From positions 15,506,816-15,570,815 of the forward strand of contig OZ316895.1 of the NCBI GenBank assembly GCA_973895155.1: a DNA stretch of 64,000 bases. Reading direction: 5' to 3'. Positions within the stretch are counted from its first letter, which is position 1. The number at the start of each line of letters is the position of its first letter. This stretch comes from Marsupella aquatica (taxonomy: Eukaryota > Plantae > Marchantiophyta). The notes under the pieces were generated by a model. That model had not been told where the DNA came from. It saw nothing but the letters and a program-made list of their open reading frames with translations, and ran no database searches. The position numbers were made by a program, and so were the translations under genes. Below, piece after piece: positions 1 to 64,000 of the stretch.

Positions 1-326
1 CCATAGCAGGAGGGAGAGTAGACCAGTTAACCAAGGGCAGGGGCCAATTTTAGACCAAGGAGATATTCATAACTCGGATCACTACACCACCCTGTGTGTG
101 CCCACTCGCTCGCCAAGGGAGGACAGAAACGTGGACTCTTGCTTGTAGACTCAAAGGCCCATAGTAAATCTGTTTATGTAGTAATCTCAAATTGAAGATT
201 GTCAATCAATCATTGAAATCAGGGGTGAAAATCACAATGTAGCCCGTTTGTGTTTTTTAGTCTCCCCACTAGCTCCAGCCAGGCTCCTATTGGGTCTAGA
301 GCTTACATGGAAACCCAAGTCAGAGT

Positions 327-670
327 TGTTGAGCATAGACGACATTCGTAACGGCAAGCCCATGAACCATCTAACGCACAATAGTCGACACAGAGAGATA
401 CGTGGTTCACCTCCACATGAGGCTACGTCCACGAGAACACACAAGAGCTTTATTGCACTCTAGGCCGACCGGCCATACCAAGCATCCACAGCACAAGCTC
501 TCCCTATCTCTCAACTAGCTCCGTAACAATGAGCCTTTGTTCCACCAGGGTCTGGCATCAGCCCTGGCTATATGCACAACAGCACTACCGCTAACCTTAG
601 CTAGGTCCTAACCTGAGTTAGCCTAACTGTGGTTAGCACAAGAGTCACAAGACTAGAGCAATATCTAACA
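327..670 (-). repeat. 3' LTR of the copia element
   Basis: TGTTGAGC...TCTAACA; about 7 substitutions by eye (all transitions) versus the other LTR. Confidence 0.97.
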
Positions 671-672
671 AA

Positions 673-681
673 CTCCCCCTT
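673..681 (-). other. Polypurine tract (PPT)
   Basis: AAGGGGGAG on the minus strand, 2 nt from the 3' LTR. Confidence 0.9.
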
Positions 682-877
682 GACTCTTGTCTTGGGGACT
701 GGACTAAAAGCTACCATATGGAATCCTCAGCGGGAAGTTCTAGACAATCACCAAACCAGGTCTCCCCCTAAAAACCACAAGGGTTAACTAAGGGTTAACT
801 AGAACTAAGCCGTAGCCTAACAGGAATGAGTAATCCATATACAAATAGTCACACATTGCTAAACAACTCTACTTGCA

Positions 878-3800
878 CTACAACTGCAAAACCTGCAAAG
901 TAGCACGGTGTCTTGAGAAACTCTCCAAAGGAATCACTTTGGTAAAGGCATCAGCGGGATTGAGCTTTCCATCAATCTTGACTAGCTCAAAAGTTTTATC
1001 AGACACTGCTTGCCTGATAAAATGGTACCTGATATCAATGTGCTTCACCCTGTTATCCATCACCTGGTTAGCAGCCAAGTGAAGAGCACTCTGACTATCA
1101 CAGTTTAGAGTCATTTTTCCATGCTCTAAACCCATCTCCGCGATCAACTTATCCAACCAAATTGCTTCCTTTGCTGCTTCTGCTGCTGCAACATACTCTG
1201 CTTCTGTAGTAGACTGAGATATGCACTTCTACAAGGTAAATTTCCAACTGATACATCCTCCTCCAAGAGTGTATACAAACCCAGTTGTAGACCTCCTTGT
1301 ATCCAGACAGCCTCCATAGTCAAAATCTACATAGCCAACTAATGTTCTATCTGATCTGTTATCAAATAGTAATCCATAGTCCTGTGTACCCTTGAGATAC
1401 CTGAGAATCCACTTCACAGCTTCCCAATGTATCTTCCCTGGATTTGACATGAATCTGCTGACCTTGCCCATCGCTAGGGCCAAGTCAGGCCTAGTACAAG
1501 TCATCAAATACATCAGACTGCCTACTGCCTTCTCATAAGGAATCTTAGCCATCAGACCTTTCTCCACAACATCCGTAGGAGAGAAAGCCGATGATAACTT
1601 GAAATGTGAAGCTAAAGGAATACTCATTGGCTTACAGTTCTCCATGTTGAATCGTGCAAGTACTTTCCTTGCATACTGGCCTTGACTCAAGCACAACTGT
1701 CCAGTCTTAGAGTTCCTAAAAATCTCCATCCCTAAGATCCTCTTGGCCTTACCAAGATCCTTCATCCTGAATTCAGCACTCAGTTTCGCCTTGAGACTGT
1801 CAACCTCAGATTGATCTTTAGCCACAATCAGCATGTCATCCACATAGATCACCAGAATGATGAAACCGAATACATCATTCTTGACTGATTTCGTATACAC
1901 ACAAGGATCATACACCATCCTTGTAAAACCTTGAGCAAGCATGAAATCATCAAACCGCTTGTTCCATTGTCTGGGAGACTGCTTCAATCCATACAAGGAC
2001 TTGAGCAATCTGCAAACTAAATTCTCTTGGCCCTTCTTCATAAAGCCTAGTGGTTGTCTCATGAAGATCATCTCTTCCAAGTTGCCATAGAGAAAAGCAG
2101 TAACAACATCCATCTGATCCATCACCAGACCAAAAAACACAACAAGCTGACACAAGATCCGAATTGTGGAATACTTAGCTACTGGTGAAAAGACCTCATT
2201 GTAATCCACTCCTTTCTCCTGAGTGAATCCCTTGGCAACAAGCCGTGCCTTGTAGATCTTATCTCCACCCTCTGAAGGACTGTCCTTCAACTTGTAAATC
2301 CACTTGCTGTCCACCACTTGCTGACCTCTTGGAAGCTCCACCAACTCCCATGTCTTGTTATCACTCAAAGATTGCAACTCCCTCTGCATTGCTGCATTCC
2401 ACTCATGCTTCTGCTCTGAAGCACAAGCCTCACTATACGAAGAAGGCTCTCCTTCTTCCAAGATCAAAGCCATATCATCTTCATCAGGTGCAATGTCAAT
2501 ATCATCTAGCTTAGATGAGTCTGCCCATTGACCATACCTGGTAGGAGCTCTAGTAGAACGACTGGAAGTTCTTCTAGTAGATGACTCAGGCTGATCTGCT
2601 GTTGCTGCTGGTTGAATTTGAGGTACCCCAACAACAATCTGCTCCTCTTGTTCCATCACAGGAACCAGCTCCAAGCCCGAAGCTTCTCCATCTCTCCTAT
2701 CATGAACTGCATCATGACTAATCTCCCCCTCAACCCAGTCCGGGATGGGAGATTTCCCCTTGTCAGTATGGGAGTCTTGAGAACTCTCCCCCTCCTTTGA
2801 TGATCTGGATTCATTAAAGGACACATCTCTACTGACAATTAGTTTACAGGTTACTGGATCCCATAACCTATAACCCTTCACACCTTTCTGATAGCCAAGG
2901 AAAATGTACTTCTTCGACTTGGACTCCAGCTTGGATCGAAGCTGGGAAGGTGTAAGCACATAAGCATCACATCCAAAAATCCTCAGATGTGAATAATCTG
3001 CTGGTCGCCCGTACCTCATTTCAAATGGCGTCTTGAATCCAATAGAACTGGATGGAGAAAAATTTACCAAATAAGCTGCAGTGTTGACAGCTTCATCCCA
3101 AAACTCATGTGGTAAGCATGATTGACTCAACATACTCCTCGAGCGGTCCAATAGTGTTCGGTTGAGTCTCTCAGAAACACCATTTTTGCTGAGGAGTATA
3201 ACTTGTTGTGAGATGGCGGGTGATCCCCTGCTCCTTACAATATGTTCCAAATTCACCGGAATTGTATTCACCGCCGTTACCCGATCGAAGATATCTCACC
3301 TTATTACCAGTGTGATTCTCAACTTGGGCTTTCCACTCCTTAAAAGTGGCAAAAATATCAGACTTATTGTGTAGAAAGTATATCCACACATACCTTGAGT
3401 ACTCGTCTATGAACGTGACATAGTATAACCGTCCAGAATGTGAGGGAGTAGGGGCTGGACCCCACACATCACTATGTACATACTCAAGTACCTCCTTGCT
3501 GGTGTGAGTTCCAACTCCGAAGGGTTTCCTGTGCTGCTTCCCTAGCACACAGTGCTCACAAAAATCCAACTTACAAGATTTCAAATTAGAAAGTAATCCT
3601 TTCTTCTGAAGAATAACCAAACCTTTTTCACTCATGTGGCCCAAACGGAAGTGCCACAGCCGGGCCGTCTCCTCATGAGATAAGGTTACATTGGCTTCAT
3701 CACAGACTACACTGCCCTCCAAAACGTATAGATTGCTATGTCTCTTTCCCTTCAATACAACTTTAGTACCAGTTAAAACCTGAAGGACACCATTAGCAGA

Positions 3801-5137
3801 GCTCCACTGATGGCCATTTGCTTTTAAAACTCCAAGTGAAATGAGATTTTTCATCATGCTGGGAATATGTCTCACATTCCTCAACGTTCTCACAACACCA
3901 TCAAACATCTGAAATCTTACAGATCCAAGTCCAACAACTTGACATGGGATTCTATTTCCCATCAACACTGACCCGTTGGAAACCGTGTAAGAACTGAAAC
4001 AATCTCTTCTCGAGCAAATGTGAAAAGTACATGCACTATCTAGAATCCAGTCATCTTTACCTGGATTTGACACTACGTTGAGAGCATAACTTTGACATCA
4101 CAATATGTCATCATCATCGAGTAAATCTACCTCATGCGAGCTCGATGCCGCATTAGCAGAGGCAGTAGGGACCTTTACTCGACAATCCCTTTTCATGTGG
4201 CCAAGCTTGCCACAATTCCAACATGCAAGAGGCTTCCTCTCTTGCGATTTCCCTCTGGATTTAGATCTCCCCCGTGATGTAGATCTAAACCTGTTCTGCC
4301 CCTGTTCACATTGAGCGCAGTGCCAGAAGAAGATGCTGTCTGTGATTGACCTAGCTTCTTCTGAGCATCATCAGACAATAATGAGCTCACCACCTCATTA
4401 TACGAAATGGACTTCAGATCTCTGTACAAGAGCACCTGTTTCAAGCCCTGATAAGACGGCGGTAAGGAGCTTAGTAGAAGCAAGGTCTTATCCTCATCTT
4501 CAACTCCTTTTCCCAGGTTTGACAGATCCACCGCTAGACTGTCAAATTCATCCAGGTGATCCTGCATCTTGCTCCCTTCCTTGAGCCTAAGGCTCATCAA
4601 GAGAGACTTCTTGTACAGCCGGTCTGACGCATCTTCCCAGTAGTACTTCTCTCTTAGAGCCTTGAACAGTGACGTGCAATCCGCATAATCATCCAGCTGC
4701 TTGATGATGTGCGGCTTGAGATATAGCATCACTGCATTGACAGCAATCACCTGCTCCTGTCTCCACTGTCTCAAAGAAATCTCCTCCTCTCCATCATACT
4801 GCTCTCGCGAAGAGAGCAGATGAGCTAAGCCCATGGCCCGTAGAACACCCTTCACTTGCTTCTCCCACAGCAAGTAGTTAGTACGACTATCGTACTTCTC
4901 CACCTCAAACTTTACTCCTCCGAATCTAGCCATCTCCCTCTTCTTCCCTACTACCGACAGCTCTGGTAGTAACACAGCTTCCTCCACTGCACGCCACACC
5001 GGTGATCGTACCGGTGTCACTAGTTCTTCCTCAAACGGTAGCAGCTCCTCCTCAGACTCTCCGTCTGACCGTCGCGATCCTGAAGCTCCACCGATGCCAA
5101 TTCTTCCAGTATCCTCCGAGTCACTCATATGAAACAA
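878..5137 (-). pseudogene. copia gag-pol polyprotein, disrupted
   Basis: Gag (FEVEKYD, LLLSSLPPSY), CCHC knuckle CWNCGKLGHMKRDC, protease WILDSACTFH, integrase HSDVWGP, RT YKARLVAKGF/YVDDML, RNase H KHIDIRYHFIR. Frameshifts near 4290 and 3185; in-frame TAG at 1229-1231. Confidence 0.95.
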
Positions 5138-6668
5138 TCACGAAAAAACATCTTTTTTAAAAACTTCTCATAAAACTCAAAACTCAACACCGCCGCGTAG
5201 CCCACGAAGCTAGGAGTCCAATACTGAAAGCCAAAATCAAAATTCGACGGAAAAGTTATTCAAATTTCGGTTGGGGTGGGTAAAACCTTGGGAAACTCCC
5301 CCGTTTTGACCACCTCGGAGAATAACCGAAATACCCAGTACAACCTGTCGTCGGAATCGCGATGTGATCGGTGCACCACGTTGCTAACTCCAGTGGCAAC
5401 GTCCTCACCGAAAAAGAACCAAAAAAGTTACCGTTCGGTGGACGGAATCTTTGTCGGACGGCCAAAAAACAGCTCTCTGTTTTTCGGGAATATTCCCGCA
5501 CAGTACAGCAGGTCTCACAGGGGGCAGTTCCCCCTGTCCAAGTGGTTAAAACGGAAGGCGGCAGGTCCCGGCACATGGGACAAACTAATCAGAGGGAAAA
5601 AAGGCTAAAAATGGGCACTAAAGGGGGTGCTTAAGCCCCTTAAAGCCTAAAATACCCCGTAAAGGGCCGGGGGTACGAAGGGCGAATGGCCGGCATCGGG
5701 GCGGGACGAGGGTACAGCCGCGTACAAGTGGCGTAGAGCCACAAAGGGCTGGGCATACGATGATAGGGCGGTGCCGCGGTAGCGACCGACACAGTATGGT
5801 GGAGGGCGTACGAGCGCGCAAAAAGCGCCGGCCGATGTTGCGCAGCTCGTCGCTGCGGCTGAAGGATGAGGGGAAAACAAGGTACGGGGGGGGGTCGGGC
5901 GTACAAGGGGAAACGATGGGGGACAAGGGCCGGGAGGGTGTGTATACACACCAAAAGTGGCCCTAACCAAAGCCAAGATTTGATTTTAAAACAAAAAAGC
6001 CGTTTACACACCTTGAACGCCGCTGCTTCTCACGAGTAAAGTGAATGCCGCCGACGGGAAATGTTGCCGAATTGCACCAGCACAGTCTGCAGCTCCAGCA
6101 AAGAAAAAAATTCGTTGTGTCACACTCACTCCGCGTCAAGTGCCAAACCCAGACTCAAAACGACCGCTTCACCGCGATCAAACCGTTGAGCCGTAGCACT
6201 TCGCGTTTCTTCCACCGAGTCAGACGTCACAAAGAGAAACCCGGTTCAGATGAGAACAAGCTCCATAGCTTGTGAAACCTGAATGCCTCCGTCACTCATC
6301 ACGTCGCACTCGGTAACAACTCGGCAACAAATCAACTACCAAAACGATCAGCTTGCTTCAACCTTCAACTTGAGCTACAACATGCGACGCCTCCCGCACC
6401 GCACAGCTCACACTGTTGAAAACACAAACTCTGGTCTCTCCCCCGAAAAACCGTCGAACATGAATAAAACCTGAACGACGCAAACTTCGATTCCTCCGCA
6501 CCACGGATACCGATCAGCGAGTTCTAACCACCGTTAGAAAGCCCTCTCACTAACCTATCCGCACAGCCACACACATTCAAGTTTCATGCGACGAAACTCT
6601 GAATGTACCATCGACAATGAACGCTGGAAAAAACCTGTCACGAAAAAACCTCGTCACCTCCCAGGCAT

Positions 6669-6680
6669 GCTCTGATACCA
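6669..6680 (-). other. Primer binding site, tRNA-iMet
   Basis: TGGTATCAGAGC 2 nt inside the 5' LTR. Confidence 0.95.
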
Positions 6681-6682
6681 CT

Positions 6683-7026
6683 TGTTGAGCATAGACGACA
6701 TTCGTAACGGCAAGCCCATGAACCATCCAACGCACAATAGTCGACATAGAGAGATACGTGGTTCACCTCCACATGAGGCTATGTCCACGGGAACACACAA
6801 GAGCTTTACTGCACTCTAGGCCAACCGGCCATACCAAGCATCCACAGCACAAGCTCTCCCTATCTCTCAACTAGCTCCGTAACAATGAGCCTTTGTTCCA
6901 CCAGGGTCTGGCATCAGCCCTGGCTATATGCACAACAGCACTACCGCTAACCTTAGCTAGGTCCTAACCTGAGTTAGCCTAACTATGGTTAGCACAAGAG
7001 TCACAAGACTAGAGCAATATCTAACA
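6683..7026 (-). repeat. 5' LTR of the copia element
   Basis: Direct repeat of 327-670, adjacent to the PBS. Confidence 0.97.
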
Positions 7027-10000
7027 AGAGTTGCAATTAAATAAAGCCCACCGAACGTTTGTATATCACTATAGAAACAGCGAGAACGGGAAGGAATCGA
7101 TCATCGAGTCCTTGCATTAAGGTCTACATTACCGTAGAGACCATCAGGTATGGTCGTATGGACAATTAATACCGTACTGCCATTAATTTGACCAGGCGCC
7201 CATTCAAGTGAACAAAGTGTCAACAATTTTGTGTTGGCTCAGCGGCCATTCTGTTTTTTTGTTGTGAGCAAAGTGAGTTGATAATGGTAGACCTTTGAGC
7301 TACCATCAAAGTGACCTCAGTTGCAAAGTGAGTTGATGATGTCTACCATCATCAACTGAGCAAAGTGTCAACAATTTTGTCTATTTTGTGTGCACATTTG
7401 GTTTTTTTTTCCCAACTTTCACTCATCATGAATTATTTTTGGGCCTTTGTGCACAAAATGTTTCTTGAGTAAAACCTCAAAATAATTCATATTCCAACAA
7501 TTCTCACATACCATCATCAGGGGCTGTCTTATATAGAGTAAAATGAGGGAAAAATCAACAAATTCCATTATTTACGGAGGGCCCCTGGATGACAATATGT
7601 CATGGAAAGTTGGTTTATTAATAAACTTATTTACACACTCAAGCTTTATTTGAGTAGGCCTTTTGAGATTCCTGGTTTTCAAATGGAGTATGACTTGGGT
7701 TAAGAATGTTACCCATAGGTTTAAGAGAATATTTACAAATCTTTGTAGATTGCTAAAGTTATTCAAAATGCAACAGGATGGGTTTTAAAATCTTTGCAGA
7801 TTGTTAACTTTGTGTTGTCCAGAGTTACGTTGTCACGTTGTGTTACGAATGCAAGAAAAAAACTTGAATTAGTGCTTTAAGGTTTTAGTTGGCTTTTGGT
7901 AATAAAAGTGACCCTGTCAGTGCGCTGGCAAAGCAAGAAGCTACGGTATCTTGTAAATGCACAAGAACCCAGGGTTTCAGTTATTGTTTTACTTTATTTT
8001 CCTGTATTACTCATTTCAGTTCACTTGCTCGCGATTCACACTTCATTAAAATTATATTCTTCTACTTTTGAATACTTTGGCTCACTACAAGAAAATTTGA
8101 AATAAGATCCTTTTTGGGGGGATTTTTTTCAAAATGGGGGGTAAAAATTTGTGCCAAGTGAGGTGGAAGGACTGTAAATAAGTATTTGAATTTGAGCTCA
8201 CATCGACAACAGTTTAGTTTATTCAATGATATTGATTGGGAAAGAAATGTAGGCATTTCAAAAGCTTTTTTAATGTTAAACACTGATTTATGAATCTATG
8301 AACTATTATTTTTAGCTCTGGAGTATAATTTAAAAGGAGCATAAAATTAACTTTTGCCAAAGGATATGATCATCCTCGAAGTAGTACAGTAGTAGCCGCC
8401 AAGGTCTACTCGTTTTGGGATCGTAGGTAGACAAGACTGGGAATAGACAATGGCACATTAAAATTAGAATTTAGAAAGCAGCTTTTTTGCTCGAAAAAAC
8501 AAATTGAAATTCATCTGGTTTTTACTTGTTCCCATCATGTCTTTTGTGTTGAAATTGACTCTGGAGAAATTTCGAAACTGTTCAGCCGAATGACCAGGCT
8601 AGTGTGCATGGAACGTCAACTACACGGCGCGAAATCAGAACGGCACAAAAGAAATTCTCCAATTGCTAGTGCAGGAGTATGGAGAGAGTCTCGTCGACAG
8701 TCAACTCCTTTGGACTGCCGGCATCTGAGACATTTGGGAAACGTCCGAAGCAGTTCAATGACAATGATCTTCGGGTCCACAGATCACGCAACGGCGTGGC
8801 AAAAACGATCGCCAAATTAATTTCAGTTGCAAATTGGGCTGTAGCAGCCTGTTAACTCTCAGAAGCTACCCAACCTCGAGAAGCACAAACGATCTGTCGC
8901 AACTGGTCCTTGAACATCAATCCAACTCCATGGCAGCGAATCGCGAATCAGGCCAAAATCCGTCACAAGATTCCATCTGCGATCCATTACGGCATACTTC
9001 TTTTGGGCACTCATTAATTTCTATCTCCGATTTGGGCTGAATATCAACCCCTTACAAAATACTGTACAATAAAGACGAGCAACTAAAAAAATGCAAACTT
9101 GGAATGGGATTTGATAGGCAATCAAGTTTTTGAAAATTGGGGAAATATCCCGATGCAGGATTGATTCGGGTGACAGGCGTCGAAGGCAGAAGCATCAGCA
9201 CAATCATGGAGATCATCCAGTCCGTGAAATCGAGGATGCTGTGGAAAGTCAAGCTGTCGGAGGATGTGTCGAGGCGATAATGTACGTTCGACCAGAATTC
9301 GAGGATCCGGCGCGTGAAACATCAAGGGTATGTGTCGAGACGATAACGTCCGTTCGACCACCAATTGCATGCAGCGTTGGTTTGAACTTAAAATTCAGAC
9401 AGGAAAATTAACCTACGCACATTAAACAGATTGGTGGCCAGCGGACTCGCCGAGGCTCTTGATTCATTGGAGAAAGCTGCATCCGCACCATCGACTATCA
9501 ACAAAACAAATGAACGGTCGCACTGACTTCAGGCGAGACTTCAGGATGGGGAAAACCGTAGTTATCAATTTTCTTCTGATTAATGAAGGACAGTTCTATG
9601 CTCCACCATCTTCTCCGATCCTCGCAGCTAATCCAACAGCTGAGAAAGCATTATATTGTGCTGCATGCCGATAGACAGCGGTTTGATTGGGAATTAGTGT
9701 GCATATAAATGGTGAAGGGTACGAGTCCATTTTTTACTGGGGATTCATTACCAACTTTCAAGGGAAGATGGAAGCTCCCTACCGTTGCACTGCCAGTTTG
9801 GCAACGACAGGGATGGATCGGACAAGAGGAAAAGACGCGATTTATGGCGTCCTGCATTCTGCACCCACCGACCTACCCACCACAGCGATTTGAACAATTC
9901 AGCGTACACGCGCGCGCGAATATGTTTAATTATTTGAAACGCCCACTAATCCTCATTGTCGAGCCTTGGGCATGAAAAGAAGAGGAAAGGGAACCTTATT

Positions 10001-11329
10001 TTGATTTGGGAGATACGGGAAAATGACCAATTGACTATACAGGGCCAAACAAGTAAATTTGAGAAAACTCAGAAAGTAGAAATAACATCTAAAATAAAAA
10101 AAAGATGACCCTAAATACCTAGAAAGAAGAAAAACTAAAAACTAACTTATGCTATTGGTACATCTCTAGTGTTGTAACTAAATATGCAAGTGTGCTCTTG
10201 GTTAATATTGTAAATAAATATGCAATTGTGCTCTCGGTCAGCCTTTTAGTAAGTGTTGTGACTAAGACTTCAAGTGGGAGATGGATTTAATATTCTAGCG
10301 TGGCAAGCCTCTCTTAGGTGCACACTCGATCTACTGCTAGAGGTATATGATGGATAGCTCGAGCTTGCTGTATTATGTCACCAAATCTGCTGACATAAGT
10401 GCCTTGTCAAAACAGAGAGTAGTGCTCCTGTGGAACCAGCCTCTGACATGTGATGGGATGTCATGAGCTACCTATTGAAGAGCCTATCTCGGGTGCCTAT
10501 CAAACTAATCTCCCAAGTATCTCAATAGCAAGAGGGAGGAAGTTATGACTACCCTTGTGTTACATCTTTTTCCTCTTTTGCCGTTGCTGCCGATGTCCAT
10601 GTTGCCCTTGCACATCATGGTGCTATCTTATAAATGATGTGTAGGCGAAAAAACTTAATTGGCTGCCTGGCTACCATAACATCAGCCAGAGTATCTGTAT
10701 AGTCTCAGACTATGGTAAGATTGGCACATACTAGTCCTTGCGGCGGCAGACCAAGCAACAGGCAGATTGAGCACTGGCCACCTCTTACCACATCTACCCC
10801 AAAGTTGCAGTGAGAGAGACCTGGGCCATGGTGCCCCTCATAACTTTACATCATGAACAACTATGGCTTCTCTGCACATATGAGTGCATATATCATACCC
10901 AAAAAGATGTACATCACAAATCTTCCCACATGTGAAGACAGAATGTGAAGGAAGTACTTAGATAAACCCACAATACTTAAGTTGTTGTGATAACTTACAA
11001 AGCTGTAGACATCTTACTATAAAAGCTCCAACTGAAACCTGCTGTTAAGGACCTAGGTCTAGGTGGAGCCTCTAGACCATAACCCTTCCAGACAAAAGTG
11101 ATCATGACTCTCATTAAAAAATACTTAAAATGAGAATAAACAAAAATGATATTGATTTTAAATAAAGACAAATCTGAAAAGCAGGTGGACAAAAAACAAT
11201 GATGGAGCAAAGATTAACGAAAATAGCATGGAAATTTTATCATCCAATACTGTTTTTATTCATATATATTTACGTTCAAGGAGCTGGTAATCAGGCAAGT
11301 TCTGGCACAGTAATGCTAGGATTATTGAC

Positions 11330-12090
11330 CTGAAGCCCGGTTTGGACTTGCCCGGCAAATAGGCCGTTTTAAGGCCGGCAAGCCGACACCCGGACTCTCC
11401 CGGTCGGCATCATCCGGTCCCGGCCCAAGTACATCCTCCGGTCCCAGCCTCCCGGTCCTCTTCCCTCCCGGACCCTCTTCCCTCCCAGCCCGGACCCTAA
11501 ACCCCCCCCGGCCCGGACCCTTCACCCTCCCGGCCCCGGACGCTAAACCTCCCCCGGCCTGGACCCTAAACCCCTCCCGCCCCGGACCCTTCACTCTCCC
11601 GGCCCGGGCCCTAAAGCCCCCCTGCACCGGACCCTAAAGCCCCCCCAGCCCCCGGACCCTTCTCCCTCCCGGCCCGGACCCTAAAGCCCCCCCCACCCTG
11701 GACCCTACAAGCCCCCGGCCCCGGACCCTTCACCCTCCCGCCCCGGACCCTAAAGGCCCCGGTCTCTAAAGCCCCCCCGGCCCGGCCCGGACCCTAAAGC
11801 CCCCGGCCCCGGTCTCCAAAGCCTCCCCGGCCCGGCCCGGACCCTAAAGCCCCCCCGCCCGGACCCTAAAGCCCCCGGCCCCGGTCTCTAAAGCCCCCCG
11901 GCCCGGCCCGGCCCACCCCCACCCGACCCGGGCCCACCATTAGGGACCGGGTCGCGCGAGGGTGGGCCCGGGGGGCTTTAGGGTTAGGTCGAGGCCAGCG
12001 CGCGCGAGGGGAGGCAACCGCCGGGGGGGATCGGGCTCGGCCACCTGGGAGATGGCTCGCGAGGGGGGAGGGAGGAGACCGGGACCGGGC
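11330..12090. repeat. Very GC-rich minisatellite of CCGGACCCTAAAGCCCCC-type units
   Basis: Many CCGGACCC/GGCCCGG motifs, often containing CCCTAAA; strongly C-rich on the plus strand. Confidence 0.85.
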
Positions 12091-12267
12091 CTATGAAGTG
12101 AGGAGGTCTCCTCACTTTTTCTTGCTTTTGCTTATGTTTTGGTTACTTTTGAGTTTAGTTGCCTTGTTTTTAAGTAATTTTGAATGTTTTTTTGGCTATG
12201 TTTTGCCTTGCGTGTATGACATTAACATCTAGTTTTAATTTGGAGGGGTATTATGGTTCTCACGTAT

Positions 12268-12591
12268 GCGCATGCTTGGAGCTTATGCTTGGCGTGTGGT
12301 ATTTCGTATGAGAGAACCTAATATCGCCTTAACAGTTTAGTGTCATTTGTGAGTTGAGTGGAGAATTTGCTAGGATAGAGATTTTCATGTACGCATGCTT
12401 GGAGTTTCCGCTCGGCGTGTGGTACTTTGCATGGATATCTTGATTTCTTGTAAATATGTTCACAATATTTACAAATGATATCTAAACTATAGGTTTCACA
12501 TAGATTGGAGTAGGAATGTAACAACTTGAAGGAAAATACAACTTTTGTGCGCATGCTTGGAGTTTCGGCTCAGCATGTGGTATTTCACATA
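12268..12591 (+). repeat. Three dispersed ~42-bp repeats
   Basis: CGCATGCTTGGAG..(C/T)GGCGTGTGGTA(T/C)TT-like motif at about 12268, 12392 and 12549. Confidence 0.75.
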
Positions 12592-12820
12592 GTTGTCTTT
12601 CCCCTTCATCCTTGTTACTTTCAAAATACTAAACAAACGAATAAAATATTAAATAATTATATTGCTTGGGTATTATTGATACCAACACAAAGTGTAAAAT
12701 GACATTTCAGGGATCCAGCTTCATTGTACTACTTGCATCATCCATACCCTCGGCGAGCAGCCAACACACTATGTAAGCGCCTATTCTTTGTCCTACAACT
12801 TGTTGTGGTTACTTGAGAAC

Positions 12821-13523
12821 ATGGCCGCTGCACATGTGAGTGAAGAGTATATGCAACTTTTTGAGGCAATGAAGACCATGCTAAACGAGGGATTCCAACC
12901 AGATCCTCATGCCCTCAATGCCCTAAAGAATGCTCACAAAACCTTATAAATCTGTAAGCATGGCAAAACCTTAGGAAAACGGAAACATAGAGGAGGTGCA
13001 ATTGGTGTTGCATTGAAAGAAAGAAGGCAACATGTGTTAGTTGCGATTTGGAAAAAGATTCTATATCCCTACACTTTGCCAGCACAATATTAGCAGGATG
13101 CCTTTGAGAGGAAGTATGCCATGCATGGAGCAGAGGATTACAAAAACCTTTTAAATGACATGGGGCGTTGCATGCATGAGACTGTGGAGAAAGAAGAAGA
13201 CACGATCCGAGATGAAATTGCTGCCTTAATAAGTGATTTTGAGAAGCCAGGTGGATTTGTTGAACATCTGGCGTTGAACTTTGCGGTAAATCTTTGGGAC
13301 AAGTTGGAAACCAATTTGGATGAGGCCGGGGCCATCATGCTTGGAGTTCCTTGGTTATACACATATAGAAGAAATTTTCTAGCAAAATGGAGCAAAGAGT
13401 TAGCAATGGCCAAATTGGAGAGTAATGTCAAATATGGGAGCAAGGTCGTGCAGTTTAGAGAGATTGGTGTGGAAGTTGCAGATAGAGGAACGCGTCCATC
13501 ATAAGTTTTTCCCATGGTCAGGA
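12821..13523 (+). pseudogene. N-terminal half of a protein-kinase gene interrupted by the Sola2-like element
   Basis: Frame from ATG 12821 with three premature stops; joins in frame via TSD AGGA (..VR|SIHFLRR..) to the kinase at 52785. Confidence 0.8.
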
Positions 13524-14536
13524 GGTCAATTGCAAGCTTGAGGGGGGCAAAAGGACGCAAAAAGGATCACCAAAATGGAGAGGTAGTCCTTGTGGTGATA
13601 CGAAGATCAACGATCAAGATTGAAGGATAGTGGGGCCACCAAGGACTTCAACCCCGTGAAGGAATTAATGACGCAAAAGGATATTGCATCATTTCTAGCC
13701 ACTAAGGTCCTTCCACGGAGAAGAAGGAGGGGACCAGTTCCGTCATTCCCGCAGTTTGAAATCGCCGCCAAGTTTGAAATAGCCGCGCGGCTTCCGTGCC
13801 ATCCGCGGGTTTCCATCAATGGTGAGGAATTGGCCGCTGGGGCCTGCTGTGCCTTAGATTTCCAGATGTTTGAGAGGCTTCGGGGATACTCAACGACAGT
13901 GGCGGGGGGAGTGAACGCCGAGTAGTGTCGCAAAGTAGTTTGTTTGGGAGGCTTAGGGGATAATTGTCAATGACAGTGGTGGCGAGACTGAACGAGACTG
14001 AACGTCGCAAAGTAGTGGATGTCGGCAGTAAACGTCGACAATGAACGTTGAGGAGTTCCGCCAAATGTTTCAATTTTAGTGCTTGAAGAAAACATAGCAT
14101 TGCGGACTCTCTATTCTTTCAAATCTTTTCTAAGGTGGTGCGGTTTGGTGACATTGGTTTAGAGCTCGGGTAAGCAAATGTTGCTTTGTTGCAGTTTCAA
14201 CCAATTCTAGACAGACCTTCATATTCCTCACAGTCGCAATGCGTTCGGCGATAGGTGCTTGTAAACTCAAGAACTTTCAAATCAACGATGGTGCAAATGT
14301 TGCATACATGGTCTTTGACATGTTGTGGGCATGGAGAGTTTGCGTAGGTTTGGGTGGAAGTGCTACTTCATGAGCGTGACGTGCTCCGCAGGCCAGACTG
14401 AGGGTACGCTTGTAACTTTGATACCTAATGCACCACCTATTCTACTTCCTTTCATCGATATTTGACGTAACCTTCTCTACTTTAGATTTACCAGAACTCT
14501 CATCAGATTTAGTCAGGACTTTTCGTAGTTGTTTTG

Positions 14537-17134
14537 ATGGATACCCCACTTCCATTGCCCGTTGATGGAGGTGAGGGTGTAGGGTCATTAGAAAACTCTC
14601 CTCAAGAACGCTCAACCGGGTCTGTGTTAGTCAACAAACTCTCTAAAGGAAAACCCAGTTCAGACGATTGTGGTGCTTGAGCGGTAGCATCTATTGAGAA
14701 ATCTAAAGGTAGAGTCAAGCCAACTTCAGAGGCGACACACAACGAATGGGATCCAGCCGGGTCTGTGTTAGTCAAACTCTCTAAAGGAAAACCCAGTTTA
14801 GATGATTGTGTTGCTCGAGCGGTAGCATCTATTGAGAAATCTAAAGGTAGAGTGAAGCCAGCTTCAGAGGCGACAAACAACGAATGGGATCCAGCCGATT
14901 TTTACAAGGATGCTCACTTCTTTGCTACCCAGTTTGGCCTTCCGAATGAAGGCAAAAATCTCCATAGAATCATTGACATCAGTGAGGAAATGCTAGTCAC
15001 GTGCTTTGGAGATAAGGGACGGAGCGATTACAAACTAGGTAGTTGCACAGGCTTGCCACAAGAGGATGTCTTACATTTATCCCAAGTTGTCGATGGATAT
15101 GAGAAGCCGGTGAATGGAGTGTTGGCACATACATTTGTTAAGGGAGTGTATGCTAAGCGAGTGTTGGGGAGGACAGTTAATTGGGCCGCATACGCTGCAT
15201 CTAAGTTGAAAGGCCAGATTGTTCAGTGGCATAGAGAAGGCAAAGGTAAGCCTAATGGGCCCCCTTGTGTAAGGAAGACTGGTCGTGTCTATAAGCGCGC
15301 AGATACACAAGTTATTGAGGATGCAATTCATGAGGCAGTTCCTCCCCGAGTTCCTTCAGGCCTCTCTTTGAAAGAGCCAACGATGAAGTCTCCAATCCCC
15401 GAGAGCGGATGGGATGTTCTTTCCCTCGAAAAAGTTCCTGCTGAGCTACTTGGTACTGCATCTGCCTCCCCTATTCCGTGGGTGCGGCCAAGTCCTTCCA
15501 CTCTTGCGCAGTCGCCAAGTACCCCCCCCTCGTGCCTTGTTACTATCCATGCTTGAATCAGAAATGTCATGGAGTAAGAACCAAGTAAGAGAGGCCCGCG
15601 AAGATGTTCAGAAACTTCTTCGAAGCCTGGAAAATTTAAAATCTTCAGAGTGCGACCGGCGAAGTGCACTGCAGCGGATTCATCATCAAATTTGCAAACT
15701 AGAGGAGGAGCTGAAGCTTGTAAAGGATTCAATATCAAATGAAGAAGAGAAGCATGAAGAAACCACGAATGCCATTGAGTTGGAAGAAGGCAACCAATGT
15801 GAAGACGATGAGGTTTCACTTTGATCAATTTCCACATTAGTTTTTATCACACTTTCTATTTATTCTCTTCACTAACGTTGGAAATCTGAGATTAGTAGCT
15901 TGCAGCTAATATGATTTGTGAGTTGATGAATGACACTCTGTTTTTTATTCTTTGTGACAGACCCCCAACGATTACTTGACACACCTTCAGATTGATCTGA
16001 AGCAGCATGAGGCCACAATTGAGATGTTGAACTCCCGGTCAAGATCAATTTCAGATGAGTTGACTGTGTTGAGGATGCTCCACACCGACAAAGATCATAT
16101 GTTCAAAGACTTGCCAAGCAAGGTGGCAAGATTGACCAAAGTCGTGGAAGAAAGGGAGATTGTCGTTAAGGGGGTGGAGGAGCTTCTGGAAGCTCAATCT
16201 CAGGAACATTCCATTTTAAACAAAGTTTTGAAGCATCCTTGCCCTGTGTTAGCTCCTCGTTTTATTCCTACTTCTTGTCGATCTGTAGGAGTCCAAGCTT
16301 CACTTAATGTTTGTCCAGTGTGTTGCAATGGGTTTCATTGCTTCAACTGGATTCCAGCATCTTGTGGGCACACCTACCATCCGAGTTGTCTATTTCCAAT
16401 ACTCGGTTCATCAGAACAGAGTGCTAAGTGTTTGGCATGCTCCTATGCCTTCAGTGATGATTGGTTGCAAAGTTGGGGTTTGCCAAGTTCATATGCATCA
16501 CCAAGTCCGGTTGAATCACGGCATTCTTACATAACAGACTTAAAAGATATGTATGGGAAGAAGGGCAGATGTTTGGGAAGATGAAGAGAGGTTTCGCGGA
16601 TAGTTCAAACAGCTCAATCACAGGTTTGAATTTGTAAAGCAATCTTATGAATTATTTGTGCCTGCACATCTCTTTATAGTTTGTAGACACATTTTTGCCT
16701 GTTATGTTTGCACCCGTATGATTTTGTCAACTACTGTAATTATTCGGTGATTGTATTTTCAGGGGGATTCTCACGGCCAAGCTCTCATGTATTTGAGCAC
16801 CATATAGACCACTTCCATCATTGATATAGGCGATGATGAGCCTGAGGACGGATCCTCTAAGATACCTTTGGTGACACCAAAAGTAGAGGGTGGGGAGTCG
16901 GGAAAGAAACGAAAGGTTGAACAGGAATCAGCTAGGAAGGTGAACTGTAGCCAAACGTTGTCGAGTCCAGATACAATGCCTTTTTCCCCTGAGTGTGGCG
17001 TTCATGTCAACTATAAGCGTTTGGTGTTGGTGAAGACACCTCTTGGATTCTTGAGTCAAGCACTTGGCGGAAACTCACCTACTGTGACTATTCCCGCTCA
17101 TTCCTCCCAAAGGAAACTTCCTATGGATGATTGA
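14537..17134 (+). pseudogene. Multi-exon coiled-coil + RING-finger protein (Sola2 cargo); 3' end approximate
   Basis: ATG 14537; ~141-bp tandem duplication at 14617-14900; frameshift in a C-run near 15525; intron ~15813-15960; RING CPVC...CGHTYHPSC...CLAC in 15976-16584. Confidence 0.75.
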
Positions 17135-17436
17135 CTTTCAAGTTATGATCCAGGAAAAATCATTGCCCTCTCCAATGTAAATTGTGCATCTGCAGTTTGT
17201 AGTGAGGAGAGCTATGGTGACAATTGTTAGAAGATGCATTCAAGAAAGGTTTGCTTTAACTCAGTTTTTGTTTTGTGCAGCAAACTCGTGCACAGCGGGG
17301 CCGAAAGTCCTAGTATTGAGCTCTGTGTAAGTTCCTTTTTGGATTCTCTCCATAGCTTATGTTCATTGCTCTGTATTGATTTGCACTACTTGTAGGTCGT
17401 GGAGTCAGTAACTCCAAGTCCTTGTGTCAAGACACT

Positions 17437-17840
17437 TCAGGACTCTTTGAGTTGGGGGTCACGGTCCTCATGTCAGGAATTGTGGTCCTTGTGTGAGGAC
17501 TCCGGGTCCTTGATTCAGGACTCGGGGTCCTTGAGTCAGGAATTGTGGTCCTTGTGTGAGGACTCCGGGTCCTTGATTCAGGACTCGGGGTCCTTGAGTC
17601 AGGAATTGTGGTCCTTGTGTGAGGCTCCGGGTCCTTGAGTCAGAACTCTGGGTCCTTGAGTCAGGACTCGGGGTCCTTGAGTCAAGACTCCGGTCCTCGC
17701 GGTTCTTTAGTCAGGACTCCGGTCCTGACTCAAGGACTCCGGTCCTTTAGTCAGGACTACGGGTAACTGATGATCAGTATTGTCTTCTAGTCAAGACTGG
17801 GGGTCCTTTAGTCAGGACTTGAGGTGCTTGAGTCAGGGTG
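17437..17840. repeat. Tandem array of ~21-bp GAGTCAGGACTCGGGGTCCTT units
   Basis: Directly visible; quasi-palindromic AGGAC...GTCCT core. Confidence 0.9.
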
Positions 17841-17931
17841 TTGGATTGAGATCCTCTTTAGTTTGCAAGAGAAACCATCCGGTGACCAATAGTTGATATG
17901 TAACCCTTCATATATTATCTTTGTGCAGATC

Positions 17932-18183
17932 ATGGACAATCTTGAGGACAAGTTCACCACCCTGGTGGATATCAAAATTGACCACATGTGGGGAGTTTGT
18001 GCTGGGTCATTTGTTTATGAAGGCTGCAATGTTTTGTTGAGTGATGGTAAGCCATGCACTTTGGGCAAGAATGCCCGCAGGCTGAGAAAATTGAACCCTC
18101 AGTCTCCCGTGGGTCCTCGTTCTCGAGGACGATCCGAACATGTCTGCTGCAGTGTTGGAACTGGCAGTTTTATGTACTGCTTT
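17932..18183 (+). pseudogene. RPA70 C-terminal OB-fold/Zn-ribbon-like gene, 5' part (split by CACTA-1)
   Basis: FVYEGC...C...CC...YCF| continues in frame after the TTT TSD at 28284. Confidence 0.65.
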
Positions 18184-19015
18184 CACTACTACACTATTGG
18201 CCCCTTTTGCGAACCCATACACATCGCAAGCAACAAAGGCCCGATAAATAGAATTCTGACACTTGCGAACTAACACGCATCGCTACACCATCCCAAATTG
18301 TGAAGTTAAAACCTTCGCACGCGGACCATCGCAACGCCATCGCAACACCATGACAATTTCCTAACCGAATTCCCTCGCAACTTGTCAAACACTTGCGAGT
18401 TCAAAATCGTTGCAGATGCTTCGCATTATGCCGCACGGTCCTTTGTTATTGACGTTGGTTTTTGTGAAGCTGGAAGGTTCGCTACGTGTTTGTGATGGGA
18501 ATGAGTTTGATATTTGCGATGTCGTGGGGTTGGCAACTAGCGAGCCTTATAAGATCACTCTTATGCGAAATGAATTTGGTGGGGACTTCCGATCTAAATT
18601 GGATCGGAACTTGTGAGTTGGTTTAGGCCAGAAGTTGTGAACCGTTTGACTTCGCAACTTGTGATGTTACTTGGTTCTATAATAGCGATCCGAGTCATTT
18701 CAGTATTTCCTAGTTATCCAAGTTTGCAATGGGTTCACACTTTCATGGGAACACGACTTTCAATCAATGTTTTGCGAGGGATTTCTCTTGGCAGTGGACC
18801 CAATGTGGAAGGCAAATGTTTTTTATAAGATCCATGCAAGTATATAGGTGGATATACCAAAATGTTAGGGCTTGTTAAGGAACCCAATACACAAGAGGGG
18901 TGGCATATCTGATGCCAAGTCACCCTACTCAACATATGCTATCCTAGCTAAGCTCCAACACGGCTAGTCAGTGACATGTATCTCATGAGCCCGGTCATGA
19001 GATTCTACAAGCTAA

Positions 19016-21062
19016 CTAAAATGGACTCTTCCGACCCCGCTTTGTCGACTTCTTTGCCGGCTTCTTGCCCTTATCCTTCTGTGGATGTACAGCCTGGTGC
19101 TGACGGGTGCGCGGTGCCTTTCGGCGCTGCTGCTCCTCCTGCTCCTCCTCCTCCTCCTCCTGCCCATCCTCCTCCTCGTCACCTCGCTCCTGCTCCCCCT
19201 CATCATCAACCTGTCTTGATGATGCACGACTACTACCACTACCGCGATGGGATGAACCTACCTCCCGGCTACTGCCCCTCTCCCTAGAACCACTGGTAAG
19301 AGGAGTACCCCCTCATCCTCATCATCACTACTACTTGCGTCAGCACCTGACCCCTCAGGCTCATCCGAATCCTGCATCCGTACACTTAATCAGTTTCTAC
19401 AAATTAAAAAGGGTCATCCACAATGTTGGCATCACAATTAATTAAACCTTGAACACCTAGATACTTACAGTAGCCAACTCGGCATCCACCATCTGAAAGA
19501 GGTACTTTCTCCCATGCTCCATCCCTATCTCAATATGTTTCTTGGATATCTTCCTCTTATATTTCCGGTACTGCCATGCACCATAAAACCAAAAAGTAAA
19601 CCCATAGGCTAAACCAAAATTCACAATGCGAGAGGCCTTAGGCCTAGAAAAGTTTTGAAAACAACTCAAATTCACATTTGCGAAGCTAATGCGGTCACAA
19701 AATGCGAAGCCCTAATGTTTGCGAAGGCATTGCGATGGCTTTTGCGATGCACATACCTTCGCAACAGCATCAGAAAGTCCAAAAAGAAAAAAGTGCATAA
19801 TAGAGTTTGCGAGGCTCTTGCGAACGGATACGCATCGCAATGGGATCGCAAACTGTGATCTCGAGAGGTTTTAAAAAATGCGCAAATTTCTAAGTGTCAG
19901 TCGTGACCTAAAACAATGCACAAGCAAGCACATGAGAGCATGGACATTCATGACATTCCATTCACTTGCATTACCTCAACTGAGAAAGTAAGGAGGAAAG
20001 AGCTTAGGGAGGAGAGGAGACACTCACAAAGTGGGCCTTGAGACCTAGGAGCCCGCCTTGACCTAGCTTGTGGACTGGATTGGGGGTGGCTTTCACTCGC
20101 TTGGCTGCATCCATGAAATGTTTGGGTGGTCTTCCTTCTTCGTCGACCACCTTTTGCACATCAGCTACCTTCTGCTCGAGTCCCTTCAGGTCATGGTCAA
20201 GGGGGAGCTTCCCGGTCTCCTTTGCTTTCAGGGATCGAGCTAGTGTATCCTTCCATTGTTCCAACTCGCGAGCTGCTTTGATTTGCACCTCAATCTTGTA
20301 AAATGCATTCCAGATGTCCTCAGTGAATTGGAGGGGCCTGCGCAAATTCCTGTACGATCTCAAGTCTCTCAGGTGGGCTCTAATCTTCATCCTATCATGG
20401 TATCTCATTTGAGACATGGAATTAGAAATCTTGTCTGCCAGCCATTGCTCATCTATGTCAGCTCCATTACGAAATGCATCCTTGATCTGATTCATCACTC
20501 TCTTTCGCTCTGCCTTCTCAACCTTTCCCCATTGCATGCCTCGTGAGAAATTGCTTGTGATGATCTGTTTGATGGTGCTCTTAGCCCCTACATAGGCTAG
20601 CTCAGTTGGAGTCCCAGTTGTCTCCAAGGCAATGAATGGAAGCTTTTTCCTTGCATCCTCTTTCTGACGTTGCTCATCTCGTTGTTTTCGAATTGCATCC
20701 CTCTCCTCTCTTCTCTTCTGTTTTTCTATGGCTTGAGGAGAGGCAACTCCCGACTTAGCCCTCTCCTCCCTCTTCCTTCTTTTCTCTCTAGCCTTCTCCT
20801 CAGCTGCGACCCTCTCTTCCTCGTCTCTAGTAGCTTGCCCTGCCACAATTCCTGTTTGCAAAACCTGGCCTAAAATGGCACTCAAGGAGGCAAGCCCTGC
20901 TGGAGTATTCAAATTTACTTCACCCAACTGTGCAGCACTGAGATGTTGGGCTACTAAGTCGCTCCATGCATTCTGTTGCTTCTCCTGATTTGCCCCATTG
21001 CCACTACCACCAGCACCATGTCCTCCACTCCCACCGTGCTCTCCACTCCCACCGGTAGCCAT
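19016..21062 (-). pseudogene. TnpA/ORF2-like accessory protein of CACTA-1
   Basis: Predicted exons 21062-20028, 19570-19469 and ~19372-19016 (acidic/basic tail, probable 1-nt deletion in a G-run). Coiled coil and VHKLGQGG motif reminiscent of the Ptta/En-Spm Transposase_24 domain. Confidence 0.6.
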
Positions 21063-21529
21063 AGCTCAATCCCTCTCAGGTCTCTCTCGATCTTCTCCCC
21101 GCGGCCCCTTCTCCTCTCGCTCTCCCGATCAAACAAGGAATGAGCTTGATGCAAGCTCCCGCCGACACTTATGCATTTCAAAAAAACCTCTTTGCGATCA
21201 CATTTGCATCACAAACTGCCACCCTATTACCTTCGCAAACGGTCTCGCAACTTGCGATACTTTTGTGAAGAAAATACCCTTGCTAATCCATCGCAACCCG
21301 CAGAAACGCCCAAAAATTGTTCTCGGCCTCTGTATTTGCGAAGATGTTGCGAACCCGGGAGATTCGCAAAATGCATCTCTAATTTGTGAAGCAATTTGCG
21401 AGGCAGGTGATCTCGGTTTAGGGTGGGAAACTATCCCAGGTGTTTAAACGGCTTTACAAGGGTATGGCCTATTTAAACCCTTTTAACTCAACATGGATTT
21501 GTGAATGGCCAATTAGTTTGAAGAAGAGG

Positions 21530-22450
21530 ATTTTAGGTTGTAGTTGGGCTTTGTGTTTTTGTTTTTGAATCTTAATTGGGTTCTAATTTAACAAAGGGTT
21601 TGAGTTTTAATTTGGGGTTTGGATTTAGAAAGGGTTTAGTTTAGGGAGGGTTGTGTTTCAATTGAAGGGGTTAATTTGGGTTTAGGTTTTAATGTAAGGG
21701 TTGGGTTTGACTTTTCACTGATTTCATATTTTTTGCTCTATACATATTTCAGTTTAGGGACATGGTTTTAATAGAGGGCTTTAAGTTAGGGTCTAAGGTA
21801 GGGGTTTGGGTAAGGTTGTAATTGAGAAGTTTGGGTTAGGGTTTAGGGTAGGGGCTTGATTTTGGTTTAAGTTTAGGGGTTTGGGTTAGGGTTTAGGGTA
21901 GGGGCTTGATTTTGGTTTAAGTTTAGGGGTTTGGGTTAGGTTTAGGGTAGGGGCTTGATTTTGGTTTAAGTTTAGGGGTTTGGGTTAGGTTTTAAGTATA
22001 AAGGTTGGGTTCCATTTTAATTATAAGTTGTGTTTCATTTTTAATTGAGGGGTTTGGTTTAGGATTTTTGGGTAAGGGTTTGATACGTAATGAGGGAATA
22101 TGGATAGGTAACTTAGGATGGAGTTTGAGTTAGGGTTTAAGGTAGGGGTTTGAGTAAGGTTTTAGCTGAGGGGTTTGGGTTAGGTATTGAATATAGGGGA
22201 TCGATGGGTTCAATTATAATTCAAGCTTGTGTTTAATTTTTAATTTAGGGATTTGGGTTAGGGTTTAGGGTAAAGGCTTCATAGGTAATGAGGGAGTTTG
22301 GGTTATGGTTTCAGATGGGGTTTGAGTTAGGTTTTAGCTGAGGGATTTGGGTTAGGGTTTGAATGTAGCAGTTGGGTTTTTAGCGGAGGGGTTTTGGTTA
22401 GCTAGGGCTTTGGGTAAGGGTTTTATATGTTCATGTTTAGGGTAGGTTTT
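21530..22450 (+). repeat. Degenerate plant telomere-like (TTTAGGG) tract inside CACTA-1
   Basis: Many TTAGGG/TTTAGGG/TTTGGG units, including a ~50-bp unit repeated three times at ~21829-21990. Confidence 0.85.
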
Positions 22451-22886
22451 TTTTCTAATTGAGGGTATGCTTTCTTTATTTCATTAACATGAAGGGGTGG
22501 AACACTCTAGGAGTTACAGGGCACTTCCCCATCATTTTGAGAGTTTTGGCTAATGCATATGCATTGCGAGAGCTCAGGCATCTGAAAGGTAAAGCTTGTT
22601 TTCCTGGCATTTTTTATTTTTACTGTAACTTGAGGGTCTATCATCCCTTTCTATAGTTTACCATAAGTCATTGCTTAATTCATTGTATATTTGCAGATTT
22701 CTCCCTCCTACTTCCAGATTGGGTTCATCAAGTTTGGACCAAAAGACCTATAGGCATTGCTGAGCCCGGGTCTCATAAAGGTATTTTTTCCTTTCATTTC
22801 AGTTTAATATGTCTACTTAGGGATTACAAATGATCGTTTTAGCTATTTGTTTACTAACTCGCTATTCCAAATCTTCCACTTGCCAG

Positions 22887-24036
22887 ATGTCTTCATCCTC
22901 TACAACTTCCACCACATCAGACTCCTCTGATGAGGACATAGATCCTCCTCCTCAGCCTGAAACAGTCGCTCGTCGACCTAGTGGTCCACCACGCCAACTT
23001 TGCAGTTGTAAAAAATGTGTGGGGATGGTTGTCCAGAAGTCATATGTATGTGCAGACCATATTTCTCGATATGGACAACATCGAGGTCTTACACCCGGAG
23101 CCTCTTCATCCCATACGGTGAGTTGTAAACTTACTATGGTTTATTTTTTATTCAATAAATATTGCTAGCATGATAAGTTGGGGAAGTTTACAATCACTTT
23201 GTTGGATTTGTTCCCTATAGGTATCTAATAGGCCTACACCCACGGCACCAGCACCCTATATTCCCTCACAAGGAGTTCTAGATGCTATAGGCTCGGCCCT
23301 TTCACAAGCTTTCCGTTTAGTTGCAGCAGAGCGAAGTGGTGTTGGGACAGTTCAGGGTGATGGTATTGTTACACGAGGGAAAAAACGGTCTAAAAGGCAA
23401 CCTAGAGGGGAAGTTGATCAGTACACCTGTAGGGTTGATGGTAGGTGGGGACCTTGTACATTCACAGGGAAATGTGTTCCTATCATAAAGGATTGGAATC
23501 CTGATTGCCTTGGTTTGCCATGTGATATAACCTATGGTGAGGAATTAGAGGTTTGGGGAAGACATTGGATTGTCAAAAGTTCTACACTAGGGGAGAGACA
23601 TGGGTATGGAATTTTTTCTTGCCAGGACATCATTGTGGATGATATGGGTGGAAAAGGGCGCTCTCAAGATGGACCAACGTTGTTCCCATATGGTGGACCC
23701 ATTTACAAGCGAAGACATTGGAACATGCTCCTTGTACAACACCCTGAGTGGAAGACTTATGCATTGGACATGGATACTTTTGATGGTTGCACTAGGAAGT
23801 ATAGTGAACAACATATAATTGATGGTGATCCCATCCGTAGTGGAAATATAGCCGGTTTCATTAACAGTACTGTGGGGACCCGGCCTAAGCGTAGGAAAAA
23901 CTGTGAATGGGTTTTTGTTGATGGTCCCCCTCCAGCACCATATGGGCAGAGATATCATCATGACCATTGTCTAGTTGTAGCTACTAGGACCATCAAGGCC
24001 GGAGAGGAGTTGTTTACACATTATGAGTGGGATTAG
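22887..24036 (+). CDS. Zn-domain-SET (lysine methyltransferase fold) protein, exons 22887-23117 + 23221-24036, ~348 aa
   Basis: Phase-0 donor ACG|GTGAGT; acceptor CCCTATAG|GTA; open frame. SET motifs VKSS..HGYGIFS, IIDGD..GNIAGFINS, NC, LVVATRTIKAGEELFTHY. Confidence 0.8.
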
Positions 24037-27000
24037 GCTTATTTTAGGGACATGTATTATTTATATGTTCCTTCATGCTTTGTGAACAAATATTTTATAA
24101 GTTAGGGTTTACACCCTAAACCTATGATGTTCTTTCACATTGTATGTTAATAATATGTGTCGATATTGTTTTTGTCTTATGAGGGATTTAATTTGGAGTT
24201 TGATTGTGAATGCTTTATTGTATTGTCCATAGAATGTGCGACCTAGTCAAGATATGTTGCCAAGGAGGTTGAGAGCTACATATGAAGAAATGGGCATGCC
24301 ACAAGACGGAGTCACATCATCAACAGATTCTTCATCCAATGACAGTGACAATGAGGGTTTGGATGAAGGGGCACCTAGGACAGATTTTGAGGTCATGCAG
24401 GACCAGGAGACAGCCATGGATGACTTCATGACAGATTGGTTTGGTGTGGACGCCCGTGTGGACGTTGATGGTGAAGGACGTGGACCACCCAATGAAGGAG
24501 CTCCTCCACCAAATGCTGCACATGACCCCCGACCTCAACATACACCAGAAGGTCAACAACAATGGGAAGAAGCGGAGGCACATGCTAGAACACCTATTTA
24601 TGGTGGTGCTCGTTTGAATAGACTCTCTGCCATCTTGGCATTGATGAATCTTCAGGCAAAACACAAGGCAAGCAATGCCCTTCTATCGGATTTGTTTGCA
24701 ATTTGCCATGACCTCATGTTACCTAGTGACAATGTATTGCCAGGAACTTGGAAGGAGGCAAAGAGAGTTCTATCATCCATTGGTATGGAATATCATATCA
24801 TTCATGCTTGTGTGAATGACTGCATCCTATATCATGAGACCAATGCCAACATAACTGAGTGTCCAATTTGTCATGAGCCTCGATATGACAACAACATGTT
24901 GACGGAAAAGGTGCCCAGGAAAGTTGTCCGTTGGTTTCCCATTATTCCTCGATTGTTGCATATGGATCGATGTTCTGACTTGGCAGAATTGATGGTATGG
25001 CATAAGACACATCAATCAGAGGCCGGTGTCATGCGGTTGCCAGTTGACTCCCCTACTCACAAGCATGTGGAGGCACAATGGCCAGAGTTTGCACATGACC
25101 CTCGTCATGTGAGGTTGGGGTTGGCATCGGATGGGATCAGCCCACACTCCCTTGGTGAAAAAGGACGCCCAACATCAGTTTGGCCGGTGATTGTTATGAA
25201 TTACAATCTTCCACCATGGTTGTCCATGGAAAAGGGCTTCTTGTTGCTATCATTGATTATCCCAGGTCCATCTAAGGTAAAAAACATAGACACCTATTTG
25301 GCACTATTGGTTGGGGAACTCCAAAAATTATGGGACGGTGTGTGGGCCTATATGGTCAAAAAACTACAGGGAGATTATCACGTGTCTTCAAATTGAAGGG
25401 AATCAATATGTGGACCATGCATGACTATCCTGGTAAGGGGTATGGATTGGTGTTTTTTTTATGTATTATAGAGTTTGTTTTAAAAGAAGTCCCTCATATT
25501 TATGTATGTACATGAACTTTTTAAATCCTTTGACTCTAATTGAGAAAGTTATTTTGGTTTGGGTTTGTTGTAGGGTTTGGGTTTGTTTCAGGGTTACAAA
25601 CTCAAGGGTATAAGGCATGCTCCACTTGTGGTCCAAGCCTTGAAGATATGGCCAAGTACTCAAGATGGCTTCGCAAGATAATCTACCTTGGGCATACCAA
25701 GTTTCTTCCACTTGGACATGAGATGAGGTCTGACCCCCTTCTATTTTCAGACTTTGACATGATCAATGATGATGAGCGTGACATACCTGAGCGTACATCC
25801 TTTGCACATTGGAAATCCATAGCTGATAGGGTGGCAGACCCTAACGACCCCATGACATTTGATGGAAGTGGGTTGACGAGGTGGAGTATACTAGCCACAT
25901 TGCCGTATTGGCTAGAGTTGAAGATTCATCATTTGTTAGACCCCATGCATATAGAGGGAAACGTTGGGAAGGCTTTGATCAAGCATTTTTATGGAGAAAA
26001 GGACCATAATTTTAGGGAGGCATGCCAGGATCTAGAACGACATCCAGATGTATGGATAACAGTTGATGCATCAACAGGGATGGAACACCGTCCTTCAGTT
26101 CCTTGGGTTTTGAGTGTTGGTGAAAGAAGAGAGTTTCGACAACGCATAGGTCAGATGCGGTTTCCTACAGGCTATGGCGCCAATCTTCGGAAAGCTTTTG
26201 GTATGGAGGACAGTCATAAGTGGCCAATGTATTTGAAGACACATGACTATCACCGTTTACTACAACATATACTTCCTGTGGCAATCATAGGCTTGGGCAG
26301 TGAAGAAGTGCAAGACGCCCTATGGTCATTGGGCACTTTGTTGAGATGGATATGCTCAAAGGAAATATATGAAGAAGAGATCCCACGGATCGAGGTATTG
26401 GCAGCAGAGGTAGTGTGCAAGTTAGAGAAGGCCCTCCCTCCTTCCTTCTTTGATTGTCAAGTACGTACATTTACTTGTTCATCTTGTGAGGGAGGTTGCC
26501 ATTGCTAGTCCAGTGCATTGTCGTTGGATGTATTGGTTGGAAAGGTATATGGCTGTGTTAAAGGCTTATGTACGGAATCGTGCACGAGTGGAGGGGAGCA
26601 TGGCAACAGGATACTTGACAGCTGAGAGTATGTTCTATTGCAGCAACATCTTAGCTATCATTGATCCTAGTTGTCCACGCAGTTGGATGGAAGAGAGAGA
26701 AATGGAGGAGGATCGTTTAACACGAGCCAAAAAAACACGCTTACTGACCGGAGTGGAGTTGACACAGATGACTACTTTCATGTTGAGTAATAGTACTATG
26801 ATGGAAGAATGGAGAGAGTTTTATGAGGATGCAAAGAGGGAGAGTCGTCGTCCAAGGATTTTTCCAAAGTTCCTTGAGTATATGAGGGAGAAAGTACTTC
26901 AGTTGGATGCTATGGTGGCCCAAGGTGAGAGTGTATCACATTTTCCAGATATGACTCCTGAGGTTCAAACAATTGTTCATGGCCCTTTGAGACTTGTTCA

Positions 27001-27526
27001 GACCAGAACAACATTGTGGACACAAGGGAGACATTTCAGGATTTCTGACCTTGATGAGAAGAGGGGTAGAACTTTTGACTGTGAAGTTCAAGGGCAGTTC
27101 ATGCAGGATTCACAAAGTAGCCGCCATGACACCAATGTCATCCGAGATGTGGTGCCTCACTATGGGAAGATAGAGGAGATCTTGATTGTATCCTATGACG
27201 CGGATACAAAATTTGAAGAGTATGTCTTCAAGTGTAAGTGGTTCAAAATTCACTTGGCTGGTGAGAATCGCACAGTACTTCTTGATGATTGTGGGTTTAC
27301 TCGACTGAAGACATCAGCAACTAGCTTTCAACCATCTCATTGGCAAACATCTGAACCGTTTACATTCCCAAGTCACCTTGAGCAGTGTTTCTATATTCCA
27401 TACCCACCAGACCCAGAGGAGTGGTCAGTTGTTATACCGTATGTGCCATGATCTCGTTCCATTATCTCAAAAAAACCTGAAGTTATTATTGTGTCAAACG
27501 GAGGAGAGGATGAGGACCAAGTTTGA
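22887..27526 (+). pseudogene. TnpD (Tnp2/Transposase_21) transposase of CACTA-1
   Basis: Exon 1 has CSCKKC..H (transposase-associated domain); exons from 24233 and 25574. Motifs IHACVNDC, RLGLASDG, YNLPPW, HDYP, LDPMHIEGN, MYWLERYM. Frameshifts near 25350 and 26461; stop at 27449. Confidence 0.93.
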
Positions 27527-28283
27527 TGCATCACTAGTAGTAAAACTTGTTGTGAGCGTATAATTGTGGTTATATTAACTATCATGGTTTTATTTATATT
27601 TACCTATTTATTTTCTTCTTTTGTCTTACAAACACTTGGACTTTGAAATTTCATTTTACTGCTATACATGCAACCCTAGCCACTAGAAAAGTTATCCTCA
27701 TGCATGCCACCTTTTTTAAATCCCTAGCTTATAACCTAAACACATGCATTCTCCATCTTCTAAAGTATTCTCTCAAAAATTTCCATTCTGAAAACTTTGC
27801 AAACAACTCTCTTTGTGAAACATTTTTTGAACCAGACAGGAAGGAATTTCTGAACCTCTTGTGAATCCAATTCCATCGGTACTTGTGATACAAATACATT
27901 CTCAAACTTGCGACCAAATTGGCTTCGGTACTTTGCGACCCACCATTCTTCACAACACTTTCCGAACATAATAGGTTCACAAACTATTTGTGATAGTATT
28001 AGTCTCGCTAAATTATGAACCAAAATGTATCCGAATACGGTCGCGATGGTCGCGGACTCACAAAGTTGTTGCAAGACAACTAGTATCTAAACGTGTTGCG
28101 AAGTCAATAACATCAAAAATTAATTGCGATGTATGTAGCTTCGCAACGTGAATGTGCGATGGTAAGAGCATGGGATATTGTGATGCGTGTTGCATCACAA
28201 AATATCTGAAGGTTTTAACATCGCAAGGCCTTTTCAACGTCAAAAAACACCTTCGCAAAAGGGGCCGATATGTAGTAGTGTTT

Positions 28284-28577
28284 GTTGTGCAAGTCGGGGA
28301 TTACGTTATTTTGGTGAATGAAGATTGCGGGTTGCAACTACTGGGGATGTCGGGAGAAGCCTTTAAGAAGCTATGGGAGAGTAGCCCAGAGAAGGTGCAA
28401 GAAGTCTGTGGGCAGGTGCAGAGTGAATTGTGGACCATCACGTGTGTGGCAAAGTTAGGCCGTAGTGATGACCTTCGAGCAGTGAGTATTGTTAAGGCTC
28501 GTGGGCATCTACAGGTAGATGAAGCTACTCGCGCTATAATAAATCATTCGGACAGAGATGAATTTAAGCCCAATTGA
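28284..28577 (+). pseudogene. RPA70-C-like gene, 3' part
   Basis: VVQVGDYVILVNEDCGLQLLGMSGEAFKKL resembles the RPA1 DBD-C signature; in frame with 17932-18183. Confidence 0.65.
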
Positions 28578-29554
28578 TGTTAGTAAGACTAAGATCAGTA
28601 CCTCACCCAATTTTGGTGATTGTCTTGATACCACCAAAGATGGTGGAGCAACATCATTTTAGAGACTTCAGCGTGCTATTTTGGACTTTTCTGGAGACCT
28701 CGTCATGTCTTTGAATTAAGTCTTTTCGTATTTCGGAGGAGTAATTAGAGTGCTATAGTATGTAGCAGACTGTTGTATTCCAGTGATGGTATGAAATCCA
28801 CACTGAAAGGGATGTTGTTTCAAGCTCGAACTCTATACAGTAAAGTACTTGATCAATACAGTGTTGTTGTCTCAACACAAGCTTAGACTATATATGTGTT
28901 GAGTCCTCAATTCTTGTCTATGGATGCGCCTTTGATCAATATGTTACTTCAGTTGTACCTTTCTGACACTTAAGTCTCTGGGCATGAAGACCACAACTGT
29001 TCAAGAGAAGCTTGGAAGTTCCTTCAATAGGTGGTCTAGATGATATATTTTAGTTGAGGTATATCTTTGCACTAAATCCTCGAGGAGACAAATGGGCACC
29101 AGAGGTTTTGTAACTTGGAAGGCAGCTATACGGTGGGAAGAAGTTGGCTGGAAGTGACAAGTGTGGATTGGTATATACTTGCAAAAATCTTGAATGTACA
29201 AAAATAGCGCCCTACAATTAGGTGTGTAATCCAAGGGATTATTTTGAGTTGATACTTTTGTAGAGTACACCTGACAACAGAAAGTTTGAGACCACAAATG
29301 GATGTCCCGTACTATTGTCATCAAGTGTGACTAAACAGAGACTTAATAACCGTTTCTATCTGAACAATTGCTTTGTGCATGATTCAGATATGCTTACAGA
29401 AAGGTACAACCACACGCAAGGAAATCAAGGCACATCATGTCCACAAGGCCCTTGAAGAAATGAGAAGGAAAAATTCCTTAAGTGATGAAATGCAGATCCA
29501 TTAACATGAAATATTACAAACATGATTATCTTGTGAGCCAAGTGCCAAAAGTGG

Positions 29555-29666
29555 CACTCGGTCTACCATCTAGAGTATGTCACTCAGTCTCTACCATCTA
29601 GAGTATGTCACTCAGTCTCTACCATCTAGAGTATGTCACTCAGTCTCTACCATCTAGAGTATGTCA
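29555..29666. repeat. 28-bp tandem repeat x4
   Basis: CACTCAGTCTCTACCATCTAGAGTATGT. Confidence 0.95.
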
Positions 29667-29959
29667 TCCAGAGTGTCCCTTAGTCTACATGATGTAGTCC
29701 TGCCCGAAGTATCTTGAAGGTTTAGTCTGTGTTCAAAACGCAAAACACCAGTACAAATTGTATAAGTACCTGATTGCAAATTTACAAAGGCCCAACCACC
29801 TAAAAAAATAGAACGCATTCATACAAGCAGCTCAAAGAATTCTCATATAAGCATTGTCGCTAGTTATCTGGCCACATATATCTCCCAGACCCTTAATACA
29901 CAAGGACACAGTCTAGTTTATACATTGGGAGAGTCCTATGTGAAGTCCATGTAAAAGGA

Positions 29960-30330
29960 TATAGGACATGTATGGTCCTTTCTGCGGTTAAGGACTGTGT
30001 CATTAACTAAGGAACTAGTCCTTTACCATGACTTGCACCAAGGACATAGTCCTTGAATATGTCTTGCACCAAGGACATAGTCCTTGAATATGTCCTTAGT
30101 CAAGGACATAGTCCTTGAATGTGTCCTTCACGAAGGACATAGTCCTTCACAAATCCTTTTTAGTCCTTTTGAAAGGACATGGTCCTTTGCATGGTCCTTT
30201 CCAATATGACTCTGTCCTTGTCCAAGGACACAGTCCTAGTCCTTGTAAAATGACCAAGTCCTAGACATGCAATCAAACCAAAAGGAGTCGCTATGTAGAG
30301 GAGTCCTTACTAACAGCAAGGACACCTTGG
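29960..30330. repeat. AAGGAC(ATA)GTCCTT quasi-palindromic array
   Basis: ~31-bp units CAAGGACATAGTCCTTGAATATGTC...; same core as 17437-17840 and the Sola2 ends. Confidence 0.85.
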
Positions 30331-30514
30331 ACATGTCTTTACATAAGAACATAATCCTTACACATGGACGCACTAAGGATGGGTTACGGGCAAAGCTCAA
30401 TGACATTGTATTGCACTGTATGGTTAAGCTAGTGCATGAAAGTGTTGATGTAGATTGCAAGGAAAGTAGGAAGTTGGGCAATTCAGAAATTTACCTCAAT
30501 AGACGATTCTCTCA

Positions 30515-31130
30515 TCACCGCAAAGAATCTGTAATTGCTGCAAGTGTGTCTTTGTCCAATTTGAACTTTCTGCTACCACCCTTCCGTCCTGAAGTATCAC
30601 ATGGGCTTAGCCCAAATCAAATGTGAATTACTGACTTTGCAAGACTAAAACTTGGTGGTGATTTGTCTAAATAGACATATGTGTGGCACGATCCTGGAAC
30701 TGGTTGCATCCATCTGCCCTTCAATACCAGTTCACCCTGCTGAAGTTCCTGCTCGTATCCATCCACAAATGTCTCTGTGACATCATGTAGGACCTCCTCG
30801 CATTGCAAAATGTAAAAGTCTACATCCCAACGATTTGGGCGCTCTGCTTCCACTGCATAGAAATCACCCAACTGCACCAACTCTGCCAAAGACCCAGAGT
30901 CCCCTTCCAATAGTCCTTCACCAACTCCCATTTCTTCAAGGTTTGCTTTGACATCAATAGGGAGAATCCCTTTCACCATCTCAAGCTTATACAGTCCTAC
31001 AAGATCTCAATTCTCACATTTTTGTGGTTCTTCATCAAGATAGTAAGCACAAAAACAGCATAGTTCCCTCACTTGCAACAGAGTTGAAAGTCGGTTACTA
31101 AATCCATCAAAACAATGCATTGCTCTACAT
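30515..31130 (-). pseudogene. Sola2-like transposase, C-terminal part (downstream of the CACTA-2 insertion)
   Basis: Joins 49207+ in frame as AIPGC|RAMHCF...RELCCFC; premature stops. Confidence 0.85.
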
Positions 31131-31985
31131 CACTAGAAGAATCCGAGGTGAACTGAGACCGCAATATATGACTCATTTTGGCTCATGTGACTTCATTGTG
31201 ACTCAACGTGACTTGACCCACGCTATGACCCTTGGAGTTGCAAAAGTTGAGACCAAAAAATGGAAGTCACTATTGATACTGGGCTTTGCAACTTGCTTGA
31301 TACCCATTTGTGACTGATCTGTGACTTTATTGTGGAGTCTAGCCTTGTTTCGACGTGACTGCAATATGACTTCAGCGAGTCACATCGTAAGTCACATACA
31401 TGACTTACCCGCATTCAACAACGACTAGTGTGTGACTATTTAGTGTCACAGGAGAGACCAATGGAGACCCTGGCCCGCGTCACACAACAGAACCATTTGG
31501 GACTCTATATACTCATGTTTATAACTAATAAGGTTCACATGCAAGTTATAACCATGACTAATGAACACAGAGGGACAATTCATAAGGAGAGAGAGCACTC
31601 GACATTACAATACATAGAAACCTGATGTTCTAACTTTAGAAATATAACACATTGAATACAAGAAATGAACATAGCATGAATGACATCCACATGAAACAAA
31701 GCATCATATAAGCAAATCCTACATAAAACATTCATAAGAATTAAACACAATCACAATCTTGCTAAAAAATGAAGATCATTTGAATTCCAATGGAATAGTT
31801 TACAATGTGATCAATGTAATTTAGACAAAACAGGAACTCATAATTGATGACTGTAGGATGAGATAACTGAAAGCACATGCATGATACTATGAATCTCCAA
31901 GAGGACATGATTCTTGTACTGCTTCTTGACATCTAAAATCTATATAACATGACTCACACTACAAACAAATAATGGCATGACATTG

Positions 31986-34900
31986 TTATGGATCCTCTAT
32001 GAACTTGCTTGGCCATAATACCAAAGAACCTGCAGCATCTCCAAGTGTCTTTTGAGGAGGATCATCATTTGTGTTTGGAATGGGAAGGACAGCTTTAGGT
32101 TTCACTAGTAATGTGACTAACACTACTGAATAACCTGGGGGAATCCTCTTGCCATGGAACGTTGTGGAACCAACCTGCACTCTGGCAAATCCTACTCGTG
32201 TTCCACTCTCATCAACAGCTAACAAGCCACTTTGTCCCTCAGCATTAGGTGCTTTCCCCACTTCCACCTTAGATCTTTCTGCCAGCACTGTTCTTGGAGG
32301 TTTGTATGAAACCTTTGACGTGGCTCTGCTCCCACCAGCAGACTTGCTTCGTGTGCGCATGCTTCCTCTCTTCACAGTAGTGAAGCTAGGCTCAGTAGGT
32401 TCCTCTGTTAGGACTGTCACAGTAGCAGGTTCATCACCTGGGAGTGTCATACCAACTAACTCTTTGGTTGGATTTATCTCAACAAGAGGCACACCTGTCA
32501 TTGAGAATGATACATTCTGCAAATCATTTATCTCTGCAATGGAGTCAAGATCTACATAGCATGAATCTGGCTCAATGGTATCATTGTCATGCTTGCTGAT
32601 ATCCTCATTTGCCCCAACATTGATATCATCCACTCCCTTGCCAATGTCATCCTCATCCAAACATGGTTGACTGCCCTCTGTCAAACAAGTTGCTTGTACA
32701 GATTGCAACTTTGTTGCCTCTAAATTACAGCGAGTATTTGCCAGGTTCTCATACTTCTTCTCTGTAGCACCTGTCTTATTCTCTATGGACACAACAACCA
32801 CAATATATGTTACTGAAAATAACACATTCAACAAACAATGTCAATTCAAACTATACATTTAATAATCATATCCCACACAGTTGTAAAGGCCTTACCTTCA
32901 AGCCTACATGTCGTTGGCATGCCAGAAGAGTGCATCGACTTTGCCACCTCAAGTGGTGATGGTGGAACTCCTGCAGAATTGGAATCAATTTTATCTCTCA
33001 CCGACACAACAGCTTCCATTAATGTCTTGAAGTTCACATGGAACAAGTCAGTCAATGAATTCAAACGTTCATTGATCTCTGGAAGACATGTTTCGACAGC
33101 CTTCAAATGACCACTTATCTCTGTAAGTGAAGATCCACCTCCCTACATGACACAGGGGTATAGGTTCAATCACTCCATATGAAATGTTGGGCAATATATG
33201 CACAATCAATGTTATATACAGTGTACACCTGAAATTCAACGCAGGTCATTCAATTACCAATCAGAACTCATATAACTTACATGCTTGGAGGATTCAGATG
33301 CACCCTCTTGAGCCCGGGTGTTCACAATTTCAGCCCTCAACTCTTCTTTTGAAGGGCTTTGCCCCAATTGGGCTTTCTGCACATGCATGGCAAACACAAG
33401 TTATCGATCAATATTCAGGGAACGTACACTAAAAAACAAAGTTTACATGTATGGGTTTACACTAAAAAATAGTACATAGTGTAGCATAAATTACATAGCT
33501 AGGCCATTCATTCTTACCAAACGTTTAGCTGTCGGTGCAGTGCCGGTCCTTCCTGTCAGATTAGGGTTCTGAACACTCAACCTGGCCTCGGTCATCTGTG
33601 AACTCTTCTTTTTTGAAGCATCTGTTACAAAATAAGCTACTAACCTTGCCCACACTTTATCATCACAACTGGCTGGTGGAGGCATATCTGGCTTCTCCCC
33701 ATCTTCCTTCCAAGCCTTATGCATTCTCCACCTCTCTTGCTTGATAATTTTACCTGCTGTACTCTCTAGGCAACCTATGTCCACGCCATCATCACTGCCC
33801 ACATAATTCCATTTGGCAGCAACATTTTCACATACAGTCTTCCAATCTTTTGGATGCTGTTTTTTAAAATTAATAACACTCACATCTAACCAACGCAATA
33901 CTTCAGCTTTCAAATCAGCATGCCATCGGTTCTTGCGAGGACACTCAGCATCCACCCATTGTCTCTCATTCAACTTTACGTTCCCTTTCTTTGTCACCTC
34001 CCCTCGTGCACTGCTCTCGGTAGTACTGGGCGTTGTATTGGCCACCCCTTCATTCACCCTACCTGGGGTTCTGAAGCCACCTGGGAAAATACAATGCCAT
34101 TCATGCTTGAGAACTACATATAGCAGAATGGATGACGGCAACATTCAATGCTTCACTTCAAGAAAAATTCTTCAAACATACATACCTGTAGCTCTGCCTG
34201 TAGATGCCTGTGCAGGGACTGCACTCTGAAATTGTTGCGACCCTGGACCACCTGTTAGCCTAGTACAGGGGCCGGATGATGTCACTTTCTAGGTATGTGT
34301 GTGCAAACATATGTACTGAAAACTAAGTACAAACTGTAGGAAAACAACTGAACATTCACCGACATACCTATCCCCCTTCCGTGCTGCATCTACATAGGGG
34401 CATTAGTGAATACTTGAGTCGATGGTTCGACTGTCCAACCTGCACACATACATTTTCTATCATTATACATGTGCAGAGTCCCCCCCACGTGAATGGACTC
34501 CACATATAATGAGTTCTTCCATTGCTGACAAGATCAGACATTACCTGCTCCTCTTCCAGCGTTTGTAGGTACTGAATTTTGATATCCCTGCCAATTACCT
34601 TCACCACCTTCCCAACCTTGTTCATTCCACGACCCACCACCATCCTCCCAACCTGGTTCAACCCATGTCTGTCCTTGTGGACATTGGAACTGATCATTAC
34701 TAGCATTTGCCCAATCAGGTTGGGCAGAATCTGCATGCAATGGCAGGTGGACAGAATTTCATGTTGTCTGAATCCAATACATCCCAAACAATGTCAAAAA
34801 TTGATATGCAGTCTGAAATTCAGGAGTGCCATGCCTTCACAAAGAACTGGCATATAGATATATACTCACATCCCCATGGTTGAGGTGGACGTCCATACCC

Positions 34901-35691
34901 ACGAGATTGTGGGTTTGGACCTGCTCTGCCTCTACCACGGGCATAACCTAGAGCTTGCCCCCTGCCATAGTATTGGGCACCAGCCTGGGATCTACCACTA
35001 CTACCACCTCGCCAACCTTGATCAGAGGTCAGCCCCCCCTGCTGGTATGGTGCATGCACAGGCTTCGAAGGCAAAACAGAACTGGCAGGACGCTGCATCA
35101 CATCACCAACTACAATGTCAGGAACTAAGCAAGGTACATATGTGTAGTACTGAACATATGAAACCTCTAAACAAGAGTTTTTAACTCAAAACCTTGTTGG
35201 GAAAACTACTTACATGTTTCTTTTGGGGCTGCTCTGCAATGTATTCATCTTCATAACCCCCATCCTCATCCATTTCCTCTGGAAAATACTCATCATCTGC
35301 ATCTTCTTGTCTAGTGTCTGCACCCACCTGTGCAACATCAATGTCATCTCCACATTCTGCCATTGTAGGTACGACCTTCTTGCTCAACCTGTCACTCCGA
35401 CGCACAGGCCCAGAGATAGTGCTGGTCACCCTTCTTGTGTACTCCTTTTGTTTCTTTGAAAATGCTGTGGCTCTGCGACATTCCAATATGAGAATACAGT
35501 CACAATTTCAGTGCCACATTGAACTATTCATGTCACACAAACTCAGCGGAGGGGTGTAGTTGAGAATCGTTCCCTTACAATTTAGCCACATCCTTTTCCA
35601 GATCCAGTTCTGCGATTTTGGCTTTCACGTATGCTCGTTGTTCCATAGCTTTCCTTTCATACTCACACATCTCTGTGTCACTCTGTTCCAT
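31986..35691 (-). CDS. TnpA-like multi-exon protein of CACTA-2 (exon boundaries only partly resolved)
   Basis: ORF pieces 35575-35691, 35181-35486, 34820-35101, 34534-34740, 33491-34144 (PPP..W..LV.YF...KS..AR, Transposase_24-like), 32846-33106 and 31986-32834 (FHGKRIP..LP.P..TLGDA.GS.VLWP, Tnp1-type C-terminus). Confidence 0.75.
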
Positions 35692-35847
35692 CCTACTGGA
35701 CCACAAAAACATGTCATCTATGGTCACCCCGTATAACACAATGCAACCACAATCACCAGGCATCCATCCATACATCTGTGTTGCTTCAGAATTACTTTAT
35801 TACACATCCTTCCCCTCACTAATGTCCATGCAAACAATTCACATTAC

Positions 35848-38800
35848 TCATGGCACAGGCACACTATTGACATCTGCATCTCTGAATTCGCCTCCTTCAG
35901 CAAATGCATCTACCCTTGTCACAGGAATGAAGTCCCTGCTATCATGAACTACAGGCACTTGGTCTGAACGCCGACGATCAAAGGCACTATGAGAGTGTAA
36001 ATGAAACTCAAGGTTTGATCCTTCCATCCGACGTTGCCTGGCCTGTTTATGACACACTACACGCCAACCTGGGGAGTCTTCCACATCCAGGAAGAAAGCT
36101 TGCTCCACCTGACTAGGAAACACAAATGGCTCAGACCGTTCGAGCAATTTCCCTCTGAAATTGGCCAGCAAGAAACCGTCGTTGTCTCTCTTCATGGTAG
36201 CCCTGTTACCAAGCCAATCCTGCCGCACCCATGAACCTTTCATAAGAATCACAGGACTGGACACCGCCCCATAGTCCAGAGCCCATATGTCAACTAATTC
36301 TCCCACATATCCCATCTCCATCCAGGCCCTGTCGTGATTGTGGCTCTGTTGCTCAAATACAGTGATGAGCCCGCAGTCATTCGTCACCCTGTAGGCACTG
36401 TCACCATCCTTCACTCGGAAGTGATTCCCATATGCTCTCATCCGTTTGTAAGTCTTCACTTTCAGGCTAGGGGCATTAGACAGTAGGTAAACATCTGCAT
36501 CCATGTCTGGGTGGGTCTCGTGATGCTCTCTAATTGCCACTCTGATCCACTCCATGAAACCTGGAAAAGTTGTTCCTGCAGTGGGATGGGCCGCCTTCAA
36601 TGACTCATACTCCCTGAACGAACAACCACACAGCATTAGCTTGGGTAAACATGAACAGGCTGAAGGAGAAAACCACACGAACACAACATTTAAGCTCATG
36701 AACTGGATTATAGCACATGTATGCACTCACTGTATCCAGGGTTCCATCACCACAGTGTTGTGCAATACAAAGTCATGTGCCAAGTCTCTCATAGATATGG
36801 TCAGGTTCTTTGTGGTTGCAGCCCCTTCCAGTACTTCACCTATCACCCCTTCCTCCTCATCAGAATTCCACACCCTGGTCTTCACATGCTCATATTGTGC
36901 TATGTATTCGGTCAGAAATCCCAGAGTCTCATCCTTGATGTAACCTTTAGCCATGCTTGCTTCAGGTTTGTAATATGTTCTCACGTGACCTTTGAGTAGC
37001 TTCATGTACCGTTCCAAAGGGTACAACCAACGAGCACTCACAGGCCCAAATTGGTGTAGCTCTTCCACAACATGGACAAGTAGGTGGGTCATGACATCAA
37101 AAAATGCGGGAGGAAAATAAATCTCCAGGTCACACAGCACCTGAGCGACATCTTCTGTCAGTTGTGGGAAGTGTGTTTCATCCCAAACCTTCACACAAAT
37201 ACGACGAAACACATCACTGAGTCGCATGATCACAGTACGAACAGGCTTCTGCAACAGGCCCCTTAGGCATAAAGGCAACACCTGTTGCATCAACATATGG
37301 TAGTCATGGCTTTTCATACTACCAAGCTTTCTAGTCATGATATGCTTCTTGAAAGCACTGCCATAGTTTGAAGGAACCTTCAAAGAACTCAACCTCTGCA
37401 CAAATAGTTCCCACTCTGTGTCTGTCAGAACATAGGGCGCTTGGTACTTCAAGAGCACATCAGCTCTGTGGGCATGTGGCCTCAACCAAAGATGGGGTTT
37501 CATTCCCCTCTGTTCAAGATCCAATCTCACTGAACCAGTGTCTTTCTCTCCACACAAGAATTTGAGTAGACTCTCACAAATATTCTTTTCAATGTGCATA
37601 ACATCAATGTTATGTTTGCTTGGCTCAAACTCCTGCATCATTGCAATGCAAAAGCGTCAGGAAATGCCTCAAGTTTAGTCTCTCTCTTCAAAATGAATGC
37701 ACATGCTCTGAACCAAAACATGTATCCCAATTAGCATCAACTCCAAGAGGCTTACCCTCCAGTACTTGAGCTCCAAGTCCAATATGCTCAGTCTTTTTAC
37801 ACCATATCGCTTTATTGGATCACTCACTCCATCTTCCCTGCCCCCTCGTTTGATATAGTCATCCCTCAGTGCTCCCCACTGCCTGATCTCCTCTTTGGTC
37901 ACTCGTGCCGGGGGTCCACGTTGCTCAATCTCATTGCCAAAGTGTGCAATCAGTGCCTGTCTTTCTCTGTAAGGGTGATCTGCCTTCAGAAAATGACGAT
38001 GGCCCATGTATATCACTTTCTGCAGGGCTCTGGAGTACTCAGTGGTGACATTGCGCCCACAGATAGTACAAGCACAATATCCTTTTGTTGTTTGGCCTGA
38101 TATCATCCCATGGGCTGGGTAGTCAGCTATAGTCAGAATGACAATGGCTCTAAGGATGAATGGGTTTAACCTCCCAAGCCTCTGTAGGACATCATATGTG
38201 AGAACTCCTTCCTCCCAAAGCTTTCTCAATTCCTCCACTAGGGGAGCCAGAAACACATCTATGTTGGCAGATACAGCACTGTCTGGCCCTGGTATCAGTA
38301 GGACCATCAGAACAAAACATCGCTTTGTAGTCATCCAAGGAGGAAGGTTATAATTCAAAATAGTTACAGGCCAGCACGAAAATTTGTTGTTCTTGTCTCC
38401 AAATGGGTTTACCCCATCCAATGACAGCCCAAGTCTGACATTCCTCGGCTCAGCAGCAAATTCGGGATACATCTCATCTATGAGTTTCCATTGCCTTGAA
38501 TCTGCAGCATGTCGTTGTAGCCCATCATCACTTTTCTTGTCAGTTGCCCAAGTCATCATCTCCGAGATGGCACGGCTTCTGAACATCCGCTGAAGTCTGG
38601 GAATGAGTGGAAAATGACGAAGTACCTTGGCGGGAACCATAGACTTTCCTGAGTTCCGATACCTGTGCTTCCCACACTTAGGGCATGTCAACGATTCTTT
38701 ATACTCCTTTCTGAAAAGAACATGCCCATCAGGACAGGCATCGATCGAATCATAGTTCAATCCAAGATTAGATGTGCATCTTTTTGCCTCGTACATGTTC

Positions 38801-39579
38801 TTGGGCAAAATATTACCATCTGGTAGCACAGTTGTTCGCAAGAATGCCAACAACTCAGAAACCAAAATGTTGGGGACATTGTGGTTGCCGCAAATGTTCA
38901 GGAACATGATGACAAATCCCAGTTTAGAACATTTGCTACCGGGGTACAAAGACTTCATGCCTTCCTGTATTTGCAGGGGAGAGCCAAACATCCCATCATG
39001 CCCAGGGGTTTCCTGCCCTATCTCAAACTCATCAAGAGGCTCTTCGACAGGGGGCACACTTGCATCTGCAGCCGTATCCTCTTCATTGTCCAGCCCATCA
39101 TGAAATGCATCCAAGTCTTGGAAGATGTCTCTCACCATCTCTTCCACATGAATTCCTTCGTCACGTGGTGCTGCCTGAGCACCATCCCGTTGGAGAGCTG
39201 ACAACCCACAGAGACCAGCTACAACATTTTCAAATGCACCAGGCAGAACCTCACTTGCCCGTCTTGCAGCATTGGCAGCATCAAATTCTAACCTCCACTC
39301 CTCATCGGAAGAATATTCCTCTGCAGGATCATTCCAAACTCGATGTCGTGGATCTCTTCCATGAACCGCGATATGCCGCCAAACCTCATTCAGACCCCTG
39401 GTACGGGATCCTTGGCAGATTGCACAAGGACATCTCATCCTACTGGCTCCTGAAAGTCTGGTTCGTAACCTTTCACGCTGCCAAAGCTTATTATCATGGC
39501 GTGATATCCTTGTGGGATGATGCAAAGGCAGTGCCTGTGCCCTGGGCTGGGTCTGGGGAGGGTGGTGACCAGGGTGCAT
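35848..39579 (-). CDS. TnpD transposase of CACTA-2, apparently intact (~1163 aa)
   Basis: Exons 39579-37756, 37632-36731 and 36613-35848 with canonical, phase-compatible GT-AG introns. Motifs CPCAIC, LGLSLDGVNPF, YNLPPW, ADYPA, DVMHIEKN, LYPLERYM, EPFVFPSQVEQ. Confidence 0.93.
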
Positions 39580-40012
39580 TGTAACAGGCTGGGAGCTCTG
39601 CAGTCATGGACAGCAGTGAACAAGGATGCCTAATGGTGGTATTTGTGTTCCATATATCCCTGATTGTATCTACCAAAAGAGTTAACATAACGTGTACTAA
39701 ATTCTCACAAACCCTAAACCACCCCAAAAGAAAAAAACAGGTTCGCAAGTAGTGTACCTATTGTCAAGTGAATGACACAAAATTCCTAAATGTTGGAGGG
39801 TGTCACCACCTCCTCCGCTATCCTCAAATGTACCGCCTCTGCATGTACGTTTACAGTGACACCCCCAGGCAGCAGGAAACAACAATCCGCCAACAGTAAA
39901 ATAAGCCCAACTGCCACCAACCATAACAAGGTACATTAGTTCAAAGATCACATTTATTTCAATGATCTGATTTATACAAAAAAACTTGTGTCCAAACTGA
40001 TGCTACTACTCC

Positions 40013-40885
40013 TCACTCTGATTCAGAATCGCTAATGACCCATTCCTCACTTGTTGTCTCATAGTCCTCTCTGTAAGGATCCTGACCCTTCCGTGGCCAG
40101 GCCTCAAAAAGATCATAGTCCATTGGGTTTTGACGCTTCCCAACTGCTACTGATTCCACAAGCCAAGCATATGAAACCACAAACACATTATGGGACATGA
40201 CATAAAAGCGAATGTCTCCCTTCCCAAACTTGCGGCAGGCTTTGGGATATGACTTAGTAATGACATGAGTGGTGTCCTCTGTTATATTCTCCTCCACTGT
40301 CCCACCTAGGTCAAGCACTGTGGACTTGTACACTTTGCACTTAACCTCTCCAATTCCCGCCTCCACAAATACCATGCTCAGCCCTTTCAGAATGGGGGTT
40401 GGTTGCTTCGTCTCCTCAGCCAACATACACTTCAGCCTTGTAGAGCTCTGTCCTTTGTTGAGTACAGGTCCATATTGGAGATCAGCAAGCCGTGCCTTTG
40501 CTTCCCAGACTTCTTGTTCAGCCCAAGTTGATGCAGAAGCTTCTTCATCCTCCCACAACTCATATTGCTCAGTATCCTGTACAATCTTATGTGCTATGGA
40601 ATCTGTGATCCAAGAGGCCTCAACTACTTTTAGGCCTTGCTTAGTAATTGCAGAATTCATGTAGGACCATGACCACTTCTTTATCACTGATAGCCATGTC
40701 CCTGCAACAACATGTGTAGTCTCTGGAGTGATGTCCTGAACTACAGTGCCATGGAGCTCAGAGAATCGTTTCTGTACAGTTGGCCAATGCACTTTGGTCA
40801 ACCCATGCTGGCCATGGACCAAAATCGCTCTGACCCTTGTAAACACTGCTGGGTGGTCACACTTTCTACGTTTACCAGGCTCCAT
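40013..40885 (-). CDS. Tandem BRCT-domain protein (DNA polymerase lambda BRCT-like), ~290 aa
   Basis: Two repeats of GTV....TTHV....VV..W...S; the second reads ILKGLSMVFVEAG...LGGTVEE...THV...KFGK...YAWLVESV..G. Confidence 0.8.
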   Translation of the reverse strand: MEPGKRRKCDHPAVFTRVRAILVHGQHGLTKVHWPTVQKRFSELHGTVVQDITPETTHVVAGTWLSVIKKWSWSYMNSAITKQGLKVVEASWITDSIAHKIVQDTEQYELWEDEEASASTWAEQEVWEAKARLADLQYGPVLNKGQSSTRLKCMLAEETKQPTPILKGLSMVFVEAGIGEVKCKVYKSTVLDLGGTVEENITEDTTHVITKSYPKACRKFGKGDIRFYVMSHNVFVVSYAWLVESVAVGKRQNPMDYDLFEAWPRKGQDPYREDYETTSEEWVISDSESE

Positions 40886-41477
40886 GTACACACACTCTAC
40901 GTGATGACAGTGAATTTTGGAAGAATGGGTTCACCTGACAATGCAAGGACAACAAAATTCCTGCTTTTTGAGTTGATCTGGCCCACTGGTGCTCAGGTCC
41001 GATTTTGATAGGTACAAGGGATATGTGAACAATACGTACTAGGCACCTGCACGGATGCAGGACATTGTTTGAATATATACTACAAAATCCATATCCGTGG
41101 TGAAATGAAGTGCAACCAACTTGTCATGGCACATACATATTTTGTTGTAAAGGAGGATACATTCAATGACAAACTTATAGGGCAATTTGATTAATTGCAT
41201 GCCTGATAATTTATACGCTTACAACTTAGAAGTCCTGTTTTAATTTAGCAGTCTGATGAAAGTGTTTATGAAAATGACCACTCAGCCTAAATACTTCCAA
41301 GAAGGCTTGTAAGGATAAGTTTGTATAGGCATGTACCCAGCCACTGACGCCAGAGCACAAGATAAGTGCTGCCTATATAAACTCGCCTACCCAACTCCTT
41401 TTCAAAATTGGAATCTCTGCAATCTCAAAAAATAGTACATCCACATCAGGTGCACTGTGCATGTACAATGTTCAGCT

Positions 41478-42158
41478 TCACAGCCAAGATATGTGATCTC
41501 TCACAGGAGTGCGCGAGGTAGGATCAATGGCATGGCGATGACAATAAAATATCCATCGATCAACACCATGTGCAGAGTGATCATAGATTTCTCTGTCACA
41601 AGCATAACCCTCTGCTTGATGATCTTTCAGGCAATGATAGTGCCACATAGTGGGACACCTAGCATAGTGGACTATGTCAGTCCAGTAGTCATCATCATGC
41701 TCACCACATGCCTTGCACCTATGAAGTGGGCAAGCTGTGGCATGAGCAGGCAAACACTCAAAACAGAAAAATCTCACACAAAAATGGTCTGGACATTTCC
41801 TAACATTTGCTGCAGCATCAACAGAGCCCTCATAGGACCCCAACTTCCCACACTGTGCACACTTAGCCTGCTTCTCCAAACAATCAGTGCACATCCAGTC
41901 TCCCTGGTGTGTTGACGGGAGGCCCACCCCTGGACAGTTGTTTTTTGCAGCAAGGTCAGACTCCGGGTTGAGGTGGAAATGCCTCATGCAAGGGCCCTCA
42001 CAAATGACCAGGCCCCCACCATCGTCACAAATGGCACAACAATGAGCTGCCTTCTGGAAAATCTGACTTGCAGAGAAGTTAGTAGCATCTGCCCCAAGTA
42101 CACCTGTGTTTCTCACCTCTGTCACACGCTTTTTGGCTTGAATTTTAGGCCGTGCCAT
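41478..42158 (-). CDS. Stand-alone EDM2-like composite PHD finger protein, 226 aa
   Basis: CAICDDGG.L..CEGPC.RHFH...C..C.KLGS...CPLH.C..C...RCP...H..CL...IFYC..H.ID....TPVRDH matches the EDM2/NSD-type triple-PHD pattern as I recall it. Confidence 0.85.
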   Translation of the reverse strand: MARPKIQAKKRVTEVRNTGVLGADATNFSASQIFQKAAHCCAICDDGGGLVICEGPCMRHFHLNPESDLAAKNNCPGVGLPSTHQGDWMCTDCLEKQAKCAQCGKLGSYEGSVDAAANVRKCPDHFCVRFFCFECLPAHATACPLHRCKACGEHDDDYWTDIVHYARCPTMWHYHCLKDHQAEGYACDREIYDHSAHGVDRWIFYCHRHAIDPTSRTPVRDHISWL

Positions 42159-42856
42159 GCCTGCGCATGAGATAGACTCTACAATTTAGCAGACTGCACA
42201 GAAAGTAAAATATATTTAGCATTTAAGGTACAAAGGCATTTGCTACTGCAATGAATTGGAATGGCCACACAAGGATGCAGAGCACACATACTTTTGGTAT
42301 GTTGAGCCCACACACAAAACTGATCCCCTAATACAATTTCTCCACCAACACCTCAATTTTAATTGTGGCTATGATTCACCAAAGGAGATCTGCAACAACA
42401 TTTCATGCATTTGAATCACATACAATAGTCGTGACATGTAAAACAGGCATTCTTCGAAGAGGATTGGTATGAAGCAGTGTCATAAGGGTTGAAATTTATA
42501 CATCCTAAATAGGTTATGATAGTGGCTGAGACAAATAAGTGAGGCATAAATCATTTTGCATATTATCACATGGCCCATTAATTCATTCAACGTTGCAATG
42601 TTCACCAGGTTAAAGCAGTCATGAAAGCAGTCTTTCAATAGAGACTTTTATGCGAGTTTGCTAGCCTCTTAAATTAGGATATTTTGCTTAGTGCAGGCAT
42701 AATAGGATATAAGTTATGTACTGTTGACCCTAAACCCTGGACCCAAAATTGCTCATACATCAAAATTTTAAGTAAATATCCTCTGTGTTGAAGTCAGAGT
42801 GTTAAGCTATAGGTCAATGGTATCTGGTCTGTGCATGCGGTGTGACAAGTGGTCCT

Positions 42857-43306
42857 CTAGAGCATGTGATCCAAACATGTGTAGACACCAAAGTCACCGG
42901 TGGTGGGGTCTGGGAGGGCAGGACAAGTGACATCACCAGGCACACTGCAGGATGGCGAGTGGTTCCAGATGATACATTGTGCTCTGTGCAAAAATCGGCA
43001 TCCAAGAGAACGGTCATCCAATTCTGGGCCAGAAGCCCTACAGGCAGGACAGTCATATTGGCAACTGTGTACACACCCTTGGCACCTAATTTGTGGCGGG
43101 TCATGTACAAGAGACACAAATACCAAGGATGTCGGGAAGGGTACTGAAGCAGGTAGAGGCCGGCTGTAGTTGTTCCTGGAAACAACAGGGTACTCAAAGT
43201 ACCATGCAGACTGGGCTGGAAGGATCCCAAGTCTGACATACTCAAGGCGCAACATCTCTGCCTTGCGTGCAAGTCGCACATGTTCAGCGTTGCGGGTCCT
43301 CACCAT
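42857..43306 (-). CDS. Cys/His-rich orphan protein, 149 aa
   Basis: ATG-initiated open ORF collinear with the other cargo ORFs; CQGC..SC..DCPAC, C..LH..C, HSPSC, TC..H. Confidence 0.5.
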   Translation of the reverse strand: MVRTRNAEHVRLARKAEMLRLEYVRLGILPAQSAWYFEYPVVSRNNYSRPLPASVPFPTSLVFVSLVHDPPQIRCQGCVHSCQYDCPACRASGPELDDRSLGCRFLHRAQCIIWNHSPSCSVPGDVTCPALPDPTTGDFGVYTCLDHML

Positions 43307-44314
43307 AAGTGTTGCTTTCGTTGTGATGTCCTCTGTTCACGTCCTTTGATGAGCAAGGTGAGCAGGAGGTCGACTTGCCTCGCCAACAGCAACCACCTAA
43401 ACTAATCAGTTCCCACTCATTGTCTTGGTTCCAACTACAGGTCATAGTATACACATAGCATGAAACATGCATAGTACATATTTGATTCTGAGTTTATGAG
43501 TTTCCTAAGACAAAGAGCTTGGTGATAAACCCATATTCTCGACGGACATGTATATCAATCATATTAAACTCCTGTTTTTTCATCCAGAAAGACCGAAAGT
43601 CTCACCTTGCAGGTTGCAGCAGAGAGAAAATTCACTGGTTGTCGTGTTGTGCAAGTGAACCTCCACTGATGCCCCGGTGTAGCCCCTCAGATGCAGGTGA
43701 CACTTACCAACTCCCAAGTTGCCTGGTCTAACAGAAAATGCTTATATCTTCAGAACTTTATAGAGCAAGTACATGATCACATACTTCTGGATCTATTCAT
43801 ATTTGGAACTCTTGCCAACTACAACTCCCATTATGCACAAGCTCACATCAACAGAGAAAGATACAGAATGCATACTTACTATGGCTCTAAGCACCTTCAC
43901 TACCTTGTTGAACCCAGTCCTGAAGTCTTTTCAGCGTGTTTGTTGTGTTGTCTCCTTTGGCACCCAACACCTTAGTCCTTGATGTAACAGAATGCGATTT
44001 TACAAGTTAGATGCTTTGGAACCTTCTATGGTCTTAGCTGAATTGATGTCATCGTAAGTGGTGAAAGACAAGGAAGACGAAAGCTGGTTGAAGAGCTGTG
44101 GACAACACACTAGCATGAAGTGCTTCAACCAATCCACTGCCAAACGGAACTCTTGCACAGTCACATTCTTTTAGTAAACAAAAACTCAGTCAAACTTCAG
44201 AATCAAAGTACAGACTCTGAAGGACCAAAGGAGGATGTTGTGAGTTTCTCTGTTGTTTAATGTGTTACCCTTCTAGTTTCAAAGTTAGCAAATGCTGAAT
44301 AATGTGTCTACCAG

Positions 44315-44657
44315 ATCTTCGAAAAGAAGCCCACCACAATTAAGAACTTCGGTATCTGGGTCCACGTATCAGAGTCATACAGGTTATCACAACATGTACA
44401 AGGAATATTGTGATACCACAAGAAACGGAGCTGCAGAGCAGATGTATGATGAGATGGCTTCTTGTCATAGAGTTCGGTTCCCTTGCATCCAGATCATGAA
44501 GACTACGACAGTCCCTGTCTCTCTGTGCAAGCGAGAAAGTACCAAGCAGTTCCATGATTCAAAGATCAAGTTCCCCTTGACGTACTGCAAGATTCAACCT
44601 CCATTGCGAAAGCTAAAGAAGACTTACAAGGCCACCAAGCCCAACACAATTGTTTGA
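44315..44657 (+). pseudogene. RPL18a: Captured last exon of 60S ribosomal protein L18a (eL20)
   Basis: CCAG|[15 protein letters not shown] (frameshift) [14 protein letters not shown]...[10 protein letters not shown]...[17 protein letters not shown]...KTYKATKPN. Confidence 0.93.
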
Positions 44658-47600
44658 GTAGTGCGGGTGCAGGTTCCCAATTTTGAGACAATTTGGCTCA
44701 TTTTATGTCCCGAGGGAATCCTGGAGTTTATGTATTGAGTTTCTAGGTGAAGATGCTTAATATAAGGAAATTCAATTATCACTTCGTTCCCAACTTCTAT
44801 TAATTGAAAATACACAAGCTGGAAGCAAGAAGACAAGCCACAATCTAGCATCTTAGCCAAACACAATCGTCCCGACAAAGCAAAACTCAGCTGGACAGAA
44901 GTCACTCGGATCCACAAAAAATTGAAGATTCACCTCCAAGCCGGAGGCTGATCACTTCAGTACAACAACTTCTAGACGGAACAAACTTTGCTCAGCCCCA
45001 CAGAAACACAAATGTTAAGGCTCCAAGTCAGAGCTCACAAACAAAAACTCAGATAAATAACATTCAAAATCTGTCCAGGTTTGTGCAAAGTGTACATATT
45101 CATTCTTCTGGAATGAACACGCAATGCATACATCACCTAGACACAATCATTATAAATCATTGGGCGATTGGGGACCACTAAGCAGGTGTGTTCCTATTTC
45201 GAGGCTACAGGAAAGGATAGAGTGACACCAAACTCAAGAGTACACCAAAAGAAAAACAGCAAGAACCAAAGTCAATCATGTGTGGATAAACTGCACATGG
45301 GAAGTTCCCCTGAAGAAGCATCAGTTGCTAACATTGTCACCCGAACCACACCTAGTTTATGACCTCAATGTCTTCAACCTCAATATCCAATCCTCAGCCC
45401 CCTGGTGCTTCCGTGTTTGTTCTGAAAATTTCTGTGATGAAATAATTATTCAATACATTCAATAGGAGTTCAGACAATCTGAAGAGGACTTTGGACTTGA
45501 ATGGGGGACAGCGTGGCCATATAGTTATCCTTGTGGCCTTCAGCTACGTGTCTCACGCTGAATTTCACTTTCCAGTTTCGAGAGTTGTGAAGGTCTAGTT
45601 TTAGTAACTTCCTCCTGACTCGACTTGGGAGCATTCTCTGTATTTGCTAGCTTGTAGTTAGCTTTGACTCCTTTCAGCTTAGTTGACGACCCTCTTGAGA
45701 TATTAACAATTAATATCAAAGGCATTGAAACAAAGCGGGTGGCAGTTTCAGTATCTCAGGCAATGCAAAATTAATCCATACTTAATCAGCCCTGGCCACA
45801 CATTCCTTCAAAGCCCCTCATACTAGCAAGCAGGTCTGGCCTGTGAATCTTGTAGTGCTTAACGATACAAAGCCTTCCCAAGTACCAATTCAAAAGTAGC
45901 AGAAATAGATCGAAAGCTAGTTCCGATGATAGCTCCCAAAAGCTTTCCTCAGCCCGATTCCTATGCACATCAGAGGAGCTCAAACCATTTAGAAATGAGA
46001 TCACAGATTACTCTTGACAATCTCAAAAATGCCACAACCTAAGCACTGACAGCTCCGTCCCCCCATTCTAATTTCTCCGACAAGTTTGCCTTAAAGCACA
46101 TCCACTCGCAGTTCAAGCAGATTCAGAATCATCATAGACAATAGAGTGTTCTACCATAGCCCACGGTAGGTCCACGGCCATCGTAACAAACGCTCCACCC
46201 CCGGGGCTTATTAGTATTGCTCACTTTTAAGAAGGGCAGTTTTCGCAAAAGCAGTCTAATTGCCTAGACTGCACTAGAAAAGTTGGAGGCAATATCACAG
46301 CGGAGCATTCTGCGTCTAAGGGAGAGCGACGCCGTTCAGGAGATAGATGCGCGAGAGAGTGAAGATGGTGGGGAGCGGAAGACGGGTTGGGACTGGACCC
46401 TTGGTGCCGGTGGGTAATATGTGGGGTTTCAATGAACAATGGGCCAGTTTGAGGAGGATTAAGAAGCGCGCACCCCACGTTCTTGTGTGGTGGTTGGGTG
46501 GGGTTTTGTTTGATAGAAGAAGAAATCACCATTCTCTTATGGAAGAAAGAAAATCACAGGAAACAGTGGGCGGGAGAACAAGGCATGTAATAGAGAACAA
46601 CGAGGCATGTAATAGAGTACTTGCGGTTACTCTAACGGTGCACGAACACTCACCTTTGTCTTCCGCTTTGTCTGCTGTGGCCAACAAATCCCAGAGCGCT
46701 GCCGAGCTTGGTGGTTGCTTGATGGTTGAAAGTGCGTAGCTCACGTCCCTACCTCAATGTCCAACTCAATGTGGGATGCAGCAGCTTCTCTTGGTCGCAT
46801 CTCCTCTTCGTCGCATCTCCTCTTGGTTGCATCTCCTCCTTGTCGCAGCTCCTCTTGGGGTTCACAGCTAGCGCGCAGCAGCGCTCGATGGTTGACAATG
46901 CGCAGCTGAGCTAGGAGAAGAACTGAATGACTGTGGCTGCTCTTCTCTGCAGTCCAAGCACCCGGCTGGCAGAATGCTACGACACCTTAAAGAAGCGCAC
47001 TTTCAGCTGCATGGCCGGGACTAGTAGAAACCGTTGACGGTGAAGGGCATTCTCAGTTTGGACCTCCTCTCTCCAACCCCTTCTAACCCGCACCTCCAAA
47101 GTTGATTCGGGAGTTGATTAGCAATAACGTCGCTCCTATGCCAAAGGCACCAAGAACCAAGCCAAAAGAAAGGGTTTAGCAAAGGGAGAGCGATGTAGTG
47201 TGCACTGATCAATGACTCAAAGTTGACGTCGAACCCTCCATTGCACTAGCTATTGGCGGTTGCCACACAGAGAGCAGCCGTATGTAGCAAACTGTAATGC
47301 AGATACTCCCGTCAAAGGTCGATGCGTCACACTCAGCTTTAGAGGAAGGATAAACGATTGAGCAGCATTGCATTGTGCAAAAATGTTGGAGAAGCACATT
47401 GCTTCCAGGCCCGAGCTCACCTCCTTCCCCTTTCACCACTTCGCAGCTCCTCCAAGAGACATTCACTCAAGGGCACATCATGCAGTTGCTTGCCCTCCTC
47501 AGAAGCTCAACACCACAGCCACCAAAGTTGTCAGCTCCCACTGCAACTGAACAGGTCACTACCAAAAGCCCGCTCCCACCGCAGCTGAACAAGTGAGCGA

Positions 47601-49206
47601 CACAAGAGTGTAGGACCTCCGCCAAGCCCAGGGCAGCAGCTCAATGAAACTCAATTTGCAACTCGTCTCACTCTCGCTCTTGCTGCAAAGAAAAAAAGTG
47701 CAGGTCAAACTCCTTTGTGGCCTCAGTCCCCACCGCTTTCCCCAAGCTATGGACAACTACTAGCAACTTGCGCTCACAACATGACATCCAGGTCTTTAGC
47801 CAACTGCACACTGGAAACCGAGAGAAGTGAGCGCAGTCACGCAAGGCCAAAAAAGACCAAAGTTGAGCCAAAGCAAAACTTTACTAATGTATTTACAGTC
47901 AAGCATGAGGGCAATCAGGTAAGCAGAAGACCACGCATTCCCGCAAAGAGTTGTAGGTTCTCGTCACTTCCTCGCCTCTGTATAGAAGGTCGATCGTTGT
48001 ATCTCGGGTACCCAATGATAGTGGAGATGAATGCAAATAGGCCTCACCAATCGCCAGTCATCCGCGATAAACCTCCCGACAACCTTTGTAAACTCTGGAC
48101 CCAGCCTCAACCTCACTCAGCACAGTAGCAAAACCTAGCAATGTCACCGCTGCAATGTTTTGTGCTTGCAATAAGCAGCCTCCTAAACCCACAGCTCCTT
48201 CCACTGCCAACAAAATGCCAATGACTCAACCCTCATTCCAACCCCGAGCTCCCAATAGTAGTGAGAATCCAAGCCTTTGACTGCAAGCGCACAGCGGAGA
48301 CAAGACACTCAAAGAAGCTCGATAGGATTCACTCAGGAAACCTAGGGCCCAAGCCTGACGATGTTCGGCTCTTCCTTCTCGCTCGCCAAATGCCGACACT
48401 CTGTGCTCGCGAAGGCACTCGTCGTTTCTCCCAAGGGTTTTGGCACAAGGGGTTTGGGAAAAACAGTCAATGGGCAAAGGCATTACCATGTAACACGTGG
48501 AAACTTGTGGCATGGTCCATTAGGTGAAGGGGTTCATGAAGCCAATTGAGGGCAACACGCATTACAAGGAAGAGTAGGTAGAAGTGGTCTTGCGGCAAAG
48601 GCATTGCATTGTACCCTTAACAAAAAGAGTCCCTAATATTGGGCTGTTCAATATTCCTAGATGAAGGGAGTTGCAACCATTTGAAATTGGCCAAGGGGTA
48701 TATTTGGAGACAGAATGCTGCCAAATGATGTTAGTGGGTTCAGTGTGTGTCTTTCTCTTTGTATGATGGAGTAACCAGTGGCCTGCATCATGGCGCGCGA
48801 CTTGCAATTGCACCGACCTCCGGTACATATACCTATAATCATTTTGTCAATCATACATATAAAGTATATATGTATGGGTTGGATTTGGGATGTGGGTCGG
48901 CATTATTATTTAATAAGAGCCAAAGTTATATTGTTCTTATATATGTGCAACCATGGTGATAAATATGGCAGAAAGCGCTATTATAATTGTGCTGAGTCAC
49001 TTATAAAACTTCAAAATAATTGCCTACACTAAGTTACAATTGCAACACTCCAAATAGTTATAGATATGCCTCTCCAAAAATTCACCAAAACTTAGTTGAG
49101 AAGGTGTAACAAAGATGACACCAATAACCTTGGAGTCACTAATTTCCAAAGGTCTCAAGTAAGTCATGTAAGGGAGGGTCTCAGATAGGGCCGGTTTCTT
49201 CTAGTG

Positions 49207-52033
49207 CATCCTGGGATTGCATCACAGTCCCATTTCTTGTGCCGATTCACAGCTGTAGCACCTATTTCCCAAAACAATCGCCTCACAAGCAAAACATCAC
49301 CATACTCTCTCTCAATACCAATGGCAAACTTCTCCTTGCAAAATGCAACTACATCATGAGCATTTTCCAAGCGAAAGCCATGTGTCCCCTTCAATTGCTC
49401 TCTCTGTATCCCGCTCTTGATGTGGCCTCCAAGGGCATCCTATCCATGCAGAAAAAGTCCATTCAATGTCACACAAGCATACAACTAGACTCCAAAGAAT
49501 AATGTTCTTGTATAACAGTAAAGAAGCTCATATGAAACTAAATAATGAGAACAACACAGTGAATTCAAATATTGGAGGTAGAGTTCCACACTTACAGCTA
49601 CACCCTTTCCATGTCCTGAAGCATGGAAAAACCATTTCATCCGTGCACCAAATCTCTTGTAATACCTTGAGACGTAGTAGAAAGGTCAACAAGCCTTAAA
49701 TTGTGAGGCAGCTCCATCGGACCAAACCCAATGCTGAGTGAATTCAATTCCCTCTTGCTTCATCCAATGATAATGAGCATCCATGCAATGCTGCACAAAC
49801 AAGGTGTTGTGAGTATTATCATCACTGATATAGAAATGATAGTCGGCGATGATATCTCTGTCACCAGCTTCACTCTGTGCCATACTCACTGTCCATCCCA
49901 TTGCAGCCTCCATAGATTGGTGCACATCTTCTCGATGTCTATAGGTCACATGGATCAACAAAGTAATCTGTTTGTTGTCCCAATGTTGCGATTGAATCTC
50001 ATTTTGCGTCTTGAAAGTGTAATTTTCAGAGAAGTCAATTGAAGACACTATGGTTCCTCTTGGGAACGTCTTCAAAAACAATCTAAACTGGTCACTTTGC
50101 CAGCGAGCTCTAAAATCATGAACAACACATGACTTCATTCTAGCTTCGACCACGTTCCTGAAATCACTTACAGACGTAGTCTTATACACCATCCTCAAGC
50201 GTTTAGACTTTTTTTGTGAACTCTCATCACTTCCCTGCTTCTTTGCTTTCTTCATTTTGTAAGTTGTCATCTAACTCCTGATATTCAAAACTCTGCCAAC
50301 TAATAGTTAGTTGTTGTGTGGAATCCAACTCCCATGGACACCAGTCCAGATTCAGCATTCCACAATCTACACAAACTCCCATAATACAGTCCTTCTTGTG
50401 CCATACCTGCCCCTCGGTTTTCTTACACAGGGCACCTTCCATCCAACCTCGAACAGAGGTAATGTGTGTCCTTGAAGCTACACAAGAAACACCTAATGGA
50501 ATGGCCACTGATTTACAAGTACAACACTGACAACTACACTCAAAGGGGTGATAAAACTTCCTGAATTTGTTTAGTGCGTCTTTCAGGAGGTCCATTTCAA
50601 CGTGCTGCTTGCAGCAGCATACATTTCGATCCTTCATGGTTCGAATGTAAAACGGTTTCAGATAACTGAAGGACCGCAGGCCTATAGAAACATCATTGTT
50701 CTCAGCCTTGCACCAATCTTGGAACTTGAAGAAAAATTCAACCTGTAAATAGACATCAACAGGGTGTTAATAGATTACCCAAATTCAGGCTCTCAAATTT
50801 GTATCGTTGGCTACAACTGAAGACGGGACTAAAGAATGCAGAAAATTTTAAGAACTCTCAAAGAAATTGAAGTAGCCAATGTGAGGATATCCTACCTCTG
50901 TATCCTCGAGCCAATGTACTTTATGTTCCTCATGTTGATTTGGTCCAAGTCGCTTTCTAGCTATCTCTTTCTTGCCTGGTGAGATTCTAGTGTATGTGCT
51001 CCAAAATAGTTCAACAATCTTGCGCACCTCTGCACTAATCTTGTCACTCCTGGTTTTCCTTTCCCCCATTGGGTATTTTATACATTGGTTCTCATCTATC
51101 TGCTTCCGCATGTTTGATGCTTTTTGAATGTTGTGTCTCTTGATACCAAAAGCCTTAGCTAAAGAGGACTGATATCGCTTGCCAACCGTGGACTGTCCGA
51201 CCATAGCTACCAACACTGAATGCTTTACAGCCAAGTGATCTTTCTTTTTACCCCACTTCACAATTTGCAAGGTCTGCCTAAGGTCAGTTATAGCAGCTCC
51301 TACAGATGCATCTAACTTAGGGGTCCCAAGAGCTGCAGGATGATATTCTCTCAATGAAGAATGCAACCAAAATCGCTCTAGGACTACCTTCCTTGCGGAT
51401 AAGTTGAAATCTCTCATTTTTTTGAATAAGACTGAAGTTACCTCGGAGACCACTGAATCAACCGCTCGTCTCGTTCTATTGGGCGTTTCCTCAGCAAGAT
51501 GACTAGACAATGAAACTTAAACTTCTCATCCTCCGAAGTCTCCAATATGCAGCTCATTTTCTAGCAGCATCTTTCTCCCTGAATTCTCTGGCCAAATGAG
51601 GGTCCTCTTGCATGCTTTGTGGACAGTGAGCTCCTTCACCTAATCGCACACGCAGTACTTCGAGGGCGGCTTGCTTTTGCCCTATCCTAGAGCGCAAACA
51701 TGACAATGTTTCTTTGCCTTCAGCACAGTCATTCTTGATGTTGTGCAGCTTCAACGCAGCTTGAGCGGTTGCCTCTCCATGTAAGCGCAGCGCCTCATTC
51801 CTAGCAGCAGTTAATAATACCTCACTTTGCTGCTGAGCATGAAAAATCAGGCCCGTACTATTGCCGTCTTCCGGTTGAATGCCTCTATTCAATTGCTCAG
51901 TGTTGACCTCTTGGCATTGCACGATAGGCTTGTCATACCATGACTTTTGCCTTCAAAAATTGCGCCATTCTCTTTTGTCTTTCTCTTCTTGGGATTCATC
52001 TTGGCGCCCCGCTTGGCGTCGCACTGGTGGCAT
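49207..52033 (-). pseudogene. Sola2-like transposase, N-terminal and catalytic part
   Basis: RKTRSDKI, Cys-rich CCCKQH...CIMGVCVDCG, SIDFSENY.FKTQNEIQSQHW, YISDD, WSDGAASQFK, ASGHGKG/DALGGHIK; several stops, frameshifts and introns. Confidence 0.88.
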
Positions 52034-52784
52034 CTCGCTAAAATTGATGGCAGCTCCTACAACACGTTGAGCCTTTGAACGTAAGTTCAAAACAATATTT
52101 CATAAGTTAAAGAGGCCATGGTCCAAGTTAAATGAGGCTCTAGATGGCAAAAATTCATGTGGGAACACCCGCACTCAAGCAAACAAAAAATGGAGTCTAA
52201 CAACATTGAGATGTCGCGCGGCTTACCCTTTACCAACGAGGTGAACACCCTACATTGCACAAGACGGTCGCCAAGCTTTTTGCTAGTTCTATGGATGATC
52301 TTTAGAATTTATCGAATCCGCTTGAGGCCAGAAGCTCTCTGGTAAAACTCCTGAAGAAAACCCGCAAAACATTACCGCAGATAGTCGACAGCCCTTCAAT
52401 TCCCATGGCTCCCTGCCTCTTCCGTAGAGTCCTAGCTGAGCCTAGCTAGGACTCCTTAGTCTACGCGTAATTAAGTATTTTGAAATTCAAATCGCTACTT
52501 AAGTCCTGTTTCATTGGTATTCATTACCACTTGGACTTCCTTTTAAGTCCTTTTGTCCTTAACCATTGAATCATTAATGGACGCTACTCCTAATCAAACC
52601 TCCTAGGACGCTTCCAAATGGACTGCTGGAGGTGAGGGGAAGATCCCACCTTCCATTCTCAATAAAGCAATCCAGGCCATTAGGTGTAACACCTTGTCCA
52701 TCTCTTGAACAAAGGGAAGGACTGGAATCCTTTTGGTGGAGATTTTGAATATCCTTTTTGCCCCCCTCAAGCTTGCATTTGACC

Positions 52785-53729
52785 AGGAGTATTCATTTCT
52801 TGAGGAGGGAGCAAGTACATAATTTGCATCGCATTGGAAGCGACATCCAAGGACATGTGTTCATATGTCATATCTTGGATTGCCCATTGATTCCTCGAAA
52901 TGCAACACTAGTTGCAAAACGATTCAAGGATGGAGACCGGCACAAGAGACAAACAAATGCCTTACAAGAAGTGCTAATGGGAGGCTTGAATCACAAAGGA
53001 ATCATTGGGACCCTGGCAATGACTATCGAAGATCCACCAAAACTTATCTATGATCATTACAATGGAGGTGACTTGGGAAGCTTCATAGATAAGTGTGGGA
53101 AATGGAGTAAGAGCAAGGGGAAGACACAATCCACTTTGGAAGTTGATGTGACATTGATATCCGAAAAAAAACTCTTTTTGAAATATCGTTTGGGGATTGC
53201 TATGGCTTTATTGCAGACATTGCAGTATTTGCATGCACACGACCGTTTCCATTGTAATCTTTGTTTTTGGAACATCCTTCTTCACTTTGATCACGAGGAT
53301 GATTTGGCAATCAGAGTTTATGTAGGAATATGTGATTTTGGGTTGTCTAAACACAAGTTACAATGCATATTACCACAAAATCTAATGTGGCCCACTCCTG
53401 CAGAGAAAGCTGTTGCGTATCAAAAACAATATCCACAATTGGCGCCTAAGCTAGTTCGTTCCGATCCAACAGAGTACAGTCAAGCAACTGACATATATGC
53501 TTTGGGCAATGTCTTTGAGACATTACTTACAAAAAATTGGGATGGAATGACCCTAATGACACGTTATGGAGAGCATGCCCCTAAATTGGAGATTATGATA
53601 CGTGACATGATGGCCACTGATGTCACCAAAAGAATGTATTGTGTTCATTGGAGTTTGAGAATGATGAGGACATTCCAGGATTGTAGATTAGTTCAACACA
53701 ATAGTCATTATCTAAGAGATTATGGATGA
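52785..53729 (+). pseudogene. Protein kinase domain (3' half of the split gene)
   Basis: VAKRF, E of helix C, GGDL, YLHAHDRFHCNL..NILL, CDFGLSK, APK, DIYALG; catalytic D appears as N and APE as APK. Confidence 0.88.
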
Positions 53730-53909
53730 TATAGTTTCATCATGAATGACAATGAAATATGACATGAACAATCATCTATTTAATTATGTCATATGAATTT
53801 AAATGTATTTCTCAATTTGCTTCATTGTGTTTTGTTATTATTTTTATATTGAAGAGTGTATGGTGAATGAATGCTAAATATGTTTTTGTTATTGTAGAAT
53901 TTGCAAGGA

Positions 53910-55830
53910 TGGGAAAATGGGATTTGGAATCCGACGAGGAGGAAAAACCTAGAAAGATTCCATATTTATATTTGCAACTTGCCCAGGATTTACAACTTTG
54001 GTCTCAGGATCAATACGTTGAAGAAGATTTTCAACCCATAGACGAGGACATTGGAATGAGTAGCAATCATGCAGGGCAAAGCATAACCAAAATGGATGAG
54101 GATACCAAGCATGTTGAATGAAATATCACAATGCCAAATGTGAAACCTCCTCACAATGAATGGCCTATCAACGCCAAAGAATTGGAGATATTGATGTCAC
54201 GTGTGGAGTTCCAAAACTGGATGAAAATTATTTTTGATGATGAAAATTTATGGGCCACAAGGTCTTGGATGCAAGATAAGTACACAATGTCCAAGGTAAC
54301 ACATGTGGAAATTGGCAAGCATTGGCGCAACAAGCTCGGTTTATCCTCCTTTTCTCCGACTCCTAATAGCTGAATTCATTCTGAAGTGGAAGGTGGATTA
54401 CCGTTGGGAAACAGAAGAGGGCAAGATGACTCACTCTGTGCATCAGTCTATTCTAGACATTGCAGGTTTGAAGAGCAACAAAAATACTACAAAAGATTTG
54501 TCGAGTCAAGCAACCAACAAAGGGTCAAAAAGAAATATACATGATACGCAAGACATTCATGCACATCAGAAAGATAAGTCGATTGCACTGAGACGACTCT
54601 TCACTAAATCCGAAAGTTTCAGCGCACCAAAACAGGTGGACAAAACATCAAACATTACAACATCTACAAGTAACAATTTACCAGGAAAGTTCACTGGTGT
54701 TTTGGATCCAAAGAAAGAATCATTGAGCATGGAGATTGTGTGCAAGAGTTTGGGCACAAAGATTGGTCATTTGATCAAGAACAATCTCCGCACAAAGTTT
54801 TGTCTTGACCTTTGTGAAGCTAGCAGCATTGACTACTACAAGTCAAAGTTGCAAAATAATCTTTTGAAGATGAAAGCAATGGAAAAAATGCCCATTCAAA
54901 GTGCGACTACTTAAGGGGTGAAGGAATATAAGGTGCAACTGTACGACAAGATGGAGGAGATTGCAAAGCTCAACAAACAACTTGCCCAAAAGGATGGTCA
55001 AGGTAGTCAAATGAAACAAGTTCAAGAGGTAGATAGAGTCATTCAGGATTTGAAGAATCAAGTTGCATCACAAGAGGTGATCATAAGAAATCTGCAAGAG
55101 GAGATTGAGCAAATGAACACTACTGAGGTGGATGGTCAATTAGAGAAGAAAAAATCAAGATGCATGAACTACAATTATATGAACTTGCAAATGATTGATC
55201 CTATGGGAGAATCTCATCTTTTTCCGGATGTGGAGAAGGATCCAAAAGACGTTGAGAAATTTTTTGACAAGTGGAAGAGCAACGAAAATATGGCCCAATT
55301 TGTTCGAGAAAAGGATGGAAGATGTACTTGGTGCTTGTATCCATGGGGTCCCAAATCTGTTTCCATTTTGGGAACATGCGGTCACTTATGGCATCATGCT
55401 TGCTTGTTTCGGTGGATGAAGAAGAACCAAAAATATTGGTGTCCGAAACCATTCATCAACGAGAGTATGAGCAACGAGGTTTGTTGAAACAAATGCCACC
55501 AATGGAGACACAGCAAGACACTGAAAAAATGACTCAAGAGAGTATTGCAATGACACAAATCGATTCAAGGCCCATTGACAACTTCACAGTCAATGATTAC
55601 AACTTGTCAGGAGGTGAATTTCAAGAGTGGAAGGAATATGCAATGGCCAATCGACCAACAACAGATGAGCAAAACATGCAGTGATCTATTCGTCGCCATC
55701 ATCATCGTCAGCAACTGGCAGAGGTGAAAGCAAAAGCGCAAGACAATGAGAACCAAAATTACTAGATTGCAAACACAATGTTTAGTATAGCATATTTTAT
55801 TGCATAGGACATGCACAATCCGGCGTAGTA
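53910..55830 (+). pseudogene. Coiled-coil + RING-H2-like protein, degraded
   Basis: Consecutive ORFs broken by stops and frameshifts; coiled coil followed by CTWC...CGHLWHHACL..W...C. Confidence 0.7.
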
Positions 55831-55852
55831 TATCATAGTTTGTCGTATAGTA

Positions 55853-58703
55853 CTAGCATGTAATACCTAAACAAATATCAAGGTTGTGACGAAAAGTGTC
55901 TTGTGTTATTTTTTTTTTTTTTTGCAACTGTCGATCAAATTGAAATTGTCTGGTCATCCATTGGACCGGATCTGCGCTATGATATTCTTGAAATGCGCCA
56001 ACACGGGCATGTATGCTTGATGTGTATGGATTTGTCATGTTGTGCCTTTCATACATATTGAGTGTTGGAGAAGCATGTTGTCCCCACTGTGCATCATCAG
56101 GTTGTGCAAACAAAGTTGGTGTTGTTCTCTCCGGACAGAGCTCCGATGCAGCACCTCGTCATTCAAATAAGTAGGAAGTATTTGCTTGGACATCATTTTG
56201 TAGATTCAATGTTGGGTAGGTGAAGGATGGGTTTGGTTGGGAAGGCACTACAAAGTTTGCATCGAATGAGTAGTCCTCGTCATCCTGAATTTGAGACTCA
56301 TCGATTGTAGGGAACATCATTAAATCCATTTCATCTTCCCATTCTCCGGCATCACTTATTTCAGTATCTGGTGGAATACGAGTCAACATGTCATTATCAT
56401 TGTGTAATGATAATCCTTGCAAAGCCTCATCTGCGTCATCAATTTATCAAAATTCTCCACGTCATCTTTTCCAAAAGCCGCACATGTAACACATGTTGTT
56501 CAGTGTGACATCCTTCTATGGAAGTAGGTCTCGGCCCATCATTTGTTGCTGTTCTTTCATCATATCGTCTGTACATAGAAGTATGAGGGTTTCTCACCTT
56601 TATGAACCCTTTTTGCACCCTCGAATTTGTGAATACAAAAACAAAATCCTTTGCTCGATCATTGGTCAACCTGTTACAGCTTTTTGAATGGATAAAGCCG
56701 TACGAACTCCAATTTCGTTCGCATGAAGATTCACACATTTGTTGATGCGTGATTCTTTTGGCCATCAATCTTAGCTCCGCGTAATCAGCTCCATACAAAT
56801 GCCACCACTCTCCAGGACTTAATTTCCCAATATTGGATTGTGCTCCTCTTATTGCAACCGATGAATTTGGCAATTTTTTTTGAGCCTCAAATGCCTGCAT
56901 TTGGATGTCAGAAATAAGTGTCGTCACATCTCAATCATGGTTGATTCCTGCCTTCACCTTGTGTTCTGCATATATCTATGAACGTATTCATTGAAGCCTC
57001 TATACAGTTCTGCATCTCTTGCCACATCTTCATCTTCATCTTCATCGAAGAAAAATTGAGGATTCAGATATGCTGCTGCTAACATGAAATCAGTAGTGAG
57101 TGATTTTCGTCGATCCATATACACTTTCATTATCTTTGGTTTTAAGTAGTTCGTTACTAATGTACACCCCTCCATGCTCGCCTCCAGTTTAGCTATTCTT
57201 TTTTTCAAGCTCCAATATAGTCAAGGAGACTGTGGTGAAACTCCATCGAATTCTTGCAACATCTTCACCAACGGCAGGAAAAAAGCGACTGTAGATTTTA
57301 CTTGAGCCCAAAATGTATCTTGCTGTATCCACGATTTAAGTTCGTCTGCCTTTGCCCTCGTCATATGCCCTTGTGACTTTGGTCGAACTGGCAGCCGATC
57401 ACGATAGGATTGCCACTTATCGTCAATGACCATTTGTTGTAAAGCTCCTCTTAGCTCCAATGCTCTCTACGCCATTAAAAAATTTGTTGCAAATCTCGTT
57501 GCATTTGGATTTAACAACTTCCTGTAACCGGATTTCCTCACAAATATTGCAGACAACTTTTATGATGATGTAACTGCTTTAACTATCCATCTCAAGTGCT
57601 TAAAAACAATTTGAATGGATTTTTTTCCGCTCATCTAGCACTACATTCTTGTGGCCACACATGTCTTCTAGTAACATATTAAACACGTGGGCAGCACACT
57701 AACTCCACGTCACATGTGGATATTTTTTCATGACTATCTCTTCGATAACAATTTGTATGATGTGATCAGCGCCAATGTCATCTATGTATTTTAACCACAT
57801 GTCACCAAGATACTTCCCATCTTTCAGCTTGTGCAGCGTTCCAACTATCCAAAAAAAAGTCTCCTTTTGAACTCAACAACATGACATTCATCAAAGATTC
57901 CCTTTGGATATTTTCCCATCCATCGGATGAAAGGGAATATCCAAAGGGTTTTGCCTCCTTCATTGGTTTTGTCATGTCCTTTGTAAGATCAACTCTAGCC
58001 TCCTCCAATAATTTCATTCGCAAATTTTGCATACCCGGAAGAGAATATCCATTTACAATCCCTTTTGAGGTTTCTGTGACTGCTTCACGGAAGAAAGAAT
58101 TCTCCGACACATTGAACGGAATACCACTTGAATAAAAAGCTTTAGCCCACAGCTTATCCAAAAGAGCTCTATTTGGAATTTGATAAGCATCCATGATTGG
58201 GTTTGCAAAATTTGATGCTCTACTTCGATGACTCATATTTCCATCCTCATCAAGGTCAACAAAATTTGAGTCTCGAGTTGATGCTTGCAAATTGGAAGAT
58301 GGGTTATATGACCTACGACCTCTCATGGATAACAAAATATGACTTCCATCACTTCGTTTGTACTTTATGGATGGGTCAACCTTTATGACATTGTACATTC
58401 TATTGATGTCATCTAAGTCAACAACTTCATACAAGCCTATGCAAGGTGGCCATCTCCTTTGAGTATGTTTCCCGTTAAATGTGCTTTTGCTCGTGTTGCA
58501 TGATGCGTTGTATATTTCTTGCAAAATTTGCATCTTCGATATATACGATTAATATCATTACACGCTGATGGCGTATCACATCGTTCAAAATATTTCCACA
58601 CTGGGGAGAATTTTGCACTACGATCTCGATTGTGATTTCCACCGTGCCTAACAGGAGTAGAATGAGCTGATGAGTTGCCCGACTCATCTTCTTCGGAAGA
58701 CAT
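55853..58703 (-). pseudogene. hAT (Ac/Tag1-like) transposase
   Basis: BED finger (VWKYF...CKFC...H), DUF659-like GIPFN...SSDGW, AAAYLNP, dimerisation domain WW..YG...LAKR...SSCERNWS..IHSK..NRL; multiple lesions; 3' end approximate. Confidence 0.93.
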
Positions 58704-59463
58704 GATCAAAAACAAGAACTTTACACACAAAGTGTCTACTTATACGTCGCTAAACATAGTCACTTAATAAAATTTGAATGATTATTTGTTATTCTTTTGA
58801 AGTAACAACAATAAAACGAGAAAAAAAAACTACTAACACGATTTCGGACCAAACGAGAACTATTTCCTCTAAACGAGAAGTGTATTTTCATTTTCCGCCG
58901 AATCTCACGAAATCGGCAGTTTTTTTCATCAAAAACACGTTTTTGGGGAAATAATGTAATTCGTATCGGAGTTCGGATTGAAACAGCATATTTAATAATG
59001 ATCAAAACCAATGAAATTCATGCTAACAAACATTCATATTATCAAGGAACAATTAGATCCAAAAAACTTTCTCCTCGACCTCATATTCACGCTCTCCAAA
59101 GATATATGAAAGGTCTTATCTATAAATCCATATCCATGTTTCGAGCCAAGTGCGATAACTGTATCGGACTCCGGATTTGAGCCACGAAAACTCCGACCCA
59201 ATCTCAGGTCTCTCAGTTTTTGGATATTTACCAAAAATATTTTACATCACAGTCGATAAGAATTACTGCACGGTTCGTCAAACTTACCTTGCAATTACCT
59301 CCGCAATTGACCAGTTACCTCCGCAAGTGACCATAGTCAACATGCCATTCTTTCAACAGCAATGCGCAGTCCGATAAAATTATCGCAAAAACTACGGGCG
59401 ACAAAATACTAGTCGACAATACTAAGATCCTTCGATTCATCGGTTAAATTTCAAAATTCCTAT

Positions 59464-59738
59464 CCATATGAAGAAAACTCTTCGCAATACCAACATCAGA
59501 TAAATTTATCGCTTCAATTTCAAAATTGCAACTTCCATATGAAGGAACCACTTTTGCAATACCAACATCAGATAAATGTATCGCTTCAATTTCAAATTGC
59601 AACTTCCATATGAAGGAACCACTTTTGCAATACCAACATAAGATAAATTTATCGCTTCAATTTCAAATTGCAACTTCCATATGAAGGAACCACTTTTGCA
59701 ATACCAACATCAGATAAATTTATCGCTTCAATTTCAAA
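59464..59738. repeat. ~71-bp tandem repeat x4 containing GATAAATTTATC
   Basis: CCATATGAAGGAACCACTTTTGCAATACCAACATCAGATAAATTTATCGCTTCAATTTCAAATTGCAACTT. Confidence 0.95.
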
Positions 59739-60022
59739 ACTATATAATTTTGCCACGATGCAAGTGTGAGAATGAAATTGGAAATCCAAGAAATATACCC
59801 TTTTATGCTATTTTGTCGTTTAGGGTGACAGCCAATCAAAAGTGGACATGTGGGCCAACCCCTCAACTGACACTTTAAAAGGGCCACCGCCGATAAGTTT
59901 TTGGCGTTTATCGAGAGTAGAGTTTTGGGAGTTGTGTTCTTGGAGCAACATTCTGTCCGTTGAGCCTTTCGTTTTCCCTGATTGTGGGAGGAATGCAAAG
60001 CCCCATAGTGTCTCGGATAGCC

Positions 60023-63000
60023 ATGTCTCAATCAGACACAGATTCACCTTCCAGCTCAGTTGAATCCTCTCCTAATCTTGTCGCTCGCTGTTTGCCAAGT
60101 CGCATACTTAAAGCTCTACCTCTCTCACAGCAAATAGTGCCCGAAATCTCTGACTCAGATTCTGATGCAAGTTCTGGTCCTGAGCCTAGTGCTTACTATG
60201 TGTCGCCTAGTAAACCTGAGAAGCGTCGTCTCTTGAGCGTTCCATCGCCAAGAAATGAGAAACTTTCAATCCCAGGTTTAGGTCCGAGATGTTGCTTCAG
60301 GCCATCCATCCCGGGTTATGGAGAGGGTATCCGGCGACCGATACGCGTATCGCAGTCGGCATTCAAGTCGCCACATTGGCCTCATTCACAATTGGAGGAC
60401 CCAAAAGGAACGTCACACTCAAAAGTGACTATAGTTTATGATGCTTTAGGACATCATTTGTAAGGTGTAATGAGATGATATGCAAAATTTGATGTACTAT
60501 ACGTAATAAACATCCTGTAGGTTGGTAACATTCATTAAACTATCTAGCATTTGAGACTTTGAAGCTTTCCTTATATGTCCTTCAAAGATTGATAAAATGA
60601 CTTGTCACGCAACGAGTCACATCATTTCAGGACTAGAAAGGACTCTAAAAATTGCATTTTAGACAATGAAATTTTACCAAGGCATGCATACTAATAGAAT
60701 AATCTTATATTTCAAAACTCAAATATTGACACACACTAAACCTTTATGTACAGGACAAAAATAATAAGTAATTTTGGCTTATTTAGGGCCATCAATAAAA
60801 GGATCCTTTAAAAAAGTTAAAAACTTGATTTATCTACATGGTGAGGTAGGTTACACCACGTAAAATAGTCTTGTGAAAAAATTAGACTTAAATGTCTTGA
60901 GATAAAATCATGATGAAGCTTTTTCCATGTTACAAAAGTCATTTTTCACTAAAAAAACATGTTTTTGAGTCCTGAAAGTGGTTCCTGTGAGGTACACCCA
61001 ATTGTGAATGAGACCCATTCAACACAAGTTCAATGACGGATCTTTCAGTCTCCGGGTGAGGATCGGGACACAGAAATACAAAGACCGATACGACGATCGG
61101 TCTTTGCATTGCCTGGACTGGATGTGCGAGCAAGCGAGGGAATCGGACTGCGAAGTCCAGACTCAGGCCTTTCTCGAATGGTCCGTGGGAATCGTGGTGA
61201 ATAAGTGCTCAATTTTCCAGCAGCTCCCGGAGTCGTTGGGACTGCACGTGCGAATCCAGAATCTCCAAGTTCTCAAGGGCGGACTGTCATTGGTTCCAGG
61301 CTCCAGGTATCGAGGAGAGGTCTTAGTGGCGTTCGGGTTATGTATAGAGAGCCACGGAGTCCAATTGTGTTTTCAGATGAGTCGACTGCATCGGAGGACG
61401 AAGATGAGGAAGGAGATGAGGAAGGAGATAGAGAATCCGATATAATAGCACAAGTTGTGTCTGAATGTTTAGAAGGAGCTATCGAAGAGAATAGCTATAG
61501 TCGTCTATTCAGTGCCCCTCTAAATGCATCAAGGAGATCTATAGAGGATGGTAGCTCAGCAGAGAGTGATGCATCTATTCGCGAGGCACCTGAAGGACCC
61601 AAAAATGCCAATGTTATGAACGGATTTCAGGTTGTAGAGAAGTCAAATCAGCCTAGTAAAAAAGATAGGGACTGAATTACTAGGAAAGACAATGTGATAA
61701 ATGACAAATTGAATAGAAACAAAATGAGAGAAATTCATAAGTATTCGTGTTGTGATAATTACTGTCTGCGGAATTCGGGTCTGCTAGCCGTGATGAAACA
61801 ACGCACTTATTACTATGGGCTATCCTACCCAGAGAAGAACGTCCTTCTAAGAGGATGTGTAAAGGGTGGGCATGCTGGTGCAAGTGGTTACTCAGTTAGC
61901 GGTAGATCCTTTTGTCAAAGTGGTTTTAAGAAATTATTTTCACTAGGAAATAATCGTCTCCAAAAAATCTCGCAGAACATGTTTTCTCGGATACAGATCG
62001 GTACAGTTTGTCGAGAAAAATCACCCGCACATCTTGGTCTCGTCCAATGGCTGGATGATTTTTTTTCCACAAATGTCGAGAGTCTCCCCAACAAGGATAT
62101 CTTTCATTTACCTGACAATTGGACAAAAACATAAGTTTTTGATGCCTTCCAGTCCGAAACCTAATGCGCCAAGAACAAGGCATGACATATTCGTGGTTTG
62201 TTCGCATTTGGAACAAGGAGTTTCCTCGCGTGCGCATCCCCAAAAGGAGCCGTTTCTCCACCTGCGCCCCGTGTACTGAATTCAAAGCACTCCGTGACAA
62301 GGCAACACTCGAAGCAGAAAAGAGTAAGTTTCTAAACCTGTGTGTTACTCCCGATAATTTTATCGGGTTGAGTATTCATGTGCTTCTTCTTTGGCCATGT
62401 GAGTGAATATATCGTTTGAATAGTTTGAATACTGAACCTGATAAATTTATCGCTATCACAGTTTTTCATTACGGTCTTGTGTTTGAATACTGAACCCGAT
62501 AAATTTATCGTTGTCAGGGTTTATCATTACGGTCTCGTGTTTGAATACTGAACCCGATAAATTTATCGCTGTCAGGGTTCAACATTGCGGTTATCATGTT
62601 TTGTCCTAAACATTTTTATTATTGTAGGAAAATTCTCAACATTGCTAAACGAGCATCGAAAGGCACAAGCAGTCGAGAGGGAGAAGTTAGCAAAGCACCG
62701 GAGCAAATGTTACAAGAGTCCGGAGAAATATTTGGGCATCTGTATTGATGGAATGGATCAAAAGAAGACAGAGATACCTCATTTCATTCGGTGTCCGAAG
62801 AATATGGATGAAAAATATTTCATCCCCGTACACGTAGTGGGTTGTTTGATCTTCACAAACAATTAAGTTCAAATGTTTTTTTGAACTATCCAAATATTCA
62901 CAATGATAGCAACCTGACCATCCACGTTATCCAGCATATTCTGAATACCTGGGAAGGTCTGCTCCCTCCAGTGCTTTACCTCCAGCTTGATAACACAGCT

Positions 63001-64000
63001 CGGGAAAACAAGAATAAATATCTTATGGCATATTTGAATATGTTGGTGGAGATAGGTGTTTTCCAGAAAATAAAGGTTGGTTTCCTATTGGTAGGGCACA
63101 CCCATGATCAAATTGATCAAATGTTTAGCAAGTTTTCTTCAAAATTGAACAAGCGAAAAGCTTTCCGGTTGGACACTCTTTCAGCAATCATAGAGGAATC
63201 CTACAATCCTACGGCAAAGATATTTTTCGTCGAGGAGGTTGCCGATTTCAAGAAATTTGTGTCAGACAAAGATCAAGCAAATGACAAGGATATGGATGGT
63301 CAGGTTCTACGTACTCTCCACGGCATAAGTGCTCAAAAACAATTTTGGATTACTAGAGTACTCAAAGATGGAAGTGCTCGGTCCGTATTCCATGCCAAAC
63401 ATCTTTCAACGACAATCGATTGGGGGGAGACGGTGGATTTTGTTCAATACATTCCATCATCTGGAATGTGGGTCGCACCGCAAATGGCATTGAAGTCGGC
63501 CACGGGAGCGACAGGAGACAATGAAGAGCAAGAGAATGATGCTGAGGAACAAGATGAGCGGGCGGCTCAAAGTTATTTGTCAACTCTTCAAAAATATCGA
63601 AGAGCAATTGAAGATGGATTTAATTACTTTGACGACGCAGATCGTCTATGGTGGGGTCATTTTTTTGACAAACAAAAAGAAGTGATTCAGCACCACCTGA
63701 AACCTGCACAATGGAGTTTTGATTGGAGTTGGCCCAAGGTAAACGTACAAAGAGAACTTCCGAGTAATCCTACGGAAGCAGCAATGGAACCTAGCTTGGT
63801 TGATAAAGTAGCGGGTGTGAGGACAGTCATGTATTCCGGAAGTCGAAGAAAAGTCACGGAAATTGGAGACTTCAAGGATCTAGAGGTGAATACTAAATTT
63901 GCAATGATATGTGTAGTAGCCCATCAGGATCCCAAGGGAAGACCATTCTGGATGGCAAAAGTGACTGAGATTCTCACAAGAATTAACGACATCCCGGAGC
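60023..64000 (+). pseudogene. Sola1-like DDD transposase, runs off the window end
   Basis: CCDNYC, FC...F..L, RFSTCAPC, IDGMDQKK, LYLQLDNTARENKN, FLLVGHTHDQIDQMFS; intron 62324-62627; stops and frameshifts; AT-rich interruption at ~60410-60990. Confidence 0.85.
62424..62600. repeat. ~58-bp tandem repeat x3 inside the Sola1 intron
   Basis: TTTGAATACTGAACCCGATAAATTTATCG... units. Confidence 0.9.

Follow-up and report, generated by a model that had tools for sequence, protein, structure and literature searches.

Conserved SET, PHD and tandem-BRCT genes are probable accessory genes of two CACTA transposons nested in a larger liverwort element

Do the regulatory genes found inside plant DNA transposons belong to the elements that carry them, or are they host fragments picked up at random? 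A stretch of 64,000 nucleotides from the liverwort Marsupella aquatica (contig OZ316895.1 of assembly GCA_973895155.1, positions 15,506,816 to 15,570,815 of the forward strand; hereafter the window, numbered from its first letter) raises this question. A sequence-only reading had proposed that several unrelated transposons here each carry cargo aimed at chromatin, ubiquitination and DNA repair. Our analysis delimited three DNA transposons, with two CACTA elements nested in an outer one. The reading we consider probable is that both CACTAs carry intact, conserved accessory genes (SET in one, PHD and tandem-BRCT in the other) that are likely to act on host chromatin or DNA-damage signalling.

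The outer composite element (13524..52784, no strand assigned) spans 39.3 kb, or ~11.1 kb without both nested CACTAs. Its terminal inverted repeats (TIRs; 13524-13552 and 52756-52784) are 29 nt long and complementary at 28 of 29 positions (97%), and the flanks, read on both sides, contain a 4-bp target site duplication (TSD), AGGA, at 13520-13523 and 52785-52788. The TIR/TSD scan placed CACTA-1 (10.1 kb, + strand) at 18184..28280, with termini CACTACTACA... on both sides and the 3-bp TSD TTT. CACTA-2 (18.1 kb, − strand) lies at 31131..49206, with termini CACTAGAAGAA that are perfect at both ends (11/11) and the 3-bp TSD CAT. Both display the traits of EnSpm/CACTA elements, namely inverted-repeat termini of the form 5'-CACTA...TAGTG-3', a 3-bp TSD and a Tnp2/TnpD-type transposase, and both were inserted into the outer element later. 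The CACTA-1 insertion interrupted an ORF of the outer element: its first half (17893..18183, +, 97 codons) ends at the insertion point, and it continues in frame into 28284..28574 (+) after removal of CACTA-1 and one TSD copy, with both halves open. Given these boundaries, the SET, PHD and BRCT genes, a Cys-rich ORF and a ribosomal protein L18a (RPL18a) scrap all lie within CACTA ends.

Movement of CACTA-2 was captured directly. One contig of run X1, a different sequenced sample, (4497 letters, depth 100.5) matches 30065-31131 with its letters 1-1067 and 49207-51843 with its letters 1064-3695. It represents an empty CACTA-2 site with a single CAT and flanks that are ~99% identical, indicating that the 18-kb element moved recently, cargo included. 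Because the contig joins 31130 directly to 49207, everything between them travelled as one unit. These data bear on the view that the genes are host genes lying between transposon fragments, with the element boundaries misdrawn. For SET, PHD and BRCT this view is already contradicted by the joint with its single CAT, by the matching termini and TSD of CACTA-1, whose removal restores an ORF, and by the adjacency of SET and transposase in 22 independent loci. It is true of a kinase-like ORF and may fit a second RING gene, both to the right of the outer element; as an account of the cargo we find it hardly credible.

The outer element, inserted in the fourth codon of the kinase-like ORF (52789..53726, +), severed it from its predicted ATG at 13514. 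The Pfam kinase match of ORF 52749-53726 (+) scores 48.6 bits against a cut-off of 23.1, and HCN occupies the position expected for HRD. We rejected it as transposon cargo, since its start lies beyond the outer element, for which it served as insertion target. The second RING gene encodes a coiled coil plus RING-H2 (54300..55484, +), with an in-frame TAA at 54912-54914; its ORF at 54915-55484 (+) matches zf-RING_2 (E 1.3e-6, 29 bits against 27.3). The gene lies in a low-copy repeat, and its region is represented by several diverged contigs per site in runs X1 and X2. A hAT transposase remnant with DUF659 and a hAT dimerisation domain is present at 56442..58548 (−). The search for a hAT TIR and 8-bp TSD pair around the kinase or second RING gene found none, and the lone candidate pair (55901-58728) leaves out both genes and is no better than expected by chance. 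The proposed hAT neighbourhood with a kinase and a RING gene thus stands as to its remnant and both domains, which exceed Pfam cut-offs, but neither gene emerges as cargo.

Whether SET belongs to CACTA-1 can be judged from the layout of the family. The CACTA-1 transposase exons (24233..27448, +) encode Transposase_21, DUF4218 and DUF4216; the latter two occur in both CACTAs, with Transposase_21 matched at E 1.6e-32 in CACTA-1 and 1.2e-69 in CACTA-2. A third gene, on the opposite strand (20007..21065, −), is a conserved 353-aa ORF that is rich in Lys and Glu and has no family. We surveyed 35 metagenome loci containing the CACTA-1-type SET, 25 of which were informative (at least 250 nt downstream of SET). 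In 22 of the 25, a transposase lies ~150 nt downstream of SET; exon 1 of the SET gene was detected in 15 loci, and the antisense gene upstream in 7 of the 35, at 51-62% identity. In three of the loci, a CACTAC... terminus lies 3.5-3.75 kb upstream, with different flanks in each. The family order is antisense 353-aa gene, exon 1, SET exon with its own stop, and transposase exons. Diverged metagenome copies keep this order as well as the donor of exon 1, the acceptor of the transposase and the stop of SET.

The SET gene comprises two exons (22887-24036) and predicts a protein of 348 aa. Exon 1 (22887..23117, +) starts with the ATG at 22887 and encodes the N-terminal Cys motif typical of CACTA transposases; its match to Transpos_assoc is weak (E 0.021), and proteins of Sphagnum and Calypogeia have homologous N-termini. 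Its donor, G|GTGAGT, faces an AG acceptor at 23219-23220, and the GT was kept in all 14 of 14 loci. Exon 2 (23221..24036, +) encodes the SET domain and ends with TAG; 24 of 25 loci share the position of this stop. The transposase ORF begins immediately 3' of a further AG acceptor, kept in 20 of 22. The Pfam SET match (23221-24033, +) reaches E 2.4e-7 and 31.6 bits against a cut-off of 22.4, and as the ORF lies inside CACTA-1 ends flanked by the TSD TTT, the claim that CACTA-1 carries SET is borne out. Relatives are borderline in the same family (P0004, 22.9 bits; P0001, 21.7 bits), and PF00856 is precomputed on many homologues. The 40 homologues include proteins of Calypogeia fissa (67% identity) and five Sphagnum species. 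In their alignment (A1), exon 1 is common to members, and one of them, P0028, joins exon 1 to part of SET and to the N-terminus of the transposase in a hybrid. None of the proteins found with this type of SET exceeds 475 aa.

Selection on the gene was assessed with dN/dS (NG86). Between lineages, comparisons with the window gave 0.21-0.26 for SET, at dS ~1.0-1.4, which is near saturation; the antisense gene gave ~0.15, and the transposase 0.15-0.19 and ~0.10. Among metagenome SET copies the median was 0.74 (from 84 of the 105 pairs, including those with the window, at dS 0.05-1.5), and 9 of 14 full-length copies contain in-frame stops. A ratio of 0.74 is expected under decay, so most copies are dead. 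SET is thus under purifying selection between lineages while individual copies decay.

A contrasting explanation is Pack-type capture, in which all these ORFs would be random fragments of host genes that evolve neutrally. CACTA-2 does contain such a fragment, RPL18a, to which the known capture of gene fragments by Pack-MULE and Pack-CACTA elements fits well; its right-hand 4 kb seems to vary among copies, and deletion derivatives of CACTA-1 exist, with joints 19580>27723 and 22783>25551. For SET, capture is already contradicted by the fixed position in 22/25 loci, the retained splice sites and stop, and the low dN/dS between lineages. PHD and BRCT are each complete in a single exon and have diverged relatives that are also intact, and all three genes are distant from canonical host proteins, unlike Pack-type fragments; none of the 24 BRCT matches described below has the length of BRCA1 or BARD1. 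We therefore regard capture as a very improbable account of the ORFs as a whole. The sequence-only reading had named random, neutral variation of cargo between copies as the outcome that would speak against it; SET showed the reverse, with relatives in mosses and a liverwort. SET occupies the same place in diverged copies and is under purifying selection, as expected of an accessory gene, and from sequence we take it to be a long-standing accessory gene of CACTA-1, not a Pack-type capture.

What the SET protein would do is less clear. Canonical SET domains share two catalytic motifs, one of NHS(C) type and one of the form ELxF/Y..Y with the catalytic Tyr. In A1, the motif (E/D)ELF(T/S)(H/Y)Y is retained, and the Asn of the first motif is kept; 12 of the 14 rows cover that motif, and all of them have Ser or Asn in place of the following His, which makes catalysis uncertain. 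Sequence and profile searches of the PDB returned no chain at E up to 1, and AlphaFold models were unusable (pLDDT 40.8 with 14 rows and 41.8 with 39 rows). The position of exon 1 suggests a mechanism. The Cys motif it encodes normally stands at the N-terminus of CACTA transposases, and the exon is predicted to be common to SET and transposase, spliced either to the SET exon or past it to the transposase, as judged from the sequence and one gene model. Because the SET protein would have the transposase's N-terminal module, we propose that it could be brought to the element, where it might methylate a histone or another protein.

In CACTA-2, the transposase ORFs (35851..39603, −) encode Transpos_assoc, Transposase_21, DUF4218 and DUF4216, and a TnpA-like ORF (33494..34144, −) matches Transposase_24 below threshold (E 1.5e-4, 22.4 bits against 28.7). 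Near-identical X1 contigs within the element have depths of 1554-1782, which is suggestive only, as depth is not copy number; the contig over the BRCT-PHD spacer (40876-41424) has depth 1641 and 2 other letters. Summed depth at 45.1-49.2 kb is far below that of the rest of the element, indicating that CACTA-2 copies differ there. The RPL18a fragment (44289..44654, +; Pfam Ribosomal_L18A, E 1.6e-17, 64 bits, residues 22-71 only) is a captured host-gene scrap, in agreement with its earlier description as near-host. Two overlapping Cys-rich ORFs (42817..43336, −) gave no Pfam family match, and their status is unverified.

The tandem-BRCT gene (40013..40885, −) is a single exon encoding 290 aa from the Met at 40885. 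Its ORF (40016-40930, −) matches Pfam BRCT in two stretches (E 2.2e-12, 47.5 bits against 21.3), and the profile built from its alignment (A3) matches the BRCTs of Rtt107 (1.1e-8), of the Rad4/TopBP1 type (Rad4, 2.2e-8) and of BRCA1 (4e-7). All 24 relatives are 111-326 aa long, at 24-60% identity (the best, 60%, over the full length); those of 264-313 aa begin at the same Met, and the C-termini coincide. These lengths led us to reject an orthologue of BRCA1/BARD1, long proteins with a RING, a PHD-like region and a C-terminal BRCT pair. The NSD-like multi-PHD gene (41478..42158, −) is likewise a single exon, encoding 226 aa from the Met at 42158. Pfam NSD PHD families match its ORF (41481-42185, −) below threshold (23.9 against 27), and the alignment profile (A2) matches PHD1-3 of NSD2 (residues 645-794, E 5.4e-6) and PHD1 of AIRE (E 1.5e-5). 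Its three relatives (81, 74 and 50% identity) are intact and of the same length, with 100 invariant columns in A2; start Met and C-termini coincide, and even the relative at 50% retains all Cys/His columns. We thus have an NSD-like PHD assignment with both a profile match and conserved Cys/His ligands, and a protein with two BRCTs. Since the relatives of both start at their own Met, PHD and BRCT are separate small genes. One PHD relative (P0072) and one BRCT relative (P0042) each lie on a single Logan contig of 2638 bases, which hints at PHD-BRCT linkage at ~50% identity. The searches found neither PHD nor BRCT relatives in named genomes, nor linkage of the two genes to a transposase outside the CACTA-2 family.

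The PHD and BRCT genes raise the prospect of a mixed case, in which only SET is long-standing, and PHD, BRCT and the RING and RPA-like ORFs of the outer element are newer, useless passengers that are intact because their copies are young. The relatives are indeed few (3 and 24), with none from a named genome, CACTA-2 is young here, as its empty site shows, and evident captured scrap accompanies the two genes. However, BRCT relatives at 24-33% identity retain their length and two-BRCT layout, and the PHD relative at 50%, apparently beside a BRCT relative, keeps its Cys/His columns; such divergence with intact frames is unexpected for a neutral passenger. We judge the mixed case unlikely and favour PHD and BRCT as accessory genes. 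The claim that CACTA-2 carries PHD, BRCT and a Cys-rich ORF holds for position, as all are inside its ends, and for the first two domains by profile, but not for a family of the Cys-rich ORFs. That this cargo is neither random nor neutral is indicated by the intact homologues of the same length and the recent movement, but with conservation at the protein level only, the case is good but thinner than that for SET. The PHD protein would read histone tails, and at the breaks made by excision or insertion the BRCT protein would take part in phospho-dependent DNA-damage signalling.

The outer element is Sola-like, a tentative assignment made from TSD length only. The literature on Sola2 describes TIRs and a 4-bp TSD, both also seen here (PMC3627910, PMC4455052; TSD length, PMC3627910), as well as chimeric Sola2 elements with unrelated passenger genes (Fanzor); unlike in Sola2, the TSD here, AGGA, is not AT-rich. 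Its putative transposase ORFs (49689..51952, −; four, of 132, 222, 179 and 194 aa) have zero Pfam family matches. Their Atlas feature look-alikes are animal hypothetical-protein clusters, which are leads only, as is DUF7869 on 13% of one such cluster (rank 19); BLASTP against the DUF7869 ORF of the window was not significant. An ORF for a coiled coil and a C-terminal RING-H2-like domain (15958..16581, +) is below threshold in Pfam (zf-RING_UBOX, E 0.0077, 16.7 bits against 25.2), with a Cys/His spacing, C-x2-C...C-x-H-x2-H-x2-C...C-x2-C, that agrees with RING-H2. The second half of the ORF split by CACTA-1 resembles the RPA C-terminus weakly (Rep_fac-A_C, E 0.029 and 0.059; 13.6-14.6 bits against 28.5), and its RPA-like identity is not established. 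Both ORFs lie within the element, as the sequence-only reading had it, but both domain calls are sub-threshold; they may, with weak support, be cargo of the same kind as in the CACTAs.

The wider claim of a lineage-wide strategy of cargo-bearing transposons is borne out for the SET-CACTA family only. Its boldest form would be that separate families of bryophyte transposons have put together chromatin and repair toolkits of their own: a SET enzyme spliced from the transposase's first exon, delivered to the element and rewriting its chromatin; a mobile CACTA with a histone-reading PHD and a BRCT protein steering break signalling at excision and insertion sites; and a Sola-like element with a RING E3 ligase and an RPA-like single-stranded DNA binder. 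We hold this to be conceivable, though rather doubtful. We infer that the elements' predicted proteins might manipulate chromatin, ubiquitination or repair.

Several known systems offer parallels. In maize En/Spm, alternative splicing of a single transcript yields TnpA and TnpD. CACTA-1 belongs to the same superfamily, its accessory protein and transposase are predicted to have a common 5' exon, and in both the accessory protein would influence the chromatin or the methylation state of the element itself; in contrast, the CACTA-1 product has a SET domain and is not a DNA-binding protein of the TnpA type, and its splicing is predicted. SET genes on transposons have been described before, in HarbingerS, MuDR, Helitrons and red-algal Plavaka, in two sources (PMC12730594; bioRxiv 10.1101/2025.02.11.637652). 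According to the latter, Plavaka, also of EnSpm/CACTA, resembles CACTA-1 in having a SET accessory gene beside the transposase (PAG1-3, with PAG2 a DNA methylase plus SET) and CACTA-2 in its multi-gene layouts of 17-19 kb. CACTA-1 and CACTA-2 differ from it in being land-plant-type CACTAs (Transposase_21, DUF4218, DUF4216, Transposase_24), and the CACTA-1 SET, compared with PAG2 by description only, has no DNA methylase domain and has a transposase-type N-terminal exon. Phytophthora HarbingerS and MuDR elements, and Helitrons, likewise incorporated a SET lysine-methyltransferase gene, according to the same sources; compared by description only, they differ in superfamily and in host (oomycetes). 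The VANC anti-silencing proteins of Arabidopsis VANDAL (MuDR) and fungal TET/JBP-dioxygenase transposons, as presented in PMC12730594, also counter or rewrite their elements' epigenetic marks, but belong to protein families unrelated to the CACTA cargo, for which anti-silencing is putative. In the open-access literature searched, we found no earlier report of PHD or BRCT cargo on transposons.

According to bioRxiv 10.1101/2025.02.11.637652, eukaryotic DNA transposons rarely have accessory genes. Chromatin-linked cases are few: a known habit, rarely documented. The window contributes a land-plant CACTA with an old SET gene that is under selection and predicted to form part of the transposase transcription unit, and a second, recently mobile CACTA carrying PHD and BRCT genes. 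Sphagnum-type data contain the SET-CACTA family in abundance, so it can be tested in a culturable moss. In bryophytes, H3K27me3 and H3K9 methylation both mark transposons; if the cargo proteins act on their elements' own chromatin or break repair, they would offer a natural handle on escape from silencing in these plants.

A Pfam scan covered 124 of the window's 128 stop-to-stop ORFs (minimum length 90 aa) and revealed a eukaryotic, transposon-rich stretch. It contains two sets of CACTA transposase genes bearing the land-plant domains Transposase_21, DUF4218, DUF4216, Transposase_24 and Transpos_assoc, a hAT remnant, and Copia ORFs at 1229–5137 on the minus strand. The Copia element (326–6981) was judged young: its intact gag, integrase and reverse transcriptase (RT) ORFs on the minus strand are bracketed by 300-nt direct repeats (326–625 and 6682–6981) that are 98% identical. 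A GC-rich tandem array at 11433–11909, with units of ~23 bp (CCCGGACCCTAAA-like), leaves ORFs open on both strands. At the right edge, an ORF at 62812–63999 (+) matches DUF7869 (E 1.8e-46), bears DNxxxNKN and GHTH..D motifs and continues past the window end; it is probably the transposase of a further DNA transposon, and tandem repeats at 59451–59738 and 62423–62596 (71-bp and 58-bp units) precede it.

Clean ends were found for three elements. CACTA-1 (18184–28280) has CACTACTACA... at both ends and TTT on each flank, and CACTA-2 (31131–49206) has a perfect CACTAGAAGAA at both ends and CAT on each flank. Both lie inside an outer element (13524–52784) with 29-nt inverted repeats matching at 28 of 29 positions and AGGA on each flank. 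When CACTA-1 and one TTT are removed, 17893–18183 and 28284–28574 fuse into one 194-codon open frame. This restored frame, together with a contig of sequencing run X1 showing the empty site of CACTA-2, confirmed the nesting.

The sequence-only reading held that CACTA-1 carries a SET gene. Indeed, the ORF at 23221–24033 scored 31.6 bits against a Pfam cut-off of 22.4, and lies within the CACTA ends. A search at E up to 0.001 gave 40 relatives of 47–78% identity; among them are many metagenome proteins and proteins of the liverwort Calypogeia fissa and of five Sphagnum species. The liverwort and the mosses are its closest named relatives, and the window was taken to come from a land plant, probably a bryophyte. 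We aligned 13 of them with the window ORF (alignment A1). The longer relatives have an extra N-terminal piece that matches an upstream window ORF (22821–23165) and bears the Cys motif of the "transposase-associated" domain of CACTA elements, which Pfam matched weakly (E 0.021). A Sphagnum gene model named "Transposase" in its source (P0028) combines this piece, part of SET and a homologue of the start of the window transposase ORF. In the resulting gene structure, the start ATG is at 22887, the exon 1 donor (G/GTGAGT) follows 23117, the SET exon acceptor AG precedes 23221 and the stop is at 24034–24036, giving a predicted product of 348 aa. The CACTA-1 transposase ORF starts at 24233, directly after another AG acceptor. 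A search for longer proteins found no SET–transposase fusion above 475 aa with this SET among 3268 candidates; this is weak evidence, but it fits a terminal position for the SET exon.

Canonical SET motifs include an NHS-type motif. In A1, GxG-like and (E/D)ELF..Y motifs are retained, and no aligned row that covers the NHS-type motif keeps its His. AlphaFold gave unusable models, with a pLDDT of 40.8 for the SET ORF with a 14-row alignment and 41.8 for the SET core with 39 rows, and neither the sequence nor its profile matched any PDB entry. The SET protein is a putative methyltransferase.

To compare CACTA-1 copies, metagenome contigs were scanned with A1, which yielded 35 loci, and the window ORFs were compared with these by tblastn. 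A CACTA-1-type transposase begins ~150 nt after SET in 22 loci. Ten were uninformative, ending less than 250 nt past the SET match, and in three (L029, L032 and L033) SET is truncated and other sequence comes after it. Fifteen of the 35 contain exon 1. A CACTACAACAACAGGGGGCTATTTTGC terminus lies 3.5–3.75 kb upstream of SET in three loci, and its flanking bases are different in each, indicating separate insertions. The exon 1 donor is GT wherever compared (14/14), 20 of 22 loci have an AG acceptor immediately ahead of the opening transposase codon, and SET residue 271 is followed by a stop in 24 of 25. In 7 of the 35 loci, a Lys/Glu-rich ORF of 353 aa without a known family (window 20007–21065, minus strand) lies antisense to and upstream of SET, and is a third conserved gene of CACTA-1.

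Nei–Gojobori estimates between the window and the metagenome loci gave dN/dS of 0.21–0.26 for SET (dS 1.0–1.2), 0.15–0.19 for the N-terminal part of the transposase (dS 1.3–1.45), about 0.10 for its C-terminal part (dS 1.7–2.0) and about 0.15 for the antisense gene (dS 1.9–2.1); these ratios are rough, since dS is near saturation for the first two and beyond it for the last two. Over pairs with dS of 0.05–1.5, mixing window–locus and locus–locus comparisons, median dN/dS was 0.74 for SET (84 of 105 pairs; the set includes 14 window–locus pairs); the transposase median was 0.50 (36 of 36 pairs, 8 of them window–locus). In-frame stops interrupt 9 of 14 full-length SET copies, and the ORFs of L026, L032 and L034 come from decayed copies only. 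Such ratios and stops are usual where selection acts on the active lineage while inserted copies decay. Random capture predicts cargo that varies between copies and evolves neutrally. The fixed place of SET, its conserved splice sites and stop, and its low dN/dS against the window show that this cargo is neither random nor neutral.

Two further observations concern CACTA-1. Of 32 TTAGGG hexamers in the window, 19 lie in ~25-bp tandem repeats in the spacer between the antisense gene and SET exon 1 (21066–22886), whereas the corresponding spacer in seven metagenome loci has only 0–2; the cluster is a telomere-repeat-like array in a likely bidirectional promoter. Deletion derivatives without SET and without all or part of the transposase were also found, with joints at 19580>27723 (32 filler letters; runs X1, X2 and X5) and 22783>25551 (20 filler letters; X1 and X5).

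How SET is expressed is suggested by the exon arrangement. The CACTA-2 transposase holds Transpos_assoc in its own ORF (residues 51–91), whereas Pfam gave no such match in the first CACTA-1 transposase ORF (24233–25393); exon 1 of CACTA-1 carries the N-terminal module that the CACTA-2 transposase has internally. The exon 1 donor and both acceptors are all in phase 0, and the splice sites are conserved at dS >1. Together with the start of the transposase ORF at an acceptor, we infer from these features one transcription unit, which would yield two products, exon 1 joined to SET and exon 1 joined to transposase. En/Spm produces its TnpA and TnpD in much the same manner. Any targeting conferred by exon 1 would then also apply to the SET protein.

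CACTA-2 was proposed to carry PHD, BRCT and Cys-rich ORFs. The PHD and BRCT genes are on the same strand as the transposase and upstream of it. The BRCT ORF contains two BRCT stretches (Pfam E 2.2e-12), and a search of 1.84 billion representatives recovered 24 relatives, all of 111–326 aa; nine had E up to 1e-10, the best being 60% identical over residues 16–300. When nine of the relatives were aligned with the window ORF (A3), the two-BRCT layout was retained down to 24–33% identity. Their start coincides with an internal Met of the window ORF (40885; 290 aa), and relatives with a complete C-terminal end stop at about the same point. The A3 profile matches DNA-damage BRCT proteins, namely Rtt107 (1.1e-8), Rad4/TopBP1 (2.2e-8) and BRCA1 (4e-7). 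For PHD, three relatives were found (81, 74 and 50% identity). In their alignment (A2), 100 columns are invariant, those of the Cys/His pattern among them, and the C-terminal part is common to all. One relative, P0070, shares the start Met (42158; 226 aa), and the profile finds NSD2 over its PHD1-3 region (5.4e-6) as well as AIRE PHD1. An A2-based search confirmed none of 179 pattern matches in genome_contigs and none of 43 in viral_contigs. A Logan contig 2638 bases long holds the 50% PHD relative, and a Logan contig of equal length holds a BRCT fragment at 48% identity, which suggests that a diverged copy has the two genes linked.

We also considered a model in which a single BRCA1/BARD1-like gene has the Cys-rich ORF, PHD and BRCT as its exons. 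The relatives are all short, with their own start Met; PHD and BRCT are thus separate small genes, and the single-gene model was rejected. Both genes are complete, have relatives and lie inside the CACTA ends. The two overlapping Cys-rich ORFs (42817–43336) are candidates. The RPL18a piece at 44289–44654 is a plain captured fragment. Searching for paralogous cargo within the window by tblastn gave self-matches only.

CACTA-2 moved recently, cargo included. In X1, a contig of 4497 letters (depth 100.5) aligns by letters 1–1067 to 30065–31131 and by letters 1064–3695 to 49207–51843; the two placements were taken as one contig because length and depth agree. The contig joins both flanks, so the site is empty in the X1 sample, with one CAT. 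Its flanks differ from the window at 10 of 1067 and 20 of 2637 letters. A contig of 2334 letters from run X2, placed from 49207 on and judged apart from its first 119 letters, could likewise reflect an empty site. Near-identical X1 contigs inside CACTA-2 have depths of 1554–1782 against 100.5 for the flanking contig, and one of them spans the BRCT–PHD spacer. This hints at ~15–18 near-identical CACTA-2 copies with cargo in X1, although such depths are not copy numbers. Summed depth is much lower over 45.1–49.2 kb than elsewhere in CACTA-2, so this part is probably variable between copies.

The outer element had been called Sola2-like. Sola2 elements generate a 4-bp target duplication (PMC3627910), and the label fits the AGGA duplication on this point. 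The element's putative transposase ORFs matched no Pfam family, their Atlas look-alikes are unnamed animal clusters, and BLASTP similarity between an outer-element ORF and the DUF7869 ORF was not significant. The RING and RPA-like ORFs assigned to it do lie within its ends, but both domain calls are weak: the RING ORF (15958–16581) falls below the Pfam threshold, with Cys/His spacing that fits RING-H2, and the RPA-C-like match has E of 0.029 and 0.059. The cargo idea is weak for these ORFs. Runs X5 and X6 cover the element patchily, with some parts uncovered. Internal tandem repeats at 17437–17844, 29534–29671 and 29993–30147 (units of 21, 28 and 31 bp) may be transposase-binding arrays.

A kinase and a RING gene near the hAT remnant had likewise been read as cargo, which proved wrong or unsupported. 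The kinase-like ORF has a kinase fold by Pfam (48.6 bits) with HCN at the HRD position; it gave no PDB match at E 0.001, and its Atlas look-alikes are generic kinase clusters. Removing one AGGA places an ATG at 13514 in frame with it (ATG GTC AGG AGT...), indicating that the outer element inserted in its fourth codon and that the ORF is a target, not cargo. The second RING gene (54300–55484) has one in-frame TAA. Several diverged X1 and X2 contigs lie at each site of this stretch, e.g., 11 at position 54759; the gene belongs to a low-copy repeat. Boundary scans found no hAT TIR/TSD pair enclosing either gene, only a chance-level pair, and a scan for inverted repeats between 6982–13523 and 52785–64000 gave nothing useful. 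The RING ORFs at 15958–16581 and 54915–55484 are built alike, with a coiled coil at the N terminus and, at the C terminus, a RING-H2 bearing CGHxxHxxCLF. They are weakly similar (BLASTP E 2e-4 over 23 residues), and may be one diverged family.

Transposon-borne SET genes are already in print: in HarbingerS and MuDR elements of Phytophthora (cited in PMC12730594), and, according to a Bostrychia preprint that calls transposon accessory genes rare, in Helitrons, HarbingerS and the red-algal giant Plavaka elements, where PAG2 combines a DNA methylase with SET (bioRxiv 10.1101/2025.02.11.637652). We found no report, in the open-access literature and bioRxiv, of SET in a bryophyte CACTA element or of PHD or BRCT accessory genes in CACTA. 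Overall, the observation of transposons with regulatory cargo is largely real and its anatomy clean. Support for the cargo idea is good in the case of SET and reasonable in that of PHD and BRCT, the functions of all cargo proteins being predicted.

Follow-up and report, generated by a model that had tools for sequence, protein, structure and literature searches.

A 39-kb segment that interrupts a kinase-like reading frame in the liverwort Marsupella aquatica raises the question of whether it is a single mobile element, to which group such an element would belong, and what the genes inside it are. The window, by which we mean the whole 64,000-nucleotide stretch of DNA that was analysed, holds at positions 13524-52784 a segment bounded by an inverted repeat and flanked by a 4-bp duplication, AGGA. 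Very probably this segment is one entire copy of a DNA transposon of the Sola2 type, which would formerly have transposed by cut-and-paste and is by now dead. Sola2, for which most records come from animals and amoebae, is among the least studied of the cut-and-paste groups. As a group of the Sola superfamily, it reportedly goes back to Bao, Jurka and Kapitonov in 2009.

The left terminal inverted repeat (TIR; 13524-13552, plus strand) begins with GGTCAA and the right one (52756-52784, minus strand) terminates with TTGACC, the element termini being GGTC...GACC. The arms are 29 nt long and 97% complementary, with 28 of 29 nt paired and one mismatch, and they are the longest among the 26 inverted pairs of the window; if one indel in an A-run is allowed, the match reaches about 32 nt, the length originally predicted. 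The same letters, AGGA, stand at 13520-13523 and at 52785-52788. This target site duplication (TSD) is 4 bp long, as had also been predicted, a 5-nt duplication being incompatible with the flanks. By calculation, chance would yield an inverted pair of 29 nt with no more than one mismatch about 6e-7 times per 64 kb, and identical 4-nt flanks bring an extra factor of 1/256.

It could be argued that the arms and their AGGA flanks pair by coincidence, or that each arm ends a different element, given that a single copy was examined and that no empty site, which would read ...GGTCAGGAGTATT..., was seen. We find this reading barely credible. Apart from the rank of the pair in the window and the identity of the flanking 4-mers, the frame on the two sides runs on once the element is taken out, the arms enclose exactly the two genes of the lineage, and the depth in run X1 is even, at about 100-230, across all three parts of the element that lie outside two CACTA insertions.

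The interrupted kinase-like ORF, which belongs to the host or to an older repeat, occupies 52789-53726 on the plus strand and shares its frame with 13094-13523 once the element is removed; its kinase domain (Pfam, E 9e-13) begins about 10 codons past the insertion site. The proposed in-frame restoration of a kinase gene holds in part: without the element and one TSD copy a single frame does span both sides, but a TAA at 13502-13504, 19 nt ahead of the insertion site, lies inside it. No Pfam family was matched by the left-flank ORF. A candidate subterminal motif, GCAAAARGAT, was dropped, with 25 matches against 13.5 expected and no enrichment at the element ends.

Two further transposons are nested in the element. 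CACTA1 (18184-28280, plus strand, 10,097 bp, termini CACTACTACA) lies between TTT duplications at 18181-18183 and 28281-28283, inside an exon of the plus-strand gene, ORF2, and contains a SET-domain fragment. CACTA2 (31131-49206, minus strand, 18,076 bp, termini CACTAGAAGAA[T/A]CCG) lies between CAT duplications at 31128-31130 and 49207-49209, inside a transposase exon, and contains BRCT, PHD and RPL18A fragments. Both have the CACTA termini, 3-bp TSD and Transposase_21/DUF4218/DUF4216 proteins of EnSpm/CACTA elements. Logan contigs from public runs of two studies join exactly across them, passing from 18180 to 28281 in X1 and X3 (10100 skipped) and from 31127 to 49207 in X1, X2 and X3 (18079 skipped). 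Given that these contigs skip exactly 18184-28280 with one TTT, and 31131-49206 with one CAT, the insertions are two nested CACTAs, and the element proper, minus each CACTA and one of its TSD copies, measures 11,082 bp, in agreement with the 11.08 kb first estimated. The joints and TSDs overruled the provisional CACTA borders at 17384 and 31957-45857. The element is complete and delimited, as had been claimed, and the order of events is clear: the Sola2-type element entered the kinase-like frame first, and later one CACTA entered each of its genes.

The transposase is encoded on the minus strand, with an N-terminal and catalytic part at 49210-51997, traced by motifs, ORFs and homologue alignment, and a C-terminal part including a predicted BAH-like domain at 30521-31130, traced by alignment and by the fold of a homologue, P0040. 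In alignment to the homologues P0029 and P0053, its frame crosses the CACTA2 site unbroken and without a gap. The protein comprises an N-terminal coiled-coil/basic region, a Cys-rich cluster (CCCKQH, 50602-50619), a DDD core and the C-terminal BAH-like domain (GDFYAVEA, 30845-30868), all on the minus strand. In the core, D1 lies within DFSENY (50019-50036), D2 within WSDGAAS (49704-49724) and D3 within DALGGH (49422-49439), on the same strand as HGKGVA (49596-49613). Introns are predicted at about 50743-50895 and 49440-49595, and the latter, of the form GTAAGT..AG, separates HGKGVA from DALGGH; the originally predicted DFSENY, SDG and HGKG..D motifs of a spliced DDD transposase are in place. 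Two homology searches returned 26 and 32 homologues, and the three catalytic Asp are invariant or nearly so across an alignment of homologues. The homologues that carry an organism name are all from liverworts (four from Calypogeia fissa and one from Riccia sorocarpa), with an identity of at most 64%. No Pfam model matched the transposase.

The assignment to Sola2 comes from a reading by eye of the published Sola2 alignment (Additional file 10 of PMC3627910). About ten colinear blocks are common to that alignment and the window transposase, both flanks of each Asp included. Among those shared in order are SKF..RPK, NVCVC..HEN, C....C..C, DF[AS]ENY[ST]F and QDEIQS.HW, followed by SDD..H, [FW]SDGAASQFK, FF.TSHGKG..DG.GG and PGT...H.F. 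A 4-bp TSD is given as a Sola2 feature in the same paper, and the TSD, the TIRs and the colinear blocks together uphold the Sola2 affinity originally suggested.

Alternatively, the transposase might come from another superfamily, or from a sister of Sola2 that has yet to be named, and have just a few motifs in common with Sola2. The blocks were matched by eye, and the termini and TSD composition are unlike those of dictyostelid Sola2. The Cys-rich N-terminal cluster, which we take to be reminiscent of KDZ/Zisupton-type enzymes, also counts for such a placement. Nevertheless, this seems quite improbable, given that the blocks are so many, are colinear and take in both sides of all three Asp, that the TSD is 4 bp long, and that the nearest Atlas clusters in a feature search are unnamed eukaryotic ones, with Mollusca and Arthropoda as the commonest recorded phyla. 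Sola2 has been reported from these two animal phyla (PMC10294476).

Evidence on the fold of this Sola2-type transposase is provided by an AlphaFold model of P0040, which is 31% identical to the window protein (pLDDT 73). As modelled, D207 closes strand 1, D292 lies just past strand 4 and D365 opens the helix after strand 5. The predicted core resembles retroviral integrase cores (Z 7.1-7.7) and also IstA, Mos1 and Hermes. Z values against integrase and transposase cores range from 6 to 7.7, all below 8 and hence middling, and a Foldseek search with the model returned nothing at E <= 0.001. The three Asp of the model thus occupy the canonical positions, and on moderate and indirect evidence we describe the core as RNase H-like and integrase-like. 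Residues 513-626 of the model match BAH domains, with DNMT1 BAH1 at Z 7.1 (rmsd 2.7 over 85) and also EBS and ORC1, and the C-terminal domain is accordingly labelled BAH-like as a prediction.

Facing the transposase is ORF2, the 5' part of which (14681-18183, plus strand) was traced by homologue matches and ORFs and is multi-exon, with exons within 14681-15553, 15958-16581, 16808-17131 and 17893-18183. The first of these intervals holds a conserved N-domain, with its strongest match at 14828-15451 and no Pfam family matched. The second encodes a coiled coil and a RING-H2 at 16312-16440 (plus strand), C-X2-C-X13-C-X-H-X2-H-X2-C-X13-C-X2-C, whose eight ligands are conserved without exception in the 18 aligned sequences and whose matches to Pfam RING models are below the cut-offs (E 0.0077-0.12). 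Without CACTA1, the open frame runs on from 17893-18183 into the last coding part, 28284-28574 on the plus strand, and a 194-aa ORF spans the junction; in the tail, Rep_fac-A_C is a mere hint (Pfam, E 0.059). Tandem repeats of 21 nt, a repeat family inside the element, fill 17437-17844 in a presumed ORF2 intron, and two arrays with 28-nt and 31-nt units lie at 29534-30147, between the 3' ends of both genes.

The homologue P0068 (638 aa) aligns in order with 15035-15277, 15985-16623 and 28290-28496, the last of these through its residues 502-568, and because it is colinear over the three pieces, ORF2 is one gene. The two convergent cargo genes that had been proposed do not survive this comparison: the plus-strand pieces are a single multi-exon gene, and the coding sequence at 30521-31130, on the minus strand, forms the C-terminal end of the transposase. 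In a structural model of ORF2 (pLDDT 64) the N-domain is helical, and otherwise only a small RING region and a pair of long helices can be made out; the product is possibly a ubiquitin ligase.

An alignment-based scan of metagenome contigs yielded 80 transposase-related loci, and a single-sequence scan of such contigs yielded nothing. In 10 of the 22 loci with at least 3.5 kb of downstream sequence, the ORF2 family is found downstream of the transposase on the opposite strand, and any ORF2 match occurs in 11 of the 80. The transposases of the ORF2-bearing loci are only 31-44% identical to that of the window, and DNA similarity between the element and the related loci is confined to coding blocks. 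In L063-L065 the two genes are spaced about 5.5 kb apart, as in the window; these three loci are near-copies of one sequence, so that the independent co-occurrences number fewer than ten. No convincing TIR with a 4-bp TSD was detected around the 28 related loci tested, nor was anything found at L012 and L063-65, and a 14-nt inverted pair at L076, the single pair from the 28 loci, looks like chance. The ends and TSD of the lineage are therefore known from one copy.

ORF2 could be ordinary cargo, all or part of a host gene that was captured once and has no role in transposition. Sola2 elements elsewhere carry unrelated passengers, such as Fanzor1 in dictyostelids (PMC3627910), 12 of the 22 long loci are without an ORF2 match, and many of the 85 representatives of the ORF2 family have no known context. 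We consider this unlikely while giving it some weight, given that the facing arrangement recurs at such low transposase identity, that the spacing in L063-65 is that of the window, and that the ORF2 domains are all ordered alike in distant homologues. The recurrence in 10 of 22 loci makes a conserved partner gene likely; within this lineage, ORF2 probably accompanies the transposase as a permanent partner and is not random cargo. In place of the passenger genes of the original prediction, there is a single ORF2 whose family returns opposite the transposase in distant relatives.

With a CACTA in an exon of each gene, this copy cannot work. The transposase has at least four in-frame TGA (49686-49688, 51554-51556, 31007-31009 and 30617-30619), three TGA stops falling at Arg positions of relatives, and an additional stop at 51953-51955. 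ORF2 has at least one in-frame TGA (16582-16584), where relatives have Arg. In contigs from runs X1 and X3, position 30619 is G, giving CGA (Arg) in place of TGA. The pattern of TGA at Arg positions would be consistent with C-to-T decay at methylated CpG. No RNA run containing the locus was found among the six runs listed.

Like the Sola2 group, the element is several kb in size, has TIRs and a 4-bp TSD, and encodes a DDD transposase with, as read by eye, the motif blocks in the same order. It differs in its host, a plant with bryophyte-type relatives and not an animal or amoebozoan, in the introns of its transposase gene, and in its conserved facing RING-H2 gene and predicted BAH-like domain, two features that the Sola2 texts examined do not mention. 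Its termini, GGTC...GACC, are unlike the GAA/GAG...TTC/CTC of dictyostelid Sola2 (Additional file 11 of PMC3627910), and the TSD AGGA is not AT-rich. The dictyostelid Sola2-Fanzor chimeras DFa and PPa also have a second, unrelated gene within their TIRs and a 4-bp TSD (PMC3627910). In these chimeras, that gene is the TnpB-like Fanzor1 and varies between sister families, whereas here it is a coiled-coil RING-H2 gene recurring in distant relatives, and their TIRs are 12-21 bp with AT-rich TSDs, against 29 bp here. The fern 'SOLA' repeats of Azolla (PMC6786969) and Ceratopteris (PMC6890710) have in common with the element the Sola class and a home in non-seed land plants, but they are repeat-masker class labels without subgroup, gene content, ends or TSD. 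The literature searched contained nothing on Sola2 together with a liverwort, no bryophyte Sola2 branch with two facing genes and no motif DFSENY, and no RING partner of Sola2 was apparent in its listings. Judging from these papers, the plant branch of Sola2 seems to be undescribed.

In its active state, the transposase would bind the inverted ends, excise the element and insert it at a target cut with a 4-bp stagger, and the BAH-like domain might direct it to chromatin bearing a certain histone mark. We propose tentatively, and at well under an even chance, that bryophytes host an old and separate branch of Sola2 with two co-inherited genes, a chromatin-reading BAH-like transposase and a RING-H2 ubiquitin ligase needed for movement or for escape from silencing, of which the window would hold the first fully delimited copy. 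A plant Sola2 model that combines defined ends and a 4-bp TSD with a conserved second gene would be a concrete aid for annotators of bryophyte repeats, and could set true copies of Sola2 apart from the large number of 'hypothetical proteins' that annotation now yields. If the proposal is true, a histone-reader-like transposase together with a RING protein would provide a testable case of target choice, or of the handling of host chromatin, by a transposon.

The outer Sola2-type element occupies 13524-52784 and ends in terminal inverted repeats (TIRs) of 29 nt with one mismatch, the left arm at 13524-13552 pairing with the right arm at 52756-52784. Of the 26 inverted pairs in the window this one is the longest, and by our own arithmetic a pair of such length and match is expected by chance about 6e-7 times per 64 kb. 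Allowing one indel in an A-run extends the match to about 32 nt, the length originally predicted. The termini read GGTCAA at the start and TTGACC at the end, and the target site duplication (TSD) AGGA, also foreseen, is identical over the 4 bases outside each end (13520-13523 and 52785-52788), with the fifth base mismatched. A Logan contig of the public sequencing run X1 tracks the window through the left TIR to 13567 and then continues into unlike sequence; it may come from a related or internally deleted element with a common end.

When the element and one TSD copy are removed, the plus-strand frame 13094-13523 enters the frame of a kinase-like ORF at 52789-53726 (Pfam PK_Tyr_Ser-Thr, E 9e-13), in which the Gly-rich loop region begins about ten codons past the insertion site. 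The restored kinase gene of the original prediction stands as a common frame but not as an open one, given the TAA at 13502-4 in the flanking frame. Since the kinase motifs also look degenerate, the insertion target may already have been a pseudogene. Downstream of the kinase-like ORF lie a RING-H2 ORF (54915-55484, plus strand; zf-RING_2, E 1.3e-6), a hAT transposase remnant (56442-58548, minus strand; Dimer_Tnp_hAT, DUF659) and an ORF truncated at the end of the window (62812-63999, plus strand) that matches Pfam DUF7869 (E 1.8e-46). The last, with its pattern DN..ENKN / GHTH..D, looks like another DDE/DDD-type transposase, and the palindrome GATAAATTTATC forms two arrays ahead of it (59373-59724 and 62353-62567; 9 matches vs 0.26 expected). 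At the other end of the window, a Copia-type LTR retrotransposon (326-7027) encodes gag, integrase and RVT_2 in minus-strand ORFs and has LTRs of 346 bp with 98% identity (326-671 and 6682-7027).

A Pfam search located CACTA transposase domains (Transposase_21, DUF4218, DUF4216 and Transposase_24) in two groups, a plus-strand one around 24.2-27.4 kb and a minus-strand one around 33.5-39.6 kb. The first belongs to CACTA1 (18184-28280), which has CACTACTACA at both ends and flanking TTT; the second belongs to CACTA2 (31131-49206), which starts with CACTAGAAGAATCC at 31131, closes at 49206 with that sequence inverted and one base mismatched, and is flanked by CAT at both ends. The borders of both are independently confirmed by Logan contigs of public runs, in which a joint from 18180 to 28281 skips 10,100 bases (X1, X3) and another from 31127 to 49207 skips 18,079 bases (X1, X2, X3; one contig of 4,497 bp), each joint being backed by runs from two studies. 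Copies or alleles of the outer element other than this one therefore lack both CACTAs. Without them, each taken out with one TSD copy, the element measures 11,082 bp, in agreement with the predicted core of about 11.08 kb. Outside the CACTAs, the three parts have an even run depth, about 100-230 in X1; the CACTA cores are covered much more deeply. CACTA2, especially at 40016-42185 and 44289-44654, contains ORFs with BRCT and NSD-type PHD finger domains, along with a fragment of ribosomal protein L18A, likely captured parts of host genes; its tail (45-49.2 kb) has a run depth 5-20 times below the core, as if sub-family specific. CACTA1 has a SET-domain fragment directly 5' of its transposase (23221-24033, plus strand; E 2.4e-7) and a 25-nt minisatellite with many telomere-like TTTAGGG units (21646-22376), to which a 23-nt CCCTAAA-rich array outside the outer element (11433-11996) is related.

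The transposase ORFs, on the minus strand at 52.0-49.2 kb, matched no Pfam family. Their homologues comprise 26 of similar length and 32 longer, and all five named ones are from liverworts (four from Calypogeia fissa, one from Riccia sorocarpa), their identity over the query exon reaching 64%. In an alignment of the de-nested element to the homologues P0029 and P0053, the gene ends near 30521 and the frame is unbroken over the CACTA2 site (WDCDAIPG|CRAMHCFDGF), which indicates that CACTA2 inserted in an exon. The spliced DDD transposase of the original prediction was recovered on this strand, with three Asp, in DFSENY (50019-50036), WSDGAAS (49704-49724) and DALGGH (49422-49439). Two GT..AG introns interrupt the gene, the first following HWLEDTE and the second separating HGKGVA from DALGGH. 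In-frame TGA codons occur at 51554-6, 49686-8, 31007-9 and 30617-9, three of them at positions where relatives have Arg, and a further stop lies at 51953-5. Base 30619 is G in X1 and X3 contigs, giving CGA (Arg) instead of TGA. The transposase gene of this copy is thus broken, by the CACTA2 insertion and by in-frame stops.

Assignment to Sola2, which is likely, was made by eye against the transposase alignment in PMC3627910 (Additional file 10), all conserved blocks of which occur colinearly in the window transposase. SKF..RPK corresponds to RSFSYLKPF, NVCVC..HEN to NVCCCKQHVE, C....C..C to CIMGVCVDC, DF[AS]ENY[ST]F to DFSENYTF, QDEIQS.HW to QNEIQSQHW, SDD..H to SDDNTH, [FW]SDGAASQFK to WSDGAASQFK, FF.TSHGKG..DG.GG to FFHASGHGKGVADALGG and PGT...H.F to PGCRAMHCF. 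A 4-bp TSD is the Sola2 feature (PMC3627910). Dictyostelid Sola2 ends, however, start with GAA or GAG and their TSDs are AT-rich (PMC3627910, Additional file 11), whereas here the start is GGTCAA and the TSD AGGA. In a feature search the closest Atlas clusters were unnamed and eukaryotic, with Mollusca and Arthropoda the commonest recorded phyla.

The fold was modelled on P0040, an uninterrupted homologue of 636 aa whose identity to the window transposase over its length is about 31% (tblastn), from an 18-sequence alignment (pLDDT 73, pTM 0.64). In the predicted structure the three Asp come in an RNase H-like order, with D207 at the end of strand 201-208, D292 after strand 286-291 and D365 at the start of helix 362-379. 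Foldseek returned no match at E <= 0.001. With VIA-align, residues 184-412 matched retroviral integrase cores (Z 7.1-7.7) as well as IstA, Mos1, Metnase, TnsB and Hermes, and residues 513-626 matched BAH domains, namely DNMT1 BAH1 (Z 7.1, rmsd 2.7 over 85 residues) and those of EBS, ORC1, AIPP3 and ZMET2; these Z values are middling on the tool's scale, and integrase/transposase cores and BAH domains dominate the lists. The window equivalent of the BAH-like part is about 30521-30880.

Four plus-strand ORF pieces, at 14681-15553, 15958-16581, 16808-17131 and 17893-18183 joined to 28284-28574 (an open 194-codon frame after CACTA1 removal), belong to one gene, ORF2. Its homologue P0068 (638 aa) matches 15035-15277 (70%), 15985-16623 and 28290-28496 colinearly. 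Two convergent cargo genes had been predicted; instead there is a single plus-strand gene, which faces the transposase gene, and the minus-strand coding piece at 30521-31130 is the C-terminal part of the transposase. Some 1.9 kb separate the 3' ends of ORF2 and the transposase gene, and this interval holds two tandem-repeat arrays. The N-domain has three close homologues and the coiled-coil/RING part 85 representatives (32 at E <= 1e-10), 12 of which also carry the N-domain. All eight RING-H2 ligands are present in 18/18 aligned sequences, and Pfam RING models gave sub-threshold scores only. ORF2 is also broken in this copy, by CACTA1, which interrupts its last coding part, and by a TGA at 16582-4 where relatives have Arg.

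An alignment-based metagenome scan gave 80 loci encoding transposase relatives (31-51% identity); a search around 28 related loci turned up no TIRs with 4-bp TSDs. The ORF2 family is matched at 11 of the 80, in ten cases beyond the 3' end of the transposase and in the opposite orientation; the independent cases number fewer than ten, because the loci L063-65 are near-copies of one another. All ten are among the 22 loci whose downstream sequence extends for 3.5 kb or more, the other 12 having no ORF2 match. At L063-65 the gene spacing is about 5.5 kb, equal to that of the window. This arrangement in 10 of 22 long loci suggests that ORF2 is quite probably a conserved partner gene of the transposase.

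The Sola2 group itself is already known. For ferns, automatic annotation has given 'SOLA' labels (PMC6786969, PMC6890710). In the literature searched, no paper mentions both Sola2 and liverwort, and none that mentions both Sola2 and RING appears to deal with a partner gene. Taken as a whole, the window copy is dead, but it is well delimited and instructive.

Follow-up and report, generated by a model that had tools for sequence, protein, structure and literature searches.

In this study, we found a SET-domain exon inside the transposase gene of a complete CACTA transposon from the liverwort Marsupella aquatica, in a 64,000-nucleotide stretch of DNA (the window, to which all positions refer). 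As judged from its sequences, this CACTA family is an old bryophyte family that keeps the SET exon under purifying selection. Our explanation as a whole is that the family would make a Zn-SET protein through acceptor choice, a lysine methyltransferase marking the element's own copies to keep their expression; we regard this full chain as a serious possibility that falls somewhat short of probable.

Results

Organization of the element

The element covers positions 18184-28280 (about 10 kb) and has terminal repeats and a TTT target duplication (3 bp; 18181..18183 and 28281..28283, forward strand). The left terminal inverted repeat (18184..18213, forward strand) starts CACTACTACA; its first 10 nt are the same at the right end (28252-28280, within the subterminal region 27780..28280), and the remainder is similar with a 1-nt offset. 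Thus, the hallmarks of CACTA/EnSpm elements are present: inverted repeats starting with CACTA, a 3-bp duplication, TnpD and clustered subterminal repeats. The motif TCGCAA occurs 53 times in the window, with 37 copies inside the element, and 35 of these lie in four clusters: two subterminal (18184..18800, 10 copies; 27780..28280, 7 copies) and two internal (19600..19900, 9 copies; 21180..21420, 9 copies, between two divergent genes). In the related locus L001, three TCGCAA motifs lie upstream of exon 1, at 40-89. A second gene of the element is an open 353-codon frame on the minus strand (20004..21065), for which no family or structure match was obtained in Pfam, the fetched proteins or the structure searches, nor any match to the Transposase_24 frame of the second CACTA in the window. 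From its position only, its product is a candidate TnpA-like DNA-binding factor. A telomere-like degenerate tandem array was also observed (21646..22430, forward strand; 11 TTTAGGG in 21591-22460). The CpG observed/expected ratio is 0.34 in the SET exon, 0.36-0.43 in TnpD and 0.36 in the SET-less CACTA; the SET exon is therefore as CpG-depleted as the other two and gives no sign of an element escaping DNA methylation.

Exon 1 and the two splice acceptors

All exons and introns of the transposase gene described here are on the plus strand. Exon 1 (22887..23117) begins with an ATG at 22887 and encodes, in 231 nt, 77 aa with a Ser/Asp-rich start and a zinc-binding, transposase-associated-like domain (CxCxxC...H, here CSCKKC...H). 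The first-pass annotation had called this a Zn transposase-associated domain; the motif is there, but the match to Pfam PF13963 is weak and below the cut-off (E 0.011, 16.3 bits, cut-off 27.7). A 63-nt candidate leader exon (22718..22780) and a further donor at 22589 lie upstream, and both sites are also found in L001. Exon 1 ends in a phase-0 GTGAGT donor at 23118. The last bases of the two acceptor AGs are 23220 and 24232, which puts the starts of the downstream exons, each in phase 0, at 23221 and 24233. The coordinates bear out the proposed arrangement of one phase-0 donor and two phase-0 acceptors. The predicted intron 1 (23118..23220; 103 nt, GT..AG, phase 0) has a 111-nt counterpart at the same place in L001, and the 196-nt spacer that ends in the second acceptor (24037..24232; 71% A+T) measures 219 nt there, with the same acceptor.

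Splice support comes from predicted gene models and conserved splice sites. L001 shows the same layout, as do gene models from Calypogeia and from several Sphagnum species. Among 14 exon-1 matches in public gene models, the junction of exon 1 to the SET exon is predicted in 10 and the direct junction to TnpD in none. The latter junction is proposed from homology: the Zn domain lies within TnpD in 91 of the 117 other TnpD matches listed, as it does in the second CACTA of the window (whose ends were searched for and not found), and the residues preceding the first Met of TnpD are conserved in the Sphagnum protein P0084. A distant relative (P0218, on a 2141-nt Logan contig) has CxCxxC...H and SET in one frame. 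In contigs of four sequencing runs (kind unrecorded) neither a 23117-23221 nor a 23117-24233 joint appeared among the 15 of 17 joints listed, which is uninformative on expression. Taken together, the predicted splice from exon 1 to the SET exon very probably occurs, and the predicted skip to TnpD is likely as well, with somewhat less assurance.

TnpD consists of a coding exon at 24233..25432 (Transposase_21), a predicted GT..AG intron (25433..25573) and a last exon at 25574..27526 (DUF4218, DUF4216). It carries at least three lesions, as had been noted earlier: frameshifts near 25351, where related contigs differ by one base, and near 26460, and an early stop at 27449. The contrast between an intact SET exon and a broken TnpD had been offered as evidence; however, at the TnpD lesion rate an 816-nt exon stays intact with P = 0.46, and intactness in this copy was rejected as an argument for function.

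Motifs and predicted fold of the SET exon

The SET exon (23221..24036) is uninterrupted over 816 nt (271 codons and a stop) and encodes a variable linker, a conserved N-terminal extension (residues ~70-112), the SET domain (~113-268) and a 3-residue tail. That this intact exon ends in a SET domain was confirmed by the match to Pfam SET (PF00856; E 2.4e-7, 31.6 bits, cut-off 22.4) and by the predicted SET fold; 15 of 45 relatives also exceed the Pfam cut-off, and 28 of the 45 give any match. The domain model, built from an 87-row domain alignment, reached pLDDT 90.4 (only 40.7 from a 23-row alignment including the linker), with Z 11.9 and rmsd 2.6 over 134 aligned residues for the best SET fold. 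Motif I (GxG), motif II (YxG) and motif IV (ELxxxY, with the Tyr in the catalytic position) are all present, the three being motifs of canonical SET lysine methyltransferases. In the family alignment, the conserved positions are G128 (77/81), G130 (80/82), Y157 (67/84, Phe in 17), N215 (76/84), E263 (72/73) and Y268 (69/73). The family retains the glycines, the Asn and the two tyrosine positions of the active site. The accessible part of one source treats the EZH2 residues Y641 and Y726 (PMC3868588).

Motif III (N-H-S) departs from the canonical form: the Asn is kept, here in FINS, and a His follows it in 0 of 76 rows. The tail after the last Tyr has three residues here and at most five in 39 of 69 rows, and no post-SET cysteine cluster was seen within the first 40 tail residues in any of the 69. 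The model ends level with residue 337 of SET7/9 and residue 339 of SET8. Both absences, already described for this copy, extend across the family and, on the alignment, are family traits and not decay. In other cofactor-bound SET structures the post-SET region helps to form the cofactor pocket, according to the same partly accessible source (PMC3868588), and its absence counts against a stand-alone enzyme.

The top fold matches (EZH2, Set1, SET7/9 and SET8, with PR domains and SUVH9 included) lie within Z 1 of one another at 16-27% identity, and the fold therefore does not point to a substrate. In the window protein and 45 relatives, Pfam revealed no flanking domain beside SET, and the adenine DNA methylase domain PF01555 was absent. 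A single-sequence search of solved structures gave no match for the SET protein. A viral fold library returned SET proteins at 13-25% identity and no close relative, and none of 33 viral contigs matched; a viral origin is neither supported nor countered.

Family spread and selection

Seven Sphagnum species, Calypogeia and Riccia have relatives of the SET exon, the most distant at about 30% identity, and the order zinc finger, SET, TnpD is kept in them. Among 782 candidates, 40 match at 47-78% identity, and of the ten with a named source, eight belong to Sphagnum and two to Calypogeia. In Sphagnum, clusters with 360, 112 and 75 sequences mark a high-copy family, with 110 representatives at 50% clustering; a metagenome scan with a single sequence gave one locus among 100 stretches. 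The SET exon is thus present in many copies and several species, so that the refuting outcome of a single copy is not borne out. Of the 220 SET-family proteins fetched, 7 include TnpD-like sequence, which always follows the SET part; the number is low because most records lack flanking context. None of the 117 other TnpD matches has a SET domain, and five SET-linked TnpD rows cluster with support 99/98, apart from the other CACTA of the window.

In comparison with L001, dN/dS is 0.18 for the SET domain and 0.11 for the Zn core of exon 1. Among common variants 16 of 19 are silent (P 5e-6 even with transitions only), and no indel is listed. These values point to purifying selection and go against neutral evolution of the exon, a second outcome that would have refuted the earlier reading. 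A nested insertion with its own ends was considered and rejected: the flanks of 103 and 196 nt contain no ends of their own, L001 has the same layout with unalignable introns, and the SET-linked TnpDs group together. The SET exon is almost certainly a selected gene of the element.

Discussion

Proposed mechanism and alternative explanations

With one donor and two acceptors, the gene likely produces two proteins by choice of splice acceptor. Joining donor 23118 to 23221 would give a 348-aa Zn-SET protein, and skipping to 24233 would give Zn-TnpD. The Zn-SET protein is a predicted lysine methyltransferase, and the marks it would place on chromatin at copies of its own element would keep these expressed. 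As the protein ends only three residues past the Tyr in the catalytic position, something else would have to cover the cofactor pocket, either the protein's N-terminal extension or a binding partner. Recruitment to the element might occur through the shared zinc domain or through the element's second protein bound at the TCGCAA clusters. From the model, catalytic activity is slightly favoured; that the predicted substrate is a histone at the element's own copies, with an effect favouring the element, is plausible but less than even. Rather doubtful is the broadest claim, in which a histone methyltransferase has formed an alternative exon of the transposase gene in a transposon family of land plants since early bryophyte history. 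The enzyme would be a new, minimal SET type lacking post-SET and active only once a transposon-encoded partner at the TCGCAA clusters completes its pocket, and its protective marks on the element's copies would serve as anti-silencing.

Alternatively, the SET fold might be catalytically dead and serve as a binder or decoy that holds on to a histone tail or to a silencing protein of the host, shielding or recruiting without methyl transfer. The family-wide lack of His and post-SET would fit this, as would Phe at position 157 in 17 of 84 rows and a large conserved family-specific surface (residues 70-118 and 200-209). However, inactive SETs tend to lose GxG, Asn and Tyr, and here GxG, Asn215 and Tyr268 are kept in at least 90% of rows down to about 30% identity, so that we consider a dead fold unlikely. 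An active enzyme could also modify a non-histone target, be it one of the element's proteins (its transposase or its second protein) or a silencing factor of the host, and in this way time or permit transposition. Non-histone proteins are among the substrates of SET7/9 and SET8, both of which tie for the best fold match; Pfam gives the Zn-SET protein no histone-reader domain, and under the splice model its N-terminus would be the one found on TnpD. Yet the transposon SET genes described so far are read as histone enzymes in the accessible text of PMC12730594, and we judge a non-histone target less likely still.

It is also conceivable that a repressive mark on its own copies limits the element's activity, as PRC2 does on many bryophyte transposons. 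The tied best fold matches include EZH2, and H3K27me3 covers 40% of transposons in Marchantia according to the available part of PMC10952607, but the fold matches within Z 1 do not separate and the family is high-copy in Sphagnum, which makes such self-restraint improbable. Least credible is a passenger exon that does nothing for the element, whether it was captured from the host, arrived as a nested insertion or is now a domesticated host gene. The non-significant intactness of this copy and the few proteins tied to TnpD would allow it, and the deepest branches (P0272, P0274, P0277) may lie outside CACTA elements. Nevertheless, dN/dS near 0.2 with mostly silent variants, the unchanged order next to TnpD in models from moss and liverwort, the lack of own ends and the lack of a close match to host SET families (0 PDB matches, single sequence) all oppose a passenger, and neutrality and nesting are largely refuted.

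Comparison with known systems

The first-pass annotation knew of no plant CACTA-SET system. For land plants this stands: no transposon-SET case or alternative-exon layout was found in the literature searched, with subscription journals and Repbase Reports mostly outside it, and the main text of three liverwort genome papers mentions neither SET domain, CACTA nor EnSpm. A survey of 962 Spm structures or Repbase entries could still hold this SET-exon family. The claim does not extend to red algae, where SET is known in the EnSpm superfamily. In the portions available, SET cargo is described in oomycete Harbinger/MuDR, Helitrons and red-algal Plavaka (PMC12730594; bioRxiv 10.1101/2025.02.11.637652). 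Plavaka PAG2 likewise joins an EnSpm-superfamily element with SET PF00856 and is a proposed transcription modulator; as far as that preprint's accessible text goes, it is a separate gene, with SET fused to the adenine DNA methylase PF01555, in a Plavaka element of 17-19 kb (bioRxiv 10.1101/2025.02.11.637652). Here, by contrast, the TnpD gene itself contains SET as an exon, downstream of the one for the transposase zinc domain, and the element is a canonical land-plant CACTA of 10 kb. HarbingerS, the Phytophthora MuDR SET genes and the Helitron SET captures each represent a SET gene carried by the transposon itself and interpreted as countering silencing, but belong to other superfamilies in oomycete or other hosts and are, in the text available, accessory genes and not alternative exons (PMC12730594 and the Bostrychia preprint).

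Maize En/Spm and Arabidopsis EN/SPM3 make a transposase and a regulator from one gene by alternative splicing and have clustered subterminal motifs, as the accessible parts of two reports describe (PMC13547354; bioRxiv 10.64898/2026.08.24.746577), and the TCGCAA core is that of the TnpA-Spm1 motif CCVTCGCAAA given there. TnpA, as presented there, binds DNA through a helix-turn-helix, has no enzyme domain and relies on demethylases of the host, whereas the alternative product here would be a SET fold encoded upstream of TnpD. Among solved structures, the best profile match is Legionella LegAS4/RomA (PDB 5czy, 8swi; E 8e-5, Z 10.9), likewise without the His (YINFS) and a parasite's own histone methyltransferase; at ~22-27% identity there is no sign of descent. 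RomA methylates H3K14 and, unlike the element's SET, has a post-SET region, together with ankyrin repeats that it needs, according to the part of the source available (PMC10653858). In our fold search the SETMAR SET structure ranked 37th, and SET and transposase are linked by splicing there and, as predicted, here. SETMAR/Metnase is a domesticated single-copy host gene in which SET was joined to a mariner transposase through splicing; in contrast, SET here moves as part of a multi-copy element, in a product that would lack the transposase core.

Implications

For the transposon SET genes of oomycetes and red algae, activity has so far only been proposed in the accessible parts of the reports. 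Hundreds of Sphagnum records labelled as SET-domain proteins are likely transposon cargo, and the family offers a compact SET scaffold without post-SET. Marchantia and Physcomitrium are transformable, and with transformable relatives, a small protein and a confident fold the question is testable. VANC and TnpA, the anti-silencing factors so far described for plant transposons, are DNA binders that rely on enzymes of the host. A SET enzyme encoded by the element itself, if true, would be a different route of anti-silencing, in plants where H3K27me3 and H3K9 methylation cover transposons.

Results

Organization of the element

The CACTA element (18184-28280) is complete: CACTACTACA starts each end, and TTT flanks it on either side. 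From left to right it contains an open frame on the minus strand (20004-21065), to which family, structure and protein comparisons gave no assignment, a degenerate plant-telomere-like array of 25-nt period (21646-22430) situated between two divergent genes, two small candidate leader exons, exon 1 (22887-23117), the SET exon (23221-24036, plus strand) and TnpD (24233-27526). The 64-kb window has 53 TCGCAA motifs; these 10.1 kb account for 37, of which 35 form four clusters, placed at both ends of the element and around the minus-strand frame. The two small exons (22480-22886) keep their splice sites in L001, a related locus on another contig (positions 270-510), and one of their frames is open in the window and stopped in L001; they probably serve as leader exons or form a short upstream frame. 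The region interrupted by the element (14681-18183) contains a tandem array of 21-nt units (17437-17844) and a coiled-coil/RING-like frame (15958-16581); it is probably an older mobile element.

The first-pass annotation had described the SET domain as an alternative exon of the transposase gene, and its coordinates were all reproduced. Exon 1 (231 nt) ends in a phase-0 GTGAGT donor and matches the transposase-associated domain weakly, two acceptors end at 23220 and 24232, and the 271-codon SET exon matches Pfam SET above the cut-off. TnpD does carry three lesions (two frameshifts and one early stop), but they do not make the contrast drawn with the intact SET exon significant: at 3 lesions per ~3150 nt, a stretch of 816 nt would have none with P = 0.46.

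Splicing and linkage to the transposase

Among 14 longer proteins matching exon 1, ten use the predicted junction to enter the SET exon, three run on through the intron and one continues out of frame; none joins exon 1 directly to TnpD. A distant relative, P0218 (37% identity), has zinc motif and SET in one frame on a 2141-nt Logan contig (DNA or RNA). The skip from exon 1 to TnpD is drawn from homology: by our own count 91 of the 117 other listed TnpD matches possess the zinc domain, the window's second CACTA carries it and TnpD in a single frame, and the seven residues preceding the first Met of TnpD are conserved in Sphagnum. The architecture, exon 1 to SET or to TnpD, is likely as first drawn, with both junctions predicted from sequence. 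L001 is arranged alike: exon 1 with a phase-0 donor, an intron of 111 nt, an open SET exon, a spacer of 219 nt and the second acceptor, at which its contig ends. Its intron 1 cannot be aligned to that of the window.

TnpD-like sequence was detected in 7 of 220 proteins matching the SET-family profile, every time behind the SET part, and SET in none of the 117 other TnpD matches. The seven are probably models wrongly joined from decayed copies, but the order of the parts and their adjacency in Sphagnum and Riccia can be read from them. A tree was built from 36 TnpD segments: the window's, four from Riccia, that of the second CACTA, and every fourth one of the remaining 117 matches. Its five SET-linked rows group with 99/98 support and the second CACTA falls outside. 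The grouping agrees with a single old capture but, bryophyte sampling being thin, does not prove it.

The SET exon family and its selection

The exon search matched 40 of 782 candidates at 47-78% identity (eight Sphagnum and two Calypogeia fissa named). These named matches, a leafy liverwort and peat mosses, make a bryophyte the most probable host. Three Sphagnum clusters comprise 360, 112 and 75 sequences, the listed members representing seven species; the exon is multi-copy. A profile search returned 110 representatives out of 1.84 billion; among the names borne by the 20 looked up are four of Riccia sorocarpa and one of Calypogeia, and none of a flowering plant. Core identity to the window is 78% in Calypogeia, 72% in Sphagnum and 36-41% in Riccia, the lowest being 30%, so that the window copy is nearer Calypogeia than Sphagnum. 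SET sequences of the liverwort Calypogeia and the moss Sphagnum are 77% identical (23434-24033 compared with relatives' proteins P0001, P0004 and P0214), whereas those of Riccia are just 36-41% identical to the window SET; either old parallel lineages or moss-liverwort horizontal transfer may account for this.

The proposed dN/dS check gave purifying-type values. Against L001, dN/dS is 0.18 for the SET domain (154 codons), 0.30 for the whole exon and 0.11 for the zinc core (Nei-Gojobori, one pair). In two runs from one study, contigs depart from the window at 19 positions with a share of at least 30%, none an indel; 16 are silent and three non-silent, where neutrality predicts a silent share of 23-32% (P 2e-8 to 5e-6). 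The runs hold 527 and 103 short variant contigs on the exon, as in a multi-copy family, contig depth not being copy number.

Other features of the window

The second CACTA transposase gene (33494-39603, minus strand) lacks SET, and the ends of its element were not found. Upstream on the same strand (40016-42185) lie frames encoding tandem BRCT domains (40016-40930) and PHD fingers of NSD type (41481-42185). Should these belong to the element, it would be a second CACTA, one with chromatin-reader cargo. The window also contains a Copia-type LTR retrotransposon (326-6981; direct repeats of 300 nt at 326 and 6682, 98% alike; minus-strand gag-pol frames), further transposase-like frames (49689-55484 and 61676-63999) adjoining a kinase (52749-53726) and a RING finger (54915-55484), a DUF7869 frame (62812-63999), hAT remnants (56442-58548) and a fragment matching ribosomal protein L18a (44289-44654), probably a processed pseudogene.

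Discussion

SET genes have been described in HarbingerS and MuDR elements of Phytophthora (PMC12730594) and also reported in Helitrons. The Plavaka elements of red algae, which belong to the EnSpm superfamily, carry SET in fusion with an adenine methylase (bioRxiv 10.1101/2025.02.11.637652), whereas here it is an exon within the transposase gene. No plant case was found in the journal articles and preprint texts searched for one; the parts of PMC11982613 covered contain none, nor did a term search of the main texts of liverwort genome papers.

Most likely, one promoter region would feed a transcript in which exon 1 is spliced to the SET exon or skips it and joins TnpD. En/Spm makes TnpA and TnpD in the same manner (PMC13547354). 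Zn-SET would work on the element's own chromatin, and a DNA-binding partner, for which the minus-strand protein is a candidate, may target it there. Such a partner is suggested by the TCGCAA clusters, which share the core of the Arabidopsis TnpA-Spm1 site CCVTCGCAAA (bioRxiv 10.64898/2026.08.24.746577, section 4), even though proteins of the TnpA type are said to be confined to flowering plants.

The structure model built from an 87-row alignment is confident (pLDDT 90.4, pTM 0.86), and the family keeps GxG, YxG, Asn215, Glu263 and Tyr268. A His after the Asn occurs in 0 of 76 rows, and the tail is mostly gone: 39 of 69 rows end at most five residues past the Tyr, and 18 of 87 lack that Tyr or its column. 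The His loss is compatible with activity, because the Legionella protein RomA (YINFS) lacks it and methylates H3K14 (PMC10653858). The real doubt is the post-SET loss, since in other structures post-SET helps to build the cofactor pocket; in EZH2, partners can complete it (PMC3868588). A conserved N-terminal extension and an insert in this family might take over that part. A binder without catalysis is the strongest rival, though on balance unlikely. Foldseek ranks SET8 and LegAS4 (RomA) highest (E 5e-7), and in a wide structure search EZH2, Set1, SET7/9 and SET8 tie at Z 11.0-11.9, so that the substrate cannot be read from the model; a non-histone target is a somewhat less probable reading.

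CpG depletion is alike in SET, TnpD and the SET-less CACTA, which counts against a strong protective effect. That the protein represses its own element is improbable, and a mere passenger, set beside the silent excess in the exon, is very improbable. The SET exon is real, conserved and selected; on fold and motifs, we propose that its protein may function as a catalyst.

Follow-up and report, generated by a model that had tools for sequence, protein, structure and literature searches.

A gene for a protein with two BRCT domains resides in a bounded, many-copy CACTA transposon of the liverwort Marsupella aquatica, and both repeats, repeat 2 above all, are similar in sequence to the N-terminal BRCT domain of DNA polymerase lambda (Pol lambda). 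The gene lies in a window of 64,000 nucleotides, the whole stretch of DNA that was analysed. Cut-and-paste transposons leave two tasks to the break repair of their host, the sealing of the donor site and the filling of short gaps next to each new insertion, and to our knowledge eukaryotic elements with a repair-interface protein of their own are hardly known. We propose tentatively, and with less than even confidence, that the protein is a phosphate-independent docking module for the host end-joining machinery, likely acting as a competitor or adaptor at transposition breaks. A conserved, catalytically empty, Pol lambda-like double-BRCT gene is thereby placed in a very successful CACTA family, and its product offers a concrete handle on whether a transposon steers breaks towards end joining or homologous repair.

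The element is of the En/Spm type and spans 18,076 bp (31131-49206, genes on the minus strand). Both termini begin CACTAGAAGAA, as CACTA-type terminal inverted repeats do, and the paired repeats (CACTAGAAGAATCC... at 31131-31160 on the plus strand and CACTAGAAGAAACC... at 49177-49206 in minus-strand reading) are 30 nt each and 77% complementary. Direct reading of the sequence places a CAT target-site duplication on both sides (31128-31130 and 49207-49209), its 3-bp length being that of the superfamily. In each of two sequencing runs (X1 and X3) one contig joins 31127 to 49207, skipping 18,079 bases; this is the 18,076-bp element plus one CAT, so that these contigs carry the exact element-free flank junction. 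The inverted repeats, the CAT duplication and the element-free contigs together establish what had been claimed from the sequence alone, that the BRCT gene is transposon-encoded. Across four sequencing runs from four organisms, 625 contigs cover the ORF stretch.

The double-BRCT ORF (40013-40885, minus strand) is intact and has 290 codons plus a stop, with the ATG at 40885-40883 and the TGA at 40015-40013, and the stop-to-stop frame around it extends only 15 codons upstream beyond the ATG. It matches PF00533 (E 1.7e-12, 47.8 bits against a cut-off of 21.3) and PF16589 (E 8.9e-11, 42.4 bits against a cut-off of 27.3), each in two stretches. The Pfam search gave no domain kind other than BRCT and the NCBIfam search no match, while the ESM Atlas returned generic BRCT clusters only (scores ≤0.88). 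The ORF reading and Pfam agree with the sequence-only reading in its description of an open frame of ~290 residues with two BRCT repeats and no catalytic domain. Its placement of the gene directly upstream of tnpD was also correct, the next ORF on the same strand beginning at 39579 and matching Transposase_21. A spliced fusion of an upstream PHD-finger ORF to the BRCT ORF was rejected, because the sole acceptor-like site before the ATG (CAG at 40937-40935) runs into a stop or falls out of frame whichever of the three phases is used and because the family proteins all begin at the same Met.

The TnpD-type transposase gene (35848-39579, minus strand) is one frame in three ORF pieces that scores against Transposase_21 (PF02992, E 1.1e-69), DUF4218 (E 4.4e-28) and DUF4216 (E 5.3e-05), and its closest ESM Atlas clusters are Transposase_21 proteins, with Streptophyta the commonest phylum. 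Its two in-frame stops were considered as damage, a reading that was dropped: the frame break at 36727-36729 lies within a donor-like GTGAGT and that at 37675-37677 precedes an acceptor-like ...TGCAG, so that both stops are more likely intronic. Downstream lies a TnpA-like ORF of 217 aa (33491-34144, minus strand) with a sub-cut-off match to Transposase_24 (PF03004, E 1.5e-04, 22.4 bits against a cut-off of 28.7). Maize En/Spm has two genes, for the TnpD transposase and TnpA, and the present element shares with it and with plant CACTA elements the CACTA ends, the 3-bp duplication, a TnpD with all three domains, the downstream Transposase_24-like ORF and a cluster of subterminal motifs. It differs from them in the PHD-finger and double-BRCT ORFs between the 5' end and TnpD, and a literature search returned no report of BRCT domains in connection with CACTA elements. 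The position of the BRCT ORF, 433 bp ahead of TnpD in the same orientation and inside the element, would suit a binding partner of TnpD or TnpA that controls how the transposition complex assembles and is unconnected with host repair, as would the N- and C-termini that are conserved in the alignment of its relatives, a feature expected of a stand-alone protein. We regard such a role as very improbable, however, given that the literature search found no CACTA element reported with such a subunit and that no BRCT ORF was found in the second CACTA element of the 64-kb window.

In the AlphaFold2 model the BRCT fold, a parallel beta-sheet with helices on its flanks, is predicted twice (residues 19-108 and 170-257), with the order of strands and helices repeated. 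Repeat 1 (40562-40831, minus strand; block pLDDT 64-88), which is also covered by the Pfam BRCT matches and by profile hits to solved BRCT domains, is followed by a long linker helix (residues 114-137; 40475-40546, minus strand), after which pLDDT falls below 50 at residues 137-161. Repeat 2 (40115-40378, minus strand), the Pol lambda-like one, is identified by Pfam, AlphaFold2, hhalign and BLASTP and contains the motif AGIGEVKCKVYKSTVLDLGG. Modelled by itself it reaches a pLDDT of 88.1, and Foldseek with this model gave 95 matches at E ≤0.001, with BRCT domains accounting for 36/36 among the matches listed. The protein closes with an acidic Ser/Thr-rich tail (residues 270-290; 40016-40078, minus strand; ...DYETTSEEWVISDSESE), delimited in the family alignment and predicted at low confidence in the AlphaFold2 model, which may carry CK2-type sites. 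Similar tails end P0001, P0002, P0004 and P0005, and that of P0013 is of the same kind, though the P0013 row is misplaced in the family alignment.

Similarity to Pol lambda was found by several routes. By BLASTP, BRCT2 aligns with the BRCT domain of full-length P0034 (29% identity over 106 residues, E 1e-11), a 557-aa animal protein listed in one source as 'DNA polymerase lambda-like', in which the PolX catalytic domains are present (HHH_8, DNA_pol_lambd_f, palm and thumb). In hhalign comparisons with four animal Pol lambda sequences BRCT2 scored E 5.1e-17 and BRCT1 E 3.8e-13, whereas against a BRCA1-like control set the values were 5 to 7 orders weaker (E 1.1e-10 and 5e-8, respectively). Seven of the ten non-family hits (P0016, P0019, P0021, P0023, P0024, P0025 and P0026) are of the Pol lambda type and are interlinked around P0025 in an all-against-all BLASTP; P0025 itself finds the human Pol lambda BRCT structure at E 2e-15, and the profile of this hit set finds Pol lambda at E 2e-21 with TopBP1 as runner-up (3.6e-9). 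Two of the seven are small BRCT proteins, P0019 from the record of a streptophyte alga and P0026 from that of a liverwort; both fall inside the ORF family in the tree, and their membership of the Pol lambda type is putative. The two repeats align with each other at E 1.2e-18 in hhalign, about level with either repeat against Pol lambda-type BRCTs; this agrees with an ancient duplication within the gene, as had been surmised from the sequence alone.

The earlier assertion that repeat 2 resembles plant Pol lambda stood in part: the match to animal Pol lambda is real, but an origin from plant Pol lambda is not supported. Among the 25 hits of a search of 1.84 billion protein representatives there was no full-length plant Pol lambda at E 1e-3, since no hit exceeds 326 aa. 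Against solved structures the BRCT2 profile ranked Rtt107 (3.8e-8) and BRCA1 (4e-8) slightly ahead of Pol lambda (7.9e-7), while the BRCT1 profile reached Pol lambda at E 0.046 only; a single-sequence search of the solved structures with the ORF protein gave BRCA1 as best match (E 0.008) and no PolX at E ≤1. Foldseek matches the BRCT2 model best to the BRCT domain of Pol mu, with many BRCT families within ~50-fold in E, so that Foldseek cannot separate the families. In a tree of 35 BRCT domains, which left out P0004 and P0010 (partial) and P0012 and P0027-P0031 (near-duplicates), Pol lambda does not come out beside the ORF family: its clade meets the window's BRCT2 group and the BRCA1-like rows in one open fork, and with its deep forks open the tree speaks neither for nor against an origin from Pol lambda. 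On these results the link of the BRCT gene to Pol lambda is partly supported.

Comparison with proteins of known function bears on how the two domains might bind. The N-terminal BRCT domains of PolX enzymes (Pol lambda, Pol mu and TdT) share with the ORF protein a hydrophobic strand, GIG, a basic residue and GG (BRCT2 presenting AGIGEVKCKVYKSTVLDLGG), as well as a phosphate pocket that is not conserved. The ORF protein differs from PolX in lacking the polymerase core (8-kDa helix-hairpin-helix, fingers, palm and thumb), in having two repeats joined by a linker of ~60 residues rather than a single BRCT, and in being transposon-borne. DNA ligase IV resembles it in having two BRCT domains with a long, partly helical linker and ranks first when the whole model is searched with Foldseek (9cq3 chain f, E 5.5e-11), with a TM-score of only 0.27; the sequence match is weak (E 0.047) and pairs BRCT1 of the ORF with BRCT2 of ligase IV. 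TM-scores to tandem BRCT structures of ~0.27, with a model pTM of 0.43, do not establish the arrangement of the two domains. The phosphopeptide-binding proteins BRCA1, MDC1 and 53BP1 also have two BRCT folds per chain, with a short linker and repeats packed tightly head to tail, whereas the linker of the ORF protein covers residues ~109-169 (~60 residues) and includes the low-confidence stretch at 137-161. In BRCA1 phosphate is bound by S1655, G1656 and K1702. The conserved Ser/Thr-Gly of this pocket is absent from both ORF repeats in the family alignment, the residue preceding the pocket Gly being A, K, E, E, T or K across family members in BRCT2 and H, P, S or P in BRCT1, and only BRCT2 has a Lys aligned with K1702. 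The lack of a conserved pocket Ser/Thr fits phosphate-independent binding like that of the PolX BRCT domains.

The same residues bear on a role in chromatin. Located 592 bp upstream of the BRCT ORF on the same strand is a 226-aa ORF (41478-42158, minus strand) with three NSD-like PHD-type zinc fingers (PF23011, E 4.2e-05; PF23004; PF22908) and weak matches to the solved PHD fingers of AIRE and NSD2. Its fingers could read histone tails with the BRCT protein as scaffold, the two jointly steering integration or countering silencing rather than acting in repair, and the solved-structure profile hits of both BRCT repeats do include the chromatin-linked scaffolds Rtt107 and TopBP1/Rad4. We consider this rather unlikely: every PHD match is below its curated Pfam cut-off, Pfam finds a SET domain nowhere in the element, and the phosphate pocket of chromatin-reading tandem BRCT domains is not conserved. 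In addition, the summed depth of the PHD region in run X3 is about three times that of the BRCT region, indicating that one of these ORFs need not come with the other in every copy.

For docking on end-joining factors a precedent is Pol lambda, whose BRCT domain is reported to dock on the Ku70/80 bridge, with R57 and L60 mattering most (PMC12056208). In the same study, Pol lambda that is catalytically dead but keeps its BRCT domain intact brings gap filling and survival of radiation to lower levels than a knock-out does, and R57E reverses this (PMC12056208). At the Ku-contact positions given there (human Pol lambda R57, L60, F61, R96 and S116; PMC12056208) the alignments place K, V, Y, G and V in BRCT2, so that only three of the five are conservatively kept in the window copy, and H, T and V at the first three positions in BRCT1. 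The R57 and L60 equivalents vary within the BRCT family (e.g. T and V in P0002). Under the docking proposal the protein would bind the site on Ku that is used by PolX BRCT domains, with XRCC4-ligase IV as a possible partner too, and occupancy of the Ku site would alter the repair of donor-site breaks or of the 3-bp integration gaps; what preserves the BRCT gene would be selection at the level of the element lineage and not of a gene of the host. A more specific version, which we judge improbable, is that the protein is an element-encoded decoy of the Pol lambda docking domain: sitting on Ku at the vacated donor site, in the place that PolX enzymes use, it would block gap-filling end joining and divert the break to repair from the sister chromatid, which would restore the element. 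If true, cut-and-paste transposition would become net copy gain, and this would help to explain the very high copy number of the family.

The relatives of the ORF protein indicate that the frame belongs to a real gene family, one that stays open at 41-47% sequence divergence. P0001 (294 aa, 58-60% identical) and P0002 (295 aa, 53% identical) match the ORF protein at both start and end, and the three have 123 invariant columns in common. In a neutral simulation to 59% or 53% identity none of 3000 frames stayed open (mean of 7-8 stops). More distant two-BRCT relatives of 264-313 aa are 23-26% identical in the family alignment and 27-31% over the matched stretches, and together these sequences may represent an unnamed family of small two-BRCT proteins in streptophytes. 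Word-based searches of proteins of 512-2000 aa with BRCT2, and of proteins of 458-2000 aa with P0019, found no longer fused form, which is weak evidence, and no relative was found in the metagenome, viral and prokaryote genome contigs scanned.

At the level of close copies the picture is near neutral. Copies at least 85% alike differ at no fewer than 37 sites in the ORF, with 11 synonymous and 26 non-synonymous changes among the sites listed, which are 40 of the 58 variant sites of a 993-bp stretch. Under neutrality 22-27% of changes should be synonymous, so that 11 or more are no departure from it (P = 0.29), and the absence of stop variants is not significant (P = 0.16). Three indels occur at a share of ≥10%, all in the 3' flank within 40 bp of the ORF and none within its 873 bp, while run X1 contains two low-depth deletion joints inside the ORF. 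The window copy has four private amino-acid changes (R17, T120, C153 and V248), all of which depart from residues common to the other copies and P0001. The near-neutral variation among close copies answers to one half of what had been named beforehand as refuting the proposed role; in the diverged relatives the frame is kept open.

These observations also frame the possibility that the gene is a passenger, a complete intronless host two-BRCT gene captured as DNA or as a retrocopy, that gives no help to transposition; the conserved relatives would then be host genes in other species. The relatives with named records, one from a liverwort and one from a streptophyte alga, are ordinary gene models, any of the relatives could be a host gene, and the close-copy variation is of the kind expected for a passenger. 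The element moreover contains, antisense to its own genes, a fragment of the ribosomal protein L18a (eL20) gene (44289-44654, plus strand; PF01775, E 1.6e-17, profile positions 6-57 of 59). Judged by this match it is clearly a captured piece of a host gene that fits the transduplicated (Pack-CACTA) class of cargo, and its presence indicates that the element family picks up host DNA. Such capture of gene fragments by CACTA elements is known from flowering plants. The BRCT ORF, in contrast to Pack-CACTA cargo, is complete, with conserved ends and with relatives that keep the frame despite their divergence. Other features also argue against a passenger. The summed depth over the ORF resembles that over TnpD in the runs of four organisms, suggesting a stable component of the element family rather than a one-off, and the common indels spare the ORF while clustering just after it. 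Several relatives occur in slightly different copies (P0002, P0028 and P0029 as separate sequences, P0027 on 6 contigs and two paralogues on one algal scaffold), giving them a multi-copy look, and the BRCT frame is intronless while the adjacent TnpD has intron-like breaks. We therefore hold a passenger to be possible though doubtful; were it no more than that, the element would document complete-gene capture by a CACTA element outside flowering plants.

Some smaller features of the window complete the description. The Rfam search of the window gave no match, and CACTACAA, considered as the end motif of the element, proved wrong, the real ends being those described above. An AATAAA hexamer 55-60 nt past the stop of the BRCT ORF (39953-39958, minus strand) is a possible polyadenylation signal, a single hexamer being weak evidence for one. 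Beside one element end, 7 of the 21 GTGACTY matches of the window, a total not above chance window-wide, fall within 209 bp (31187-31395) and may represent subterminal repeats.

The BRCT ORF runs on the minus strand from an ATG at 40885 to a TGA at 40015-40013 (40013-40885, 290 codons), with only 15 codons remaining open upstream of the ATG. Pfam places BRCT models on two stretches (PF00533, E 1.7e-12, scoring 47.8 bits where the cut-off is 21.3; PF16589, two stretches, E 8.9e-11) and the same search finds no catalytic domain. The coordinates and description given by the sequence-only reading, an open frame with two BRCT repeats and no catalytic domain, are correct. An AlphaFold2 model built from 21 family sequences (pTM 0.43, mean pLDDT 73.5) contains two BRCT folds (BRCT1, residues 19-108; BRCT2, residues 170-257) and a long helix at residues 114-137, with low confidence at residues 137-161 and 278-290.

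The ORF is enclosed by a CACTA element whose inverted repeats begin at 31131 (CACTAGAAGAATCC) and 49206 (CACTAGAAGAAACC, minus strand), with CAT present at both flanks. One contig in each of the sequencing runs X1 and X3 joins 31127 to 49207, omitting 18,079 bases that correspond to the element plus one CAT. Because flank depth is high in both runs, these contigs could come from an empty allele or from a further copy of the flanking DNA, and in both cases they fix the element borders. The motif GTGACTY is clustered near the ends (7 copies in 209 bp at 31187-31395, 2 at 48994-49139), and judged from sequence these clusters may be subterminal repeats bound by a TnpA-like protein. Contigs of X3 also omit 11,149 bases within the element (31718 to 42868), along with several smaller skips, and probably derive from family members that are non-autonomous through internal deletion.

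Extra or captured genes are already known from CACTA elements; a full-text literature search, within one library's coverage, returned no relevant report of a BRCT gene linked to CACTA, EnSpm or TnpD or of a transposon-encoded BRCT. In the 5'-to-3' order of the minus strand, the element's first feature is a fragment of the gene for ribosomal protein L18a (eL20) at 44289-44654 (plus strand, antisense to the element's genes; PF01775, E 1.6e-17). The fragment was captured from a host gene, and run depth suggests that many copies of the element carry it. As proof that the element captures host DNA, it favors the reading that the BRCT ORF is likewise a host gene carried as a passenger, which we nonetheless consider rather doubtful. 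The second feature, 592 bp upstream of the BRCT ORF, is a 226-residue ORF (42158-41478, minus strand) with three NSD-like PHD-type zinc fingers, for which all Pfam matches lie under their cut-offs and the matches to the PHD fingers of AIRE and NSD2 are weak. In X3 this ORF has roughly three times the summed depth of neighboring parts. That the BRCT protein works with this PHD-finger protein as a chromatin module seems unlikely to us.

The BRCT ORF, third in order (40885-40013, minus strand), is followed after 433 bp by TnpD (39579-35848, minus strand; Transposase_21, E 1.1e-69, with DUF4218 and DUF4216), whose nearest Atlas clusters are Streptophyta proteins, and fifth by an ORF weakly matching Transposase_24 in Pfam (34144-33491, minus strand). 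All three pieces of the TnpD ORF share one frame, and both stops between them fall at splice-like sites (GTGAGT at 36730; ...TGCAG before 37632), from which we infer that the breaks are introns rather than damage. A pairing of the BRCT protein with the transposase itself is, in our estimate, very improbable.

Constraint on the BRCT frame is most evident over long divergence. A word-based search retrieved two full-length relatives, P0001 (294 residues, E 2.4e-103, 58% identity) and P0002 (295 residues, E 6.9e-94, 53% identity), which share with the BRCT ORF its start, its end and 123 invariant columns. Searching 1.84 billion representatives exhaustively gave 25 proteins with E <=1e-3, including two-BRCT proteins of 264-313 residues (27-31% identity over matched stretches) and single-repeat pieces; none of the 25 exceeds 326 residues or reaches the length of a plant Pol lambda. 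When the ORF was evolved neutrally to 59%, 53% or 30% amino-acid identity, 0 of 3000 frames stayed open at each level, in a simulation that ignored indels and was thereby biased toward frame survival. Selection has therefore maintained the frame at some point in its history.

The signal from close copies is weaker. Across the four runs 625 contigs (30, 551, 36 and 8) match the ORF stretch with a likeness of at least 85%. The 993-bp stretch has 58 variant sites, 40 of them listed, and 37 of the listed sites lie within the ORF; these 37 comprise 26 non-synonymous and 11 synonymous changes and no stop, and the synonymous share does not differ from the neutral expectation of 22-27% (P = 0.29). All three indels with a share of at least 10% fall within 40 bp 3' of the stop codon and none inside the ORF, while two low-depth deletion joints of X1 do fall inside it. 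Four residues are private to the window (R17, T120, C153 and V248), where all other contigs have G, A, S and A, in agreement with P0001 at all four positions and with P0002 at two. Our reading is that inserted copies drift like dead transposon copies while the lineage that produces them, transposon or host gene, retains the protein.

BRCT1 and BRCT2 are related to each other (hhalign E 1.2e-18, 22% identity). Ten of the 25 matches lie outside the BRCT ORF family and were sorted by type: Pol lambda accounts for P0021, P0023, P0024 and P0025 (the last of which matches the solved BRCT of human Pol lambda with E 2e-15), P0018 and P0022 are of the BRCA1-like type, several BRCT domains occur in P0020, and P0016, P0019 and P0026 connect to the Pol lambda group by BLASTP. 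In hhalign comparisons, where each set was picked from matches to the query and so is a best-matching sample of its family, BRCT2 scores 5.1e-17 against four animal Pol lambda sequences, 4.7e-15 against P0019 with P0026 and 1.1e-10 against the BRCA1-like pair; the values for BRCT1 are 3.8e-13, 4.4e-15 and 5e-8. BRCT2 also matches the BRCT of P0034 (E 1e-11, 29% identity, 106 residues), a 557-residue protein in the cluster of P0023 which bears the name 'DNA polymerase lambda-like' in one source and has HHH_8, fingers, palm and thumb. In Foldseek, a model of BRCT2 alone (pLDDT 88.1) has the BRCT of Pol mu as its top match (5.1e-6); E-values for many BRCT families lie close together, which counts against a specific Pol lambda link. 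Among solved structures the BRCT2 profile places Rtt107 and BRCA1 (about 4e-8) ahead of Pol lambda (7.9e-7), the BRCT1 profile places Rtt107, Rad4, PARP4 and REV1 far ahead of it (0.046), and a single-sequence search with the ORF returned no PolX, with BRCA1 reaching 0.008. No search returned a plant Pol lambda sequence.

A tree of 35 BRCT domains, built by maximum likelihood, unites the repeat-1 sequences in one group (94/88), neighbored by P0019 and P0026 (90/72) within a grade to which most repeat-2 sequences belong (93/91). It leaves an open fork between the BRCA1-like rows, the Pol lambda clade of animals and the repeat-2 group of the window. P0019 (a streptophyte alga record) and P0026 (a liverwort record) carry no annotation beyond small BRCT protein or hypothetical protein and so provide no evidence for a plant Pol lambda. 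P0019 and P0033 are algal paralogues, at least 90% identical and on the same scaffold. Since both fall with P0026 inside the BRCT ORF family in the tree, small BRCT proteins resembling Pol lambda may occur widely among early-diverging streptophytes.

Phosphopeptide-binding BRCT domains use a Ser/Thr before the pocket Gly. In the family alignment, compared at the BRCA1 pocket residues, this residue is kept in neither BRCT1 nor BRCT2, and in the predicted model the repeats are not a packed tandem. Together these features point to a protein that docks independently of phosphate, as PolX BRCT domains do. The Pol lambda BRCT docks at the Ku70/80 bridge with R57 and L60 weighing most, and when Pol lambda is dead but its BRCT intact, gap filling and radiation survival fall lower than in the knock-out, an effect abolished by additionally mutating R57 (PMC12056208). 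At the positions of R57, L60 and F61 the alignment places K, V and Y in BRCT2 and H, T and V in BRCT1; at R96 and S116 BRCT2 has G and V, and residues at the Ku-contact positions vary across the family. From the predicted docking mode, this precedent and the residues at these positions, the protein would be an end-joining docking module, working as competitor or adaptor at transposon-made breaks, much as the sequence-only reading had proposed; we hold this tentatively, at somewhat below an even chance. Residues 270-290 form an acidic Ser/Thr tail, common to several relatives, which presumably resembles CK2-type sites; such sites in XRCC1 and XRCC4 recruit FHA-domain repair factors.

Elsewhere in the window, a second CACTA-type transposase gene of a distant family (23515-27451, plus strand) is split over several ORFs and is about 40% identical to TnpD over the best-matching part; its element, at about 24.2-27.5 kb, has no BRCT ORF. 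Copia-type gag, integrase and reverse transcriptase genes lie at 1229-5137 (minus strand; RVT_2, E 2e-69). Outside the CACTA element, a protein-kinase ORF (52758-53729, plus strand) and a RING-H2 finger ORF (54918-55487, plus strand) may be host genes, and ORFs with DUF659 and DUF7869 (E 1.9e-46) at 57802-58533 (minus strand) and 62842-63999 (plus strand) may be parts of further mobile elements.
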